From a virus, in IMG/VR virus record IMGVR_UViG_3300017989_000002: a stretch of 64,000 nucleotides of DNA; one strand, written 5' to 3'. Both the position numbers and the translations under genes were made by a program. Below are positions 1-64,000 of the stretch, in pieces. Below the pieces are notes generated by a model. That model was given only the letters and a program-made list of their open reading frames with translations, was not told the DNA's origin and did not search any database. Every line of letters starts with the position of its first letter. Within the stretch, counting starts at the first letter, position 1.

Positions 1-212
1 GTGGCCACCCCGCTGATGTAGAAGCGGTCACCCACCTCCACGTCTGCGAAGGCGTCGTTGGCGCCGCTGACGTCGGCCGAGGCCGCCGCCGCCGTGAGGC
101 CCGTGCCGGTGCCCGCGTCGGGCTGGGGGGCGCCTGACGCGACCTTCGTGCCGTTCAGGAAGTCGAGGTAGGCGCGGACGCCTGTGAGGGTCTTGGTCGC
201 GTAGAGGGCCAT
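1..212 (-). CDS. Partial virion structural protein (runs off the left edge)
   Basis: ATG at 210-212 overlaps the upstream stop (TGATG). MALYATKTLTGVRAYLDFLNG...FADVEVGDRFYISG resembles FANVEEGDYFYIQG in 58972..59949. Confidence 0.6.
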   Translation of the reverse strand, partial: MALYATKTLTGVRAYLDFLNGTKVASGAPQPDAGTGTGLTAAAASADVSGANDAFADVEVGDRFYISGVA

Positions 213-784
213 CAGCGTGCTCCGTGAGCCTTGTCGAGCTCGGTGAAGATCCGGTTGAGCAGCACGTCGCGGCCGACGGGGTTGGCGAGCTGCCCCTCGA
301 CCTTGACGTACAGGGTGGGGCGGTAGGGGAGGGCGCCGAGCTCTTCCTCCTCGATGTCGGCCTGGTGAGGACGCACGATCCGCTGCTCGCGGCCCTCCAC
401 CTGCGAGACGGCCTTCTGCTCGTCGACGTCGATGAGCTCGGCGAACACGACGGCCGTGCCGGGGAGGAAGTTCCCGAACACCTCATCGGCCGTCATGGCG
501 AAGGAGGGCACGAGACCCATCTTGGTCTGCTCACGACCGCCTGGGAAGTCGTCCTGGTCGTCCGGCGGCCAGAACTGGTAGATCACGTCGTCCCCGCTCT
601 CCGCGTAGTCGACGTCGAAGGACTCGCCTCGATGGCGCTTCCAGTCGAAGGCGACGGGCTTGACGCCGGCCTTGTCGACCGCTCCCTTCTCCTGCATGTC
701 CTTCACGGCCTCGCGGCCACGGGCGATCTTGTCGAGATGCTCGGGGGTCAGGTCACCCCGCGTCTCCGGCGATGTCTGCTGCAT
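212..784 (-). CDS. Hypothetical protein
   Basis: ATG (MQQTSPE) preceded by GGAGG; normal GC3-rich codons. Confidence 0.65.
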   Translation of the reverse strand: MQQTSPETRGDLTPEHLDKIARGREAVKDMQEKGAVDKAGVKPVAFDWKRHRGESFDVDYAESGDDVIYQFWPPDDQDDFPGGREQTKMGLVPSFAMTADEVFGNFLPGTAVVFAELIDVDEQKAVSQVEGREQRIVRPHQADIEEEELGALPYRPTLYVKVEGQLANPVGRDVLLNRIFTELDKAHGAR

Positions 785-1601
785 CGAGTTCCTCCAGGTC
801 TCCGCCCTGTATATCATCGATGGACGGAATGGCAGGGATGTGGGCCCGGCCGAGCTTGAAGGTGCGTGCCTTCTCCCTCATGTCTGCGCCGGCACCGCCA
901 CGCTGCTTGTCCCTCGCCTCGAGCAGCTTGCCCAGTCCGCCCATGAGCCGGATGGTGCCGGCATCGGGCATGCGGTCGACCTGCCTACGAGCTCGCTCGG
1001 CCAACTGGAGGCTGAGGTCCAGCGCTTCATCGAGGGCATCCTCTGGGGCAGGGAGGTCCGCCATGATGCCCACGGCACCCAGCGCGCTGCGCTCCTGGCC
1101 GTGCAGGGCGAAGTGCAGCTCGGGCCGGTTGTCCCCGTGCTGGGTGATGTAGGAGAACGCCTGCCGCGGCGACATCACCTCGAAGTTCCAGTAGATGTCG
1201 CGGTAGGCGGTGAGGACGGCGGCCGAGGGGACTCGGACGTTCTTCACCTGCTTCAGCAAGGCCCGCGTCTCTGCAGGGTCCGGGTTCAGGAGGAGGACGA
1301 CCTCGACCGCACGGCGGAGGCGGAACGAGGTCAGGATGTCCTTCGCCGAGCGGACCAGCGCAGTGTCGTGCCAGAGGCGCAGGACCTCGAGCTCCCGAAG
1401 CCACCGAGCGAACTCGAGGTCGTACCTGTTCAGGACCGGAGTCCAGCTGAGGGGGTACTCCGGGAAGGCATCACGACGCGCGACGAGCTCATCCTCAGTG
1501 GGGAGGTCCAGCCCGAGGCTCTCGCACTCCGCCCGGATCTGGGCGTCCGTCCACTGCTTCGACAGGAGGTACTTCAGGTACTTCTCGTGGGGGTACAGCA
1601 A
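753..1601 (-). CDS. Hypothetical helical protein (possible small terminase-like subunit, unconfirmed)
   Basis: 282-aa ORF with coding-like composition in the minus-strand operon. Confidence 0.6.
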   Translation of the reverse strand: MLYPHEKYLKYLLSKQWTDAQIRAECESLGLDLPTEDELVARRDAFPEYPLSWTPVLNRYDLEFARWLRELEVLRLWHDTALVRSAKDILTSFRLRRAVEVVLLLNPDPAETRALLKQVKNVRVPSAAVLTAYRDIYWNFEVMSPRQAFSYITQHGDNRPELHFALHGQERSALGAVGIMADLPAPEDALDEALDLSLQLAERARRQVDRMPDAGTIRLMGGLGKLLEARDKQRGGAGADMREKARTFKLGRAHIPAIPSIDDIQGGDLEELDAADIAGDAG

Positions 1602-1604
1602 CGT

Positions 1605-2114
1605 CTACCCCCTGCCGGCAAAGCGCCCCAGCACGCTGCGGATCTTGCCGTCCGGGAAGATGGAGCTGAAGTCCAGGCCGGACCTGACGCCCTTGCCGAA
1701 CGACTCTCCGACCTCCCCGCTCTTGGCCGTGGCGGCGGCCACGATGTCGTCCGCGTGACGCTTGGACGCCGCGGCAGCCACCTCGTCGATGCGCGCGAGG
1801 GTCGGCTCGGCCACGTCGGTGACGAAGCGCTGCGCGCGAGACACGAGGGCCTTGCGCGCAGGAGCCATGCCGAGGCCCACGGCAGCGCCCGTGGCGATTG
1901 CCCCGGCTCCGGCCGTCAGCTTGCGGTTGAGCTCACGTCGCTTGAACTCGTCGGCCGTCATGCCCCGCTGCGCGCGCACGATCTGGTCCGTGCGGTACTG
2001 CGGCTTCTGGTTCGACCGGATGGCCGAGCCGGCCGCCAGGCCGGACAGCAAGGCAGCGCCCAGCGTGGTCTTCACGTTGGCCAGCTTCTCGAGTTCTGCG
2101 CGGAACGGATCCAT
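1605..2114 (-). CDS. Gly/Ala-rich putative internal virion protein with N-terminal ELEKLA motif
   Basis: MDPFRAELEKLAN followed by two glycine-zipper-like hydrophobic segments. Confidence 0.7.
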   Translation of the reverse strand: MDPFRAELEKLANVKTTLGAALLSGLAAGSAIRSNQKPQYRTDQIVRAQRGMTADEFKRRELNRKLTAGAGAIATGAAVGLGMAPARKALVSRAQRFVTDVAEPTLARIDEVAAAASKRHADDIVAAATAKSGEVGESFGKGVRSGLDFSSIFPDGKIRSVLGRFAGRG

Positions 2115-4039
2115 CAGTGCACCTTGTGGTCGAGCTCCCGTAGGTCGGTGACCACGGACTGGAGCTGGGTCATCGCGTTCTTGGCCGACCGCTCCCTGAT
2201 GTCGTCGTACCCGAGTCGGGAGGCAACGAGCAACTCCGCGAGGTGAGACGCCGCCTTCTCGAGGTCCGGGAGGTAGCTGACGTACATGGACGCGTTCTCC
2301 GGCGTCACGAAGTCGAGGGAGAGCAGGCTGCTGGGCGACTGCCCCTTCATTCGCACGCCCGCCGACTTCATCAGCTCCTGGCCGTCCTCGTTGAACAGGT
2401 AGGCCACCGCGTCACGCCAGGTGGTCGAGCGGGGTGCCAGGTCACGCGGCGGCGCAGGAGTCGCCTCCTCGATGTCGCGCACGTTCGAGAACTCGACGGC
2501 TTCCCGGTAGAGGGACGCGTGCTTGAGCATGCCCCGGGCACGGTCTGGGGCGACACCAGCAGCGCCGAGGGCGAACATCACGCCGGCCTCGTCGTACTCG
2601 CCCTGGATGCGGGCGGGTCCCCACAGACGCCACGCCTCGCCGTCGGAGGCGACCTTCACCATCGACGGCATGCGGCGGAGGTCGAAGGCGGCGTCCTGCA
2701 CCATCGCGTCGTCGATGGTCTTCCGGCTGTCGACGTCGGGGTACGGGAGGAAGCCCATGTAGGCACCCGGCACCGGGAAGGCGTACTCGTTGCCGCCTAC
2801 GTGGGCGATCTTCTGCAGTTCGGGGAAGAAGTGGATGACGATGTCCTGTCCGCTACCGAGACGGGTGGCGACGCAGGCGTGCTTCTCGAAGGAGCCGACG
2901 AAGGACTTGATGAGCAGCGGCTCGTAGGCGACGCCTTGACCGTCGACGGGGACGACCCGGCCCGACGGACGGAAGGGCTCGATGCCGGGGTGCATGATCG
3001 TGTTGGCCGCCGCGACCTTCTCCGCCTCCGCGAACCAGCCGTCGCCGAGGACGAGCGTGCCGGGGAGCTGGGTGTGGTGCAGCGTCCGAACCTCCGGGAA
3101 GATGGAGGCGCGGACTCGACGCCCCCCGATGGAGACCTCGCCGACGCTGGCCTCCTGGACTGAAGCCAGCTTCTCGAGCTGGTCGATGTCGTCGACCGGG
3201 TTCGAGACGAGGGTCACGTAGCCGCGCTCCGCGAGCTCGCCCCAGCGATCTCCGACGAGCTTCTGGGCTGCGTCGTCGTCGATGCGCTTCGCGACAGGGG
3301 AGTAGGCCCCGCAGCTCGCGGTCTTGACCATGAGGTTGCCGGGCTTGCCGCTCACCTGCACGACGTCGGCGTCGGAAGGACCCACCGTCCCGGCATCGAC
3401 CGCAGCCGCGACCTCTCGGACGGTGGGCTCGATGCTGTGCGCGACCGGCTTGAGGTAGGCGGCGAGCTTCTCGAGGTCGAGGCGAGGGCCGATGCCCGCC
3501 CACACCGACGCCGTCTTCATCAGGGACCCGCTGCTCTGGTCAGCGCCGCCCATCCCGTAGCCCTGACCGGAGCCCATCGTACCGAAGCGAGAGGGGACGC
3601 TCAGGTCCAGCGCTCCGCGCCCTCCACGACCGGAACGCCTCGGCTCCGGACCCTCGAACAGCTCCGGGCTCTGCAGCGTGCTCTCGATGTCCTCCTGGCT
3701 GGCAGGGTGGGGCGTGCCCTCCTCGCCGCCCATGTACACGTCGAGCGGAGCCATCTCGCGCTCCTTGATGATGATCGGCATGGAGATGACGCGCTGCTTC
3801 GCGGCGGCAGCCTCCTTCGTCATCATCGTCGGGTAGACGATCACCGTGCCTACCGCTGTGCCCGACCCCTCGTCCTTGTCCTTGATGTCGACGTCCACGG
3901 AGTAGGACTTGAGGTAGGGGTGCTCCTTGTAGACCGCGTCGAGGACCTCCATGCCCCAGTCGTTGGGGTTCGAGCCCAGCTTGGTGCGGTAGGCCAGCTT
4001 CTCGAGGGACGTGTCGGGCTTGTGGAAGAGGGGCTTCAT
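2114..4039 (-). CDS. KxA-repeat-rich putative head/scaffold protein
   Basis: 641 aa with about 13 hydrophobic-x-K-x-A motifs (LEKLA x3, MKTAS, VKTAS, VKVAS, LKHAS and others). Confidence 0.7.
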   Translation of the reverse strand: MKPLFHKPDTSLEKLAYRTKLGSNPNDWGMEVLDAVYKEHPYLKSYSVDVDIKDKDEGSGTAVGTVIVYPTMMTKEAAAAKQRVISMPIIIKEREMAPLDVYMGGEEGTPHPASQEDIESTLQSPELFEGPEPRRSGRGGRGALDLSVPSRFGTMGSGQGYGMGGADQSSGSLMKTASVWAGIGPRLDLEKLAAYLKPVAHSIEPTVREVAAAVDAGTVGPSDADVVQVSGKPGNLMVKTASCGAYSPVAKRIDDDAAQKLVGDRWGELAERGYVTLVSNPVDDIDQLEKLASVQEASVGEVSIGGRRVRASIFPEVRTLHHTQLPGTLVLGDGWFAEAEKVAAANTIMHPGIEPFRPSGRVVPVDGQGVAYEPLLIKSFVGSFEKHACVATRLGSGQDIVIHFFPELQKIAHVGGNEYAFPVPGAYMGFLPYPDVDSRKTIDDAMVQDAAFDLRRMPSMVKVASDGEAWRLWGPARIQGEYDEAGVMFALGAAGVAPDRARGMLKHASLYREAVEFSNVRDIEEATPAPPRDLAPRSTTWRDAVAYLFNEDGQELMKSAGVRMKGQSPSSLLSLDFVTPENASMYVSYLPDLEKAASHLAELLVASRLGYDDIRERSAKNAMTQLQSVVTDLRELDHKVH

Positions 4040-4048
4040 GGAGGCATC

Positions 4049-5257
4049 CTAAGCTGGGAAGAGCTCGTCGTAGCTGTCCTGGATGTTCGTGGCTCGGGTT
4101 GTCGCCGTGTCAGCATACGCCGAAGCCTGCATCCCGAGAAGGGACCAGAAGGCCTCGAGCGGCGCCTTCATGTTCCCTGCCGTCGCGAACATCCCTATCC
4201 CGAGGACGATCCCATCGTCTCCGTAGTCCGGCGCTTCGGGGTCCGAAACGGCCTTCGCGATGGCCCCATCGAGGCCCAGCCCGTCTCCGTACTCGGTGTC
4301 GATGACGTAGACGTGGCACTGCGTGAGGAAGTTGATGAGGTCGATGAGCGCCAAGATCGCGGCCTCGATCCGCTCGACGATGTAGCGGATGTACTCGATG
4401 CGAGCGCGGATCGCGGCGAGCAGATCTCCGAGCAGGTCCATCTGCCCCAGAGCGGGACGCAGCCCGTTCAGGATGTTGCGCAGCCCGCCGAAGATGGCCT
4501 CGAGAGGAGGCACCAGCGTCTGCATCGGCACGCTGTACCAGTGGGGGTAGTTGCCCGGCAGGGGCGTGTACCCCTCGGTGTCGGTGACGTTGCCGCCCAC
4601 CTCCTCCCACTTCTCCTGCATCCGCTCGAGCACGTCACTGCGCCCCGTGGCGTCGCGCACGAAGGGGTCCACGAAGGCAGAGCCGAGGCGGGCCAGGCCC
4701 TTGTAGTCCTCGCCGTACTTCTCGATGGCCTCGGCGTCGAAGATGCTGGTGAAGTCCGAGAAGTCGCCGAAGGCACCGGCGGCTTTCGCCATCTCGCCCA
4801 CGGACTCGAAGCCCGGCAGGCCCAGCACGAAGAGCAGGCCCCACACGTTGGTGTCGTCGTCGGTGAGTGGGCGCATCGGGTCGGAGGTGTCGTGGAGGGA
4901 CGACATCACGTCCAGGCCCCATCCAGAGAGGCCAGTCCCTCTCCAGGGCCAGGTGCCCGCATCCTTGTACGTCTCGAGGTCCCACTCCTTGTCCCAGTTC
5001 ACGTTCATGTGCAGGAACGTCGAGACGTTGCACTCCATCGCCTCCTTGATGGAGGCCTCGATGGCGTTGATGGCCTCGTTGAGGGCCACAGCCGCCAGGT
5101 TCTCCGCTCCGAGCAGGAGGACCTGCGCGAGCTCGAGCGCACTGATGGCGAGGTCGGCCACCCCGAGAGCCACGTTGAGCGGCTCCGTGATGGCATCGAT
5201 GACGGCCTCGATCTGGTCCGTCTCGATGGGGTCCAACTCCAGGGAGTGCCAGGACAT
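4049..5257 (-). CDS. Hypothetical acidic/helical structural protein
   Basis: True start is probably MSWHSLELD at 5257 (TGATG coupling). The upstream extension in the ORF track is a shadow frame. Confidence 0.7.
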   Translation of the reverse strand: MSWHSLELDPIETDQIEAVIDAITEPLNVALGVADLAISALELAQVLLLGAENLAAVALNEAINAIEASIKEAMECNVSTFLHMNVNWDKEWDLETYKDAGTWPWRGTGLSGWGLDVMSSLHDTSDPMRPLTDDDTNVWGLLFVLGLPGFESVGEMAKAAGAFGDFSDFTSIFDAEAIEKYGEDYKGLARLGSAFVDPFVRDATGRSDVLERMQEKWEEVGGNVTDTEGYTPLPGNYPHWYSVPMQTLVPPLEAIFGGLRNILNGLRPALGQMDLLGDLLAAIRARIEYIRYIVERIEAAILALIDLINFLTQCHVYVIDTEYGDGLGLDGAIAKAVSDPEAPDYGDDGIVLGIGMFATAGNMKAPLEAFWSLLGMQASAYADTATTRATNIQDSYDELFPA

Positions 5258-6153
5258 CAGACTCCGAACCCGAAGAAGGTCTGGCCCGCGCGTCGGGCAG
5301 CACGTGCACGGTCCGCGGCTTCGGCCAGCGCACCTACACGACGGATGGCGTCGACCTCGTCCTTGGGCAGGCCGCCCTTCTTCAGTGCCGCCGCGGGGTC
5401 CTCGGCGAAGCGGGACGCGTTCCGGACCATCCTCTCGCTCAAGGTCACGGCCTGGTTCGCGTCGCGGAAGCGGGTGCGGGCGGCGTCGTGAGCTCGGCTC
5501 ATCAGGTCCCGCCGACGAGGAACGTCGCGCTGCAGGGTTCCGGCCGCGTGGTCCAAGTCTGTGACCCGCCGGAACAGGACTCGATGCGCGAGGTCTTCCA
5601 TGTGGTCGACGTCGTCCGCCACGTGGCTCGCGGTGTTGCGCGCCGCGTGCCACGCTGCCTGGGCGCGAGCACCAGCATCGCCCATCGCGCTGGCCCCGGA
5701 GCCGTAGCCGGCCATGAGGCGGCGTAGGGCGGCGGCCTCGTCGCGCTGGCCCTGGATGCGGGAGTCGAGCTTGCCGGGCGCGGCCTTGGCGCGGTTCACG
5801 AGCGCGCTCAGCCGGTCTCGCCGCGCCTTCTGCTCCTGCAGCGGAACCGAGTCGACGAACGCCTGCGCTCGCCGCTTCACCTCGTTGTGGGTCGAGGTCT
5901 TGTAGGCCGTGGGATCTGCGAAGCGCCGAGCAGCACCGCCCCGGAGCAGTCCCGCCAGGACCGTGCTCATGGTCGCGCCGCCCAAGGCACCCACCACGGC
6001 GTTGACGCCGCGCTCGTCCGGCTCGACCTCTTCACCGTGGGCGTACCCGACGATGCCGCCGATGCCCGCCCCAGTGGCGGCCTCCGCCGCGCGGAGGAGG
6101 GCGGCCCGGGTGCGCGCGTTGCCGACCTTCTCCATCTCGACGGATACGTTCAC
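5257..6153 (-). CDS. Gly-zipper/coiled-coil putative internal virion protein (EMEKVG leader)
   Basis: GTG start overlapping the upstream stop, RBS GGGAGG; MNVSVEMEKVG then GAGIGGIVG and GALGG segments. Confidence 0.65.
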   Translation of the reverse strand: MNVSVEMEKVGNARTRAALLRAAEAATGAGIGGIVGYAHGEEVEPDERGVNAVVGALGGATMSTVLAGLLRGGAARRFADPTAYKTSTHNEVKRRAQAFVDSVPLQEQKARRDRLSALVNRAKAAPGKLDSRIQGQRDEAAALRRLMAGYGSGASAMGDAGARAQAAWHAARNTASHVADDVDHMEDLAHRVLFRRVTDLDHAAGTLQRDVPRRRDLMSRAHDAARTRFRDANQAVTLSERMVRNASRFAEDPAAALKKGGLPKDEVDAIRRVGALAEAADRARAARRAGQTFFGFGV

Positions 6154-6818
6154 GAGAACCTCCCGGTGCCTACCGAACTCGATGGTGGCACAGGAGATGC
6201 CCCCGTGCCTGTGTAACTGACCGTGGCTGTCAGCGTCTCCAGACCAACAGCCCACGCCTCCACGAAGGCGGGGATGGTCTGGAGGACCTCGGGGTTCGCG
6301 CCCTTGGACACGTCGAAGTCCTTGCAGAAGATGGCCTTGCCCTCGAACGCCTGCTTCAGGAGAGCAGGCGTCGCCCCCTTGAAGGCGGAGACCATGCCCG
6401 AGTTGAGCGCGCCGACGACGCCGACGCCGGTCCCGACACCGGGGTTGGGGTTCATCGTCACCAGCGCCTGCTCGGCGAACCGGGTGAGCAGCTTGTCCAC
6501 GTAGATCATGAGCATGGGCGTCGTCTGCGGCCCTGCCCACTGCGTGATGCCCATGAACACCGGGATGCCGAGAGCCGAGCCCGGGATCTGCGCGGGGACC
6601 GGAGGGGCGTTCCCAGGCGAGTCCGCGGTGCCTGTCGTGTTGTCCATGATGGTGACGGTCTTGATGCCTCCGGTGAAGCCCTCGCAGAGGGCGTCCAGGT
6701 ACTCCTTCGCAGGGACCTTGGGCTGGCCGGCGACGTCGACCGTCACTGACGCCCCCTGCGGGAAGGTCAGCAGGTAGTCGGCGAACAGGACGCCGGCGAG
6801 GGATGTCGCGTCAACCAC
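6150..6818 (-). CDS. Hypothetical baseplate-associated protein
   Basis: 222-aa ORF directly downstream of the spike gene. Confidence 0.6.
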   Translation of the reverse strand: MVDATSLAGVLFADYLLTFPQGASVTVDVAGQPKVPAKEYLDALCEGFTGGIKTVTIMDNTTGTADSPGNAPPVPAQIPGSALGIPVFMGITQWAGPQTTPMLMIYVDKLLTRFAEQALVTMNPNPGVGTGVGVVGALNSGMVSAFKGATPALLKQAFEGKAIFCKDFDVSKGANPEVLQTIPAFVEAWAVGLETLTATVSYTGTGASPVPPSSSVGTGRFS

Positions 6819-6821
6819 AGG

Positions 6822-8360
6822 TCACCCCATCGAAGCGAACGACGAGGGGAGAGCGATGACGTTGGGTGCGCCGCCGGCGCCGACCGAGCCTGTGCCCTTG
6901 ATCGGGATGCCAGTCATGAAGTCGACCGGGTGGGACAGCGTGGTGACCACGGCTCCCGCTGGGCCCGCAGGTCCCTGCACCACGGTCCCGGAGTTGTCCA
7001 CGGAGATCGTACCTCCCGGCGTCGTGATGGACGCCCCCGTGCTGTTGAGCTCCACGACCACGGTCCCGGCCACGCCCTCCATCTTGATCGTGCCGTCGAG
7101 CTTCATCGTCACCTTGGAGAGGAGGGACTCCACGGTGGGTCCGACGCCGAACATGATGTCGTCCAGGGAGGCCTGCAGCAGGAGCTTGCCCTGGGCGACC
7201 TTGTGAACCGACCCGAACTCGTCGCCGTTCATGTTGGAGACGACGACGGACATGGCCCCCGCCACGATGTCCTCACTGTTCTCCCCCACCGTGCGGCTCG
7301 CACTCCCCCCGATCGTGTCCTTGAGGGAGGCGCCCGTAGAACGCACCTGGTTGCCCGCGACCTTGCGCACGGAGTCGCCGCCGACGTCGACGAGCTGCTT
7401 CTCGCCCACGGTCAGGACGTGGTTCCCTCGGGCCTGCCTCACGAGGGTTCCGGCGGACACGGTGTCGGCCTGGCCTGTCGTGACGGTGCGGGTGCGCGTC
7501 ACCTCTCGACGGACGTCGCCGAACTTGTCGATGAGCTTGCCGCGCACGGTCCTCGAGAGCTGGGACGCGAAGGACTGGACGACAGGCCCCTCGAAGGCGT
7601 GCACCGCGCCGCCGTAGACGACGGACGAGACGTTCCCGGCCCGGTCCACCCAGACCTTCGCCCCGTTGTTGATGTTCAGGACGGCGATGATCGAGTCGGT
7701 CTTGCCGAAGGGGAGCTGCTTGGCGTCCTCCTCCTGGACCCGCCCGGCTCGGACCTTGATGATGGGCTCGTCCTCGCTGAACTCCTTGAAGTCCAGCTTG
7801 AACTCGACCGGCGTGCGGTCCTCACCGTGCCGGTCGTCTTCCCGCCTCGAGGTCCAGGACATAGAGCCGGACGCCGCGGACACGAACCAGTTCTCGAAGT
7901 AGTCCCGGATGGTGTTGCGGATGGGGACGTAGAGGCGCTTGGCGAACTGGGTGGCCCCGAACTCGAGGACCCCGCTGGCCCGGAGCACGGCAAACCCTCC
8001 CTGCGCGCTCGACGCCAGCATGTGATCGCCCTCGTTGAGGACAGGACGGTTCTGACGGAAGTCGTTGGGGTCTTCCTGCGCGTCCCCCTCGTCGAGCTGC
8101 CTTGGCGGCGTCTCGCAGGCGAAGATGAAGGGTGTCCGGGCAGTAGAGGGGAACAGCAGCCAGACGACCGTCCCCTGCTCCAGCGTCAAGAACGACCCGG
8201 CACCGTCCGAATTCACGAAGGCGGGCACGTACTTGATGCCACGGTGCATGCCTCCGAACTTGTCCAGGACGTCGTAGTTGTGCGCCAGGGTGTTGACCGC
8301 CTGGACTACGCCCTTCACGACCCGGACGGGACGCAACCTGCCGTCGGTGGGGCCTCTCAT
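6822..8360 (-). CDS. Gp5/VgrG/gpV-like baseplate central spike
   Basis: N-terminal OB-fold-like region (VVKGVVQAVN...GTVVWLLF) and C-terminal 8-residue beta-helix repeats (VGEKQLVD VGGDSVRK VAGNQVRS TGASLKDT IGGSASRT VGENSEDI). Confidence 0.8.
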   Translation of the reverse strand: MRGPTDGRLRPVRVVKGVVQAVNTLAHNYDVLDKFGGMHRGIKYVPAFVNSDGAGSFLTLEQGTVVWLLFPSTARTPFIFACETPPRQLDEGDAQEDPNDFRQNRPVLNEGDHMLASSAQGGFAVLRASGVLEFGATQFAKRLYVPIRNTIRDYFENWFVSAASGSMSWTSRREDDRHGEDRTPVEFKLDFKEFSEDEPIIKVRAGRVQEEDAKQLPFGKTDSIIAVLNINNGAKVWVDRAGNVSSVVYGGAVHAFEGPVVQSFASQLSRTVRGKLIDKFGDVRREVTRTRTVTTGQADTVSAGTLVRQARGNHVLTVGEKQLVDVGGDSVRKVAGNQVRSTGASLKDTIGGSASRTVGENSEDIVAGAMSVVVSNMNGDEFGSVHKVAQGKLLLQASLDDIMFGVGPTVESLLSKVTMKLDGTIKMEGVAGTVVVELNSTGASITTPGGTISVDNSGTVVQGPAGPAGAVVTTLSHPVDFMTGIPIKGTGSVGAGGAPNVIALPSSFASMG

Positions 8361-8965
8361 CAGCGACCCTTCTTGCGGCCGGGCCTGGTGGCGAGGGTCT
8401 TCGATGCCTCGTACGTGGCTGCATTGGTGGCTGCCTTGCCCACCGCCCCGGCGGCAGCCGCCAAGCCCGCGGCTCCGAGCGCCGCGCGACCCCTACGGGC
8501 GAGGACGCGCTTGACGCCGGGCGACGTCAGCGAGTCAGTCGCCGTCTCCGTGACCTTCTTCACCGTCGCGTCCGTGTTGGAGCTCCAGCCCTTCTCCTGC
8601 AATTCCTTCGCTGCCGCAATTCCTCCCTCGAGGGCGGAGTTGACCCCGGCCTTCCGCGCGGCGCCCTTCAGCGTGAGGTAGTCCTTGACCCCCTCCTGGA
8701 CCGCCTTCGCGGTCCCTCCCTTGCGCAGGAGAGAGATCTGCGGCGCCTTCCCTGTCACTGCACCTGTCGCAGCACCCAGGCCGGCACCGGCCGCGCCCGC
8801 CGCGCCGATGCCCTTGGAGTAGGCGAGTCCGCGATCGTCCTTCCCCGTCTTCTTGGCCCGAATCCCGTAGGAGCGGGCGTTGTCGCCCAGCTCCATGCCG
8901 ATGGCGACGGCGCACTTCTCCATCTCGTCGAGGAAGAACGGGACTGCGTCTTGCGGGATGAACAT
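8360..8965 (-). CDS. Basic Gly/Ala-rich putative internal virion protein with FFLDEMEKCA leader
   Basis: N-terminus MFIPQDAVPFFLDEMEKCA is nearly identical to that of 61240..61791; glycine zippers follow. Confidence 0.75.
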   Translation of the reverse strand: MFIPQDAVPFFLDEMEKCAVAIGMELGDNARSYGIRAKKTGKDDRGLAYSKGIGAAGAAGAGLGAATGAVTGKAPQISLLRKGGTAKAVQEGVKDYLTLKGAARKAGVNSALEGGIAAAKELQEKGWSSNTDATVKKVTETATDSLTSPGVKRVLARRGRAALGAAGLAAAAGAVGKAATNAATYEASKTLATRPGRKKGR

Positions 8966-8998
8966 GGGGCCCTCTCGTGCCTGTTGTAGCAGGAAGGC

Positions 8999-11900
8999 TC
9001 AGTACTGGCCGCGCCAGTCCTTGACCTTGCCCTTGGTCTTGCCGAATTCGGAGCCCACCGCCAGCCCTGGGAGGGGATGGAAGCCGTGGATGTTGGACCG
9101 CCAGCCCTCGCGGAACGCCTGGGTCAGCGAAGACCCCAGGTCCTCGAAGTTGAGGCGGGCCAGCCAATCCTCCTTGAGCTCCTTCGGCAGCAGCTTGACA
9201 CCCTTCACCTGGGGCTCGTGAGCCACCGACTTCTTCCCTGCCCGGGCGGCCTTGCGGTTCCACGCGTTGACCTTGGTCACGGGGCGGATGTCGCCGGGCA
9301 CCCAGTCCGGGTGGTCTCCAGGGTCCTCGACGCGGGTGATGTCGGTCATGGCCTTGACCACGACCTCGATGTTGCGCCGCTTCACCGGGGCTGCCTTCTT
9401 GAGCACGCCCTGGATCTGGTCGGTCACGTAGTCCTGCATCTGGTGCAGGCCCCGTAGGTTCAGCACGTCTCGCGGGTTCTGGGGCCCCGTGGAGAGCGCG
9501 GTGCCGCGGGCCACACGCTGGCCCTTCTTCACCTTCAGGTCCTGCCCAGGAGGCACCCACAGCGTGGCGTCGCCCATGTAGACGTTGTGCCCGCCTCGGT
9601 CGGCCTTCTTCACGTCCTTCACCGTCCCCGACTGTGGGGCGAGCGGCGCCGTGAACGGCAGGTTCGTGTTGAGGGTGAGCAGCTCCTCGAGGCGCTTGAA
9701 GGTGCCCATCGAGTCGGAGCCGCGGCCCTTGGCCAGCCCGCCCTGGTGGAAGACGTTGAGGGACAGCTGGGTGCTGGGCTCTCCGACAGCCTGAGAGGCG
9801 ACGACGCCGAGGTTGTCTCCGATGTCGTAGGGACGCCCGTTCTCGGACAGGCCCATGCACTTCTTGCAGATCCCGTCCTCGGACTGGCACCTCGTCGGGG
9901 AGCGGACCTCGATCGCGCCCTTCCGGCCCTTCTTCGCGGCGGCCAGGAGGTGCGGCGTCACGACGGAGCCGCGGCGGTAGGTCTTGCCTCCGACGCGGAG
10001 GGGCTTGGCCAGGTAGCGGTCCAGGGCGTCGTGGTCGTCGACCGAGAGCTTCGTCCCGTCGCCCGTGCCGCAGTCGTCCTCCGTGACGAGCTGGTCCACG
10101 GTGCTGTTGATCATGAGGCGGGTCATGTAGCCTGGCATGGCCACGCCCTGCGTCTTCTGTAGGGTGCCCTTGCGCGCGCCGGCGAGCGTGACCCAGTACG
10201 CACTAGTGTCCAGGCCCTCCGAGTACGAGCTCGGCACCAGGAAGGGCACGACCTCGTCCTTGGCGTTCTTCACGAGCCCAGGCGTCGAGATGATCTGCTT
10301 GAGCTGCTCCGGCTTGCCTCGCGAGCCCGACGTCACCATCTGGTAGATGTTGGTCGGGTCCGCCTTCAGCTTCTGGGTCGTCAAGGCGTCGATGCGGTCG
10401 GTCGCCTTGTCCAAGATCGACAGGACCTCAGCGGACTTGCGCTTCCTGCCCTGCCGCAAGAGTGCGTCGACTTCCCGGTTCGACTCCCCGATGATCCGGT
10501 CCCGCTTGGCCTTGTTCACGACCCGGAAGTCGTCCAGGCCGATGGAGAAGGCCTCCTTGTACGAGTGCTCGTTCCCGAGCATCGTCAGGGCGTTGGTGAC
10601 CTTGCCGTAGTCCTGCTCGTGCTCCCGTCCGAGGCGGGACAGGAGTCCCTTCATCCTCTTGGCGTCGAGCACCGTCATGTCCTTGACCTTCCGCTTCCCC
10701 GTCTCGCGGTACTGCGCGGGGAGGACGGACTCGACGCGAAGGCGGCCCAGCGTCGTCTCCGCGCCACCGACGCGCACGATGTCGTCGAGGTTCAGGTTGC
10801 CCGTCCGGAACGCCTTCTCGGCCTCGGCCTGCGTCTTGAAGGTCTTCGAGGTCTTCTTCCCCGGCTTCGTCATCAGGTACAGGCCGAGCAGCGCCTCGTG
10901 CCCCGGGGTGTGCATGATCGCGCCGGTCGTCGGGCTGAAGAGGTTCTTCGAGGGGAACATCTTGGTGGCTTCGCGAGCCGCCTGGTCCGAGATGGGGACG
11001 TAGACCGACATGGCATCGCCGTCGAAGTCGGCGTTGAAGCCTCCCACGGCCAGGGGGTGCATCTCCAGCGCCGAGCCCTTCACGAGCCTGGGCCGGAACG
11101 CCTGGACGTTGAACTTGTGGAGGGCGGGGTCGCGCTTGAACAGGACCGGGCGCTGGCTCATCGCTCGCTCGAGGGCGTGGCGCGACCTGTCCGACTTCTT
11201 GGCGTACTCCTCCTCGGCGTCGAGGTAGCCCATGCCCTCCCGGACGAGCTCGCGCTCGGCGAAGGGCTGGTAGAGCGTCCACGCGATCTTCTCGGGGATT
11301 CCCAGCTCGTCGAGGTCCTGGCCGGGCTCCACCGTGATGGTCGACCGAGCACTGAAGTCCTGCCGCTTGCGCAGCATGTTCTTGCGGAAGAACCCCTCCT
11401 TCGAGCGGCCCCCGTCGCTGCCGTCGCTGCGCCGCACCTTGCCGGTGATGAGGTCGATGATGCCCTTGTAGCTGTCGTCCTGGCTCGACCGCGCGCGCCG
11501 ACTGATGTTGCCGCCGACGCCAGACAAGGCCTTCACCCCGTCGTAGACGCCCTTGCGGATGGGAGCCATGGACACGTAGTCCATGTGCACGTCCTTGAGC
11601 TTCTGGAGGCCCTCGGCCGTGAACGCGACGTCCTTGTACAGGAAGTTGAGGTCGTTGGTCATGAGCCGGCCGTCGGCCTGGGGCGTGACCGGGCGGAAGC
11701 GTGGCGGGAGGACCGGCACCGACCGCATCATGTAGACCGACGGGTCGAGGCCTCCCTCGTTGAGCGCGCGCACGATCCGGTAGCGCTTGTACGCCTTGTC
11801 CCGAGTCGCACCGGGCTTGAGGGACGACAGCCGCTCCTTGAGGCGCTTCTCCTCGGCCTTCACGTCGATGCCGGAGAGCATCTCCTCGATGGCTTCACCG

Positions 11901-14900
11901 CCGCGCTTGCCGTTGACCTGCGTCTCGCCGCTCACCAACTTGTTGAACTTGGCCTGGTTGATGCCCAGGAGCTTCTTGATGGCGTCCTCGAAGACCGGGT
12001 TCGGGATGGCCTCGGGAAGCTCGAACCGCGACCAGCGGTCGCCGTCGACGCCGCCGGTGATCTCGGGGTCGAACAGGCCGCCCCGGATCGGCTCCGCCGT
12101 GGTGGAGTGGAGCACGAGGCCTGGCTGTGGAAGCGCCTTGGGAGCCAGGGCCTTCACCTGGTCCTCGGTGAAGGGCATGAGCTGGAGGCTGTTGCCGTTG
12201 CGCCGCACGTTGACTCGCACGCCGTTGAGCATGCTGAGGAACTTCTCGTACACGAAGGGCGCCTTCGGGGGAGGCAGGGGCGTTCCTTCCCGAAGGGCGT
12301 CCCACAGAGCCGTGTTCCGCTCGCCCTTGTACGCCTGCATCTCGTGCAGGTTCTCCCGCGCGCCGTGCGCCAGGAGGGCGTAGGTGCCCAGCTCGCCCAG
12401 GGACTGCCCGCCGTGGGGAGCTCCGGAGCTGGGGGCGTGGTTGATGTCGTAGGGGGAGGTGCTGCCGCCCGATGCCGTGCGGCCCGACCCAGAGCCAGAG
12501 CGCGCGCTCACCTTCTTGTCGACCTGGTGGCGCAGCTTGTAGAAGTACTGCTGGCCGACGGCGGCGCGCTGGCGGAACGGCTTCTCCGTCTCAGGGTCGA
12601 ACAGGACCTCCTTGCCGTCCTCGGAGAACCCAGCGGCGCCAAGGTCCTTGGCCACCTGCGCCGTGTAGTCCGAGATCTCGGGATCGAAGTTCTTGACCTT
12701 GTAGACCTGACCCTTCCTGGCCGCGACCTTGCCCGCCGCCGTCTCCTGGACCTGACCGAGGTTGATGCGGCCTGGGATCCCCATCGGGTTCAAGGCGATG
12801 TCGAGGACCTTCTTCTCCCCGTCCTCTTCGACGTAGGGCATCTGAGAGTCGGTCATGATGCGGGTGATGACGCCCTTGTTGCCGTGACGCCCCACGAGCT
12901 TGTCGCCGACCTTGGCGGGCTCGGCCGTGCGGACGTGCACGACGACGCGCTCGACTCCTCGCTCCTTGAGCCGCTGAATGCGGACGACCTCGCCTTCGAC
13001 GTCCTTATCCCAGGTGATGGCACCGGAGACGAAGCGACGGGAGTTCCTCCGGCCTCGCTTCGGACGACCCGGGCGCGCGTCCGTGGGGTCGTGAAGCGCC
13101 AGCAGGAGAGGGTCCCCCTTCGACACACGTGCCCCGACCTTGACCACGCCGTCGTCCTGCACGTTCTCCAGCTGCCCCTTGTTGAACAGGGCTGGGTAGG
13201 AGTTGACGAACTTGCGCCGGTCGACCTGGGAGCTCTTGCCAAGGGTCGTCTCGGGCTTGTGGACGTGCTCGGAGGTGAGCTTGCCCGCCGCCGTCTCCGA
13301 GATGACGATGCCGTCCTCGAAGTTGTAGCCCTTGAGAGGCAGGTACCCGGTGCGGAGGTTGGTGCCGAGGGCCAGGACGCCATCGCGGGTGAAGGTGGTG
13401 TCGGCTACCACGTCCCCGGCCTTCACGGCGTCTCCTGCCTTGACCTTGACCTCCGAGTCGTAGAGCGAATTCGCCTTCGACCCGAAGTTGCGGAATAGGG
13501 CGACCTTGTGGCTCTTGCCTCCCGCGTCCTTGATGACCACGGCGTCCTTCTGGACCTGGGTCACGGTGCCGGCGACCGGGCTGGTTCGAGCCACTCGCTT
13601 GCCGAGCTCCTCCTCGAAGGTCTTGCCCGAGTCCGACAGTACCTGGACCAGAGGGGCTTCCCTGTGCTTGAGCGGCACCGCCTGCTCGGCCTGGCGGGAG
13701 GCCGTCATGGTGCGGTTGCCCTGGTCCGAGGACAGGAAGGGGATGAGGTTCGACGTGATGCCGAACATCTCCCGGGGAGAGGGCATGATGTAGTCGACGC
13801 TGCGAGGAGCGACGTCGGTGATCTCGCCGTCCTTCTGGACCAGGACGCGCTTCTTGCGCGCCACCCGCTTCCGGCCCGACTCCCGGTACTCGTCCGGGAA
13901 GGCCACGGACTTGCCTTGGAGCTGGGTCGGGTCGAGCCAGACCGTCTTGCCGGTCTTCGCGTCGATGAACCGGGACTCGAGCTTCCGCCCCTTCTTGCGC
14001 GTGCCCAGGGGGATGGAGAGCGTGATGCCCAAGCGGGGGCCCTCCGGCGTGTGCACGGGGTCGAGGAACCCGAGCTGGCTCGGGTCGATCATCTTCGCCT
14101 CGTCGGAGACGACGTGCTCCGACCGGATGCCTCCGTGAGGGCCCATGAGCGTCGTGCGGCGCGAGGCCGACAGCGCCTGCAGCGGGTTGATGAGCTCGGT
14201 CTGGTTCGCCAGGGAGGTCGAGAAGAAGCTGTTGAAGGGACGCTGCAGCGCCTCGCTGGGCATCATGGCCCGCACGCCGCCCTTCTCCTTCCGGGCCATC
14301 GCCGACTTCACCCGGCGCTGGATGGCCTTCTTGCTCTTCCGGAGCTGGTCACCGAACAGCTCCGGGGCTCCCGCGATGCGCTGGAACTCCATCGCCTCCT
14401 GGTTGTCCTCCGGGTCTCCCTTCACGATGCCGACCAGCTTCTTGGCACTCTGCAGCAGGACGTCGGGCGTGACCTCCTTGGCGTCCATGCCCAACGTCCG
14501 GCGCGTCGTCTCGGGGTAGAGCTCCGTCTCGGCCAGCTTCTCCTTGAGCACGGACTCCGTCTCGTCGACCTTCACCCCGAGCCACCGCGCCAGTCGAGCA
14601 CGGGACTTCTTGGGCTGGGACGCCTTGAGGCTCGAGGACCACACGCTCTCGGGCAGCACGGCCTTGATCTTCGAGTCGTCGGTTCCTGCCATGCGGAGGA
14701 AGTCCACGAGCGGGATCTTCGACGTCCCCCGCATGACCGCCACTTCCGACGTCGCGGGGTCGTACTGGACCTTCATCCGCCGGCCCGCGAACTGGCTGCG
14801 GTTCGCGAGGTTGAAGTCGGCTACCGCATCGCCGCTCTCGCGCATGCGGTGGTAGACACCGGACTTTCGCGTGAACAGGTTGGAGATGTGGTACTCGTTG

Positions 14901-15202
14901 CCGTTGTAGATGTACGAGCCCCTCTCGGTCATCCGAGGGAGGTCCATCACCTTGAGCCGGCGGCGCGACACGTCCTTGCCATTGCGCGACAGGACCACGT
15001 CGGCCTCGACAGGCACTGCCCACGTCTTCCCGTTGTCGATGGCGTCCGACTGGGCCGTCACGTCGTCGGGGTTCTTGGTGTCGCGGACCGCGACGTTCTC
15101 GAGGCGGATGCTGTCCCGGCCGTTCTCGACGGGGAACACCTCGGTCAGCGCCTCGGCGACCTCACGCTTCACGCTCTCGAAGCTGTCGACTGGGTTGGAC
15201 AC
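8999..15202 (-). CDS. rpoBC: Single-chain fused beta-beta' DNA-directed RNA polymerase
   Basis: Beta motifs GYNFEDG, GDKLVGRHGNKG, LNPMGIPGRINLGQ, YKLRHQVDKK and GGQSLGELG are followed in frame by beta' motifs GLFDPEITG, VPVLPPRFRP, KEGFFRKNMLRKRQDFSARSTI, NADFDGD (11015-11035), SGSRG, GARKG, RSPTRC..ICKKC and GEPSTQLSLNVFH. GTG start with AGGAGG. Confidence 0.97.
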   Translation of the reverse strand: MSNPVDSFESVKREVAEALTEVFPVENGRDSIRLENVAVRDTKNPDDVTAQSDAIDNGKTWAVPVEADVVLSRNGKDVSRRRLKVMDLPRMTERGSYIYNGNEYHISNLFTRKSGVYHRMRESGDAVADFNLANRSQFAGRRMKVQYDPATSEVAVMRGTSKIPLVDFLRMAGTDDSKIKAVLPESVWSSSLKASQPKKSRARLARWLGVKVDETESVLKEKLAETELYPETTRRTLGMDAKEVTPDVLLQSAKKLVGIVKGDPEDNQEAMEFQRIAGAPELFGDQLRKSKKAIQRRVKSAMARKEKGGVRAMMPSEALQRPFNSFFSTSLANQTELINPLQALSASRRTTLMGPHGGIRSEHVVSDEAKMIDPSQLGFLDPVHTPEGPRLGITLSIPLGTRKKGRKLESRFIDAKTGKTVWLDPTQLQGKSVAFPDEYRESGRKRVARKKRVLVQKDGEITDVAPRSVDYIMPSPREMFGITSNLIPFLSSDQGNRTMTASRQAEQAVPLKHREAPLVQVLSDSGKTFEEELGKRVARTSPVAGTVTQVQKDAVVIKDAGGKSHKVALFRNFGSKANSLYDSEVKVKAGDAVKAGDVVADTTFTRDGVLALGTNLRTGYLPLKGYNFEDGIVISETAAGKLTSEHVHKPETTLGKSSQVDRRKFVNSYPALFNKGQLENVQDDGVVKVGARVSKGDPLLLALHDPTDARPGRPKRGRRNSRRFVSGAITWDKDVEGEVVRIQRLKERGVERVVVHVRTAEPAKVGDKLVGRHGNKGVITRIMTDSQMPYVEEDGEKKVLDIALNPMGIPGRINLGQVQETAAGKVAARKGQVYKVKNFDPEISDYTAQVAKDLGAAGFSEDGKEVLFDPETEKPFRQRAAVGQQYFYKLRHQVDKKVSARSGSGSGRTASGGSTSPYDINHAPSSGAPHGGQSLGELGTYALLAHGARENLHEMQAYKGERNTALWDALREGTPLPPPKAPFVYEKFLSMLNGVRVNVRRNGNSLQLMPFTEDQVKALAPKALPQPGLVLHSTTAEPIRGGLFDPEITGGVDGDRWSRFELPEAIPNPVFEDAIKKLLGINQAKFNKLVSGETQVNGKRGGEAIEEMLSGIDVKAEEKRLKERLSSLKPGATRDKAYKRYRIVRALNEGGLDPSVYMMRSVPVLPPRFRPVTPQADGRLMTNDLNFLYKDVAFTAEGLQKLKDVHMDYVSMAPIRKGVYDGVKALSGVGGNISRRARSSQDDSYKGIIDLITGKVRRSDGSDGGRSKEGFFRKNMLRKRQDFSARSTITVEPGQDLDELGIPEKIAWTLYQPFAERELVREGMGYLDAEEEYAKKSDRSRHALERAMSQRPVLFKRDPALHKFNVQAFRPRLVKGSALEMHPLAVGGFNADFDGDAMSVYVPISDQAAREATKMFPSKNLFSPTTGAIMHTPGHEALLGLYLMTKPGKKTSKTFKTQAEAEKAFRTGNLNLDDIVRVGGAETTLGRLRVESVLPAQYRETGKRKVKDMTVLDAKRMKGLLSRLGREHEQDYGKVTNALTMLGNEHSYKEAFSIGLDDFRVVNKAKRDRIIGESNREVDALLRQGRKRKSAEVLSILDKATDRIDALTTQKLKADPTNIYQMVTSGSRGKPEQLKQIISTPGLVKNAKDEVVPFLVPSSYSEGLDTSAYWVTLAGARKGTLQKTQGVAMPGYMTRLMINSTVDQLVTEDDCGTGDGTKLSVDDHDALDRYLAKPLRVGGKTYRRGSVVTPHLLAAAKKGRKGAIEVRSPTRCQSEDGICKKCMGLSENGRPYDIGDNLGVVASQAVGEPSTQLSLNVFHQGGLAKGRGSDSMGTFKRLEELLTLNTNLPFTAPLAPQSGTVKDVKKADRGGHNVYMGDATLWVPPGQDLKVKKGQRVARGTALSTGPQNPRDVLNLRGLHQMQDYVTDQIQGVLKKAAPVKRRNIEVVVKAMTDITRVEDPGDHPDWVPGDIRPVTKVNAWNRKAARAGKKSVAHEPQVKGVKLLPKELKEDWLARLNFEDLGSSLTQAFREGWRSNIHGFHPLPGLAVGSEFGKTKGKVKDWRGQY

Positions 15203-15219
15203 TCATCCCCTCCTGGGCT

Positions 15220-15232
15220 TCTACCCTAGCGC
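15220..15232 (-). promoter_or_regulatory. Candidate -10 element GCGCTAGGGTAGA upstream of the RNAP gene
   Basis: 12/13 identical to GCGATAGGGTAGA at 56576-56588; both are followed by a CAGGAGGGG RBS. Confidence 0.55.
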
Positions 15233-15243
15233 GAGGAGGGCAC

Positions 15244-17151
15244 TCAGACCGCCCCAGCGCGACGTGGGGGCCTCTGGGAAGGCATCGGCCGCATGTCGAC
15301 GACAGCCCCGCCGCCGGACCCCTCTTGCCCTGAAGAGATCATGCCGTCGCCCACTCCCGGGAGATCCTCGTCGGTCGTGCCTTGGTGGGGCGCCTCTGGC
15401 GTGGGGTACGACGCCAAGACGTGGCGCACGCGGCGAGCCATCTCGGGCATCTTCTCGTTCATGCTGGCGAGCACCTGCTCTCGCTTCGCCGGATCGAGCT
15501 GGGCCAGGCGGTAGGCCCAGCCTTCGGCGAGGTCCAGCACGTTGACCTGCCGGTTCGACACGTCATCCTGCACGGGAGGCTCTGCGGCGGCCTGCGCTCG
15601 CGCCTGCTGCCGCATCTGGACCTCGGCCTGGACGTCGGCCTGGGCCTCGACCTGCATCTTCTGCATGGCCAGCTTCTGGCGGAGCTCGTGGCGGATCATC
15701 CGCTGCTCGTCGTCGTAGTCCTTGTCGAACTCGGTGAGCAGCGACTTCGCGCTCAGGTCGCCCATCGTCTTGAGCTGCATCAGCAGCTGCTTGGCCTGCA
15801 CGTCGTCCGCCATCCGGAACTGCTTCATGTGGACCTTGACGGGGCTCCACTTCATGAACATCGAGATGACGGGGATGACGAAGTGCTGCAGGAAGCGGTG
15901 CTGCATGTCCCGGTCGGCCAGGAACATGTTCTCCAGCATGCGGATCGACACGCTCGACCCCGACCAGGTGAGCCCTCCGAAGACGAACTCCTGGGGCACG
16001 TTCATCCCGACCAGGACGTGCTCCGACATCGCCCGGATCTCTTGCGTCAGCATGAGGGACTTGCCCGTGCCTCCGATGCGCTGGTGACCGAGAGGGAGGC
16101 TCATGACGGGCTTGTGGTTCGGGTCCTTGCGCCAGAAGGCGAGCTGCTGCTCGGTGTCCTTCTGCCACTGCCCCAGGTTGGTGTGGACGTAGGGGTCCGC
16201 GTTGGGGCTGGAGGAGGCCGGGAAGAACACGTCGAGGGGCAGCATGTGCTCGAGCAGCACGGCCTCGTTCGCCTTCTTCATGATCTGCAGGTGGTAGCTG
16301 TCCTTCATCGCAGCCAGGATGGGAGGCAGGCCCCAGCCCCGGGCCGACTTCGTGGACGGCGACGGCGCCGCGAAGTGGAACAGGTTGGCGTCCACCAGGC
16401 GGACGGACCTGTTGAGCCTCACCGCCTCGAGGAAGGCCTGCGGCATGTCCGCGATGAACCAGGGGTCCTTCTGACGGATCTTGGCCGCGACGTCGGCGGG
16501 GACCTTGTAGGTGTACCGCTTGTTGGTCGTCACGGGGTTGAAGTCGATGTCGACCTGCTCGGGCTCCCACCGGACGATGCGGATGTCCTTGTGGGAGCGA
16601 ATGGGCTTGTCGAAGGCGCGCGCGCGGCCCGTGTGCCCACAGGAGGGACAAGTCAGGTGGAAGCGGAAGCCCTTGAAGTCCCAGTCCTTCTTGAACTTCA
16701 GCCGCTTGACCCGGTGACTCTCCTTGCAGTGCGAACACTGCAGCATCTTGAGGAAGGGCAGGTAGATCGAGGCGAAGGCGTTGCCGTAGGTGTAGTAGTC
16801 GATGGCCAGCTCGACCTGGACCTTCTGGATGTTCAGCACCCGGTGGAGGAGGTCTTCCCACCGCTGGACGTGGCGGTCGAAGCCCTCCTCTTCGTTGGCG
16901 TCGACCTGGACCTTGGTGACGGGGTAGGCCGCCATCTTCCGGACGCCGGATGAGATGAGCGGGTTCGTCGTGGCGTGGTAGGCCAGGCGCTTGAACAGCT
17001 GCTTGATGTTCTTCGGCAGGTCCATCGAAGCGATGTCCCACCACGGGCTCGGGTACCGGCTGGACTGGTTGCGGTGGTCCAGCGAGCCGTGCTTGAACGA
17101 GCCTGTGAGAGGGGCACCGGAGGTCCCTGCGCTGGACGAGAAGCTACCCAT
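15244..17151 (-). CDS. Portal protein with Zn-ribbon insertion
   Basis: YYTYGNAFAS and WGLPPILAAM resemble the HK97-type portal GNA and G-x-S/P-P motifs. CSHC...CPSC insertion and a Gln-rich coiled-coil C-terminus. Confidence 0.7.
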   Translation of the reverse strand: MGSFSSSAGTSGAPLTGSFKHGSLDHRNQSSRYPSPWWDIASMDLPKNIKQLFKRLAYHATTNPLISSGVRKMAAYPVTKVQVDANEEEGFDRHVQRWEDLLHRVLNIQKVQVELAIDYYTYGNAFASIYLPFLKMLQCSHCKESHRVKRLKFKKDWDFKGFRFHLTCPSCGHTGRARAFDKPIRSHKDIRIVRWEPEQVDIDFNPVTTNKRYTYKVPADVAAKIRQKDPWFIADMPQAFLEAVRLNRSVRLVDANLFHFAAPSPSTKSARGWGLPPILAAMKDSYHLQIMKKANEAVLLEHMLPLDVFFPASSSPNADPYVHTNLGQWQKDTEQQLAFWRKDPNHKPVMSLPLGHQRIGGTGKSLMLTQEIRAMSEHVLVGMNVPQEFVFGGLTWSGSSVSIRMLENMFLADRDMQHRFLQHFVIPVISMFMKWSPVKVHMKQFRMADDVQAKQLLMQLKTMGDLSAKSLLTEFDKDYDDEQRMIRHELRQKLAMQKMQVEAQADVQAEVQMRQQARAQAAAEPPVQDDVSNRQVNVLDLAEGWAYRLAQLDPAKREQVLASMNEKMPEMARRVRHVLASYPTPEAPHQGTTDEDLPGVGDGMISSGQEGSGGGAVVDMRPMPSQRPPRRAGAV

Positions 17152-17812
17152 TTCGTGGTCTCCGCAGGTGCACCGCCTGGTCCATGAGCTCCTGGCGGAA
17201 CTCGGCGAGGTCCTCCCGCACGGCCAACACCTCGTTCAACTGTACCTCGGCGGGACTGTCCGGGTTGGCGAAGGGCCGGCTCCGCGAAGCCAGGAGGTGA
17301 CGCACCTGGTCGAAGGGGAGGTCCAGCTTCTTGTCCTCCACGTACTCGGTGATGACCGGCCGCGAGATGTCCAGTGGGGCCTCGAGGTACCACAGACCGT
17401 CGTGCAGGCAGGCCGCGCCGATGTAGGCCACCACGTCGTAGTGGAAGTCGGGCTGGGCGAGTTCGGCCATGGTCAGGAGCGTCCGGGCCACGTCCTCGGC
17501 CTCGGGCGGCTGCATGTAGGCGAAGTCTGGCATCTCGCCGGCGACGGCAGAGACCACCTTCTCGAACACGCCCCACTCCTCCCACGCCATGTCGTTGGTG
17601 GCCAGGAGGCGCCCTGCCTGCACGCGGTTCCACGCGACGTCGCCGAGGCCTCCGAAGCGCTCGGTGATCTCCTCCCGCAGAGCCGCAGAGTCGAGGTCCC
17701 TGTAGGACGGTCCCAGGTGCGCCAGGAGCAGGCGATGAAGAACGAGGAGGTGGGTGCCTGCCTCGTCATCGAACGGCCCCGGCGCGCGCAGAAGTGGCGC
17801 GGATGCCGTCAT
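17144..17812 (-). CDS. Hypothetical protein (head module)
   Basis: Start MTASAP at 17812 (ATGA overlap); coupled to the portal gene. Confidence 0.65.
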   Translation of the reverse strand: MTASAPLLRAPGPFDDEAGTHLLVLHRLLLAHLGPSYRDLDSAALREEITERFGGLGDVAWNRVQAGRLLATNDMAWEEWGVFEKVVSAVAGEMPDFAYMQPPEAEDVARTLLTMAELAQPDFHYDVVAYIGAACLHDGLWYLEAPLDISRPVITEYVEDKKLDLPFDQVRHLLASRSRPFANPDSPAEVQLNEVLAVREDLAEFRQELMDQAVHLRRPRNG

Positions 17813-18894
17813 CCCCCGACACCCCATCCCATGACGATGCGACCGAGGATGGTGGAGAGGCGGGGAGGCGCGGACTTGTAGGTCGCCACCGGGTCGCGAG
17901 AGAACTTGTCCGCGAAGTCGCTGCCGAACATGTCCCGGATCCGGACCATGACGCTGCTGTTGGCCGCCGCGTCGATGAACTCCTGCTCGGGAACTCCTGC
18001 TCGGTACTCCTTCTGCGTGGCCAGATCGATGCGCTCGACCTTGGCGACCTTCGTCATGCAGGAGTCGTAGGCATCGAACAGCTCGCGTCCCCAGGACTCG
18101 GAGAGCCCGGTGCGCCGGTCGAAGTGGGCCAGGCCCTGTGCGAGCTCGAGCGGGGCGACGTCGCCGGCGACGGAGGCGATCTTCTCGAGGGCCTGCACGT
18201 GCTCGACCGGCGCCTCACGCTCCTCGAGGATGTGCCTGCGGGTCAGGAAGTGGGACTGCCAGGACGGGTTGAGGTCCCGTCCCGCGCTCTTCTCCAGCGA
18301 CTCGGGCACTCGCATGCCGGCGTCTTCCGCCGCCTGGGCGACGTTGAACGCGAACTCGTGCCGGTCCTCGGGGTCCATGCGGACGGCGTTGTCGTCGAAG
18401 TAGTGGACGGCCGCCTTGATCTCCTGGGCCGACGAGAGGGGGAAGCGCTCGCCGAGGGCGTAGCTCTCCTCCCCCGGGGCCTCCGCGACCTTGGTCACCT
18501 CCTGGCCACCCTCCAGCATCACGTAGGGGGTTCCGTGATTCTCCGTGTCGCGGAGATCGTCCAGGAGTGCAGGGACGCCGAGGCCGTACCGCCGGCAGGA
18601 GTACGCCAGCCGAGCGGCAGCCACCTTCTCCGCCTCGGGGGGAAGGTCTCCGTGCGTCTCCCCGAAGTACATCACCGACAGCGCGGTGTGGCCGGGACTG
18701 GACATGAGGAAGCGCGGCTCCCTCTCGCGTCCGTCCGTGAGGACGACAGCGAAGTCGGCGTCCTGGTGACCCTCCCGCTCCGTGGCCTCGGCCGTCTTCA
18801 CGACGTCCGGAAGGGTGGAGGGGTCGGGGAAGTGCTCCTTGAGGAGGGCACCGCCGTCGTCGAACACATCGAGGGTCGCAGGCTGCAGGGTCAT
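17809..18894 (-). CDS. KxA-rich protein with two DUF6582-like repeats
   Basis: Start MTLQPATLD. Repeats RFLMSSPGHTALSVMYF...AARLAYSC and RFPLSSAQEIKAAVHYF...AFNVAQAA; about 8 KxA motifs. Confidence 0.65.
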   Translation of the reverse strand: MTLQPATLDVFDDGGALLKEHFPDPSTLPDVVKTAEATEREGHQDADFAVVLTDGREREPRFLMSSPGHTALSVMYFGETHGDLPPEAEKVAAARLAYSCRRYGLGVPALLDDLRDTENHGTPYVMLEGGQEVTKVAEAPGEESYALGERFPLSSAQEIKAAVHYFDDNAVRMDPEDRHEFAFNVAQAAEDAGMRVPESLEKSAGRDLNPSWQSHFLTRRHILEEREAPVEHVQALEKIASVAGDVAPLELAQGLAHFDRRTGLSESWGRELFDAYDSCMTKVAKVERIDLATQKEYRAGVPEQEFIDAAANSSVMVRIRDMFGSDFADKFSRDPVATYKSAPPRLSTILGRIVMGWGVGG

Positions 18895-18906
18895 CGGAGC
18901 TCCGAC

Positions 18907-18935
18907 GAAGGAGGTGGGCACAATCGTCGCATAAG
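18907..18935 (+). promoter_or_regulatory. Candidate sigma28-like promoter of the replication operon (GAAG-N16-TCGCATAA)
   Basis: CGTCGCATAAG at 18925-18935 is identical to 56613-56623 and lies in the divergent intergenic region. Confidence 0.6.
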
Positions 18936-18977
18936 TAACACGTAGGCAGGCATTTCCGCGCTTGCCAGGAGGTGTGC

Positions 18978-19352
18978 ATGGGGAAGAACTTGTGGGAGGA
19001 GCTCGAAGCCAAGTCCGGCGGCGGGTCTCCTTCCTGGGGAACGAAGAAGGGGTCAAGCCCTTCGTACCGGGCGCCGACCGCCCCGTCGAGCAGCCGAGAA
19101 GCCGTCGTGGGCCGGAAGACCGACCCCGCGAAGACGGCGACCGGCGACCCGACGGACCGGCCGTACGCCTACGTCCAGAACCGACCAGACGGAACCATCG
19201 AGGAGTGGAGACCTCCGACGTTCTGGCAGATCGCGGCCGACATGGGCCTGCGAGCACTCGAGGCCGCGCTCGTCGGAGCGTTCTCCGAGCTGGCGCTGTA
19301 CTTCACTCGTCGCCGGTTCGTGCCCAAGCACCACTGGGACCGGCCGCAGTGA
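18978..19352 (+). CDS. Hypothetical protein
   Basis: ATG with AGGAGG RBS; first gene of the plus-strand operon. Confidence 0.7.
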   Translation: MGKNLWEELEAKSGGGSPSWGTKKGSSPSYRAPTAPSSSREAVVGRKTDPAKTATGDPTDRPYAYVQNRPDGTIEEWRPPTFWQIAADMGLRALEAALVGAFSELALYFTRRRFVPKHHWDRPQ

Positions 19353-19756
19353 AGGTCTACCTCCGCAAGCTCCGCAAGGGCCGACCGCAGTGGGCCTCCA
19401 TCTTGCGCCGACGACGCGGGAAGCTCGGACTGTCCTTCGACGAGGTTGGAGCCCTCGTGGGACGTACCGGGAGAGCCATCCGAGGCTACGAATCCGCCTA
19501 CCGGACACCGGATGTCCCCACCTACCTGCACCTCCTGGACGTCCTGGGTATCCGCGGTCAGTGGAGGGCCGAGGCCTTGGTGGCGTTCGCTCGCGCACGT
19601 CTTGGTGGACTCGACGTGCACGTCAACTCCCGCTCACCCGAGACCTACATCCGGGCGAGCATCCACGCTGCCGGTCTGACCGGCCAAGCCGCAGAGGACG
19701 CAGTCTCTTCGGTGCTGGAACAGCTACCTCTCTGCGATAGGCGAGATCGACGATGA
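19349..19756 (+). CDS. XRE-family helix-turn-helix regulator
   Basis: GTGA-coupled start; LRRRRGKLGLSFDEVGALVGRTGRAIRGYESAYRTP. Confidence 0.8.
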   Translation: MKVYLRKLRKGRPQWASILRRRRGKLGLSFDEVGALVGRTGRAIRGYESAYRTPDVPTYLHLLDVLGIRGQWRAEALVAFARARLGGLDVHVNSRSPETYIRASIHAAGLTGQAAEDAVSSVLEQLPLCDRRDRR

Positions 19757-21138
19757 ACCGAAGCAAGAAGGCGGGCGTGGCCTACCGCGGGGCGAGCCTC
19801 TGGCTCCCCAAGAGCCACGTGGGAGAGGAGGCCGTGAAGGGCTCCCTCTCGTTCCAGACGAAGAAGAGCTCCTCGCTGTTCGAGGCGTTCACCGAGACGC
19901 AGCATCACCTGGTGGTGCCGCGGCACTACATCCCGGTCGAGGACCTGGACGAGCTCGGCTGCGAGATCGTCTTCGACGACCCGCCCGAGTTCTTCCGCAT
20001 CCCCGGGTGGGTGAAGCCCACTCACGAGCTGCGGCGAGGCCTCGAGTTCGGGGAGGGGAAGACCAACCAGGTCGCCATGTGGAAGGCCCTCGTCGAGGGC
20101 GGCGACGGCGTCGGAGTCCTGAAGTGCGGCGGAGGCAAGACCGTCATCGGCATCCACGCGGCCCTCAGCGTGGGGTACGCGGCGATGTTCGTGGCCCACA
20201 ACGGCTCCCTGCTGGGGCAGTGGAAGGAGCGGCTCCTCGAGCACACGAACATCGATGAGGAGCACATCGGGATGATCGGCGACGGCACCCTGGACTGGGA
20301 GGGGAAGCCGTTCTGCATCGCGTCCATCCAGACGCTGTGGCAGGCCATCGAGGCCGGGCGCTTGCCCGAAGAGCTGCGGTGGCACTTCGGGACCGTGGTC
20401 TACGACGAGGTCCACCACATGGCGGCCGAGAAGTTCAACCTCGCGGCGGACCTGTGCCACGGCGTGCGGTGGGGCCTGACCGCGACTCCCGACCGCACCG
20501 ATGGTCTGGAGGGCCTCTACTCGGCCCACATCGGCCCCCAGCTCTACCGGGACCTCGAGCAGGACCTGACGCCTGGCGTGTTCTTCGTCCGTACGGGGCA
20601 GGAGCTCACGGGCGATCAGGAGGACGCCTCCAAGGACAAGCGCGGCGAGTTCAACATCGGGAAGTTCCACACGGCACTTCTCCGCGACCCGGCCCGAGAT
20701 CGCGTCATCGAGAAGTACGTGAACCTCGCGCTCAGCGACGACCACGAGGTCATGGTCCTCACCCCGAGCCGTGACCACCTGACAGATCTGTCGCACAAGT
20801 GGAAGGGAGACAACGTCTCGGTCATCCACGCCGGCGTGAAGCAGAAGGACCGGCCCGAGCTCGTCGACAACTGCAAGCTCCTGCTCGCCATCGAGGAGCT
20901 CGGCATCGAGGGTCTCGACAAGCCGATGCTCTCCGTCGTGGTCATCTCGGTGGCCATGAAGAACCGCAACGCCCTGCAGCAGATCATGGGCCGCATCCAG
21001 CGCGCCGTGGAAGGGAAGCCCGACCCGGTGGTCATCATCATCTTCGACGACAAGATCAAGCGCTGCCGCCGCTGGGCTGCCCGGATGCAGGCTTCCTTCA
21101 CCAGCTGGAACATCCCCTTCCGCATCATCGACGCATGA
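19753..21138 (+). CDS. Superfamily 2 DExH helicase (UvsW/XPB-like)
   Basis: CGGGKT, YDEVHH, GLTATPDRTDG, QIMGRIQR. Confidence 0.9.
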   Translation: MNRSKKAGVAYRGASLWLPKSHVGEEAVKGSLSFQTKKSSSLFEAFTETQHHLVVPRHYIPVEDLDELGCEIVFDDPPEFFRIPGWVKPTHELRRGLEFGEGKTNQVAMWKALVEGGDGVGVLKCGGGKTVIGIHAALSVGYAAMFVAHNGSLLGQWKERLLEHTNIDEEHIGMIGDGTLDWEGKPFCIASIQTLWQAIEAGRLPEELRWHFGTVVYDEVHHMAAEKFNLAADLCHGVRWGLTATPDRTDGLEGLYSAHIGPQLYRDLEQDLTPGVFFVRTGQELTGDQEDASKDKRGEFNIGKFHTALLRDPARDRVIEKYVNLALSDDHEVMVLTPSRDHLTDLSHKWKGDNVSVIHAGVKQKDRPELVDNCKLLLAIEELGIEGLDKPMLSVVVISVAMKNRNALQQIMGRIQRAVEGKPDPVVIIIFDDKIKRCRRWAARMQASFTSWNIPFRIIDA

Positions 21139-21148
21139 GGAGGACCCC

Positions 21149-21874
21149 ATGAGGTCACCAGAAGACAAGAACCTGCTCCTCGGGAGGCTGCACGACGCCT
21201 ACCGAGACTGCGAGCGCTGCCCGCTGGCCCGGCCTACCGGGCGGCGGCGCATGAACGTCGTGCTGGGGGAAGGCAACCCCGGCGCGCGCGTCATGATCGT
21301 GGGCGAGAGCCCCGGCTACTACTCGGACACCACCGGGCGTCCGATGATCGACGAGGACGGTACGGCCATCATCAACCCGCTCCTGGAGGGCATCAACAGC
21401 AGCCGCGACGAGGTCTTCATCACCACGCTCGTCTCGTGCCGCCCCACTGCCGAGGACAGGCCCAACCTCGACCGCGCACCCACGAAGGAGGAGATCCGAC
21501 TCTGCCAGGCGCGGCTCCACTCCCTCATCGACATCGTGGACCCCTACGTCATCATCACGATGGGCCAGGCCGCGATGAAGACGCTCACCGGCTGCAAGCG
21601 GACGCTGCTGCAGGTCGCTCGCGACAAGACGCTGCCGATGCTCTGGGCTGAGACGCCCGGCCACTTCGTACCGGTGAAGCGGACCGCCTACGCCACCTTC
21701 CACCCCGGGTACCTGCTGAAGCAGTTCCGGGACATGGGCGAGGACCGCTTCTACGCGCCCGGCTCCGACATGCACCACACCTTCCTCACCTTCCACCGCG
21801 CGTTCTCGGTCGCCGACCAGCACGCGTTCATGAACTACGGCACCCCACACCCCGACCGCGGAGGCACTTCGTGA
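21149..21874 (+). CDS. Family-4 uracil-DNA-glycosylase-like Fe-S protein (altered pocket)
   Basis: CERCPL, GEGNP, IVGESPG, SCRP, RLC, FHPGYLL. Confidence 0.85.
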   Translation: MRSPEDKNLLLGRLHDAYRDCERCPLARPTGRRRMNVVLGEGNPGARVMIVGESPGYYSDTTGRPMIDEDGTAIINPLLEGINSSRDEVFITTLVSCRPTAEDRPNLDRAPTKEEIRLCQARLHSLIDIVDPYVIITMGQAAMKTLTGCKRTLLQVARDKTLPMLWAETPGHFVPVKRTAYATFHPGYLLKQFRDMGEDRFYAPGSDMHHTFLTFHRAFSVADQHAFMNYGTPHPDRGGTS

Positions 21875-22533
21875 CCTACAAGATCAAGCTCGACCTCACC
21901 CGTGACAACTACACCGCCGACGAGATCGAGGCGGCCCTCCTCGAGCGCCTCAAGGCGAAGAAGCTCAAGAGCGAGGAGCGCGACCTCCTCGTCGAGTACG
22001 CCTTCGACGTGCAGGACTCCGACGACGACGAGCTCGCCGCCGTGAAGCGCAAGCTGCAGGACGCAGTCAAGGCCGTGACCGACAACACCGCGAAGGCCGA
22101 GGCGGCCGAGAAGCGGCTGCGCGAGATCAACCAGCAGGCGTTCGAGTACATCGACGGCGTCGACACCGACCTCGCGGACATCGACGACGAGATCAAGCAG
22201 TTCCTGCTCCGGCAGACGTTCTCGGAGCGCAAGGGCGCCTACGAGTTCAAGTCGCACGGCTTCCGCGTCGCGCGGTCCCGCACCAACAAGGTCGCGGTCA
22301 CCTACGCCGGCGAGGAGGTGCTGGAAGCCCGGCCCGACCTCAAGGACGTCGAGGTGGACGGCGATCGGCTGTTCCGCCTGGTCATCAACGAGGGCCTCGC
22401 CGACCGCCTGCTCGAGGACGACGAGACGCCCGAGGACGTGCGCGAGCTGTTGAAGGCCCACCGCAAGGAGACCTTCAAGCGCAACCCCAGCATCAAGTTC
22501 GCCGTCGCGGACGGGGACGGTTCCGATGTCTGA
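21871..22533 (+). CDS. Hypothetical coiled-coil protein (Gam/Gp157-like architecture, unconfirmed)
   Basis: Long coiled coil followed by a short beta region; strong codon bias. Confidence 0.65.
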   Translation: MTYKIKLDLTRDNYTADEIEAALLERLKAKKLKSEERDLLVEYAFDVQDSDDDELAAVKRKLQDAVKAVTDNTAKAEAAEKRLREINQQAFEYIDGVDTDLADIDDEIKQFLLRQTFSERKGAYEFKSHGFRVARSRTNKVAVTYAGEEVLEARPDLKDVEVDGDRLFRLVINEGLADRLLEDDETPEDVRELLKAHRKETFKRNPSIKFAVADGDGSDV

Positions 22534-22867
22534 GGAGACCGTCATCGCCGAGGCCGACCGGCGCGGGGGCCAGCAGCGCGACATGAAGACCCGTGCCCTG
22601 ATGCCCGACCCCGAGGGCGCGAAGCCCGGAGCCGCGCGCGTCACCATCTCCCGCAAGATCGGCTGGTCGTCCGGCTTCGGGCGCGAGAAGGCGGATGTGG
22701 TGGTGGCGGTGGAGGTTCCGTGTGGTACCTCCACCGAGGCCATCCACCGGGCCATGGACCGTGCCAGCGCGTTGGTCGATGAGCGGCTCCCCCAGGAGCT
22801 CGACGACATGATCAACAAGTACTTCGAGGGCGGCCCCATCACCTTCGGGAACGGAGGTGGTGGATGA
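22526..22867 (+). CDS. Hypothetical protein
   Basis: Overlapping coupled ORF. Confidence 0.65.
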   Translation: MSEETVIAEADRRGGQQRDMKTRALMPDPEGAKPGAARVTISRKIGWSSGFGREKADVVVAVEVPCGTSTEAIHRAMDRASALVDERLPQELDDMINKYFEGGPITFGNGGGG

Positions 22868-23160
22868 AGGACGTACCCGCGGGCGGCATCGTCCGGTGCG
22901 TCTGCGTCAAGGTGGAGGGGTCGACGACCGGGTTGGCCGCGACCCTCCACCTGTACGCGAGCAACGGCGCCCACGTGGGGGAGACCAGGCTGGCTGGCTT
23001 CTCCGAAGAGACCGTGTCCCTGCTGACCCAGCTTCGGGAGAGCATCGAGGGCGACTTTGTCGAGTTCCTGGGGGGCTCGGCACAGCCGTCCGAAGCCTCT
23101 CCCTTCGACATCCAACTGCCCCCAGAGAACGGACCCCGCTCGTTCGGGCCGAACTCCTAG
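22864..23160 (+). CDS. Hypothetical protein
   Basis: ATGA-coupled, GGAGG RBS. Confidence 0.55.
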   Translation: MKDVPAGGIVRCVCVKVEGSTTGLAATLHLYASNGAHVGETRLAGFSEETVSLLTQLRESIEGDFVEFLGGSAQPSEASPFDIQLPPENGPRSFGPNS

Positions 23161-23176
23161 ACGCTCCGAGGCCCTC

Positions 23177-24529
23177 ATGAACTACGACATGGCGTTGATC
23201 TCCCACGTCATCGAGAACCGCAACCTGCAAGACGTCATCCAGCTTGGCCTCACCTCCGACATGCTGAACGAAGAGGCCAAGGCGTACTGGGACTTCCTCC
23301 ACGCGCACTACGCCAAGTTCCATGAGGTGCCGAGCGTCCGGTACTTCCAGGACCACTTCCCGGGGTACGAGCACGACGTGACGTCGGACGGGCTGCCCGC
23401 CATCGTCCACAACATCAAGAGCCTGCTGCTGGCTCACGAGCTGGACGACACGGCACGGAAGGTGGCCGAGCTCGCGATGCAAGACCCCTGGGCGGCCAAA
23501 CAGCTGCTCATGTCGAACGTGTCCGACATCGCGGCACGGCACCAGCAGGAGGACACCGACCTGCTCGCGGGCGACAACATCGACGAGGTGATGACCCTCA
23601 TCCAGAAGGTCAAGGAGACGGGCGGCCTGCTGGGGTACCCCTGGCCGTGGGACCTGTTCAACAGGCACACGCCAGGCCTCTGCGGCGGACACTTCGTCTA
23701 CATCTACGGCCCCGAGAAGAGCAAGAAGTCCTGGCTGCTCACCTTCCTCATCGACTTCTTCGAGGACCTGGGGCTCCGGCTCTCGGTGCACAACCGAGAG
23801 ATGAGCAACCAGGAGTTCAGCCTCCGCCTCTACTGCATGCGCGCCCAGCTCGACTACGGGCGCTGCATCACCGAAGGCAAGATCACGCCGCAGGAGGAGC
23901 ACCGCCTCCGCCTCGTGATCCAGGGCTTCAAGTCGCGCGGCCGCATCCTCTTCACGAACGTCGAGGAGGGCATCACCGGCGTCCAAGCGAAGATGGAGCA
24001 GCACCGTCCGCACATCATCATCCACGACTACATGAAGGCGCTCGCCGACGACGCGATGGCGGGCGCGAAGTCCAACGCTGGGAAGGACCACGCCTTCGTG
24101 GCCAAGGCCGCCGACCACCTGGCGTCCTACTCCAAGCAGAAGGACATCCCCATCATCGCGGTCGGCCACACCAACGCCGATGAGGCGAAGCTGCAAGGCC
24201 GGAGCACGCAGGACGCTGCGCACTCCAAGCACATCGCCCGCCGCCTCGACTACATGTTCCGCGTGGTCAACGACGAGTACCACAACCGCATCGCCCTCAT
24301 CTTGGTTGCAGGCCGTCATGCCAGGAAGTTCCTGGGCCTGACGATGAGCGGCTCCATCTGCAACGGCTTCGGCCACATGATCGAGGAGAACGCGACCTGG
24401 GTGAAGGACTTCGACGTCCTCACGCAAGGCGAAGACGAAGCGAAGAAGGGCAAGCCCAAGGTCGAAGGGTCCGGGGTGAAGGCCAAGATCTCGGCGGCAT
24501 CGTTCGCCACAAGTGCGAGGCGCTCATGA
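23177..24529 (+). CDS. DnaB-like (SF4) replicative helicase, divergent
   Basis: Start MNYDMAL. GYPWPW, YIYGPEKSKKS (Walker A variant), NREMS, IIHDYM; directly upstream of the primase. Confidence 0.8.
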   Translation: MNYDMALISHVIENRNLQDVIQLGLTSDMLNEEAKAYWDFLHAHYAKFHEVPSVRYFQDHFPGYEHDVTSDGLPAIVHNIKSLLLAHELDDTARKVAELAMQDPWAAKQLLMSNVSDIAARHQQEDTDLLAGDNIDEVMTLIQKVKETGGLLGYPWPWDLFNRHTPGLCGGHFVYIYGPEKSKKSWLLTFLIDFFEDLGLRLSVHNREMSNQEFSLRLYCMRAQLDYGRCITEGKITPQEEHRLRLVIQGFKSRGRILFTNVEEGITGVQAKMEQHRPHIIIHDYMKALADDAMAGAKSNAGKDHAFVAKAADHLASYSKQKDIPIIAVGHTNADEAKLQGRSTQDAAHSKHIARRLDYMFRVVNDEYHNRIALILVAGRHARKFLGLTMSGSICNGFGHMIEENATWVKDFDVLTQGEDEAKKGKPKVEGSGVKAKISAASFATSARRS

Positions 24530-25644
24530 GTGAACCGCTCGAACTGTACCGTCCGTACGTCGAGAACATCCAGGAGAGCGGCGACACCCACTACCGAGGC
24601 ACCTGCCCTTGCCCACGCAAGAGCAAGCGCTCCTTCCACTTCCACAAGGACACGGGGTACTACGGCTGCTGGTCGTGCGATGACCACGGCTCGCTGTACA
24701 AGTTCCTCACGTCCAAGGGCATGGACGTCGGCCGAGCGAAGAGCATCTCGCAGGAGGTCCGCGACAGCGCGCCCTCCGAGGTGATCCAGCTCAAGCGCAA
24801 GCAGGCCGCGGCAGTGGCCCGGAACGACATCCTCCCCGACTACGTGCTGGCCGAGTTCCACAACTGCCCGGTGGCGCTGCTCGAAGCAGGGTTCCCTGAG
24901 CAGCTGCTCGAGCGGTACGACGTCGGGTTCGACGTGGCGCGGCAGCGCATCACGTTCGGGATCCGGGACAAGGAGGGGAACCTGGTGGGGGTCAGTGGAC
25001 GTGCCGCCCTCGCCGACCAGGTGCCCAAGTACAAGGTGTACGACGCCAGGCCAGCGGAGCCTCACAGGAACAGGCCGGAGGGGGCGCTGAGGCAGTACAA
25101 GGAGGACTACGTCCCCCGCAACAAGGCGCACCTGTACGGGGCTCATACGTTCTGGGGACTTCGGTCGCATAAGAGGCTGGACGGAGAGGTTCCGATTCCT
25201 GTCGTCATCACGGAGGGGTACAAGTCGACCCTCTGGATGCGGCACCTGGACTTCCAGTACTCGGTCGGCCTTCAAGGCTCGCTCATGACGCGCGAGCAGA
25301 TGGCCGTCCTCCTGGAGCTCGGGGGTCCCTTCGTTGTCCTGCTCGACTACGAGCCGGGGAAGCAGTTCCCCGACCCCGACCAGATGAAGAAGAGGGCGAA
25401 GCTGCTCCTGAACAAGCAGTTCCGGGAAGCGGACAGAACCCGTCCATGTGACGCAGTACAGATTGCTCTGTGGCTGCAGCGCAAGGGAGCGTCCGCCCTC
25501 ATCGGCAAGTACCCGCCCGACAGTCCCGTCGGCACCGCACCAGACGACCTGGCCAAGGACCAGCTCACCTACGCAATCGAGAACGCAGCAACACCCACCA
25601 GCGTCGTCCTTGACGGCGCACGACACGCGAGAACAGGAGGCTGA
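24526..25644 (+). CDS. DnaG-like primase (Zn finger plus TOPRIM)
   Basis: GTCPC...SFHF...GCWSCDDHG, RITFGIRDKEGNLVGVSGR, HLYG, VITEGYK, LLDYE, PDDL. Confidence 0.85.
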   Translation: MSEPLELYRPYVENIQESGDTHYRGTCPCPRKSKRSFHFHKDTGYYGCWSCDDHGSLYKFLTSKGMDVGRAKSISQEVRDSAPSEVIQLKRKQAAAVARNDILPDYVLAEFHNCPVALLEAGFPEQLLERYDVGFDVARQRITFGIRDKEGNLVGVSGRAALADQVPKYKVYDARPAEPHRNRPEGALRQYKEDYVPRNKAHLYGAHTFWGLRSHKRLDGEVPIPVVITEGYKSTLWMRHLDFQYSVGLQGSLMTREQMAVLLELGGPFVVLLDYEPGKQFPDPDQMKKRAKLLLNKQFREADRTRPCDAVQIALWLQRKGASALIGKYPPDSPVGTAPDDLAKDQLTYAIENAATPTSVVLDGARHARTGG

Positions 25645-25645
25645 G

Positions 25646-26869
25646 ATGGCCGGATGGAGTGACTACCGGCAGCGCACCGCTGCCAACATGCGAAGCAAGA
25701 GCAAGCGGAGGTACCCGCCCTGGCAGGCCGGCGTCCTCATGGTGAACGCCGGCGAGGAGTTCCAGGTCGCCCTGGTCGACATGCCGCCGCACCCGCGGCC
25801 GCACCACTGGACCCGCTTCCCGCACGAGTGCACGGCGTCCAACCCCCTCTTCGAGGGCAAGTGCGTCTTCTGCTTCGACGCGGCCGAGAAGGACGCGGAC
25901 AACGAGAAGCTGGAGGCGAAGGGACTCGACCCCGAGCAGTACAAGCACTGGCTGCGCGACGGCCTCGTGCTGCCGGTCGTCGACTACCGGATGCACCACT
26001 TCGTGCCGGACCCGAAGAAGGACGGCAAGTTCATGGTCGCGGCGTGCGCGTACCCGGACAAGGACATCCCCAAGGGCGCCCCGACCGGCATGTGCTCGCA
26101 CTGCAACCACAAGGACCCCTACGTCGCCGAGCGTCGGTTCCTGGGGATGCGGCGCTGGGAGGTCGGGACGACCAGCGAGCTGTGGAACATCATCATCGCC
26201 GCCGACCGCCGGGCGAACCAGGTCTGCATGCACGAGTACAAGGACGGGTCCATCTGCCGCGGGAAGAACTTCCTCACGCAGATCATCTGCCCCGAGTGCG
26301 GCACGGAGTTCATGAACTCCGAGCAGATCCACGCGGACGCGCAGGGCGCTGCGGAGCTCGCCGAGAAGGTCGTGTCCTGCACGAGCTGTGACTGGAAGGG
26401 CAAGCCGTACAGCGCGTACACCTGCATGAACGCGGTGAAGCGCGGCACCGACGACTGTGCCGAGCACATGGCCAGGCCGGGCACGCTGGCCGACGGCGTG
26501 GTGAACATCACCTGCCGCGGCGAGACGCGTCAGGGCGGACAGGTGGTGCGGAAGTACACGGTGGACGCGGTGCTGACCGAGGACAAGGTCGGGCGCCTGG
26601 TGGAGGGCTTCGGGTACGACCCCGATGCCGCCAAGGCCTTGCTGTCCGGCAAGGACATCGACCTCGACCGTCAGTACCTGCCCGAGCGCAAGAACCCCGA
26701 CGACGACGCGTTCAACAAGAACGGCGCGTTCAACAAGGAGGAGTACGTCAAGGCGGTCCTGCAGGCGCAGGCCGAGGACCTCGGCATCAACAACCCCTAC
26801 GTGGCGGGCGGCGGCTCCCACGTTCCCTTCGGCGGCAAGTCGCGCTCCTACGAGGGGGCGCGGGACTGA
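25646..26869 (+). CDS. Multi-zinc-finger protein, putative gp32-like ssDNA-binding protein
   Basis: AGGAGG RBS; HHW..HEC..CVFC, CSHC, CPECG, CTSC; follows the primase; strong codon bias. Confidence 0.6.
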   Translation: MAGWSDYRQRTAANMRSKSKRRYPPWQAGVLMVNAGEEFQVALVDMPPHPRPHHWTRFPHECTASNPLFEGKCVFCFDAAEKDADNEKLEAKGLDPEQYKHWLRDGLVLPVVDYRMHHFVPDPKKDGKFMVAACAYPDKDIPKGAPTGMCSHCNHKDPYVAERRFLGMRRWEVGTTSELWNIIIAADRRANQVCMHEYKDGSICRGKNFLTQIICPECGTEFMNSEQIHADAQGAAELAEKVVSCTSCDWKGKPYSAYTCMNAVKRGTDDCAEHMARPGTLADGVVNITCRGETRQGGQVVRKYTVDAVLTEDKVGRLVEGFGYDPDAAKALLSGKDIDLDRQYLPERKNPDDDAFNKNGAFNKEEYVKAVLQAQAEDLGINNPYVAGGGSHVPFGGKSRSYEGARD

Positions 26870-26887
26870 CCCGCCTCCCTTCATCTC

Positions 26888-26916
26888 GGCGGCCGGGGAC
26901 ACTCTCCCCGGCCGCC
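26888..26916 (+). terminator. Perfect 12-bp hairpin (attenuator or mRNA stabiliser) after the putative SSB
   Basis: GGCGGCCGGGGA-cactc-TCCCCGGCCGCC; no U-tract. Confidence 0.6.
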
Positions 26917-26930
26917 CCAGGAGCGACCTC

Positions 26931-28130
26931 ATGTTCACGATCGACATCCAGCGCAGCCTCATCCAGAACGGCGACGCCATCATCAAGTGCGAAGACGACA
27001 TGCTGTACTTCGGCGGCTCCAACTGGCTCCTCGCCTCCCCCATCCCGGCCACCGACATCATCCCGGCGCAGACGGCCGAGTTCCTCAAGGCGTTCTTCAC
27101 CGACCACCCCACCCGCGGCGCGGACATGGCCGTTCTGACCGCGGACCCGAAGTCGTTCGTCCGCCACGAGACCGGCCACAGCCACGAGTACCTGTTCCAG
27201 CCCGTCGGCGGCTTCCGCCCCACGGAGCTCTCGAACCACGCCTGGCACACCAAGGCCAGCAGCCCTCGCATGAACATCGAGACGGCCTCGCCGTCCCTGT
27301 TCGCGCCCGACCTCGTCGACCTCACCGCTCTGTGGAAGTCCGGCGACGTTCAGCCCTTCTACGGCGAGGCGGACGAGACCCGAAGTCTGAGCAAGCACCA
27401 GGCCGAGACCTTCCTCTTCCGGTTCAAGGCGCCCAGCGGACTGCAGCGCCTCGTGCACGTCGAGGCCGGTCCCTGGAAGGCGCTGCACGCTCTGGGTCTC
27501 CGGGCCTACGTGCCTGCCGACCAGCCGCACGCCGGGATCCCGCCCATCGGGTTCCGTCATGCCGACGACCCCAGCAAGCTGTTCGGCTTCCTCGAGCAGG
27601 TGACGCTGCCGACGACGCACTCCGATGACGGGCGGGACATGCTGTACAGCCCGCTGTCCTGCAGCTGGGCGACCGAGGAGTGGCTGCTCCGCGAGCTGGC
27701 AAAGCACCACGACGTGCGCCTCGACCAGCCGGCGCTCGTCAGCCTGGACCAGATCCTCGAGGCATCCAAGGCAGGCCCCTCCTGCGGCATCATCCCGCGC
27801 CGCTTCCGCGCCGCCGTCGACGTCCTGCGGTGGCGTGGCGTGAGCGAGGAGGAGATCTCCTCGTGGTTCGAGGAGAAGCTGCCTGGCGTCTACTACGAGA
27901 TGGCGCGGGGCGCGGCCAAGACGGCGCTCGACGTCGCCGACAGCCGCTTCCGCTACGTGACGGCGGGGATGCGGGACAACGAGGCGCGCACGAGCATCAT
28001 GCGCACACGCGACGAGCTCGAGCGGTGGTGGGGTTGGATGCCCTACGCAGCAGGTCAGCAGGTCATCAACGACGCCGTGAGCCTCCTCGACCAGAAGCTG
28101 GACGAGGCCCCCGGCGAGCCCACCGAGTAG
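26931..28130 (+). CDS. Hypothetical protein
   Basis: ATG at 26931 with AGGAG RBS. Confidence 0.65.
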   Translation: MFTIDIQRSLIQNGDAIIKCEDDMLYFGGSNWLLASPIPATDIIPAQTAEFLKAFFTDHPTRGADMAVLTADPKSFVRHETGHSHEYLFQPVGGFRPTELSNHAWHTKASSPRMNIETASPSLFAPDLVDLTALWKSGDVQPFYGEADETRSLSKHQAETFLFRFKAPSGLQRLVHVEAGPWKALHALGLRAYVPADQPHAGIPPIGFRHADDPSKLFGFLEQVTLPTTHSDDGRDMLYSPLSCSWATEEWLLRELAKHHDVRLDQPALVSLDQILEASKAGPSCGIIPRRFRAAVDVLRWRGVSEEEISSWFEEKLPGVYYEMARGAAKTALDVADSRFRYVTAGMRDNEARTSIMRTRDELERWWGWMPYAAGQQVINDAVSLLDQKLDEAPGEPTE

Positions 28131-28140
28131 GAGGCACCAC

Positions 28141-30135
28141 ATGAGGTTCATCGAAGACGTGCCGCCCGTGATCGAAGTGGGCGAGCACAACCTGGACGAG
28201 GTGTTCGAGCGGTGCTGGTACTACGACCAGATGGTCGGCCTGGATACCGAGACCCTCGGCAAGGGGCACCTCAAGACCGACGACCAGATCATCTGCATGA
28301 GCCTCTGCCCGGATGCGGAGGCCCGGTACTACGTGCCGCGGCCTCTCATCCGCCGCTTCCAGCCCCTGCTGGAGCGCGAGGACATCACGTGGGCCATCTT
28401 CAACGCCAAGTTCGACGTCCACCGCTTCGCCAACATGGGCATCCATGTCGGGGGGCGGTGGGCGGACGGCAATGTCCTCGACTGGTTGTTCGATGAGGAC
28501 CTCCGCGAGAACCGGCACGGCCTCAAGGAGTGCAGCGACGACTACCTCGGCATCCCGACCCACAGCTTCAAGCACCTGTTCGGCCGGGACAACATGGTGG
28601 ACGTCGCTACGCCAGGACACCCCAAGTACGAGCTCTTCGTCGACTACGCCGCGCTCGATGCCTGGCTGCACCGCGAGTGCTGCCTCCTGCTGTTGGACAA
28701 GCTCTCCGACCTCGTGAAGTGGCACGACAAGCCCGACGAGACCCTCATGTACCAGTACTGGTACGAGGAGGAGCCGCAGCTGCAGACGCTGTACAAGATG
28801 GAGCGCCGCGGCCTGGACACCGACGCAGGCCTCTTCGCCGCGATGCGCAAGAGGGTCGAGGCCGACATGGCCGTGGTCGCTGCTCGCATCAACTCGAAGC
28901 TGGGACGGCCCTTCAACCCGAACAGCACGCCGCAGAAGCAGGAGCTCCTGTACGCAGACCCGCCGCGCGGCCTCGGGCTGCCCGTGAAGCGCAAGACCAA
29001 GTCCGGCAACGGAGGGTCCACCGACGCGAAGACGATGGAGATGTACGCCGGCATGGGCGTCGAGGTCTGCCAGGACCTCGTGGAGTGGTCCGAGCTCGCG
29101 AAGCTCGAGGGCTACGTCAAGGGCCTACCGAAGCACATCTCCAAGAACACGGGACGCATCCACACCAAGTTCAGCCCCATCAAGGTGACCGGACGACTGT
29201 CCAGCGCCGAGCCGAACCTGCAGAACATCCCGCGGAAGGACAACGACAAGTACGGCATCCGAGGACTCCTCGTCGCACCGACCGACATGGGCGAGGAGTA
29301 CGTGCTCATCGTCGCCGACTACGCCCAGCTGGAGATGCGGGTGTTGGCCGACATCAGCGGCGACGAGACGATGATCAAGGGCATCATCGACGGCCTCGAC
29401 ATGCACTCGTACACGGCCGCCAACATGAACGAGATGGACTACGACGAGTTCGTGGCCCACGTGAAGGAGGGCAAGGCCAAGGAGAAGCTGCAGGCCGAGC
29501 TCCGAGACAGCGGCGTCCACGAGAACGACTACCCGGGAGAGGCGCGTCTCCTCGAGCGCGAGGTCTGGGCCATGGGCATGCGGACAGCAGCCAAGGCCAT
29601 CGGCTTCGGCATCGTCTACGGCATCACCGAGCACGGCCTGGCCGTTCAGCTCACCGAAGCCCTCGGACGTCCGGTCTCCAAGGAAGAGGCCCTGTCGATG
29701 ATCGAGATGTACCTGGACACCTTCCCCGGCGTCCGTGGCTACATGGAGACCACGAAGAAGACGGCGCGTCGCAGAGGGCGCGTGCAGACCTACCGTGGCC
29801 GCTTCCGTCGTCTGTCCAAGGCCAAGTCCCACCGCATGAGCGAGGTCCGTCGCGCTCTGCGCCAGGCCATCAACGCGCGCATCCAGGGCAGTGCCCACGA
29901 CATCGTGAAGCGCGCGATGCTGTACTGCGAGTTCGACTCGTACCTCCGGGTCGACCTCAAGGCCGAGATGGTGCTGCAGGTGCACGACGAGCTCATCTGG
30001 CGGTGTCCGCGGCGTACGGCCGACGAGGCCGTCGAGATCATCCAGCACCACATGGAGCACCCGTTCAAGAACCCCCTCCGCGTGCCTCTCATCGCGGAGC
30101 CGTCCATCGTGACCCGATGGTCGGATGCCAAGTGA
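28141..30135 (+). CDS. polA: Family A DNA polymerase with 3'-5' exonuclease, no 5'-3' exonuclease
   Basis: GLDTET, FNAKFD, YAALDA; TGRLSS..PNLQNIP; DYAQLEMR; RTAAKAIGFGIVYG; QVHDEL. Confidence 0.95.
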   Translation: MRFIEDVPPVIEVGEHNLDEVFERCWYYDQMVGLDTETLGKGHLKTDDQIICMSLCPDAEARYYVPRPLIRRFQPLLEREDITWAIFNAKFDVHRFANMGIHVGGRWADGNVLDWLFDEDLRENRHGLKECSDDYLGIPTHSFKHLFGRDNMVDVATPGHPKYELFVDYAALDAWLHRECCLLLLDKLSDLVKWHDKPDETLMYQYWYEEEPQLQTLYKMERRGLDTDAGLFAAMRKRVEADMAVVAARINSKLGRPFNPNSTPQKQELLYADPPRGLGLPVKRKTKSGNGGSTDAKTMEMYAGMGVEVCQDLVEWSELAKLEGYVKGLPKHISKNTGRIHTKFSPIKVTGRLSSAEPNLQNIPRKDNDKYGIRGLLVAPTDMGEEYVLIVADYAQLEMRVLADISGDETMIKGIIDGLDMHSYTAANMNEMDYDEFVAHVKEGKAKEKLQAELRDSGVHENDYPGEARLLEREVWAMGMRTAAKAIGFGIVYGITEHGLAVQLTEALGRPVSKEEALSMIEMYLDTFPGVRGYMETTKKTARRRGRVQTYRGRFRRLSKAKSHRMSEVRRALRQAINARIQGSAHDIVKRAMLYCEFDSYLRVDLKAEMVLQVHDELIWRCPRRTADEAVEIIQHHMEHPFKNPLRVPLIAEPSIVTRWSDAK

Positions 30136-30149
30136 CCCAGGAGACCAGC

Positions 30150-30332
30150 ATGGCTGACATGGAGAAGTACGGCGTCGTCGACACCGAGCAGGAGAAGACG
30201 GCGGCCTCGAAGGCGAAGAAGCAGATCGAGAAGGCTGGCGCCAAGCGCGCCGGGCCGGGTGCTGTTCCGGACGCGGACGCGTTCAAGAACAAGCTCGGCA
30301 AGCCGCCCACCAAGAAGCCCAAGGAGGACTGA
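30150..30332 (+). CDS. Small basic protein (MEKYGV...EKTAA)
   Basis: AGGAG RBS; fills the gap between pol and recA. Confidence 0.6.
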
Positions 30333-30333
30333 C

Positions 30334-31407
30334 ATGGCCGCCCGCAAGACCCCAGAGCATGCCTTCGAGTTCGGAGCCTCCAAGAAGGAGCGCGACGCCC
30401 ACATCAAGAAGCTCATCAAGGACTCGAAGCAGGACCTCGCGGTCCTGGGGAAGATGCCCATCCGAGACGTCACGGTGATCCCGACCGGGAGCATCCGGCT
30501 GGACGTCGGGCTGGGCATCGGCGGGTGGCCCATCCACCGGGTCGTCGAGATCTTCGGAGCGGAGGGCTCGGGCAAGACCACCCTCGCCCTCCAGGCCGCG
30601 GCGAACTGCCAGAAGATGGGCGGCATCGTGGCCTTCGTCGACGCCGAGCACGCGCTCAACGTGGAGTACGCCAAGGACCTCGGCTGCGACCTGGACGAGA
30701 TGCTCATCAAGCAGCCCGACAACGGCGAGCAGGCGATGGAGGTCGTCCTCGAGCTCGTGCCCAAGGTCAACCTCATCGTTGTCGACAGCGTGGCGGCGCT
30801 CACACCCAAGGCCGAGCTCGAGGGAGACATCGGAGACCACCACCCTGGCGCGCAGGCGCGGCTCATGTCGCAGAGCCTCCGCAAGATCACGGCAGCCATC
30901 GGCAGGAGCCAGTGCTGCGTCATCTTCCTCAACCAGACGCGGCAGAAGATCGGCGTGAAGTTCGGCTCTCCGAAGACCACGTCGGGAGGCAACGCCCTGA
31001 AGTTCTACGCCTCCATCCGGTGCGAGGTCGTCCGCATCGGGAACGTGAAGGAGGGGGACATCACCGTCGGACAGCGCGACAAGGTGACCGTCCTGAAGAA
31101 CAAGCTGTCCCCTCCCTACCGAGTCGTGGAGTTCGACCTCATCTTCGGGGAAGGCACCTCCATCCTCGGAGAGTGCATCGACATCGGGCTGGAGATCGGG
31201 GCGCTCGACCGGAGCGGCTCCTGGTACAGCTTCGGCGACGTCTCGGTGCTCGGAACCGAGCTCTCGGCCATCGCAGGGAGTCGCATCGGACAGGGTCGCG
31301 TGCACGCGAAGCACACCCTCAAGAAGCACCCCGAGTTCATCGACCGCATGCGCGAAATCGCGCTGCGTGAGCTGCGCACCAGCCGCGCAGACCCCGAAGA
31401 CGACTGA
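30334..31407 (+). CDS. recA: RecA recombinase
   Basis: [67 protein letters not shown]. Confidence 0.97.
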
Positions 31408-31415
31408 GGTGACTG

Positions 31416-32030
31416 ATGGACTTGCCGCCCGGCGTCTACCGCAAGGTTCGGTGCCGCCACTGCTGCGTGAAGGGGACCGTGACCGTCCACGACGACGGGC
31501 GCGTGACCGAGAACCACAAGCACCGGGGCTGGTGCAAGCACGCTCCGGTGCAGCCCGAGCACTTCAAGAAGCGGAGGAAGCGCGTCCAGCGCCAGGAGGT
31601 CGACCTCGCCGAGGCTGCCGCCGGCCTGGTGCGTCTGACCCCCGCCTCGGGAGCCCTGAACGCCGACAACGACGCCCGCATGGTCGGCGGATGGCGCTTC
31701 GAGGCCAAGAGCACGGAGAAGGAACGCTGGGTGGTGACGCCCAAGTTCTGGTCCACGCTCTGCGAGCGCGGCCTCCGCAACGACGAGGAGCCGATGCTCG
31801 TCGTCGACTTCCTCACCCAGAACAGCTCGACGGAGCGCCTGTCCCTCATCCGCCGCGCGGCGTGGGACGGCGACGTCGGGGCTCCTCTCGAGACGACGGA
31901 CCCGTTGGCTCGAACCACCTACCACATGAAGCCTCTGCCGCGTGAGCCTCGCGCGGTGCCGGGCCTCGAGCCTCCCGCCGTCGTGCTCCCGTTCGACACG
32001 TGGCTCCAGCTCTTCAAGGACTCCCAGTGA
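31416..32030 (+). CDS. PD-(D/E)xK nuclease, Holliday-junction-resolvase-like
   Basis: RLTPASGA..ND...FEAKST; N-terminal CRHC..H..C metal-binding segment. Confidence 0.7.
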   Translation: MDLPPGVYRKVRCRHCCVKGTVTVHDDGRVTENHKHRGWCKHAPVQPEHFKKRRKRVQRQEVDLAEAAAGLVRLTPASGALNADNDARMVGGWRFEAKSTEKERWVVTPKFWSTLCERGLRNDEEPMLVVDFLTQNSSTERLSLIRRAAWDGDVGAPLETTDPLARTTYHMKPLPREPRAVPGLEPPAVVLPFDTWLQLFKDSQ

Positions 32031-33337
32031 AGAACTACTCCAAGCACATCTACGATGCCGCGGTCGGGCACGCTCCGGCCCCGACCGTCCACGAGCTGAT
32101 GACCCGAGATCCTCGAGACCTCGGAGCCGAGCTCGCGGACACGATCCTGCCCACCACCGCGTTCCGCCGCCTCTGCCATGCCGAAATGCGGCCCGTCCTC
32201 GCCACGTGGCTGCGTGCCCACTTCGGGCTGAAGATGACCGACGCGCCGACGATGGTGATGCACGGCCTGGACATGACGGGCCACGGGATCCTCGAGACCG
32301 AGCACGGCCGCTACCTGGTCGACTCCGTGATGATCCCGCTCAAGGGCTGGAACGACGGCATCCTGCAGCAGGCCGTGGCAAGCGCGGCGCTGGTGAAGGC
32401 CCACGCCACCGGCTGCTGCGACGGGGCGTACGTCCTGGTCGTCAACCAGAACAGCCTCAAGTGGGCGCTGTGGGAGGTCGAGGTCCCTCGGCCCAGCTAC
32501 CTCGAGAAGCTGTTCGCCCAGTTCCGGGAGCGTGCGGCGGCCTACGAGGAGGCCTACGAGGGTCACCGCAGGGACCGGGCTCCTGGCGTGGAAGGCTACC
32601 CGGTGGTCTCCACGCGGCACGTGACCGACGAGCAGCGCATGGCGTCCATCGTCAAGGAGCTCGCCCTCGTGGAGAGCGCGAAGCGCCGGGGAGGAGTCAT
32701 CAGCCCCTCCGAGGTCAGCATCACATCATGCGACCGACGCATCGCCTACGCGCTGAAGAAGACGCCCAAGGTGGACCGGTTCCCGACCCACCTGTACCGG
32801 GTGTTCGCCTACGGCACCGCCATCCACAACCTCACCCAGAGGCTCCTGCTCGACGCTCTGCCCGACCTGGTCGACGAGATGACGGTCGAGAACAAGAGCC
32901 TGCGCATCTACGGCAGCGCCGACGTCGGGGACCTAGCCGACATGGTGATGCTCGAGATCAAGAGCATGTCCACCCACCAGCACAAGAAGCTCCGCTCGCC
33001 GAAGAGCGACCACTGCGTCCAGGCCACCATCTACGCCCGGGCCGGGTCGCTCATCTTCAAGGTGGTCATCTACCTGTACGTGGACAAGGAGCTCTACACC
33101 ATCAAGGAGCTCCCCACGAAGGCTGACAGCTCGGAGTGGCACCGCATCGCCTCGCGCTGCAAGGGCATCAACGAGACGCTCAAGGCCGGCGACATGCCGC
33201 CTCGAACAGACAAGACGAGCGAGTGCGACAACTGCCCCGTCGCCTACGTCTGCAAGCCCGATGAGTTCGGCCACCTCGCCCCGGTGTCCCGAGTCATCAC
33301 CGCATCCCAGAAACGCCGCATGAGGAGGCCCGCATGA
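32027..33337 (+). CDS. Cas4/AddB-like PD-(D/E)xK exonuclease with degenerate N-terminal duplicate
   Basis: SPS..CDR, GTAIH, GSAD, LEIKS, QATIY, CDNCPVAYVC. Confidence 0.85.
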   Translation: MKNYSKHIYDAAVGHAPAPTVHELMTRDPRDLGAELADTILPTTAFRRLCHAEMRPVLATWLRAHFGLKMTDAPTMVMHGLDMTGHGILETEHGRYLVDSVMIPLKGWNDGILQQAVASAALVKAHATGCCDGAYVLVVNQNSLKWALWEVEVPRPSYLEKLFAQFRERAAAYEEAYEGHRRDRAPGVEGYPVVSTRHVTDEQRMASIVKELALVESAKRRGGVISPSEVSITSCDRRIAYALKKTPKVDRFPTHLYRVFAYGTAIHNLTQRLLLDALPDLVDEMTVENKSLRIYGSADVGDLADMVMLEIKSMSTHQHKKLRSPKSDHCVQATIYARAGSLIFKVVIYLYVDKELYTIKELPTKADSSEWHRIASRCKGINETLKAGDMPPRTDKTSECDNCPVAYVCKPDEFGHLAPVSRVITASQKRRMRRPA

Positions 33338-33960
33338 GCGAGATCCCCAAGGGAACGAGCCTCGACGTCGACGAGATCCTGGACCGCTACTCCAACATCA
33401 TGGAGATGGTCGAGCAGGAGCTCCATGACGCCGGAGTCCAGACCACCCCAGTACCTCCGAGCCTGTCGGGCGACCTGGAGGGGTACGTCACCTACGACGA
33501 CTCCTCCGGAGCGCCGCTGACGCCCAACGACCTGACCGAGTTCAGCCCGGTCATCCTGGGCAAGTTGGCGTCGTACTGGGGCGCCTGGACCAACTACTAC
33601 GAGACCCTGCTGTCTGCGGGCGAGGCGCGGGTCGACATCCTCGACGAGAAGACCAAGGTCATCAAGTCGGCGCTCACGCTCTACTACCGGGAGGACCACA
33701 ACCTCCCTGTCGACCTCATCAGCGACAAGGTCACCACCGACAACCGCTACGCCGAGTGGGTGAAGGAGCTCAACAAGGCGAAGCAGTTCAAGCGTGGGGT
33801 GATGCGCCAGCACGCCGCCTTCAAGCGCACCGGCAACCAGCTCAGCCGGGAGCAGACGCGCCGGAAGGACGAGATGGAGCGACACGGTGTCGGAGGGGGC
33901 TACAACCCCGGCAAGGGACCGCGCCCAGGGCCCAAGGCCGGCAGCTGGGGGAGGGACTGA
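33334..33960 (+). CDS. Helical protein (possible UvsY-like recombination mediator)
   Basis: Coiled-coil ORF inside the recombination cluster; function inferred from context only. Confidence 0.55.
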   Translation: MSEIPKGTSLDVDEILDRYSNIMEMVEQELHDAGVQTTPVPPSLSGDLEGYVTYDDSSGAPLTPNDLTEFSPVILGKLASYWGAWTNYYETLLSAGEARVDILDEKTKVIKSALTLYYREDHNLPVDLISDKVTTDNRYAEWVKELNKAKQFKRGVMRQHAAFKRTGNQLSREQTRRKDEMERHGVGGGYNPGKGPRPGPKAGSWGRD

Positions 33961-34475
33961 TGATCGTGCTGTGGACCACCGAGTTCCCTCCCTCGGTCAA
34001 CAACCTGTACTTCTTCCAGGGAGGCCGCTTCCGTCTCAAGACGGCGGGGAAGCGCTGGAAGAACAGGTTCAAGGAGAGCCGCGGCAACCTACGGCCCGCG
34101 CGCTTCGCCAAGATCCGCTGCGACCCCCACAAGGACTGGGCCATCATCATGTGCTTCTTCAAGCGCTTCGATGAGGTCTACAACGAGCGCCACGAGAGCA
34201 TCGTCGGGTACGAGAAGCGGGACAAGCGGGTGAAGCACCGCCACAAGGGCTGGGACGAGGACGGCCTCATCAAGGTCACGAAGGACGCGACCGCAGAGCT
34301 CCTGGGCTTCAACGACCGCAGCTTCATGACCACCCAGGCCAGCAAGCGACCCATCCAACCTGGCGGAGAGCGGGGTGTCGTGATCGCCGTCATGGAGCTC
34401 AACCTCCAGGGCGGCTTCGACCCCTTCGAGTTCGACCCCGAGCTCCTCTACGCCGCCATCCACGGGGAGGCCTGA
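33960..34475 (+). CDS. RusA-like Holliday junction resolvase
   Basis: PPSVNNLY...KRWK...DEDGLIKVTKDA...FNDR. Confidence 0.75.
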   Translation: MIVLWTTEFPPSVNNLYFFQGGRFRLKTAGKRWKNRFKESRGNLRPARFAKIRCDPHKDWAIIMCFFKRFDEVYNERHESIVGYEKRDKRVKHRHKGWDEDGLIKVTKDATAELLGFNDRSFMTTQASKRPIQPGGERGVVIAVMELNLQGGFDPFEFDPELLYAAIHGEA

Positions 34476-34834
34476 TGGCCACCGCCAGACGCTACCGCAG
34501 GCTCCGCAAGGACCCTGAACTGGACCCCACCCGACTGGGCGAGTGCTCGGACAGCGAGCTCGTCGCCATCTGCCGGAAGCTGGGGTTCCTCACCGCATCG
34601 CGGGCCATGCACCGTGACGACCTCATCAGCCTCGCTCGCATGGAAATCGAGGCCCCACCGGATCTGCTGCACGAGATCCGACTGAAGACGCACAAGAAGG
34701 TGCGGGGCAAGCAGCTGCTCCGCACCGTCATGAACTGCGACCTGCACTGCCCCACTTGTCCGCACGACAAGGTGGTCCAGTGCTACGCCATCAACCACGA
34801 CAGAGTCGACCCGATCCAGCTGGAGGAACCGTGA
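34475..34834 (+). CDS. Small Cys-rich protein (CxxxCxxC...C)
   Basis: NCDLHCPTCPHDKVVQCY. Confidence 0.65.
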   Translation: MATARRYRRLRKDPELDPTRLGECSDSELVAICRKLGFLTASRAMHRDDLISLARMEIEAPPDLLHEIRLKTHKKVRGKQLLRTVMNCDLHCPTCPHDKVVQCYAINHDRVDPIQLEEP

Positions 34835-36069
34835 AGAAGAAGGAAGTCCTGGACATCATCGAGGGGGTCACCCCCGAGAGCACCACCGAGGAGGCCCAGG
34901 AGGCCTACAAGACCCTCACCGAGACGAAGGGGGTGAACAAGGTCTACGTCGTCAACGCGGCGCAGAAGGTGTTCGACCTCGGGACGGTGAGCGGCATGAA
35001 GGTGCTGTCCTCGTTCGATCGCGCGGACCTGGTGCGCGTCACCGTTGCGGCACGCCATGGCGTGTTCGACTTCGGCGCGCTCGTGTTCCCGCGCAAGACG
35101 CCCGACGGCAAGGAGGAGGGCACCTACACCTACCCCAAGCCCGAGAAGATCATGGCCGCCATCGAGGCCGCCTACGACGAGGAGTACGAGAAGATCGACA
35201 TCGATGACCTCCTCCCCCCGGCCAACGAGGTCGGAGGGAAGGTGCCGAAGGTGTCGTTCAAGAAGGTCGTGCCGAAGGGCAAGGCCCCCCGCAAGTCCTC
35301 GTCCTCGAAGAAGGAGGACAAGCCCAAGCCCGCCGCTGCCGAGACCCCCACCCCACAGGAGGAGCCCGTGGCCGACAAGCCCGCGCCCGACAAGGACACC
35401 CGTCCGCACCCCACCGCCCACGTCGACCTCGACCTCGAGGGCCTGTCCGACGACGTGGCGACCAAGGTCGCGCATCTCCTCGCCCCCGGCATCCAGCGCT
35501 CGTTCGCGGTCGTCGGCAAGGGCCAGCACGCCGCGGCGCACGTCTTCACCTCCATCCTGCAGCGTCAGGACGCGCTCGCCGAGACGCTCGAAGTCCTCGG
35601 CTGCTACCTCGACCCCGAGTTCGAGGGCGCGGAGTTCCCCGAGGCCCCCGTGAACGCGCTGCAGAGCCTCATCGCCTCCGCGCGCACGCTGGTCGGCGAG
35701 GAGAACGTGGTCGACGCCGAGGTTCCGGACGAGAAGCCGGTGAAGGCCCCGCCGAAGGAGGAGGTCGAGGAGAAGCCGGTGAAGGCCCCGCCGAAGGAGG
35801 AGGCCTCGACGAAGGAGGAGGCCCCCGAGAAGAAGAAGGCCGAGCCCTCCGGCGACCTCTACTCCTCGGCGGACCTCGAGGACATCGACGCCGGCGACAT
35901 CGACCTGCGCCGCGTGAACTTCAGCGAGGACATGCTGCGCGCCGAGTACGGCGTGCCGGTGCTCAAGAAGATCATCGAGGCCTTCGGCGAGGTTCCGGGC
36001 GCTCCGACCCGCGGCCTGCTCGTCAACCGGGTGCTGTCGCTCGCGAAGCGCGACCAGCTGCTCGACTGA
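34831..36069 (+). CDS. Hypothetical acidic, low-complexity protein
   Basis: GTG start with GGAGG; last gene of the plus-strand operon. Confidence 0.7.
   Translation: MKKKEVLDIIEGVTPESTTEEAQEAYKTLTETKGVNKVYVVNAAQKVFDLGTVSGMKVLSSFDRADLVRVTVAARHGVFDFGALVFPRKTPDGKEEGTYTYPKPEKIMAAIEAAYDEEYEKIDIDDLLPPANEVGGKVPKVSFKKVVPKGKAPRKSSSSKKEDKPKPAAAETPTPQEEPVADKPAPDKDTRPHPTAHVDLDLEGLSDDVATKVAHLLAPGIQRSFAVVGKGQHAAAHVFTSILQRQDALAETLEVLGCYLDPEFEGAEFPEAPVNALQSLIASARTLVGEENVVDAEVPDEKPVKAPPKEEVEEKPVKAPPKEEASTKEEAPEKKKAEPSGDLYSSADLEDIDAGDIDLRRVNFSEDMLRAEYGVPVLKKIIEAFGEVPGAPTRGLLVNRVLSLAKRDQLLD
35731..35803 (+). repeat. 34-bp direct repeat, 39-bp period, in frame (EKPVKAPPKEE x2)
   Basis: gagaagccggtgaaggccccgccgaaggaggagg at 35731 and 35770. 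Confidence 0.9.
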
Positions 36070-36084
36070 CGTCGCCTGCCCACC

Positions 36085-36139
36085 CGACCCCGTCTCCCGT
36101 TCAGGGGGGCGGGGTCGTCCCGGCCGGCCCTTCTTCGCT
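36085..36139 (+). terminator. Hairpin plus CTTCTTCGCT end signal of the replication operon
   Basis: CGACCCCGTCTCCC-gttca-GGGGGGCGGGGTCG (the G-U pairs work only on the + strand), then 12 nt, then CTTCTTCGCT. Confidence 0.65.
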
Positions 36140-36439
36140 CAGACCCACCTGTCGCACCAAGATCTGGAGCAAGGCCTTCACGGCAGGGTCCTGCACCATT
36201 CCGAGGTGGTGCTTCACGGCGGCGATGTCCTGCTGGTGCTGCGTCTCGTGGGGAGCCGGAGCCGTGTCAGAAGACCGCGGACGGTAGCGGAGGAACGCGC
36301 CGTCCACGTAGCGCCACTCCCGGAGAGCGAGGTCTCGGTCACTCTCGACCACGAGGGAGCGCTTGTAGACGGAGTCGCGAGGCTTCGCGGTCAGCTTCTG
36401 CCGGATCAGGCCGTTGGAGTTGATGACGTAGTAGAACAC
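36101..36439 (-). CDS. Small tail-fibre-associated protein
   Basis: GTG start with GAGG; last gene of the tail operon. Confidence 0.6.
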   Translation of the reverse strand: MFYYVINSNGLIRQKLTAKPRDSVYKRSLVVESDRDLALREWRYVDGAFLRYRPRSSDTAPAPHETQHQQDIAAVKHHLGMVQDPAVKALLQILVRQVGLSEEGPAGTTPPP

Positions 36440-36446
36440 GGAGACC

Positions 36447-37742
36447 TCAGTAGAAGACCACGACGCGCGCTTCCTGGTTCTGCAGACTTGAGCCCACGGC
36501 GGCGGCCCCGCTGTAGTCCCCGGAGATGATCACGTCCTTGGCCGTCGGGTCGAAGAGGAGGAAGAAGTCTCCGCCGGCGTTCTGACCGGCGGCGAGCTCG
36601 GCGCTGTACCACTTCGTCTGGGCACCGTTGTAGGCAGAGCAGAGAGCACCCTTGAAGTTGTCGGCCACCTCGTCGGCCAAGGCGATCTCCGTGGGACCCG
36701 AGTTGTCGAGGATGACCGTGTAGTAGGCGGCGCGCAGGGGGCCATCACTGGCCACGTCGTCCGGTGTGAAGGTGGCGCCGTCGGAGGTGCCGAACCGGAC
36801 GCCGTTGACGGGGTCCAGGAGGATGGCGCGGTCCGTCGCGGTCTCCCGGACGACCACCGTGGCGCCCTCGTAGTGGATGTAGGTGTCGGCCCCCATCTGC
36901 AGAGCCTGCATGAGGAAGGCGCCTGCCGCAGAGACCCGGGCGTTGTCCGGCGTACCGGGGGTGCCCCACGTCTGGACGACCTCGCTGCCTGTCGCGTGGA
37001 CGACCTCCAGGGGCATCCCCGTGTCGACGACGATGCGCCGGTCGACCCCGAGGCCGAACTCGGTGTAGGACTCCTGCAGGTTGTTGCCCACGCCAGAAGG
37101 CCCCTGCGACCCGTTCAGGTTCATGAAGACGATGCGCTCGCCCGAGCTCGGGGTGTACAGCGGATCGAATGCGACCTCTCCTGGACTCCCTGCCGTCTCG
37201 GAGTAGTGCCGGCCCAACTCTTGGACGATGCCGCCGACCACGACGAGGAGCTGGCCCGTGCCCACCACATAGTCGAACCCGACGAGCACATCCTCGACTC
37301 CGGCAGAGACGACGACGTTGCGACTCACGCCCGGGCTGGAGGTACCCAGCCGGACCGTCTGCCCGTCGTCGATCACGGTGCCGTCGCGCCAATGCAGACG
37401 GTCGTCGGAGCCGCGGACGCAGAGCACGAAGATGTTGTCCTCGAGCAGGTCCGCGTCGTTCATGTTGGCGATGACGGGGGTCGCGGCGCCGCCGACCAGT
37501 CGGTTGATGTCGACGTAGACGCACTGATCGGACGAGACCGTGGCTACGCCTCCACCGTCGTTGACCGTCGCGATCCCGACACCAGGCAGGTAGAGCACCA
37601 GGTTGGAGGACCACGTGATGGTGCCTCCGGCCACCGAGGTGTCCCAGCCGATGAGGCCGCCGGCGGAGAGGGTGGCGTTGCGGTCCTGCCTCGTGTGGAA
37701 GCTGGCCTCGATGCCGTTGAGCTGGTCGCGGTTGATGCCCAT
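36447..37742 (-). CDS. Tail fibre/baseplate-associated protein, paralogous to 37742..40327
   Basis: Shares GG.I/LxW...TW...VYVD...DG...LG and Y.VG.G.L.V..G..Q modules with its neighbour. Confidence 0.7.
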   Translation of the reverse strand: MGINRDQLNGIEASFHTRQDRNATLSAGGLIGWDTSVAGGTITWSSNLVLYLPGVGIATVNDGGGVATVSSDQCVYVDINRLVGGAATPVIANMNDADLLEDNIFVLCVRGSDDRLHWRDGTVIDDGQTVRLGTSSPGVSRNVVVSAGVEDVLVGFDYVVGTGQLLVVVGGIVQELGRHYSETAGSPGEVAFDPLYTPSSGERIVFMNLNGSQGPSGVGNNLQESYTEFGLGVDRRIVVDTGMPLEVVHATGSEVVQTWGTPGTPDNARVSAAGAFLMQALQMGADTYIHYEGATVVVRETATDRAILLDPVNGVRFGTSDGATFTPDDVASDGPLRAAYYTVILDNSGPTEIALADEVADNFKGALCSAYNGAQTKWYSAELAAGQNAGGDFFLLFDPTAKDVIISGDYSGAAAVGSSLQNQEARVVVFY

Positions 37743-40327
37743 CAGGCGCTCCTGGCGGCGGCCGCAGCCGACGCGGTGGGCTCGTCGTAGCCGACCAGGT
37801 AGACGTCGGGGGACCCTGTGTACAAGGTGTCCGGTACGCTGATCTCGAAGGCCCCGTTACCGTCGAGGACAGCCTCGAACTCGAACTCGACGAAGTCCTC
37901 GTCGACGCGAGAACCGTCCTCGGTGCGCTGGGAGCCCATGACGGACGTGAAGCGCCGGTACCCCGGAGCCCCGGTGGCCCGCACGTACAGAGGCATCAAG
38001 TTCCCCCGGTCTGCCACGGGGTCGTTGGCTTCGATGCGCATCCGGAGTCGGACGACGGCTCCGGCCGTGAGAGGCAGGGATGGAGTGACGGGCTGCCAGG
38101 CGAACCCTGCGCTGGGCGTCCCGATGGCGGCCGAGAAGTTTGGCGAGACGTCCAGCTCCCGGCCCAGCGTGACCGTGCCTCTCTGCTTGGCGAATGGGTA
38201 GAGGTTCCCCGTCCCGTCGAACCAGGCGCTCGCCAGGAAGGCGTGCTGCGAGCTCGAGGGGTGGTGACCGTAGCCCACCGACCGGTCAGGAGCGTCGGCG
38301 GACCACAAGATCTCGGGCTCAGCCCCGTCGTGCGCGGCGTAGGCGTAGATCCAGTTGTTGACGACCGGAGGACCTCCGTAGTGCGGGTCTGCGGTGGAGC
38401 CCTCGAGCACGTTGTTGGTCGCGGTGGTCGCGTGCTGGGACGTGAGGCCTGCGCGGTTGAGGGAGCCTCCCGCCGCCCGGACCAGAGTGGAGCCGGGGCT
38501 CCAGACCACGTCGAAGCCCTGGAGCGCCTCCACGGCGTTCGCGGTCAGCGCCGCGTTCGTGCTCGACGGGTCGTGCAGCGCCTCCACCGAGTTCTCGATG
38601 TTCTCGGACAGGCCGACGATGTCGCGGAGACGCGCCGTGAGGTTGAAGAGCAGCTCGCCCGCAGTCGAGTCGTCCACCTCGAGGCCAGCGCCCGTCTTGA
38701 GGACGAGCGACCCTCCCTGAGCGCCCGCGCCACCTCCGTCCACCTCGAGGGAGACGACGTGTCCGCCCGAGACGGATGTGCGGATGCGGATGCGTCCGGA
38801 GTCGTACTCCACGACGATGCCGGTTCCGCCCTCCAGCTCCACGTGCCCGTCCAGGCGGTCGGCCGGGTCGCCGCCCATGACGCCGATGCTTTCGACCGGG
38901 CTCGGGCCGTCGCCTTGGACACCGATGAACGCCTCTACCCAGTCCCCATCTCCAGGCCAGGACCGCTCGGGGTCGTTGGCGTTGCCGTCGGTGGTGCCGT
39001 CGAGGGGGTCCGTGTCGCCGGACCACCGGGTCACCAGGCTCGTGTTCTCGTCGCCGTCGCGGTCTCCTGGGAGGATGTCGCGTACCCACAAGATCTGCGT
39101 ACCGGAGCCCGTGCCGTCGTCGTACTCGAGGTAGTCGTCGTCGACGGCGATGGTGCCCGTCAGGGAGCCGCCAGGCCACGCGCCGGACCACACGGCCGAG
39201 CTAGCCTTCTGCTTGACGCCGTTCCTGAACACCATCAGGGCGCCGGAGCCGACCGGGTAGGTGTTGCCCAGGTCCAGGAGCTGCTCTGCAGGGTTGGGTC
39301 CGTGATCGGCGTACCTCCACTGCAGGCCGGTGGCGGCGCCACCGAGGACGGCAGTGTCGCCGTCGCCCAGGGACTGGCCGTTCATCAGGTAGAGGCGGCT
39401 GTCCGTCGAGTGGTAGTAGGCGATGACGAGCTTGTCGCGGAGGCTGCCAACGGCAGCAAAGGCCGTCGCGTAGGCCACGACGGGTCGGAGGACCGTCGGA
39501 CCCGTTCCCACACCTCCAGTCCCGGGGTCTCGAGTGGAGAGGTCGACGTACAGGACCTCTCCAGGCTCCAGGTCCTCGTTCCCGGCCGCGATCACGTAGT
39601 CCGCGCTCTGGTCCGTGCCTGCAGCAGGCTCCGGCCCGGAGACCATGACGTGCAGGTCTGCGTCCCACGTCCACGTGCCTGTCGGAGCTCCAACACTCCA
39701 CTGCAGGGTGCCTCCTCCGATGAGCCGGAGGTTGTGGTTCTGGCCCTGCCGGCGCTGGACCTCCGTGAACTCCGACTGGAGGGCGTACTGGCTGTCGCGC
39801 CCGCGCTCCAGGGTGAGGCTGTGGTTCTGCTGGAGTCGGAGGCCGTCCGCGAAGATGACGGTGGAGCCGGAGCGGAAGGCCAAGAGGAAGATGTCGGCCC
39901 GGGTCTGCGCCCCCACCATGACGGTCCTGAGCGCCGTCATCGAGGCTGCGTAGGAGACCGTGACCGTCGCGCCGTCCGAGGTCTTGTCCAATACCAGGTA
40001 GGCCACGCCGCCGTCGTCAGGGAACGCCTGGCTGCCTCCTGCGACGACATTGGAGACGACCGCCGTCCCCATCTCCGCCCACCTCACCTGGAACTGGCCC
40101 GACCACGTGAGGGTGTTGCCTGCGTAGGACCACGTGGTGCCGCCCGTCAGGAACGAGTTGGCCGTGGCCTGCACGGCCCCGAAGAGCGCGTCGTCGTTGA
40201 CGGCGAGCCGCTCGAGCAGCCTGTTGATGCCCTCGCCGGCACCCAACGACCCGGACTTCAGCTCCTCGAGGAGCTGAACCCAGGTGTCTTCCGAGCCGAT
40301 CTCGGTCTTGAGCTTGAACGTGGTCAT
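37742..40327 (-). CDS. Tail fibre-like structural protein with internal domain duplication
   Basis: Beta-rich, Gly/Thr/Asp-rich; duplicated N-terminal module. Confidence 0.7.
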   Translation of the reverse strand: MTTFKLKTEIGSEDTWVQLLEELKSGSLGAGEGINRLLERLAVNDDALFGAVQATANSFLTGGTTWSYAGNTLTWSGQFQVRWAEMGTAVVSNVVAGGSQAFPDDGGVAYLVLDKTSDGATVTVSYAASMTALRTVMVGAQTRADIFLLAFRSGSTVIFADGLRLQQNHSLTLERGRDSQYALQSEFTEVQRRQGQNHNLRLIGGGTLQWSVGAPTGTWTWDADLHVMVSGPEPAAGTDQSADYVIAAGNEDLEPGEVLYVDLSTRDPGTGGVGTGPTVLRPVVAYATAFAAVGSLRDKLVIAYYHSTDSRLYLMNGQSLGDGDTAVLGGAATGLQWRYADHGPNPAEQLLDLGNTYPVGSGALMVFRNGVKQKASSAVWSGAWPGGSLTGTIAVDDDYLEYDDGTGSGTQILWVRDILPGDRDGDENTSLVTRWSGDTDPLDGTTDGNANDPERSWPGDGDWVEAFIGVQGDGPSPVESIGVMGGDPADRLDGHVELEGGTGIVVEYDSGRIRIRTSVSGGHVVSLEVDGGGAGAQGGSLVLKTGAGLEVDDSTAGELLFNLTARLRDIVGLSENIENSVEALHDPSSTNAALTANAVEALQGFDVVWSPGSTLVRAAGGSLNRAGLTSQHATTATNNVLEGSTADPHYGGPPVVNNWIYAYAAHDGAEPEILWSADAPDRSVGYGHHPSSSQHAFLASAWFDGTGNLYPFAKQRGTVTLGRELDVSPNFSAAIGTPSAGFAWQPVTPSLPLTAGAVVRLRMRIEANDPVADRGNLMPLYVRATGAPGYRRFTSVMGSQRTEDGSRVDEDFVEFEFEAVLDGNGAFEISVPDTLYTGSPDVYLVGYDEPTASAAAAARSA

Positions 40328-40347
40328 GGAGTCCTACAGCGAGACGC

Positions 40348-40800
40348 TCAGAGGGAGTAGACCTGGCCGGTGCTGGGGTTGCGGATGAACTTGCCGCCCT
40401 TGGCGCGCAGGGCCGCGGCGTGGCGCTGCAGGGCGGGGGGCGCGTCCGAGATGGGCTTGGCCTTGGCCTTCATGAGCTTGACGCGGACGTCGGCAGGCAG
40501 GGCGGCGAACTGCTGCGCGCGTCCGGCCGTGTGTGCGCGACGCGCGACGCTGGCCGTGAAGCGGGCCTCCTTGGGCGACAGCCGGTTCTGCTCGAGCTTG
40601 TAGCCTCCGACCGCGCCGGCGCCGGCGCCGACAGCCAGACCGCCGGCCAGGCCCACCTTGCCGCGGTGGCGAGAGGCGAAGGACTTGCCGCCCTTCCAGG
40701 CCGCACCGATCCGGTCCTTGACGCCGGCGAGCTTCTGCAGCTCATCGACCTGGGCTCGGGCCATGATGCGGCTGTACATGTCTTCACGGGTGGGGTTCAT
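40348..40800 (-). CDS. Basic Gly-zipper putative internal virion protein (DELQKLAG)
   Basis: GGAG RBS; AQVDELQKLAG then GLAGGLAVGAGAGAVGG. Confidence 0.7.
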   Translation of the reverse strand: MNPTREDMYSRIMARAQVDELQKLAGVKDRIGAAWKGGKSFASRHRGKVGLAGGLAVGAGAGAVGGYKLEQNRLSPKEARFTASVARRAHTAGRAQQFAALPADVRVKLMKAKAKPISDAPPALQRHAAALRAKGGKFIRNPSTGQVYSL

Positions 40801-40817
40801 GGGGGTCTCCCTGGAGG

Positions 40818-41420
40818 TCAGAGGCGAAGTGTGTAGCGGACCTGCAAGGCGAAGTCCGAGGTCTTGGTGAATGCACCGAAGGTCTTGCGAGCGAACACGT
40901 CCTTGTCCGGGCTTCGGTCAGACAGGATGACGAGCTCGCGGAAGGTCGTGTTCACCTCGGTCTGGTCGTAGACGAAGACGAAGGTGACGTAGGGGTTCGT
41001 GGGATCGAACTCGACCTCTGAGACCTGCTTCAGCGACGACGGAACAAGGGCGGCTCCCAGGCCAGTGTCGGCGGCGCTCTCAGTCGTGCCGTCCGTGCCG
41101 AGCTCGCACCACTGGATGACCACGTCGTTGTCGTCCGCCAGAGAGCCCGTGATGCCCGTGATGTCGGCGGGCACGAGCTTGCGCCGGATCATGTCTCGCC
41201 CGCCCGTGGGAGCGCTACCGCTGCCGTTCAGCAGAGACGTGACCACGTTGCGGCCGACGAAGGCGCGCTTGGCGACCTGCCCCTTCTTCGGGCCCGTGGC
41301 GTGGATGAGCCGGAACTCGACGTACGCGCGCGGCTTGAAGATGTCGACGAAGTCGCCGCCGACCTTCAGGAGCCCGCGCCACCACCTCACCATCGCGTTG
41401 TAGCGGTCTCGCAGGGTCAC
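40818..41420 (-). CDS. Baseplate/tail-collar attachment protein
   Basis: NVVT...ELGTDGT...DTGL...NTTFRELVI...FARKTF...KTSD, typical of tail-fibre N-terminal or collar-type domains. Confidence 0.65.
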   Translation of the reverse strand: MTLRDRYNAMVRWWRGLLKVGGDFVDIFKPRAYVEFRLIHATGPKKGQVAKRAFVGRNVVTSLLNGSGSAPTGGRDMIRRKLVPADITGITGSLADDNDVVIQWCELGTDGTTESAADTGLGAALVPSSLKQVSEVEFDPTNPYVTFVFVYDQTEVNTTFRELVILSDRSPDKDVFARKTFGAFTKTSDFALQVRYTLRL

Positions 41421-41602
41421 GGCTTCGGCTCCTGTACTGGAGATCGTACCTCCCCGCGGGGGGAGGAGTAGAGGGCAGGCCCTCGCTGGTCTCCCTTCAC
41501 GGGAATGAGACGAAGGTGGAGCGCCTCGGTTGAGGGGAGGTCGTCGACGAGTCCCTTCGTACCACGGAGGGATCGAATCAGCCTTCGGAGCTTGCGGATC
41601 AT
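41417..41602 (-). CDS. Small hypothetical protein
   Basis: Coupled by ATGA/GTGA overlaps on both sides. Confidence 0.5.
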   Translation of the reverse strand: MIRKLRRLIRSLRGTKGLVDDLPSTEALHLRLIPVKGDQRGPALYSSPRGEVRSPVQEPKP

Positions 41603-44600
41603 GGCTCTGGCTCCTCGACGGTGCTGCTCATGCTGGAGCCCGTGGCAGGGAAGAAGTCGGTGAAGTCCTGGCTAACCACGTCAGCCTCCTCTCTCCCGTC
41701 TGGGAGGTCCTGGGACATGGGGAACTGCGTCGTGTCACCCCGGTTGATGACCTTCGTGCCGGCGTTGGTCAACCCCGGGTAGTTCGCAGCGAGGGTGATG
41801 GTCAGGCCGTCTCCTGCATCGATGGCCAGGACCTCGACGGGCGGGTTGTCGTCCACGGGCGTCGTGCCCAAGGCAGGAACCGCCTGGATGTAGTCCCCGA
41901 CCTCGATGACGCCGCGCATGTCGTTGGTGCAGGGGACCGAGGCGGAGCCGTTCGTGAAGTCGAAGGTGCCATCGTACGCCTTGGCCGAGAGGTAGAGCAC
42001 GCACCCGTCGTACTCCTCCTCGATGGGCTGGATGAGGCTCACCTCGATCGTGTCCACGACCTCGTCGATCTGGTACCAGCGCCCGCGAGGGTCGCACAGG
42101 TACCTCTCCGTGACGGGGCCCACGGGACCGATGTCCGATACCGCATCGTCGAACTGCTGGATGAAGCTGTTGCCGAGGCCAAGCTCGTGGAAGTTGTCCG
42201 GCAGCAACGTCGTCCCGAACAGGCCGGCGCCGAGCGTGGCCACGAACTCCAGCTCCTCCTCGGGGCAGTTCTCGTCCTGCCAGTCGTAGTAGACGTTCAT
42301 GACTGCCAGGTCGATGAGCGAGAGGCAGTAGGTCCCAGGATCCCCCGTGAAGGTCTCGGCGAAGCGGAGGGAGTTGTCGTCCACGACGGTCGCGATCTGC
42401 CCACGTAGGAAGGCGTCGTTGACCGCCGCCCAGGGGTACCCGGTCCCGCTGAAGTCGAACGGGGTCTTCAGCGTGAGCGTGCTGCCCGAGACACCCGTCA
42501 CGAGACGCGTCTGACCACCGCACTGAACTCGCGCGCCGACCTGGACGTCGTCCATCGCGCCCGGCGTGGCGTCGACGAAGGAGAGGGAGCCGTCGACGAC
42601 CTCGCCCTCCGTCCCGGTGATGTACCGAGAAGCGGCCACGTACTTGCGCGACACCGCGCCTGGGCCGCCCACTTGGGACAAGAGGGCTCCGTCTACGCCC
42701 TCGACCAGAGGGAGCTGGGTGAAGCTGCCCGCCGGCTCCCCCCGCTCCTCGGAGACCCTGTAGTGGAAGCGGACGTGGAAGCCCTCGGCCCACACGCCCG
42801 TGGGGTCCCGGAGGGCGTCCGTGCCCAGCTGCACGGCCAGGTACCCGCCAGACGCCGGGGACGTGTTGGAGTCCGACGTCGTGCCTGCCTCAGGGCCCTC
42901 GTGGGAGTCGTAGCCGATGGCGTGTGTCTCGATGGCGGAGGCGGACGCTGCATCCACGTAGCCGTAGGCAGAGGCTCCGTCAGGCACGGCGAAGCTGGTC
43001 TTGTTGGCGGCGTTGTTCCAGACGTGCACCTTGGGAGAGGTCCCGAGCTCCACCCCAATCATGGAGTGCTTGCCCGCGCCGTTGGGAAGGCCGTTGGACT
43101 CCACGACGCCTATCCACGCATGGTAGCGGGTTGCGGGGTCGGGGCACGTCTCCACGACCTCGATGTACCACTCGATGCGGTTGTTGGAGCCCCAGAAGTC
43201 CGCCACAACGACGCCGTCGGAGTCCAAGATCTCGAGGATCCAGGTGTGCAACTGCTGGGTGTCGTCCGGGTACTTGCGGGTGAAGAACTTCGAGGCCGCC
43301 AGCCGCACGTAGTAGACGTCGTCGCCCTCATCCGCGATGTCGTCGCTCTGGCCAGAAAGGTCGGTGTCGAACTCGGTGATGGCGTCGGCCAGGTCCACGG
43401 TTCGCCAGTCCGACTCGGCAGACGGGTCGAGGTCCCACTTCCCGTCAAGGTCGGTGAGCCAGTCCCGGACCCCCGGGTTCTGGGGGTGGCGCTGGGTGCC
43501 CGCCGTGGTTGCCCAGGAAGGACCCTCCACCTGGTCGTAGCGCCAGTCCGTGACGTGCTGCTGGTAGTCGTAGCTGTCGTACCGAGGGATGGTGACGTCG
43601 CAGGGGAGGTCCCACAGCTCCAATTGGGCCACGAACTCCAGGGCATCGGAGATGTCGAGGTCATCGAAGTGGCGGCTCACCGCCAGGAAGTAGGCCTGCT
43701 TCCAGGTGGGCTTGATCCTCGAGAGGAACGATAGGGCGAAGGGCAGGGCTTCGAGGTCGGGGCTGTCTGCCTCTGCTGCGATCTCGAAGGAGTGGTACTT
43801 CTGGAGCTCGTGCACGTTCGCGTGGCGCTCGAACCAGAATGGGTCCGTGGTCCAGTCCACGACGTCGACGCCGTAGCAGAGGGGCTGGAACGTCGAGACG
43901 GCGTCGCCCACGGACAAGGGCGTGCCGATGGTCCGCGGGAAGGTGTAGTCGACGCCGGCGACGCGGATACGGGACAGCGCGCCCGTGTAGGTCAGCTCCA
44001 GCTCCTCCACGACGCCGTCCTGCCCGCTCACGGGAAGGCCCAGCAGCAGGTGAACTCCCGTGCGGATGGCGCCGCGCGCCGGCCCGCGGAAGTACGCGTA
44101 GTAGAGGCCTTGGAGCCGGAGCTTGTACGTCTCCGTGGAGTCCCCGTCGAGGCCGATGTTCCGTCCGTAGATGGAGGCGAGCAGGTGCTCGTCGTAGGCC
44201 ACGTGCTCGGCCCACACTCGGTCTGGAGGAAGCGTCTGGAACTCCAGGACCGTGCCGGTTCCGGGGTAGTGCAGGTGCACGTCCAGACCCCCCACCCAGG
44301 TCTGCGTCGCGTTCTTCACCTTGTCGACGAGGCTCGGAACCTCCCTGATGCGGTAGGGGGAGCTCGGGTCGAAGTAGGCCCACGCCGACGTCGAGCCTCT
44401 CATCTGCTGGTCCCACGCGGTGACGACGACGCCGAGCCCAGTCGTGTACTGCAGGGGGTACAGGTCGTCGACGAGGTCGCCTGACCGGACGTTCGAGGTC
44501 CCGAAGTACGCGAGACGATGGGCTGTGTCCCCCGTCCGTGCCTCTACGTCCAGGGTCACGCTGGCGACGAGGACCTCGCCACGAACGTCGAACTCGAGGG

Positions 44601-45561
44601 CCGCTGCGTCCGCCGGGAAGATGTAAGCCTGCACCGTGAGCTGATCGCCCGCGATGGAGGTGACGGGCGTCTCCTTGCCCTCGTAGACGACGAGGTCCCC
44701 CTCCACCACCCCGGCGCCCGCCCAGTCGAAGCCAGGGACCTCGACGCGGTTGACGTAGGGCAGGGACCCCGTCGAGGCGTCTGTCTGTCCTACAGACGTC
44801 GTGTACTTGAGCGCGCGGAGCTCCCACGCATCGCAGGACAGCGTGGCCGTGACCGCCTCGTATTCGTTGTCGATGCGGTAGCGAACACCGGGCAGCAGGA
44901 CGCCACCGCCCTGCTCGAGCACCACGGTCCCGCCGGTCCCTTCGTGGCCTGCGTACAGGACGGCCTGGTCGGTGTCTTCGTCGATGCGGCGCGTGATCCC
45001 GGAGTACAGACCGCCGTCGCCCTCCTCACCGAAGTAGCCGACGCGACACGCACCAGCCCTGTCCGAGCTCGTGTACAGGACCTCGTAGCTCCACCGCAAG
45101 GATGCCCTCTCGGACACCTCGGAGGAGAGGGCGAACCAGTGCGGTGTGGCGTCGACGCTCGTCCTCCACAGAGCCGTCAGGTCGCCGCTTGCGTACGAGT
45201 AGCGATCGGACGTGAGGCTCCGCCCGCCCGCTTCGGCAGGAGCCGGAGACTTGCTGAAGTCCAGGCGCTTCGTGAGGTCGAAAGCCACCCACCTCCGCGG
45301 CGAGAGGAGCGGGGTCTCGTCGAGACTCGTGGTCGCGTCCTGGATGTACGCCTGCAGGAGATCTCCAGCCCCGAGCTCGATCATCGCAGTCCAGAACTCC
45401 TCGATGATGTCGCGGTCCTCCATGTAGGCGTACGCGTCGTCGAGGAGCTGCCAGAAGATGGGCGTGTCTACGCGGTCCTGCTGTACAGGGTCGAAGTCCG
45501 AGGCGGCGGGCTGGACTTCGTAGACGAGGGCGCCGTCCACGGTCCCGAACAAGAGAGGCAT
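41599..45561 (-). CDS. Large baseplate wedge protein (P2 gpI-like core with insertions)
   Basis: YKLRLQGLYYAYFRGP..AIR and FLSRIKPTWK motifs; acidic beta-rich modules. Confidence 0.7.
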   Translation of the reverse strand: MPLLFGTVDGALVYEVQPAASDFDPVQQDRVDTPIFWQLLDDAYAYMEDRDIIEEFWTAMIELGAGDLLQAYIQDATTSLDETPLLSPRRWVAFDLTKRLDFSKSPAPAEAGGRSLTSDRYSYASGDLTALWRTSVDATPHWFALSSEVSERASLRWSYEVLYTSSDRAGACRVGYFGEEGDGGLYSGITRRIDEDTDQAVLYAGHEGTGGTVVLEQGGGVLLPGVRYRIDNEYEAVTATLSCDAWELRALKYTTSVGQTDASTGSLPYVNRVEVPGFDWAGAGVVEGDLVVYEGKETPVTSIAGDQLTVQAYIFPADAAALEFDVRGEVLVASVTLDVEARTGDTAHRLAYFGTSNVRSGDLVDDLYPLQYTTGLGVVVTAWDQQMRGSTSAWAYFDPSSPYRIREVPSLVDKVKNATQTWVGGLDVHLHYPGTGTVLEFQTLPPDRVWAEHVAYDEHLLASIYGRNIGLDGDSTETYKLRLQGLYYAYFRGPARGAIRTGVHLLLGLPVSGQDGVVEELELTYTGALSRIRVAGVDYTFPRTIGTPLSVGDAVSTFQPLCYGVDVVDWTTDPFWFERHANVHELQKYHSFEIAAEADSPDLEALPFALSFLSRIKPTWKQAYFLAVSRHFDDLDISDALEFVAQLELWDLPCDVTIPRYDSYDYQQHVTDWRYDQVEGPSWATTAGTQRHPQNPGVRDWLTDLDGKWDLDPSAESDWRTVDLADAITEFDTDLSGQSDDIADEGDDVYYVRLAASKFFTRKYPDDTQQLHTWILEILDSDGVVVADFWGSNNRIEWYIEVVETCPDPATRYHAWIGVVESNGLPNGAGKHSMIGVELGTSPKVHVWNNAANKTSFAVPDGASAYGYVDAASASAIETHAIGYDSHEGPEAGTTSDSNTSPASGGYLAVQLGTDALRDPTGVWAEGFHVRFHYRVSEERGEPAGSFTQLPLVEGVDGALLSQVGGPGAVSRKYVAASRYITGTEGEVVDGSLSFVDATPGAMDDVQVGARVQCGGQTRLVTGVSGSTLTLKTPFDFSGTGYPWAAVNDAFLRGQIATVVDDNSLRFAETFTGDPGTYCLSLIDLAVMNVYYDWQDENCPEEELEFVATLGAGLFGTTLLPDNFHELGLGNSFIQQFDDAVSDIGPVGPVTERYLCDPRGRWYQIDEVVDTIEVSLIQPIEEEYDGCVLYLSAKAYDGTFDFTNGSASVPCTNDMRGVIEVGDYIQAVPALGTTPVDDNPPVEVLAIDAGDGLTITLAANYPGLTNAGTKVINRGDTTQFPMSQDLPDGREEADVVSQDFTDFFPATGSSMSSTVEEPEP

Positions 45562-47171
45562 CAGACCTCCCGCGGGGTGGTGGCGAGCCGAGTCACGTGC
45601 CCTCGGACCCTCGTGGTCTTGAGGACCGTCTTCCGCGCGAGATCGACCTCGACGATGTTGGTGAAGTCGCCGTCGCGCACGGCCACGCCCAAGGTACGTG
45701 CCGACGCATCCCAGGCCAAGGCCATCACGTCGTTACCCGGCAAGATCGGGTACAGGTACGACTCGCCCGCCCCGTAGGCAGCCTCGCCGACGGCACCCTC
45801 CTCGATGCGGAACTGCATCACCCCGCCGTCCGTGGCCACGAACACCGTGTTCTCTTCGGGCCAGTGAACCATGTCTCGCACGTTCGTGACCATGCCAGCA
45901 GGCCAGGCTCGGACCGTGACCTCATTCAGAGCAGCGGCGGGGTCTTCCAGCCAGGAGGGGTCCTGCGTCCAGGCGAACCCTAGGGCCGATGAGAGGGCGA
46001 GGCCACTCGTAGGGAATCCGATGCCCATCAGCGGCTCGTGCACCTCGTAGTCATCGGAGAAGCCGAAGGGCGCGGCGTTGTGGACCTCGAGGTAGGTCTC
46101 CTGCACCGCAACCACCCGCTGTGTCCAGAGGTCCTGGGTCACGATCTTGTCGCCGACATTGAAGTGGTCTCGGAGGTCCACCGGAACTTGGTCTCCTTGC
46201 ACGGGCTGGTACAGGAACTCCATCCAAGGGACTCCAGGAGGAGGGAAGTAGTCCTCTCCCCGGTCCTCGAAGCCGGTCTGAAGGCCGAAGGGAGGCTGCC
46301 TCGCCTCCGTGTTCGAGTGCAGGTAGTTGGGCTGCCCGTCCGTCTTGGAGCGCGCGCGAAGAACGACGATCCCGTTGGATGACGAGAGGATGAACGTGGG
46401 CTCGTACGCATCCTCCCCGTAGTTGCGCGCCACCCGCATCGCGCTGACCTTGTAGGTCCGCAGCCAGAGGTATCCCTTGTTCTCTCCGGTGAGAGGGGTG
46501 CCCGTGCCTTGGAAGTCGGGCACCGGCCCGTCGTAGACGACCGAGCCCCGGTAGGTGGGGTCGTTGCGGTTCGTCATCCCCTGCCAGTAGAGCAGACCGC
46601 CCGGCAAGGTCCAGTAGACGACGTCGAAGCCGAAGTCGAGGGTCAGCACGCCGCGCGGCGTGCCCAGGACCAAGATCCCGTCGATGAAGTCGAAGTCCTG
46701 CACGGTCGAGGTCCAGCCCACCGGCCCGAGGGCGGTGCCGAGGCTGCCTCCCGCCAAGAACCTCATCCACACCTCGTAGTTCGAGGCGTTGATGATGCAG
46801 AGCTCTTCTCGCGTCGCAACGACGATGATGCGGCGGGGGAAGGACGCTGCGTCTCCCCGGTGGGGCCCCGCGGCCTCGAGGGCCCAGCTCGCTTCCGGGC
46901 GGGGGTGGCCGGGGTCCAGCTCGCCGTCGGTGTACCAGAACCCGTCGGCCCCGTACCCGCTGTAGTGCCTGTCCGGCCGACGGAATCGACTGGAGCCGGT
47001 GTCGTACGCCTTCACGAGCTGGATGCGGTCAGACACCAGCCTGGGGTTGCCTGCCGCATCGACCTTGGAGGAGTGCAGAGGCGTCTCCGGCGCGGGACCG
47101 ACGTCCTCGACGAGGGGCCTCGGGCTCAACGCGAACGGCGCGACATTGGTCATCCACGTCGAGATCATCAC
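45561..47171 (-). CDS. Beta-propeller-like structural protein
   Basis: ILVLGTPRGV, VFVATDGGV, LAWDASA blade-like repeats. Confidence 0.6.
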   Translation of the reverse strand: MMISTWMTNVAPFALSPRPLVEDVGPAPETPLHSSKVDAAGNPRLVSDRIQLVKAYDTGSSRFRRPDRHYSGYGADGFWYTDGELDPGHPRPEASWALEAAGPHRGDAASFPRRIIVVATREELCIINASNYEVWMRFLAGGSLGTALGPVGWTSTVQDFDFIDGILVLGTPRGVLTLDFGFDVVYWTLPGGLLYWQGMTNRNDPTYRGSVVYDGPVPDFQGTGTPLTGENKGYLWLRTYKVSAMRVARNYGEDAYEPTFILSSSNGIVVLRARSKTDGQPNYLHSNTEARQPPFGLQTGFEDRGEDYFPPPGVPWMEFLYQPVQGDQVPVDLRDHFNVGDKIVTQDLWTQRVVAVQETYLEVHNAAPFGFSDDYEVHEPLMGIGFPTSGLALSSALGFAWTQDPSWLEDPAAALNEVTVRAWPAGMVTNVRDMVHWPEENTVFVATDGGVMQFRIEEGAVGEAAYGAGESYLYPILPGNDVMALAWDASARTLGVAVRDGDFTNIVEVDLARKTVLKTTRVRGHVTRLATTPREV

Positions 47172-49174
47172 TCACCGAAGGTCTGGGGCCCGTACACGCC
47201 GAGGAGATCCGAACCCCCACCGAGGGTGGCCTTGGTCCAGCCATCGCCCACGGAGAGGGGCAGGCTCTGACGCGCCGTCAGGCTGGCGTCGCCCACGACC
47301 AGGAACTGCGAGAGCGGAGTGTCGCCGCCCGTCTCGCCCCACTTGATGCGACGAGCCACCTGACCTGGCGTCGGGGCACCGGTGTCGCTCCAGTTCGCTC
47401 CGTCGTCACCAGAAGCACGCGACCAGGAAGCCAGGGTGTCGCCTCCGACGGCGCACAGCGTCCCGTCAGGAGCAACATCGACGTCGCGGCAGTGCGTGGG
47501 CAGGCCGGTGCCCCGTGCCCCGAACGCGGTGGGTGTCGTTCCGGTGCTCTGCGCCTCGACGACACCAGCCTGGGAGATGATGATCCACTCGCCGCCCCCA
47601 CCGAGGTTGGCGTCGTGCGTGACCGCCCACACAGGAGCGACGGCAGAGTTCATCGTGCACTGGGCCCAAGAGGACAGATCTCCGGTGTTCGCCCAGTAGG
47701 GCCCGTCCGAACCCGTGGCGATGAACGCCTCGACGCCGTCTGTGTCGATCGAGGTGAAGTCGGGGTTGCCGGCCACCGTGGTGCTGTTCCACGACGCTGC
47801 GTTGGCGACCTCGTTGACGGCACACCACGCGACGAGGCCGTTGTCGCCCACGGCCACGACGTAGCCGGAGCCCATCCCGTCATCGAGGACGGCGATGTCG
47901 TTGAACGTGTCTGTCTCACCCAGGAGACCGGACACCACGGACCAGGAGGACAGGTCTCCGCCGGCCGCGGTCTGGGCCACGACACCGTTGATGCCTGCCA
48001 TGACGTAGAGGCCGTAGTCCCCGCCCCCGCTGGGGACGTGGTCGGCGGCGCGCATGCTGTCTATGCCTATGCCGGACGCCGAGAAGGCGACTCCGTCCTC
48101 GGAGAAGAACGTCTCGGTCACGTCGGAGCGTGGGACGAGCCACACAGTACCCGCGATGCCACCGCCGCCATCGCCCCCGTCGCCGCCATCACCGCCTCCG
48201 GCGAACTGCGACAAGTAGGCGAACAGCGCGGCCTGGTTCGTCTCGTCCAAGGTGCGCGACTGCGAAGAGAGTCTCCCCATGCCGTCATACTCGAAGGACA
48301 CGTCCGTCGAGTAGATGAGGCGTTCGGCGTCGCGGTCGTCAGCCGCTGTCGCGTCCATGTACGTGTCCAGGCGGCCCGACGTGGGGTTGCCGTCGGCGGC
48401 GAAGGAGGTGTACTCGTAGACGCCGTTGGTCCCGGAGAACAGCTGGAGCATGAGGGCGAAGACCCCGATGAAGTCACCATCATCACCGCCTCCGCCGCTG
48501 CTGCTGCTGCTGCCGTCTCCGTTCATCGACCAGACGTGGGTGAGGCCCGTGTCGGCCGTGAGGCGGATCGAGACGTAGTGGTGGCGTGCTCCGCCCAGAT
48601 CTCCTGCGCCGCCGTTGTTGTTGTCCAGCCGGAAGCTGTACATGCCGGGGAAGGCGGCCCCGATCTCACCCCAGCTGACTGCGGTGGGGTCGATGGACCT
48701 GGTGATCTGGGCCGACATCTCGCCCAGACCGAGCCACTCGAGGGTCTCCAAGTCTCCGTCTGTGACTCCGGTCAGGGGCTCGCCGTCGCGGCCCTCGAGG
48801 TAGACGTAGCAGGTGTAGTGCCCCTCCGCGCTACCCGCGTCGAAGATGCCCCGAGGCTCTCCACGGGGATGCGCCCAGCGCACCATCGGTCCGAGGTTGT
48901 GGTCCGTGAGCAAGATCTGGAACGTGGTGTACCGCTCGGCAGCCGGGATGCCCGTCGACCCGCCCGGATCGTTGTCGATGACGTAGACGGCGTCGGCATC
49001 GAGGTCGGCGGGGACCTCGAACGTGTAGATGCCGTTCCCGACCTCGGCGACGACGGGAGCGGAGGGCGCGGGCGGGTTGCCGTCCGACTTGACCCACAGG
49101 TAGGACCCAGGAGACTGGCCCGTGGCGGGGGTCCCTGCGTTGGTCACCATGTAGAACTTGCGGCGTGAGCTCAC
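47168..49174 (-). CDS. Putative receptor-binding/tail protein with C-terminal beta-propeller
   Basis: Ig-like N-terminus, Gly/Ser linkers, VAVGDNG / S.DG..W repeats. Confidence 0.65.
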   Translation of the reverse strand: MSSRRKFYMVTNAGTPATGQSPGSYLWVKSDGNPPAPSAPVVAEVGNGIYTFEVPADLDADAVYVIDNDPGGSTGIPAAERYTTFQILLTDHNLGPMVRWAHPRGEPRGIFDAGSAEGHYTCYVYLEGRDGEPLTGVTDGDLETLEWLGLGEMSAQITRSIDPTAVSWGEIGAAFPGMYSFRLDNNNGGAGDLGGARHHYVSIRLTADTGLTHVWSMNGDGSSSSSGGGGDDGDFIGVFALMLQLFSGTNGVYEYTSFAADGNPTSGRLDTYMDATAADDRDAERLIYSTDVSFEYDGMGRLSSQSRTLDETNQAALFAYLSQFAGGGDGGDGGDGGGGIAGTVWLVPRSDVTETFFSEDGVAFSASGIGIDSMRAADHVPSGGGDYGLYVMAGINGVVAQTAAGGDLSSWSVVSGLLGETDTFNDIAVLDDGMGSGYVVAVGDNGLVAWCAVNEVANAASWNSTTVAGNPDFTSIDTDGVEAFIATGSDGPYWANTGDLSSWAQCTMNSAVAPVWAVTHDANLGGGGEWIIISQAGVVEAQSTGTTPTAFGARGTGLPTHCRDVDVAPDGTLCAVGGDTLASWSRASGDDGANWSDTGAPTPGQVARRIKWGETGGDTPLSQFLVVGDASLTARQSLPLSVGDGWTKATLGGGSDLLGVYGPQTFGE

Positions 49175-49205
49175 GAGACGACCCTCCTGCGCGTTAGGCT
49201 ACCGC

Positions 49206-49427
49206 ATGAACGATAACCGCCCGAGGGGTACCGGCGCCCGCCTACTGGACGTCGGCACTGTACTGAAGCTGGTGGAAGGACGCCAGGGCTTCACCGAAGC
49301 GCGCACCTGTCCTTCCTGCGAGAGGCACCTGTCCCCCCACCCCACCGTGCGTCAGGGAGTGAAGTGGCGGTGCCCGTGGTGCGATGAGGAGACTCCCTCC
49401 GAGGGTCACTCCGAGACCGAGATGTAG
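49206..49427 (+). CDS. Small Zn-ribbon protein (opposite strand, inside the tail module)
   Basis: CPSC...WRCPWC; fills the intergenic gap and overlaps the end of the baseplate J gene by 22 nt. Confidence 0.5.
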   Translation: MNDNRPRGTGARLLDVGTVLKLVEGRQGFTEARTCPSCERHLSPHPTVRQGVKWRCPWCDEETPSEGHSETEM

Positions 49428-52006
49428 TCCGCGTCGGGCAGGAAGTTGTGCGCCTCGTCGGAACCTACCTCCGTCTCACTGGCCTGCAGGGAGATCGACC
49501 TGTCGTCGTTGTGGCGAAGGACGAGGAGGGGGAGGGGCAGCACGGTGTACGTGGCTCCGGAGGCCGACAAGACGTCCACCAGGTCGCTGCCCTGGAGGGG
49601 GTCGCCCGACGACAGGCCGAGAAGATGCTGCTCGAGGTCGCTCTGCCCCTGCTCCGGAGCGTCCGACACGATGTCCAGCCGGACGTAGGAGGGCAGGAAG
49701 TGGCGTAGGAGGAGGTCTTCGCCTACGGGCGCGTTCTCGTCGTCCTCCACGAACTCCTGCGCCTCAGCGATGTAGGCCGCCGAGGCGTAGGTGATGCGGA
49801 CCGCGAACGACGCCTCGTCGTCGATCAGGTACGTGTCGTCGTCGGGCCATGCCGAGAACGACAGGTAGGGCGTGTCCCTCGACGAGAAGGACTCGTGCTG
49901 CGAGGGCGACCGAAGCTGCCACCCATCAGCCGAGATACCTTCCAAGTCGAGGTAGACCCCCCGGTCGAGGTTGCCTCCGGCGCCGACGGCTGTCGCCTCG
50001 ACGTGGAGGTCGATGTAGGCCAGGCCGTTCGAGTCCACGAGGGCGTCCCCGCTGAGGACCCCCGGGCAGATGACCACGTCCTCGAAGGCGGGCGTCGCGG
50101 CAGCGAACCAGTCGCCCCCCTCCTCACGCACGGTGAGGTGGGTGTTGCCTCCGGTCTCGGCGACGTTGGTGATGGCGTAGGTGCCCAGGAACGCGCTACC
50201 CAAGAGCCTGTCGCCTGCCTGGATGCGGTCGGCGTACTCGCCGGACACCACGATGCGGAGGGTCCCGCCTCCGACGTCCTGCACCTGGGCTGTCACGTTG
50301 ACGTAGCCGCGCGTCTCCTCGACCGCGTCGTAGTCCTTGACGGCGTAGGACCAGGAGCCCAGGGTGAAGCGCGCGTCCGGCGTCGCGTAGGCCGAGCACG
50401 GGTCCAAGAAGTAGACGCGCACCACACCCGCTGCCTTGGAGGCGGCGCCTCCCCCCTCGAGGTCTTCCACGACACGGCAACCCACCGCCCGGGCGTGAGG
50501 GAACACGATGCCGGTCGGTGCGAGGGTCGTCGAGTTGAGCAGCTCGATCTGCCGGATGCGCAGAAGCGGGAGCGGCACGTTCGAGCGGGCGATGTTGGAG
50601 GAGGCGAGGACCGAGACCCCGCCCTCGACCAGAGGCTCCTTGCTCGAAGACCCGGGGAGTGCGGCGAGCGGCTCGTCGTCGCTCGAGAAGGCGGCCTCCC
50701 CCTCGACCTCACCGACCAGGTCGTAGAGGGGGATGGACATGCGCTCGCTGTCGCGTCGCGTGATCTCGTAGGTGCGCGAGTACATGCCGCCGGGCAGGGG
50801 GTCCCCGGAGAGGTCGAGGGAGTAGGCGCCGACCGTGGAGATCTGCCGCTCCTCGCTGCCCACCCGCAGCCAGTCTCCTGCCTTCACGCCGTTGACGACG
50901 TAGTTGCCGGTGGCGTCCTCCCACAGGCTGGTGTCGGGGCCGCCGGCGGTGAACCCGCGGTCCGACCGCCACACGCGGTACCCCACGTCACGGAGGTCCT
51001 TGATGTCCAGCGAAGACAGGACGGGCTCCCCGCGGCGCAGGTAGACGTCGGTGTGGCCTCCGAGGTGCAGGGACTGCCCTCCCGTGAGGTCTGGGCTCGT
51101 CTTCCCCCGCACACCCCCCGGGATGCCGGACAAGGAGGTGGGTCCCCGCAGAAGGTCGCGCTGCATGAGGGGGTGCCCGGAGTCGACGACCCGGAGGTCG
51201 TCGTAGGTGCCCAGGGACTCGGGCAACGTCACTCGGACGCCTCGCGTCGTCGTCAGGGTGCGCTGCGTGATGGAGTCCTGCGCGCGCTCGACGCCCTCGG
51301 CCTTCGTCTCGTCGTCCTGCACGACCTCGGCCGAGACGAGGTTGGTGACGCGCACCACGCCCGCGATGCCGTCGACGCCGATGATGGCGCCCGCCTCGAC
51401 GACGTACTCGCTGCCTGCTCCGTCGGCACGCACGGTCACGTCGACGAAGTACTGCCCGTTCTCGACCTGGAAGGACATCTCGGCCTGAGAGATGGACTGC
51501 GTGGTCGTCGGGTAGAAGCTCAGCCCGCCTCCGGTGAAGAAGCGCGTCGAGGGCGTGAAGGTCCGGGACTGCGCGGCGGAGAAGTAGACGCGGACGGGGA
51601 GCTGCACCGTCCCACCGTCCCGCAGCGTGATGAAGAAGTCCGAGAGGCGGGCACTCAGCTCGGCCCTCGTCATCAACTCGTAGTCCTCGAGCGCGCGCGT
51701 TGCGCGATTCTCGCTCGCCTCCCTGCGCCACGCCTTCACCACCACGGCCAGGGGCCGGATGAGGAGCTGCCGAAGGTCGGAGACAGGGCTGGTGTCGAGC
51801 TCGTCCCCGAACTCCGCATCCAGGACCGCGGCCACGAACTCCTCGGCATCCCCCGACAGGGGGTCCGGCCCGACGCGTGTCAGGAGCGGCCTCATGACCG
51901 AGGAGTAGAAGGCCGAGTCGCGCCCGGTGTCGATGTCGGGGTCGTAGGACGCCATGAGCTCACGGAACAGCGTGAGCAGCGTGTCGTCGATGAGGTTGAT
52001 CGCCAT
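49406..52006 (-). CDS. Baseplate J-like protein
   Basis: LLIRP, VRVYFS, FFTGGGLSF, VRADGAGSEY, RVTN....DETK...R..SITQR, GGHTDVY. Confidence 0.85.
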   Translation of the reverse strand: MAINLIDDTLLTLFRELMASYDPDIDTGRDSAFYSSVMRPLLTRVGPDPLSGDAEEFVAAVLDAEFGDELDTSPVSDLRQLLIRPLAVVVKAWRREASENRATRALEDYELMTRAELSARLSDFFITLRDGGTVQLPVRVYFSAAQSRTFTPSTRFFTGGGLSFYPTTTQSISQAEMSFQVENGQYFVDVTVRADGAGSEYVVEAGAIIGVDGIAGVVRVTNLVSAEVVQDDETKAEGVERAQDSITQRTLTTTRGVRVTLPESLGTYDDLRVVDSGHPLMQRDLLRGPTSLSGIPGGVRGKTSPDLTGGQSLHLGGHTDVYLRRGEPVLSSLDIKDLRDVGYRVWRSDRGFTAGGPDTSLWEDATGNYVVNGVKAGDWLRVGSEERQISTVGAYSLDLSGDPLPGGMYSRTYEITRRDSERMSIPLYDLVGEVEGEAAFSSDDEPLAALPGSSSKEPLVEGGVSVLASSNIARSNVPLPLLRIRQIELLNSTTLAPTGIVFPHARAVGCRVVEDLEGGGAASKAAGVVRVYFLDPCSAYATPDARFTLGSWSYAVKDYDAVEETRGYVNVTAQVQDVGGGTLRIVVSGEYADRIQAGDRLLGSAFLGTYAITNVAETGGNTHLTVREEGGDWFAAATPAFEDVVICPGVLSGDALVDSNGLAYIDLHVEATAVGAGGNLDRGVYLDLEGISADGWQLRSPSQHESFSSRDTPYLSFSAWPDDDTYLIDDEASFAVRITYASAAYIAEAQEFVEDDENAPVGEDLLLRHFLPSYVRLDIVSDAPEQGQSDLEQHLLGLSSGDPLQGSDLVDVLSASGATYTVLPLPLLVLRHNDDRSISLQASETEVGSDEAHNFLPDADYISVSE

Positions 52007-52662
52007 CAGAGCACCACGGGAACTTGGTAGGAGCCGCCGGAGTAGTCCTTGAGTCGGACCAGCGCGACGGCCTGATTGTCTTCGTAGAGGATGCCCTCGA
52101 AGGAGAAGGAGCGCAGCCTCTCGTTGGCCGGGATCTTCTGTCCGCGCTGCCTGGAGGTGAAGTACGCCTGCGTGGCGTCCACGGCCTGGGCGACCGCCGC
52201 CGCGGGGTCTGTGCCGTTGGAGATGCTGTTCGTGATCTCCTCACCGAGCCCGCCTCCGCTCGACCGGTCGAACTTGTTGGACCTCGGCCCAGACAGCATC
52301 ACCCGAACAACCTGCTGGATGAGCTTCTGGAGCCCGCTCTGTGCCCGGGGGCGGCGGGTGATGGCGTGGATGAGCCGGACCCGGTGCCTGCCCGTGGCGA
52401 ACGAGCCGTAGACCACGAAGACCATGTTCGTGAGCGGCGCATCGTCCAGCGTGGACGGGAGGCGCAGCAAGACCTCGTAGTCGTTGACGATGGTGAAGTC
52501 GTCGATCCCGAGGTCGTTGACGAGGACGCGCGTTGCTGCTCCGAGGCCTCCACCGCTGGCCTCGAGCAGCAACGTCCGGGGCTCGCCGGAGAAGGTCTCC
52601 ACCTCGGAAGCACCGGTGACCGTGAAGTCGTCCACCAGTTGCATGGTCTGCAAGTCCCTCAT
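52006..52662 (-). CDS. gp25/GPW-like baseplate wedge protein with Ig/TIG-like N-terminus
   Basis: GLQKLIQQVVRVMLSGP....GGGL...ERL; immediately upstream of baseplate J. Confidence 0.7.
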   Translation of the reverse strand: MRDLQTMQLVDDFTVTGASEVETFSGEPRTLLLEASGGGLGAATRVLVNDLGIDDFTIVNDYEVLLRLPSTLDDAPLTNMVFVVYGSFATGRHRVRLIHAITRRPRAQSGLQKLIQQVVRVMLSGPRSNKFDRSSGGGLGEEITNSISNGTDPAAAVAQAVDATQAYFTSRQRGQKIPANERLRSFSFEGILYEDNQAVALVRLKDYSGGSYQVPVVL

Positions 52663-55600
52663 CCCACCTCCGTGAACTCGTCAGGGTGGTCGATGATGTA
52701 CTGCAGAGCTGCCTTGGCGCCCTCGATGTCTCTGTTGATGCGGTCCACCTTCGACCCGGTCTGTGCCAGCCAAGGCAGCGTGTCGTCTTGCTCCGACACC
52801 GCGTCCGTGACCGGCGTGCCCACCAACTCGTACACCGCCCGGTTCCTCTCGTCTTCCGGACTCACCTCGGACACCCTCTTGGCGTGCTCGTCTGCGCCCA
52901 GCCGGAGAGCGGCCTGGCCCATGCCCGCATGCGCGCCCCCCAGGGCCCCCAGCGCGGCCGCTCCGTCGCCGCGGGCCAGGTTCCCGTCTCCAGGACGCCC
53001 CCGGCCGGCGCTGTCGACGGAGCCGCCTGCCGAGCGGAGGGCGGAGGCTGCGTTGCCCAAGTACGAGGCTGCCTCTCTCGACAGCGAAGACAGGCCCGGG
53101 AGGTTGCCGCTGCGGAGGGTGTCGGAGGCCCGGTCGAGCCCGGACTCCACCAAGAGAGCAAGAGCCGCGCGTACGGACTCCGACGGCGCTACCTCGTACT
53201 GGTCCAGGAGAGCCGCGATCTCCCGAAGCCGGGAGTCGATGACGCTCGTGCGGTACAGGGCCTCGCTGATGGAGGTCCGCTCCATCGCCCAGGATGCCAC
53301 GACCAGAGCGACGTCCACCTCGGGGGTGATGGAGACGCGGTCGCTGTCCACCTGCGTGATGTAGTGGCGGCTGCGCGCGCCGCCGGCGTGCGTGAGGGTG
53401 ATGAGCTCGCCGTACCGCGCACCAGCGAGCTCGACGTCGACGTCGAGCTCCAGTAGGGGCGTGAGGTCGTCGTCGTCGCCGTCGTTGCGCACAACGACAG
53501 GACCGCCAGAGGCCACGGAGTCCCCTTCCTCTCCTCCGTCCTGGAAGGCGCGCGCCAAGAAGGCGGAGAGCTGGGTGAGGTCGCTGCCCGGGACAGGCAG
53601 GGCCTCAAGCTGGTGGTCGAAGAGAAGCCAGCGACCGTACTCGTTGCTACCGCCCCGGGTCACAACGGCCAGGGCGCCTGCCACGCCGGCGGGGATGACT
53701 TCCGTGAGGCTCACCTCGGTGTAGCCACCTGTGGGGTCCTCGGACACGACTGCGCGGGTTGCCGGAACAGTCCAGAGCGTCAGGAGGTCCCCCTCCTCGG
53801 CCCCTACCGCAGCCCCGGGAAGCCGCAGTTCCGTCGTGCGGCCCTCCACCTCGGCCCACACCTCGTAGGGCACCCGTGACCGCCCCACGTTGAACTTGGT
53901 CCGGACCGTCAAGGTGTCGTTCACGCCGTCGCCGTCCAGGTCGATGACCTCAAGGACAGGGACCTTGTAGGTCGGCGTGGAGTTGATCTTGAGCAGCGTC
54001 CCCACGAGCTCCTGCCCGAAGCCTCCGACGGCGTCGTACTCGAGAGCACCGTCTTCGTCGGTCAGGCGGTCCGACACGTCGGAGCTTGTCGGCTCCACGA
54101 TGAAGTAGTCGAGGTCGATGCCGACGGCGGGCGGGACCGGGCGGGACAGGCGCAGCCTGCCGTCCACGATCTGGTCGATGGGGTACCGGACGCCCTCGTA
54201 GAGGAGCTCGTGCCGGGGGTAGACCGGGTCGTACAGGGCGTAGGGGATGCCGGACACTCCCTGGGGGATGCGCCCGGATACGCGCACCTCGCTCGCCCCG
54301 TAGATCTCGAGGACCTGCACCCTCTGCTCGTTGGCCTCCCCCGGCCAGAGCGCCAAGGTCGTGCCGAGGGGTAGGCCATCGAACGGGCTGTTGGCGAAGT
54401 CGGAGAACCTGTCCGTCCAGTCCCCGGCGCGCACGCTCCACTCCAGCAGAGGCGCGTCATCGTAGGGGACGCCTGCACGCAGGTCGAGGGCAGTGCTGCG
54501 GCCCGGCGTGGGCCTCGACCATGGCACGTCCGACCCCGCCACGCGGAGGGCCACGGGGTAGCCGTTGACCACCGGAGGGAGGAGGGACAGGTCGATGCCG
54601 TCGTCCTGGTCGAAGGACTGGGACACTGCATCGTCCCGGTAGGTGAGCCACTCGTGTCCCGAGACGAAGTCCGTCTGGACCCAGGATGAGGTGAGGCGCA
54701 GCCTGGTCTGGCTCAAGACCTCGTCCACCGCGTGAGGGGAGCCGTCGAGGTACACGACGTCACCCGCGGTGATGCCATCCGACAAGAACGCGGCGTCCGT
54801 GTCTACGACCTCGTCGTCGGGCAGAAGGACTCGCCACCCCATCCCTGTCTCGTGCAGCAGCGTAGAGTCCAGCCGGACTGCATCGTCCGACAGAACCTCC
54901 ACCACCGAGTAGAGCCCGTCGTTGGATGCTGTCCCGTAGATCTCGACGACAGACCCCACCTGCACATTCGCCGTGAGGAAGCCCGCGCCGGGCTGCGAGA
55001 GAACCCTGTCGTTCGACGGCCACCGCACGATGCGCCAGTTGGGGTACACGTCCACCGTGAACGGGGGGTCCACGACAAGGTAGTCCTCCGAGAGGGCGTA
55101 CTGGATGGTGAGGACGGTCGACGCCCCGTCCCCAAGCTCCAGGTCCCATCCCGGAGCAACGCCATCGGTGATGAAGGACGCTCCGAGGTAGGTGAAGTAG
55201 TAGCCGGGGATGATCAGAGCGCCGTCCGGCGGTCCCGACAAGAACCACGGGTCACCCTCCCCTGCGGCGCCGGCAAGCAGCACACGCGTCGCGCCGCTGC
55301 CCGAGGCCTCGACGGTGCGGGGGTAGAAGCCCTTCGTGCCTGACGAGATGACCGACGAGGCCGTCTGCCCATCCTCGTACTTGACCCAGAAGTCGACGTT
55401 GGGGTCCTCGAAGTACGTCCCGGCGGGCTCCCTCGTCACGAACCACTTCGTGTCGGCGATGTTCTTCGAGATCTCGGGCACCACGCGCAGGTGGTCGACC
55501 GTGGTCGCAGGGTCCGAGACGACGCGGTGCGTGACGCCTGTGGCGTAGAGGAACAGGCTGTCGCCCACGCTCAGCCCGAGCACAGACCAGTCCGGCGTGG

Positions 55601-56558
55601 ACGTGTCCTGGAACTTGGGGGTGGTCAGGTCGCCGTCGAGGTCGTCTTGAGCAAAGCCCTGCGTACCCAAGACGAGCGGGTCCACGTAGACCCGACCGTT
55701 GAATCCTGCCAGGACTGCCGCAGGAGGCGCTACGGCGGCAAGGCCCGTCGCCGCCTTGAAGGCCCGCTCCGTGTAGGCGTCGTCGCGAGGACCAGTCACG
55801 ACCTCGCCCAGAGGTGTCTGCGCGGTCCCGACGGCGCCCATCGCGGCGTAGGCCGCTGCGAGCTCGGTCGCGATGCTCTCCATCCGGGCTGCTTGATCTT
55901 CGTCGTTGAGGAGAGGGACCTCCTGCTCGAGGGCCCGCAGCAAGGTCGCACACGCAGTGCTCACGCGCGCCGAGATGAGCGTCCGGAGGTCGAGGGCAGC
56001 TCCCTCATCCACGCTGGCCCTGACCGATGCCTTCCCGCCCTCCAGGCGGGCGAGGCCGCGCTCCAGGGAGGGGAGAACTCCTCGCAGGAGTGCGCGAGCC
56101 CCCGTGCGAGATCCGCCACTGCGCAGGTTCGGAGCCACAGCGTCTTGCAGGTACTCCTTCACCTGCTGCCTGAAGGCCGACACCTGCTCGTCGGCGTAGG
56201 CCCCCGTCACCAGGTGGGCGTCCAGGCGGCCGAGCGACGCCCTGGCCGAGGACAGGCCCTCGGTGGTCACGATGCGCGTGAGCTCCGGGTTCTCCAGCGC
56301 TCGGATGCCGCCGTCCGACAGCATCGTCTCCGTGAGCGCCAGGACAGACTCGATGTCGGTCCTGAAGCGCGTCGCAGCGAGGTAGGCGAGGTAGAACACG
56401 GCGCGGTCATCGGCGTGCATGGCCGCCAGGACCGTGTTCGACAGCTGGCTGTAGTAGCGGTCGGGCGCCTCGGATGCGTCCGGTCTGCGCGCGAAGTTCG
56501 TGGTCGTCGGGATGACCTTCCCGACTGCATCCACAACATCGTCGCGCTCAATCGCCAA
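52659..56558 (-). CDS. Large tail structural protein with about 10 beta-module repeats
   Basis: TTG start with AGGAGG; helical ends flank repeats of the F-x3-G-V-x2-G-D type. Confidence 0.75.
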   Translation of the reverse strand: MAIERDDVVDAVGKVIPTTTNFARRPDASEAPDRYYSQLSNTVLAAMHADDRAVFYLAYLAATRFRTDIESVLALTETMLSDGGIRALENPELTRIVTTEGLSSARASLGRLDAHLVTGAYADEQVSAFRQQVKEYLQDAVAPNLRSGGSRTGARALLRGVLPSLERGLARLEGGKASVRASVDEGAALDLRTLISARVSTACATLLRALEQEVPLLNDEDQAARMESIATELAAAYAAMGAVGTAQTPLGEVVTGPRDDAYTERAFKAATGLAAVAPPAAVLAGFNGRVYVDPLVLGTQGFAQDDLDGDLTTPKFQDTSTPDWSVLGLSVGDSLFLYATGVTHRVVSDPATTVDHLRVVPEISKNIADTKWFVTREPAGTYFEDPNVDFWVKYEDGQTASSVISSGTKGFYPRTVEASGSGATRVLLAGAAGEGDPWFLSGPPDGALIIPGYYFTYLGASFITDGVAPGWDLELGDGASTVLTIQYALSEDYLVVDPPFTVDVYPNWRIVRWPSNDRVLSQPGAGFLTANVQVGSVVEIYGTASNDGLYSVVEVLSDDAVRLDSTLLHETGMGWRVLLPDDEVVDTDAAFLSDGITAGDVVYLDGSPHAVDEVLSQTRLRLTSSWVQTDFVSGHEWLTYRDDAVSQSFDQDDGIDLSLLPPVVNGYPVALRVAGSDVPWSRPTPGRSTALDLRAGVPYDDAPLLEWSVRAGDWTDRFSDFANSPFDGLPLGTTLALWPGEANEQRVQVLEIYGASEVRVSGRIPQGVSGIPYALYDPVYPRHELLYEGVRYPIDQIVDGRLRLSRPVPPAVGIDLDYFIVEPTSSDVSDRLTDEDGALEYDAVGGFGQELVGTLLKINSTPTYKVPVLEVIDLDGDGVNDTLTVRTKFNVGRSRVPYEVWAEVEGRTTELRLPGAAVGAEEGDLLTLWTVPATRAVVSEDPTGGYTEVSLTEVIPAGVAGALAVVTRGGSNEYGRWLLFDHQLEALPVPGSDLTQLSAFLARAFQDGGEEGDSVASGGPVVVRNDGDDDDLTPLLELDVDVELAGARYGELITLTHAGGARSRHYITQVDSDRVSITPEVDVALVVASWAMERTSISEALYRTSVIDSRLREIAALLDQYEVAPSESVRAALALLVESGLDRASDTLRSGNLPGLSSLSREAASYLGNAASALRSAGGSVDSAGRGRPGDGNLARGDGAAALGALGGAHAGMGQAALRLGADEHAKRVSEVSPEDERNRAVYELVGTPVTDAVSEQDDTLPWLAQTGSKVDRINRDIEGAKAALQYIIDHPDEFTEVG

Positions 56559-56575
56559 GGGCCCCTCCTGCCGGA

Positions 56576-56588
56576 TCTACCCTATCGC
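56576..56588 (-). promoter_or_regulatory. Candidate -10 element GCGATAGGGTAGA
   Basis: Matches 15220-15232. Confidence 0.55.
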
Positions 56589-56594
56589 ACGCCG

Positions 56595-56623
56595 TGAAAC
56601 CGTGCCCTGCGGCGTCGCATAAG
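56595..56623 (+). promoter_or_regulatory. Candidate sigma28-like promoter TGAAA-N13-CGTCGCATAAG
   Basis: Same spacing as 58165-58193; -10 box identical to 18925-18935. Confidence 0.65.
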
Positions 56624-56630
56624 GGCTTGG

Positions 56631-56770
56631 TGGAGAGGGCCCCTCGGCGTCCCCCACCGAGCGGCAGGAGGTTGGTCTCTCTGCCCTCCGAGGTTCTCCA
56701 TTGACCGCGGCCCTGGAGGCCCGAGCGCGCAGCTCGGGCCTCCAGGTGTCGCACCTCGTGCTTCTTCGCT
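56631..56770 (+). ncRNA. Candidate structured small RNA
   Basis: Bounded by the plus-strand promoter motif and the hairpin+CTTCTTCGCT signal. TGGAGAG/TTCTCCA closing stem and inner GGCAG/CTGCC hairpin; no convincing ORF. Confidence 0.45.
56712..56770 (+). terminator. Perfect 15-bp hairpin plus CTTCTTCGCT
   Basis: CCTGGAGGCCCGAGC-gcgca-GCTCGGGCCTCCAGG, 14 nt, CTTCTTCGCT. Confidence 0.7.
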
Positions 56771-57407
56771 ACGAGACGACGACGCCGAAGGCCGCGGGAA
56801 GCGTGGGGTCCGGCAGGCTGATGTGCTCCAGGACCTCCCCCTCGCTGGTCTGGTTCGTCCCGACGAAGCCCTGGTCGATGGCCGTGACCTCGAGGGACGC
56901 CGCACCCACGCTCTCGGCACACAGGCCGGAGGTCCCGTGCAGAGCCACCGCCTCGTCGTCAGAGGCCACGGTCGCGTACTGTGGAGGGATCTCCGCCTCC
57001 GTCCCATCCGACATCTCGGCCACCAGGTCGAGAACGGCGACCTCGCCGACGTCCAGGAGGAGGGGGTCGTCCCCGTCGTACCGCACCACCTTGACGTAGG
57101 GGAACAGCCAGTCGATGAGGACGGCCTCGTCCTGGGCCGGGACCGTACGACGGAGCGTGATGTCCGAGCGGAACGGGTGGTCGATCTGCACCGTCGCGCC
57201 TTGGATGAGCTGGAAGGCCACGAGGCCGCTCCCGTCGCTCGTCGCCTCGACTCCCTGTCCCGTGACCCAGTTCATGGCGTCCGTCGTCATCGGAACCTCG
57301 AGGTTCCGGATGCGGAGAGGGATCCCCACGCGCGGGCGGCCGCTCACGTCCAGCAGGTAGCCGGCGATGGTGCAGAGGGCGGGAGGTACGGGGTCGGGAA
57401 GGGGCAT
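56769..57407 (-). CDS. Structural protein, beta-sandwich plus Ig-like (Big) domain; paralog of 59946..60245
   Basis: CTIAGYLLD...SDGSGLVAFQLIQG...VPAQD; C-terminal ASDDEAVA...AESVGAASLEV. Confidence 0.7.
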   Translation of the reverse strand: MPLPDPVPPALCTIAGYLLDVSGRPRVGIPLRIRNLEVPMTTDAMNWVTGQGVEATSDGSGLVAFQLIQGATVQIDHPFRSDITLRRTVPAQDEAVLIDWLFPYVKVVRYDGDDPLLLDVGEVAVLDLVAEMSDGTEAEIPPQYATVASDDEAVALHGTSGLCAESVGAASLEVTAIDQGFVGTNQTSEGEVLEHISLPDPTLPAAFGVVVS

Positions 57408-58129
57408 CAGGTCTTGACCTTGGCGAGAGCCCCCGAGGGCGAGGAAGACACGAGCTTTGGCGGCTTCGGGGCCTTGATCTTCGTGGTCCCGAAGCTGCCC
57501 ACGGACGCCTTGGGTAGAGTGGGCGGCTTCATCTTGACCTTGAAGGAGGGCGTCTTCGGCTTCGCCAGGGGCTTGAGCAGCTTCAGGGCCATCTTCGCGG
57601 CACCCGCCTGCTTGGACATGCCCTGCCGGCGGTAGAACTGGCCTCTGGCGGTGTTGTCCGGGTGAGGGCCCAGCACCCGACGGGTCTGACGGTCCACCAT
57701 CGCGCTCTGGCCGCCGAAGACGTGCCTCGCGCGGGACGCCCGGGCGGCCTCGATGGCGTCCACGAGGTGCTGCGACGGGACGTGGGTCACGCCGGCAGCG
57801 ACCTCGGGCTTGCCCAGCCCGAACATGCGAGACAGGACCTTCGCGTCAGCAAGGTCCGCTCGGCGAGCCATGACCTCTCGGCCCCGGCCTCCCCCCACCG
57901 CGGCAGTGCCGCCGAGCGCCGCCCCCAGCGCAGCGCCCCGGAGCATGCGCCCGATGCGCTCACGAACTTCGGGGCGCGTGAGGTTCCGGCCCTGGACCTG
58001 CCCTGTGTGGTCGCGCCAGAACTGCTCCTCCGAGGGCTCGTAGGTGGCGGCGCCCGTAGCGGCCCCGGCGGCCGCCCCTGGGGCAGCACCGAGAAGGAAC
58101 TCGAGGGCTCGGGCAGCCGCTGGCTTCAT
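57407..58129 (-). CDS. Basic Gly-zipper putative internal virion protein (MSKQAG)
   Basis: GGAGG RBS; GAAPGAAAGAATG and GAALGAALGG; Lys/Pro-rich tail after MSKQA. Confidence 0.65.
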   Translation of the reverse strand: MKPAAARALEFLLGAAPGAAAGAATGAATYEPSEEQFWRDHTGQVQGRNLTRPEVRERIGRMLRGAALGAALGGTAAVGGGRGREVMARRADLADAKVLSRMFGLGKPEVAAGVTHVPSQHLVDAIEAARASRARHVFGGQSAMVDRQTRRVLGPHPDNTARGQFYRRQGMSKQAGAAKMALKLLKPLAKPKTPSFKVKMKPPTLPKASVGSFGTTKIKAPKPPKLVSSSPSGALAKVKT

Positions 58130-58164
58130 GGGCAGACCTCCGTCGGGATACTAGCGTGGGAGGA

Positions 58165-58193
58165 TGAAATCCGCGAGACGAGCGGCGCACAAG
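58165..58193 (+). promoter_or_regulatory. Candidate sigma28-like promoter TGAAA-N13-CGGCGCACAAG
   Basis: Same spacing as 56595-56623; the downstream AGCTTG also resembles GGCTTG. Confidence 0.55.
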
Positions 58194-58216
58194 AGCTTGA
58201 GACCCAAGGAGGTTCC

Positions 58217-58915
58217 ATGCGTACCCTGACCATCATCATCCCGGCCGTCCTGCTCACCGGGTGCCTCGCCTCTCGAGGTACCGTCACCGTCGAGGACACC
58301 GGCCCCGAGGCCGCGGACACCTCGGAGGACATCGTCGACACCGGAGGGGCGGACACAGGCCTGCCTGAGGACAGCGACGAGGTCGAGCCGTGGATCATCA
58401 CGGGCGACCTGACCATCGAGAACAGCCGCGACCTCGAAGGCCTGGAGGGGCTCGCCGCAATCAACGGAGACCTGACCGTCCGCAACGTGGACTCCCTCCC
58501 CACGTTGGCAGATCTCCGTCAGGTCCGTGGCATGGTCGCGTTCGAGTTCACGCGCCTGCGGGACCTCGACGACCTGTCCAGCCTCGAGGACGTCGAAGGA
58601 CTGCGCTTCCGCTCGAACGATGACCTGGAGGACATCAGCGGCCTCGACGGCCTGCTGTCCCTCGGCCGCGTCGAGATGACGGACAACGACTCGCTCGAGG
58701 CGTTCTCCGCGGCAGTGCCGGGCCACCTGGACGTCCTCTTGGTGGTCGACAACGATGCTCTACGAGACCTCGGGACGCTGGAGGGCCTCGTCTCCGCCAC
58801 CGACATCCTGGTGACGGACAACGTCGGCCTCTGCCAGACCTACGCGTTCACCGCGTTGGCGGGACTCGCCGACGGCTTCTACGTCATCGAGGACAACGAG
58901 GGCGCCTGCCCTTGA
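58217..58915 (+). CDS. Lipoprotein with receptor L-domain/LRR-like repeats
   Basis: MRTLTIIIPAVLLTGC lipobox, DTG-rich linker, ITGDLTIEN / LEGLAAINGDLTV / N..L..L..L repeats; AAGGAGG RBS. Confidence 0.85.
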   Translation: MRTLTIIIPAVLLTGCLASRGTVTVEDTGPEAADTSEDIVDTGGADTGLPEDSDEVEPWIITGDLTIENSRDLEGLEGLAAINGDLTVRNVDSLPTLADLRQVRGMVAFEFTRLRDLDDLSSLEDVEGLRFRSNDDLEDISGLDGLLSLGRVEMTDNDSLEAFSAAVPGHLDVLLVVDNDALRDLGTLEGLVSATDILVTDNVGLCQTYAFTALAGLADGFYVIEDNEGACP

Positions 58916-58921
58916 GGACGA

Positions 58922-58973
58922 GCGCCGGCAGCAACGTGCTGCCGGCGCCTGAGCCTACGTCGCCTTCTTCGCT
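58922..58973 (+). terminator. Perfect 12-bp hairpin plus CTTCTTCGCT
   Basis: GCGCCGGCAGCA-acg-TGCTGCCGGCGC, 15 nt, CTTCTTCGCT. Confidence 0.7.
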
Positions 58974-59949
58974 ACGCGCCGGCGTACTGACGCAAGACCA
59001 GGCGCACCGCGTCCAGGGACGCCGGGGTCTGGTACCCCGCAGGTCCCGCCCCGATGTCCTCGAGGTCGCCCGTGGCGCAGAACAGCTCGAGGACGTACGC
59101 GTACGCGTACGGAATCAGATCCTGCAGAGGCGAGAAGGTGTGCGAGCTCCCTGCAGAATCGATCTCCAGTAGAACGTCCCGGCTCCCACTCGAAGACACC
59201 CGCACCAAGCGCAGCTTGAGACCTGTGGCCGAGTCGCCCCACTGCGGGTCGATCTCGACGAACTTCCAGTGCGCCGTCGCGTTGTTGAATCCGTCCAGCT
59301 TGTAGAGGATGTGACTCAGGTCGAGGCGAGCATACAGGTCCGTCTTCACCCCCGTGGTGTTCCACTGGATGACCCTCAGAGCACCAGAGGGCACCCAGTC
59401 TGCGGCCATCTGCACGACGATGGGCAAGCCTTCCAGGATGATGGGAAGGATGGGCTGGAAGGCCGACGCTGCGAACATCATCTCCACGTTGACGCCAGGC
59501 GTCGCGCTGCGCCAAGTACCGGACCCGGCGCGGTCGACGCTGACGTTGGTGCTGAGGATGAGGTTCTCGTCGTCCGTCTTCGTGCTCACCGTGAACGGAG
59601 TCTCGTCCCCTTGGATGTAGAAGTAGTCGCCTTCCTCCACATTGGCGAACTGCCCGGAAGGTCCACTGACGTTCGGAGAACCCGACGTGCAGGTCAGGGA
59701 GGAGCCGTCATCCGAGGCCGTCGAGTACTCCGTCCCGAACAGGTCACTGCCCGTGTCGGTTTCCGTGCGCACACCCAGGTGGGGCTGCAGGACTCCTCCT
59801 GAGCGGATGGCGACGTCAGGGAAGCCCTCCCAGGCGTATGCCCCTCGCGCGAACTCCAGAACGCCCAAGCCCTGGACCCGGGTCAGGCGGCTGGAGAATG
59901 CCTTGAAAGACCCGTCCATGAACCTGGAGATGGTGTCGCGAATGCTCAT
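58972..59949 (-). CDS. Structural protein with a VxxGD beta module
   Basis: 325-aa ORF in the coupled operon. Confidence 0.65.
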   Translation of the reverse strand: MSIRDTISRFMDGSFKAFSSRLTRVQGLGVLEFARGAYAWEGFPDVAIRSGGVLQPHLGVRTETDTGSDLFGTEYSTASDDGSSLTCTSGSPNVSGPSGQFANVEEGDYFYIQGDETPFTVSTKTDDENLILSTNVSVDRAGSGTWRSATPGVNVEMMFAASAFQPILPIILEGLPIVVQMAADWVPSGALRVIQWNTTGVKTDLYARLDLSHILYKLDGFNNATAHWKFVEIDPQWGDSATGLKLRLVRVSSSGSRDVLLEIDSAGSSHTFSPLQDLIPYAYAYVLELFCATGDLEDIGAGPAGYQTPASLDAVRLVLRQYAGA

Positions 59950-60245
59950 GTTGCCGCCACGGTGAAGGGATCGGGTACGTCGGACAGTAACGTGAAGAGG
60001 TCAGCCGTGTCCTCCGCAGGAACGTCGAACTCCCGCGACAGTCCGCGCTGCAGGATGGAGACTCGGACACGGATGCCCTGCACCAGGTCGAAGGACACCA
60101 GGCCGGCGTCATCGGACTCGTAGGTCCGCTCCTGGGCAGCGACGGACGTCACCGGCGTCGGAGGCACGTAGACCGAGACACGGACACCCTCGAGGGGTGC
60201 CTCCGCCTGGTCCGTGAACGTGCCGGTGATCGTGCAGGTGGCCAT
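59946..60245 (-). CDS. Small beta-sandwich structural protein
   Basis: TCTITGTFTD...SDDAGLVSFDLVQG...VPAED; paralog of 56769..57407. Confidence 0.7.
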   Translation of the reverse strand: MATCTITGTFTDQAEAPLEGVRVSVYVPPTPVTSVAAQERTYESDDAGLVSFDLVQGIRVRVSILQRGLSREFDVPAEDTADLFTLLSDVPDPFTVAAT

Positions 60246-60451
60246 CAGGAGCTCAAGACCTCGTTGAGGAGGGCAGACGCATCATCTGCTGCTACCTCTA
60301 CCACGTCTGGAACGACCTGCTGGGTGCCCAGCTTGATGCGGCGCAGCGCGTCCGCATCGGCCTCCACCTCCGCGACCCGGGCCACGCGGTACTCCTCCAG
60401 GGCAGCGACGGTGTCCTGCATCTGCGCGGTGGTCTCGGGAGACAGCGGCAT
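60245..60451 (-). CDS. Small helical protein coupled to the sigma gene
   Basis: MPLSPETTAQ; TGATG overlaps on both sides. Confidence 0.6.
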   Translation of the reverse strand: MPLSPETTAQMQDTVAALEEYRVARVAEVEADADALRRIKLGTQQVVPDVVEVAADDASALLNEVLSS

Positions 60452-61236
60452 CACATCCCCCGGCGCTTCATGCGCTCGTCGATCTTGCCCTGGATGCTGT
60501 TCCGGATGCGCGACACCGTGGGCGCGCTCACGCCCATCTTCTTCGCCGTCTGCGTGCCGTTGAGCTGGGGGCGCCCGTACATGCCGTGCTGGTACTCGAA
60601 GACGGTGCGCTCCCGCGGAGAGAGGTCCTGGTAGATGTACCGCATGATCTCGCGCTGGGTTCCGGAGCGCATGTCCTCGAGCTTGTCCGGCTCGGTGGCC
60701 GCCAAGGACTCGATGTGGTCGGCCCGGTTCACGTCGATGCGCATCTTGTCCACGTGAGAGGGGGTCCACTGGTTGGTGGCTCGAAGCCTGCCGGCCTCCG
60801 CGAGGCTGGTGTTCATCCTCTCGGCGATGGTCTGCGTGTCGGGCTCGTGGCCGAGCTCCTCCTCGAGCCCGGAGACGACCTCTCGGAACAGGCCGATCTG
60901 CCTGCTGCGCCGGTAGGGGATGCGCCCGATGTTGGCGTGCTTCGACACGTCGGAGTGCACGCCCTGGAGGTACTTGTAGACCCACGACTTCAGCTGGGTG
61001 TTGTGTCCAGGCTTGTAGGTCTGCAGGCCCTTCATGGCGTGGTGGTGCGCCGCCGCCAGAACCGCGGGCTCCGGGACCGGGCTGGTGCTGTACTTCGACA
61101 CCCGCTGATGGATGAGAGGCCTGATCTGCTCCATGAGCGGGATCAGCTTCTCCTCCGTGGGATCTTCTTTCCACGCCTGCCAGAGCTCGAGGTCTCGCTG
61201 GGCCTGCTGGAGCTTCTCCTTGCGGGACCACGCCAT
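60451..61236 (-). CDS. Sigma-70 family group-3 (FliA/WhiG/SigF-like) sigma factor
   Basis: Region 2 (PLIHQRVSKY...KGLQTYKP..TQLKSWV), RIP motif, region 3 (LEEELGHEPDTQTIAERM), region 4 (LSPRERTVF..HGMYG...QTAKKMGVSAPTVSRI). Confidence 0.88.
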   Translation of the reverse strand: MAWSRKEKLQQAQRDLELWQAWKEDPTEEKLIPLMEQIRPLIHQRVSKYSTSPVPEPAVLAAAHHHAMKGLQTYKPGHNTQLKSWVYKYLQGVHSDVSKHANIGRIPYRRSRQIGLFREVVSGLEEELGHEPDTQTIAERMNTSLAEAGRLRATNQWTPSHVDKMRIDVNRADHIESLAATEPDKLEDMRSGTQREIMRYIYQDLSPRERTVFEYQHGMYGRPQLNGTQTAKKMGVSAPTVSRIRNSIQGKIDERMKRRGM

Positions 61237-61239
61237 GCG

Positions 61240-61791
61240 TCAGTACCCCATCGACTGCGTCTTCTTGGGACGGGTGCCGAGGTAGAGCGCCCCGAGGCCG
61301 GCTGCGCCGAGACCTACGCCAGCCTTCGTGCGGAACTTGGAGGCCGACGCCTGCTGGGCCTTGGCCTGGGCCTCCTCCTCGGCCTTCTTCTTGGCCGCCT
61401 CGGCGGCCGCCTTGGCCTGGGCCTTCTCGGCGGGCGACTTCATGGCCGAGACGTCCCCGCCTCGACGAGCCCACCGGGCGGCGCCCACGGTGGCAGCAGC
61501 CTCGGCGTTGTCGCCCAGGTTGGCCGCCTGCCGGCGCGCATCGGCCTCGATTCCTCCGACCTCGCTCTTGAACTTCGCGCGCGCGCCCTTGAGCTTCGTC
61601 TTGGCGTTCTTGGCGTCGGTCCACGCCTGGGAGAAGGGGTTCCACCGGCTCATGCCGGCCCCCGCCTTGAACCGGCTGTGCGCAGCCTCCGCTCCCCGGA
61701 GCGCGGCCTGGGCGGAGCGCACCTTGGCGAACGAGGCGCACTTCTCCATCTCTGCGAGGAAGAACGGGGCAGCGTCGGGCGGGACGATCAT
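61240..61791 (-). CDS. Basic Ala/Lys-rich putative internal virion protein with FFLAEMEKCA leader
   Basis: True start MIVPPDAAPFF at 61791 (ATGA overlap, GAGG RBS); C-terminal GVGLGAAGLGALYLG. Confidence 0.75.
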   Translation of the reverse strand: MIVPPDAAPFFLAEMEKCASFAKVRSAQAALRGAEAAHSRFKAGAGMSRWNPFSQAWTDAKNAKTKLKGARAKFKSEVGGIEADARRQAANLGDNAEAAATVGAARWARRGGDVSAMKSPAEKAQAKAAAEAAKKKAEEEAQAKAQQASASKFRTKAGVGLGAAGLGALYLGTRPKKTQSMGY

Positions 61792-63386
61792 CGGGACCTC
61801 TCTCGGGCCTCCCGCGCCTTGGCGCGGAGCTGGCCTGCAGCAACGAAGGGGAGCGCCAGAGGCGCGGCGTAGGTGGCGAACGCGGGGATCTGCCGGGCCA
61901 GGGAGTGCATGAGCACTTTGCGTCCCGCGCCGGCGACGTCGCCGCCCACACGCTGAAGGTACTGCGCGGCCTTGTAGGAGGCCATCGCCTCCTCCGCGAG
62001 CTTCGGGCTGGCCACCAGGGCCGAGATCTTGCCCATGCTCTCCAGCCACGCCGCGCGCGCCTCAACGTCCTCGGGCGTCGCGAAGTCCTTCTCCGTGGTC
62101 GAGAGGAAGACCGCCAGCGGCAGCAGAGTCGAGGTGAGGGCGGCTGCGCGGTGGGCCTTGAGGGCGGTCTGGCTGCCGATGGTCGCCTGACGTACCCGCC
62201 CTGCCGTCGCGTGCCCGAGCTCGTGAGCGGCTACGCCGGCCGGGGAGTCGGGGGCCAGGAACATCTGCCCGGGCAGCGCCGCCTCGGATCCCTTCTCGCC
62301 CAGGTGGAGCGACACGGCCTTGGAGACCGCCAGCCGGTCGATGCCTTCCCGGAGGAGGATGTCTCGCTTGTCGACGGGCAAGCCTTCCAGGGCCTCGAGC
62401 GCGAGGTGGGGAGCGCCGAGCACCATGCCGAGGACGGCGACGTCCGCGATGCCCGGGCGCTGGGGCGCTACGGGAGGAGCTCCTTGAGCTCCGTCGACGA
62501 TGCCTCGGTACGTCGCCCGACGCATCGGCCCCATGCGCGCCTCCGACGACAGCGTCATCGCCTTCTTCGCTGCGACGTGAGTGGGCTGGGAGCCAGCCCA
62601 CTCGTAGGCGGCCAGATAGGCCCCGTAGGAGTCGCCCATCTGCTCGGCGGCCTTCTTCTCCATGCCCTTCTTCCGGGTGCCCGCCTTGGCGATCTCCTTC
62701 AGGAGCGCCGTGCCGACCACGCCGCCGGCGGCACGTCCGAGGCCCTTGGACATGGCCGCCCGACGTGCTCCCTTGGAGCGCAGGCCCTTGGCCAGCGCGG
62801 ACTCGCCCGCGCCCTCCGCAAGGCCGATGGCGCCGCCCACCGCGTAGGGCTTGACGGCGTCCTTCTTCCGCTGGGACTCGCTCTTGGGCTTGCGGTCCAG
62901 GGACTTGGCGATGGCCTTGGCGGTGAGGAGACCCCCTGCCGCCCCGGTGACCATGCGCGCACCGAACGCGCCCTTCACGGCCTTCCCGACCTGGGGCGAC
63001 CTGATGCCCTTGTCGATCGCCGCCTCGAGGCCGCCCTTGGTGGCGCTGAACGCGGTTCCGGCGCCCACCACCTTGGCTGCGCCTTCCCGCTTCTTCTTCT
63101 TGTCCTTGCTCTGCAGGTCCTCGATGCCCGAGAGGAACATCGGGGTCGTGACGGCCCCTACGCCGAGCCGGCTGATCGACTTCGCCTTCCCGAGACGGAG
63201 AGCGTCCTTGAGGCGGGGCTTCTTGCCCATCGCCGCCTGCTCTGTTCCCCTCTCGATGGCGCCCTTGGGGATGTCGCCGATCGCCTGCGCCGCCGCAAGA
63301 GGCAACGCAGCCACGGCCTTGTGGGCGTAGCTACGCTGCTTCTCTTCAGCGACCTTGACCATCGCTTCCGCTACCGGAAGGGCCAT
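61788..63386 (-). CDS. Gly-zipper protein with C-terminal HExxH zinc metallopeptidase
   Basis: GVAAHELGHA...LAEEAMAS..A...AFATYA resembles the neutral Zn peptidase (Zn_peptidase_2) pattern; MVKVA and MEKKAA motifs. Confidence 0.75.
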   Translation of the reverse strand: MALPVAEAMVKVAEEKQRSYAHKAVAALPLAAAQAIGDIPKGAIERGTEQAAMGKKPRLKDALRLGKAKSISRLGVGAVTTPMFLSGIEDLQSKDKKKKREGAAKVVGAGTAFSATKGGLEAAIDKGIRSPQVGKAVKGAFGARMVTGAAGGLLTAKAIAKSLDRKPKSESQRKKDAVKPYAVGGAIGLAEGAGESALAKGLRSKGARRAAMSKGLGRAAGGVVGTALLKEIAKAGTRKKGMEKKAAEQMGDSYGAYLAAYEWAGSQPTHVAAKKAMTLSSEARMGPMRRATYRGIVDGAQGAPPVAPQRPGIADVAVLGMVLGAPHLALEALEGLPVDKRDILLREGIDRLAVSKAVSLHLGEKGSEAALPGQMFLAPDSPAGVAAHELGHATAGRVRQATIGSQTALKAHRAAALTSTLLPLAVFLSTTEKDFATPEDVEARAAWLESMGKISALVASPKLAEEAMASYKAAQYLQRVGGDVAGAGRKVLMHSLARQIPAFATYAAPLALPFVAAGQLRAKAREARERSR

Positions 63387-63401
63387 GCGACCCTCCAGGC
63401 A

Positions 63402-64000
63402 TCAGACGCCGAGGCGGTTGTCGACGTTCGGGACGATGGTGAGGGCGGGAGCGTCCGTCCACTCGAAGGCGGCCGCCCACATCCACGCGGTCCAGCCGTC
63501 GTGCACGCCGGTCGAGGCGTCGAGGGCGTTCTGGATCTGCCGGGAGGTGATGGGGGTGGTGTCGCCCGTGGTCGGGGTGCCCAGGACGAGCAGCGCCTTG
63601 TGGGAGATGTTGGCGCCGACGGCGTCGCCCGACCCGTCGCTGTTGGTGTAGATCAGCGCACCAGCCACCTTCTCGCCAGCACCCAGCGTGACGCCACTGG
63701 CATCGGAGCCGTCGAGGTTGATCGGCTGGGACACCTCGCCGCCGGCGGTCAGCATGTCGATGTCGGCGTCGTCGTCGGGAGCCAGGAGGACCCCGACGCC
63801 CTCGACGCGGGCCTGGCCGAGCGAGGAGCTGCTGAAGTCGAAGTGCAGAGCATCGGCGGCGAGGGAGGCACCGGCGGTGAGGCCGGCCACTCCGCCCAGG
63901 ATCTCGGTGCGCGCCGCGTAGGCACGCAGCGTCGCGTCGCGCAGCGCGGCGTCGTTCTTCTTCCAGAAGCCATGAGCGTCGGGATCGAAGCCGACGAGGC
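63402..64000 (-). CDS. Partial structural protein (start lies beyond the right edge)
   Basis: The frame stays open to the window end (LVGFDPDAHGFWKKNDAALRDATLRAY...). Confidence 0.65.
   Translation of the reverse strand, partial: LVGFDPDAHGFWKKNDAALRDATLRAYAARTEILGGVAGLTAGASLAADALHFDFSSSSLGQARVEGVGVLLAPDDDADIDMLTAGGEVSQPINLDGSDASGVTLGAGEKVAGALIYTNSDGSGDAVGANISHKALLVLGTPTTGDTTPITSRQIQNALDASTGVHDGWTAWMWAAAFEWTDAPALTIVPNVDNRLGV

What the first reader, a model, noticed from the sequence alone, without database searches (positions are those of the whole stretch)
36085..58973. Non-canonical terminator: strong hairpin, 12-15 nt spacer, then CTTCTTCGCT
All three clearly bounded plus-strand units end the same way. 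Hairpin 36085-36117 is followed by the motif at 36130, hairpin 56712-56746 by the motif at 56761, and hairpin 58922-58948 by the motif at 58964. The stems are unrelated in sequence and lack an adjacent U-tract. The first needs G-U pairs that form only on the + strand, and its motif lies inside an antisense CDS. Inference: a sequence-dependent stop signal for the phage RNAP, loosely like T7 class II terminators, or an RNA processing site. Caveat: the 10-mer also occurs at 62562-62571 in an antisense Ala-Ala-Lys-Lys codon run where I saw no comparable hairpin.
Basis: seen in the sequence. Interest (0 to 1): 0.8.

Follow-up and report, generated by a model that had tools for sequence, protein, structure and literature searches.

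The report
Hairpin-plus-box end signal of phage units
An uncultured 175-kb high-GC phage with its own single-chain RNA polymerase ends most plus-strand gene units that start with one promoter-like box in the same way, with a strong RNA hairpin, about 13 bases, then a fixed pyrimidine box; relatives keep the box, so it is probably a new two-part stop or processing signal, though no RNA data show this yet.

Summary
At 36130, 56761 and 58964 the 10-mer lies 12-15 nt after very stable hairpins that have no U-tract.

I walked about 45 kb further along the same 174,625-bp contig and found three more composites (L021 and L023). That makes six, all on the + strand. Each closes a + strand unit that opens with the GTCGCATAAG-type box.

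Two related phages (53-62% protein identity) keep the box at all three homologous junctions, while stem sequences and spacers are completely replaced. G-U pairs make five of nine hairpins clearly more stable as + strand RNA. Box position follows the hairpin, not the stop codon of the facing minus gene (offsets from -36 to +1 nt). An equally strong hairpin without a box (26888-26916) sits inside an operon and must be read through.

Two exact copies (62562, 24439) are ordinary Ala-Lys-Lys coding. 268 other 10-mers occur five or more times, so the raw count is weak evidence. The position of the copies is the real evidence.

Best reading: a two-part, sequence-dependent 3'-end signal matched to a phage promoter class. 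Termination itself, the polymerase involved and the exact 3' end are not shown. This scan had already noted the promoter box and these cassettes on the same genome.

The parts
36085..36117 (+). Hairpin of composite W1, a 14-bp stem that needs G-U pairs on the + strand
   Evidence: Folds at -30.1 kcal/mol on + and -20.9 on -. It lies 15 nt after the stop of + gene 34831-36069.
36129..36139 (+). Box of W1 (CCTTCTTCGCT), 12 nt after the hairpin. It overlaps minus ORF 36101-36439, where it codes S-E-E-G.
   Evidence: The relative L013 has a hairpin, 13 nt, then the same box with one change.
56712..56746 (+). Hairpin of composite W2, a 15-bp perfect stem that a G-U-containing helix extends to 56707-56752
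   Evidence: -44.8 on +, -39.4 on -. It closes the ORF-less unit that starts behind the promoter-like box at 56616.
56761..56770 (+). Box of W2, 14 nt after the hairpin. Its last two bases belong to the TAG stop of minus gene 56769-57407.
   Evidence: Relatives L016 and L002 keep the box core directly after the homologous stop codon.
58922..58948 (+). Hairpin of composite W3, a 12-bp perfect stem
   Evidence: -25.4 on both strands. It lies 6 nt after the stop of lipoprotein-like + gene 58218-58915.
58963..58973 (+). Box of W3, 15 nt after the hairpin. It overlaps the TAG stop of minus gene 58972-59949.
   Evidence: Relative L002 has the box core with one change between the stop codon and a different hairpin.
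56597..56630 (+). Promoter-like box (TGAAAC, 16 nt, CGCATAAG, then GGCTTGG) that opens the unit closed by W2
   Evidence: The block is conserved in L016.
58163..58200 (+). Promoter-like box (TGAAAT, 16 nt, CGCACAAG, then AGCTTG) that opens the lipoprotein unit closed by W3
   Evidence: It is nearly identical in L002.
18928..18935 (+). CGCATAAG box at the head of the + replication block that ends at W1. A second copy is at 25166-25173.
26888..26916 (+). Natural control: a 12-bp hairpin (-28 kcal/mol) with no box, between + genes inside the replication block
   Evidence: The next gene starts about 15 nt later with no promoter box, so polymerase must pass this hairpin.
62562..62571 (+). Exact 10-mer that is not a composite. 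It is antisense to Ala-Ala-Lys-Lys codons of minus gene 61788-63386.
   Evidence: The hairpin 62579-62603 lies on the wrong side.
24439..24448 (-). Exact 10-mer on the other strand. The + sense strand reads Ala-Lys-Lys codons in ORF 23057-24529, with no hairpin nearby.

Best explanation
The element is a two-part 3'-end signal for + strand transcription units that start at the phage-specific GTCGCATAAG-type promoter box. The unit's RNA first forms a very stable GC-rich hairpin a few bases after the last stop codon. About 13 nt further on, the polymerase meets a fixed pyrimidine box (core CCTTCTTCG).

My inference is that the hairpin alone does not stop this polymerase, and that the box is the sequence-specific part that halts or releases the elongation complex. 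The box could be read by the phage's own beta-beta' polymerase or sigma, or by a phage factor bound to the box as DNA or nascent RNA. Transcription would therefore end between the hairpin and the facing minus-strand gene, which keeps + units from running antisense into the late genes.

Shown: the composite exists, its spacing and orientation are fixed, it is linked to the promoter class, it is conserved in relatives, and the hairpins are biased toward the + strand.

Inferred: that it terminates transcription, who reads the box, and where the 3' end lies.
For: 1. There are six composites in about 109 kb of one contig, all on the + strand, with spacers of 12-15 nt: three in the window, two in L021 and one in L023 with a single base change.
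2. The association is statistical. The five exact copies beside hairpins rank 1, 2, 3, 5 and 6 of 265 core hits by upstream fold energy. They also account for most of the strongest hairpins in 99 kb.
3. Every composite closes a + unit that opens with the promoter-like box. Small + cassettes without that box (L023 10849-11145 and 12738-12989) have no composite.
4. Relatives at 53-62% protein identity keep the box at all three homologous junctions, although stems, loops and spacers are replaced.
5. G-U pairs make the + strand fold more stable by 9.2, 5.4, 6.7, 9.6 and 3.0 kcal/mol in five hairpins. The reverse bias is at most 3.8.
6. The box keeps its distance to the hairpin, whereas its offset to the minus gene's stop codon runs from 36 nt inside the CDS to 1 nt after it.
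7. Hairpin 26888-26916, equally strong but without a box, lies inside an operon and must be read through.
8. A more distant relative with no opposite-strand cassettes has neither hairpin nor box after the homologous gene.
Against: - There are no RNA 3' ends and no RNA runs, so termination is an assumption.
- Every composite sits at a convergent junction, so the same data fit an element that serves the minus-strand units or both directions.
- The box always reads as sense for the facing minus genes, and in four of six cases it abuts or overlaps their stop codon.
- A 12-15 nt gap puts the hairpin too far from a 3' end inside the box for the canonical hairpin-invasion mechanism of multi-subunit polymerases (established knowledge), so an unknown mechanism or factor is needed.
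- Spacing is looser in relatives, at 8-13 nt.
- Two promoter-bearing + units end without any hairpin or box.
- Which polymerase uses the promoter box is unknown.
Confidence: 0.45

Rival explanations
1. The hairpins are bidirectional terminators or insulators at convergent junctions, and the box belongs to the minus-strand late mRNAs. In this reading it is a purine-rich, Shine-Dalgarno-like 3'-UTR element (sense reading AGCGAAGAAGG) placed between the stop codon and the hairpin, for example a protein or ribosome binding site that aids termination or stabilises the message.
For: The box is sense-oriented for the neighbouring minus gene at all six sites. It overlaps the TAG stop in the same register at three sites (56769, 58972, L023 19450) and follows the stop by 1-3 nt in S5 and in relatives. 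Each composite also marks the end of a minus-strand unit.
Against: The offset to the stop codon is not fixed: it ranges from 36 and 12 nt inside the CDS to 1 nt after it. The distance to the hairpin is fixed at 12-15 nt. Hairpin G-U pairs favour the + strand. Convergent junctions whose + partner has no composite also have no box after the minus gene. The distant relative L022 has none after the homologous gene.
Confidence: 0.2
2. The box is an RNA processing or decay-entry site. In this reading + transcripts run past the hairpin, are cut at or near the single-stranded pyrimidine box, and are trimmed back to the hairpin, which protects the mature 3' end.
For: The box is predicted to be unpaired in most folds. 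U-tract-less GC hairpins are known as exonuclease blocks (established knowledge). The box-less hairpin inside the operon shows that hairpins alone do not end transcription here.
Against: A 9-11 nt invariant box is more specific than the known recognition of endoribonucleases such as RNase E, which is short and degenerate (own knowledge). The box does not consistently fit the purine-at-minus-2 rule that I tested by eye. This reading does not explain why the box is tied to one promoter class.
Confidence: 0.15
3. The box is a DNA site for a sequence-specific phage protein that blocks elongation in one orientation, as a roadblock of the stoperator type. The hairpin then only helps release the stalled complex or protects the RNA end.
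For: The site is asymmetric, 10-11 bp long, and always in one orientation relative to transcription. It lies at gene boundaries and is conserved in relatives with small coordinated changes: two sites in the L002/L013 phage both end in GAT where the window phage has GCT.
Against: No binding protein has been identified. Known stoperators are not paired with hairpins at a fixed distance (own knowledge). Only six sites were seen in 109 kb.
Confidence: 0.12
4. The pattern is chance or a codon-usage by-product. GAA/AAG-rich sense strings are common in this genome and happen to fall next to hairpins.
For: 268 other 10-mers occur 5 or more times. The 9-nt core occurs about 10 times in coding sense. 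Two exact copies are plain Ala-Lys-Lys coding. A distant 133-kb relative shows no enrichment.
Against: Six of the strongest gene-end hairpins carry the box within a 4-nt spacing range and in one orientation. By my estimate the chance expectation per hairpin is about 3 in 10,000. The box survives in non-coding positions in relatives whose flanking bases are fully replaced.
Confidence: 0.02

Closest known systems
Canonical intrinsic (Rho-independent) terminators of bacteria and phages
   Same: A GC-rich hairpin sits a few bases after the last stop codon, at the ends of units and at convergent junctions.
   Different: There is no U-tract next to the stem on either strand. Instead a fixed, only half-U box lies 12-15 nt away, too far for the usual hairpin-invasion geometry.
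T7 RNA polymerase class II terminators (CJ, PTH, VSV)
   Same: A short, strictly conserved sequence acts as the stop determinant rather than secondary structure (seven conserved bases; bioRxiv 10.64898/2026.02.12.705533).
   Different: The box sequence is different. A strong hairpin is always present here. This phage encodes a beta-beta' multi-subunit-type enzyme, not a T7-like single-subunit one.
Conserved terminator motifs of giant phages with their own multi-subunit polymerases (phiKZ, 201phi2-1)
   Same: Phage-wide sequence motifs are shared by many mapped terminators in phages that encode their own polymerase (PMC11512511).
   Different: In those phages the motifs form or lengthen the stem-loop. 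Here the stems are unrelated in sequence, and the conserved part is a separate downstream single-stranded box. There the 3' ends were mapped; here they were not.
Stoperators of mycobacteriophage L5 and cluster A phages
   Same: Short asymmetric sites recur at gene boundaries in one orientation relative to transcription and stop elongation (own knowledge, not checked in a paper here).
   Different: Stoperators are repressor sites, number in the dozens, and are not coupled to hairpins. No binding protein is known here.
Histone pre-mRNA 3' signal (stem-loop plus downstream element)
   Same: The layout is the same: a stem-loop, a spacer of about a dozen bases, then a short conserved box (own knowledge).
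   Different: It is a eukaryotic cleavage system guided by U7 snRNA. The only candidate guide RNA I tested (the unit at 56630-56750) pairs with the box, but that segment is not conserved in L016.

Membership tests
Canonical intrinsic terminator | Stable GC-rich stem-loop shortly after the gene | tested here: met
   Stems are 12-20 bp, -25 to -46 kcal/mol, and lie 6-15 nt after + stop codons.
Canonical intrinsic terminator | Run of U directly 3' of the stem | tested here: not met
   The bases after each stem are C/G-rich on both strands. The first U-containing stretch is the box, 12-15 nt away.
Canonical intrinsic terminator | RNA 3' ends 7-9 nt after the stem | not testable with these tools
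   No RNA holder was listed for this DNA.
T7 class II terminator | The strictly conserved seven-base T7 sequence | tested here: not met
   The box core CTTCTTCG is a different sequence. The family definition is; the T7 heptamer itself is from my own knowledge.
T7 class II terminator | Acts without a hairpin | tested here: not met
   All six functional-looking copies follow a strong hairpin. Copies without that arrangement (62562, 24439, 60538) lie in coding sequence.
T7 class II terminator | Read by a T7-like single-subunit polymerase | tested here: not met
   The polymerase found in the window is a 2067-aa fused beta-beta' protein. No T7-like polymerase was seen in the parts annotated.
phiKZ-type conserved terminator motif | The shared motif forms the terminator stem-loop | tested here: not met
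   Stem sequences are unrelated between sites and between relatives. Only the downstream box is shared.
Stoperator-type roadblock site | Asymmetric site in one orientation relative to transcription, at gene boundaries | tested here: met
   Six of six composites are on the + strand, at junctions.
Stoperator-type roadblock site | Bound by a phage repressor that blocks elongation | not testable with these tools
   No candidate protein was identified.
nut / rrn antiterminator (boxA plus boxB hairpin) | boxA consensus and a sequence-specific boxB loop, located at the start of units | tested here: not met
   The box differs from boxA (own knowledge of the consensus). Hairpin loops and stems are unrelated to one another. 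The elements lie at unit ends, not in leaders.

The most novel reading that the evidence does not exclude
The phage carries a self-contained, orthogonal transcription grammar for its single-chain beta-beta' polymerase. It has a dedicated promoter box (GTCGCATAAG type) and a dedicated two-part terminator in which a sequence box about 13 nt beyond a hairpin, not a U-tract, triggers release. That would be a termination mode not described for any multi-subunit-type RNA polymerase.
Probability: 0.3. Interest if true: 0.8.

Novelty: new variant of a known kind. Interest (0 to 1): 0.6.

Why it matters
How phage-encoded multi-subunit-type polymerases stop is largely unknown, and nothing is known for single-chain beta-beta' enzymes. 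This case pairs a compact, sequence-defined stop signal with a promoter class. It also offers a natural box-less control hairpin and natural variants in relatives. Together these form a directly testable system: clone hairpin, spacer and box variants between reporters, or transcribe them in vitro.

If the box is the determinant, it would add a new termination principle. It would also supply short orthogonal terminator parts for high-GC hosts. If it is instead a processing or roadblock site, it still defines the unit boundaries of an otherwise unannotatable 175-kb phage.

Tried and rejected
Searches that found nothing:
- No RNA holder was listed for this DNA in public runs; only four DNA holders from sediment or seawater.
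- Near-identical DNA in the phage collection: none.
- The own contig in IMG/VR: none.
- Two metagenome scans, one by protein alignment A1 and one by the conserved promoter 20-mer: nothing found.
- IMG/VR scan with alignment A6: nothing.
- No whole genome is held for this window.
- Rfam: no family, neither in the whole window at gathering scores nor at 56500-59100 at E up to 1.
- The N-terminal fragment of the 1299-aa protein found nothing in the word-index search. The exhaustive search did find relatives.
- The distant 133-kb relative L001 (32% identical polymerase) has three exact 10-mers, all coding, with no hairpins and no enrichment over the reversed control. It is too distant to be informative.

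Ideas considered and dropped:
- Read-through of the TAG stop, or a +1 frameshift into the S-E-E-G frame, at 56769 and 58972. The codons after the stop are rare ones with low GC3, and the P-site codons cannot re-pair.
- A minus-strand promoter. The box matches the CGCATAAGG box at 7 of 9 positions, but at W1 and S5 it would only drive antisense RNA into large + blocks, and there is no upstream -35-like box.
- An integron attC-like or cassette-boundary repeat. There is no inverse copy on the left side, and a 17-kb replication block ends the same way.
- A guide-RNA model. The unit at 56630-56750 has an 11-bp match to the box, but that segment is absent in L016.
- A Rho loading site. Only about 25 nt are C-rich, and the sequence beyond is G-rich.
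- The consensus elemental pause. The final TTC-G fits Y-1/G+1, but G-10 is present in only three of seven sites.
Full report
**What the window is.** It is 67% GC and belongs to a 174,625-bp metagenomic contig, ENA ERZ27256770 k141_711587. The contig comes from an uncultured phage found in sediment and seawater DNA runs. The window encodes:
- a 2067-aa fused beta-beta' RNA polymerase (8999-15202, minus strand);
- a family A DNA polymerase, RecA, a primase, a helicase and a UDG-like protein;
- a long minus-strand block of proteins with no Pfam family.

There is no close relative in the phage collection. The nearest polymerases are 28-32% identical: Vibrio phages D181, D148 and D69, and one IMG/VR contig.

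**Checking the observation.** The exact 10-mer occurs five times: 36130, 56761, 58964 and 62562 on +, and 24439 on -. The dinucleotide-shuffle expectation of 0.12 overstates its rarity, because 268 other 10-mers occur five or more times in this codon-biased sequence. The 9-nt core is also common in sense coding as x-Lys-Lys. The count alone is therefore weak evidence.

The three hairpins are real and very stable:

| Hairpin | Stem | Fold energy (kcal/mol) |
|---|---|---|
| 36085-36117 | 14 bp | -30.1 on +, -20.9 on - |
| 56712-56746 | 15 bp, extendable to 20 | -35.5 |
| 58922-58948 | 12 bp | -25.4 |

The box follows after 12, 14 and 15 nt, and no U-tract follows on either strand. At 36130 the box lies in minus ORF 36101-36439, where it codes L-S-E-E-G, and the stop codon is in the hairpin loop. 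At 56761 and 58964 the box overlaps the TAG stop of minus genes 56769-57407 and 58972-59949. Copies 62562 and 24439 are Ala-Lys-Lys coding. 62562 has a hairpin, but on the wrong side and inside a CDS.

**More of the same genome.** Using exact-protein look-ups I walked about 45 kb beyond the window end (L019, L020, L021, L023). Three further composites appeared.
- L021, hairpin about 12580-12609: the box with C at its last position follows 13 nt later, 1 nt before the stop of the facing minus gene.
- L021, hairpin about 21319-21371: the exact box follows after 14 nt. It lies behind a monocistronic 116-aa gene and codes S-E-E-G four codons before the stop of the facing gene.
- L023, hairpin about 19399-19428: a one-mismatch box follows after 12-13 nt and overlaps a TAG stop in the same register as at 56769 and 58972.

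All six composites are on the + strand. Among 265 core hits with at most one mismatch on both strands of 99 kb, the five exact hairpin-linked copies rank 1, 2, 3, 5 and 6 by upstream fold energy. Their values are -35 to -46 kcal/mol, and the 1% tail of random positions is -32.6. They also make up most of the strongest hairpins in that stretch.

**Link to a promoter class.** Earlier notes of this scan pointed to a CGCATAAG box. I find it almost only on the + strand, usually as GTCGCATAAG followed by RRCYTGG, and sometimes with TGAAA 16 nt upstream.
- Every composite closes a + unit that opens with this box. These units are the replication block (18928 and 25166, ending at 36130), an ORF-less unit (56616 to 56761), a lipoprotein-like gene (58186 to 58964), a nucleotide-metabolism block, the 116-aa gene, and a 5-kb block in L023.
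- Two promoter-bearing + units end instead in overlapping convergent genes, with no hairpin or box.
- Two small + cassettes without the promoter box have no composite.
- Hairpin 26888-26916 (-28 kcal/mol) has no box. It sits between two + genes with no promoter after it, so it must be read through.

**Relatives.** Two related phages were recovered from other metagenomes.
- L002 and L013 come from one sample and show 53-61% protein identity.
- L016 comes from another sample; its large protein is 62% identical.

Gene order is the same, including the opposite-strand lipoprotein cassette. At all three homologous junctions the box core is kept.
- L013 has a different 12-bp hairpin, 13 nt, then the box with one change.
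- L016 has the stop codon, one base, the box, 9-10 nt, then a different 20-bp hairpin.
- L002 has the box with one internal change next to yet another hairpin. The contig end of L002 breaks inside the third box.

The alignments show that in these intergenic regions only islands are conserved: the box, the promoter box and a -10-like element. Stems, loops and spacers are replaced.

A more distant relative (34% identity, L022) has no opposite-strand cassettes in the homologous region. It has no hairpin and no box after the homologous gene. A 133-kb contig with a 32% identical polymerase shows no association.

**Which strand?** Every composite is at a convergent junction, so position alone cannot decide. 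Three observations favour the + strand.
1. G-U pairs make the + fold more stable by 9.2, 5.4, 6.7, 9.6 and 3.0 kcal/mol in five hairpins. The opposite bias is at most 3.8.
2. The box keeps a 12-15 nt distance to the hairpin in this genome. Its offset to the minus stop codon ranges from 36 nt inside the CDS to 1 nt after it.
3. The composite goes with the + promoter class, not with minus gene ends in general.

Against this, the box is always sense for the minus gene and often abuts its stop. I read that as genome compaction: the minus gene runs up to, or into, the edge of the element.

**Mechanism.** My best reading (0.45) is a two-part, sequence-dependent stop signal for units driven by the phage-specific promoter. 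The hairpin folds in the + RNA, and the box about 13 nt later halts or releases the complex.

The canonical hairpin-invasion mechanism cannot apply with this spacing. Either the polymerase or its sigma reads the box, or a factor does so on DNA or RNA.

The rival readings are:
- a minus-strand 3'-UTR element with a bidirectional hairpin (0.2);
- an RNA processing site (0.15);
- a DNA roadblock site (0.12);
- chance (0.02).

None can be settled without RNA ends or biochemistry.

**Comparison with known systems.**
- It is not a canonical intrinsic terminator, because the U-tract test fails.
- It is not a T7 class II terminator: the sequence differs, a hairpin is always present, and the polymerase is of a different type.
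- It is unlike the conserved terminator motifs of phiKZ-like phages, where the shared motif forms the stem itself.

It is best described as a new variant of phage-specific terminator-like signals. No Rfam family matches.

Noticed in passing
window 18928, 25166, 56616, 58186; beyond the window L021 20905 and L023 14435, 14710, 20272: A promoter-like box, GTCGCATAAG followed by RRCYTGG and sometimes with TGAAA 16 nt upstream, occurs almost only on the + strand at the head of + units. It is nearly unchanged in relatives L002 and L016, although proteins are only 53-62% identical.
   Followed up: partly
window 56626-56711: The ORF-less unit between the promoter box and hairpin W2 keeps a short block (AGGTTCTCC) and its promoter in L016, but the middle part is about 25 nt shorter there. 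It is a candidate small RNA antisense to the leader of the 1299-aa gene.
   Followed up: partly
window 56570-56590 and 58140-58160 (minus strand): The -10-like elements GATAGGGTAG (before gene 52659-56558) and CGCTAGTATC (before gene 57407-58129) are conserved in L016 and L002. The minus late genes therefore seem to use a second, host-like promoter type.
   Followed up: no
window 36101-36439 (-) and L023 10412-10693 (-): Two unrelated small minus-strand proteins both carry S-E-E-G near their C-terminus, because the box is read in the same frame. The homologue in L013 ends I-E-E-G directly before its stop.
   Followed up: partly
window 62498-62605: Inside CDS 61788-63386 an exact box copy is flanked by an imperfect hairpin 34 nt upstream and a perfect 11-bp hairpin 7 nt downstream. 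I could not tell whether this is more than coincidence.
   Followed up: no
window 1-2804: By my sequence overlap (window 59434 = start of reversed L019, record 76833), window position 2805 corresponds to position 1 of the ENA contig. The window's first 2.8 kb therefore lie before that record's start. The genome is probably circularly permuted, or the window comes from another assembly of the same phage.
   Followed up: no
L019 834-880 and 2080-2096; L021 5207-5226: Three convergent gene pairs overlap by 17-47 nt with no hairpin at all, unlike the composite junctions. A strong box-less hairpin (L021 5038-5070) lies about 140 nt before one of them, inside a doubtful 90-aa gene call.
   Followed up: partly
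window 8999-15202: The nearest relatives of the fused polymerase in the phage collection are unannotated ORFs of 187-kb Vibrio phages D181, D148 and D69, at 28% identity over 99% of its length. In two of these the region is interrupted by a homing endonuclease gene.
   Followed up: no
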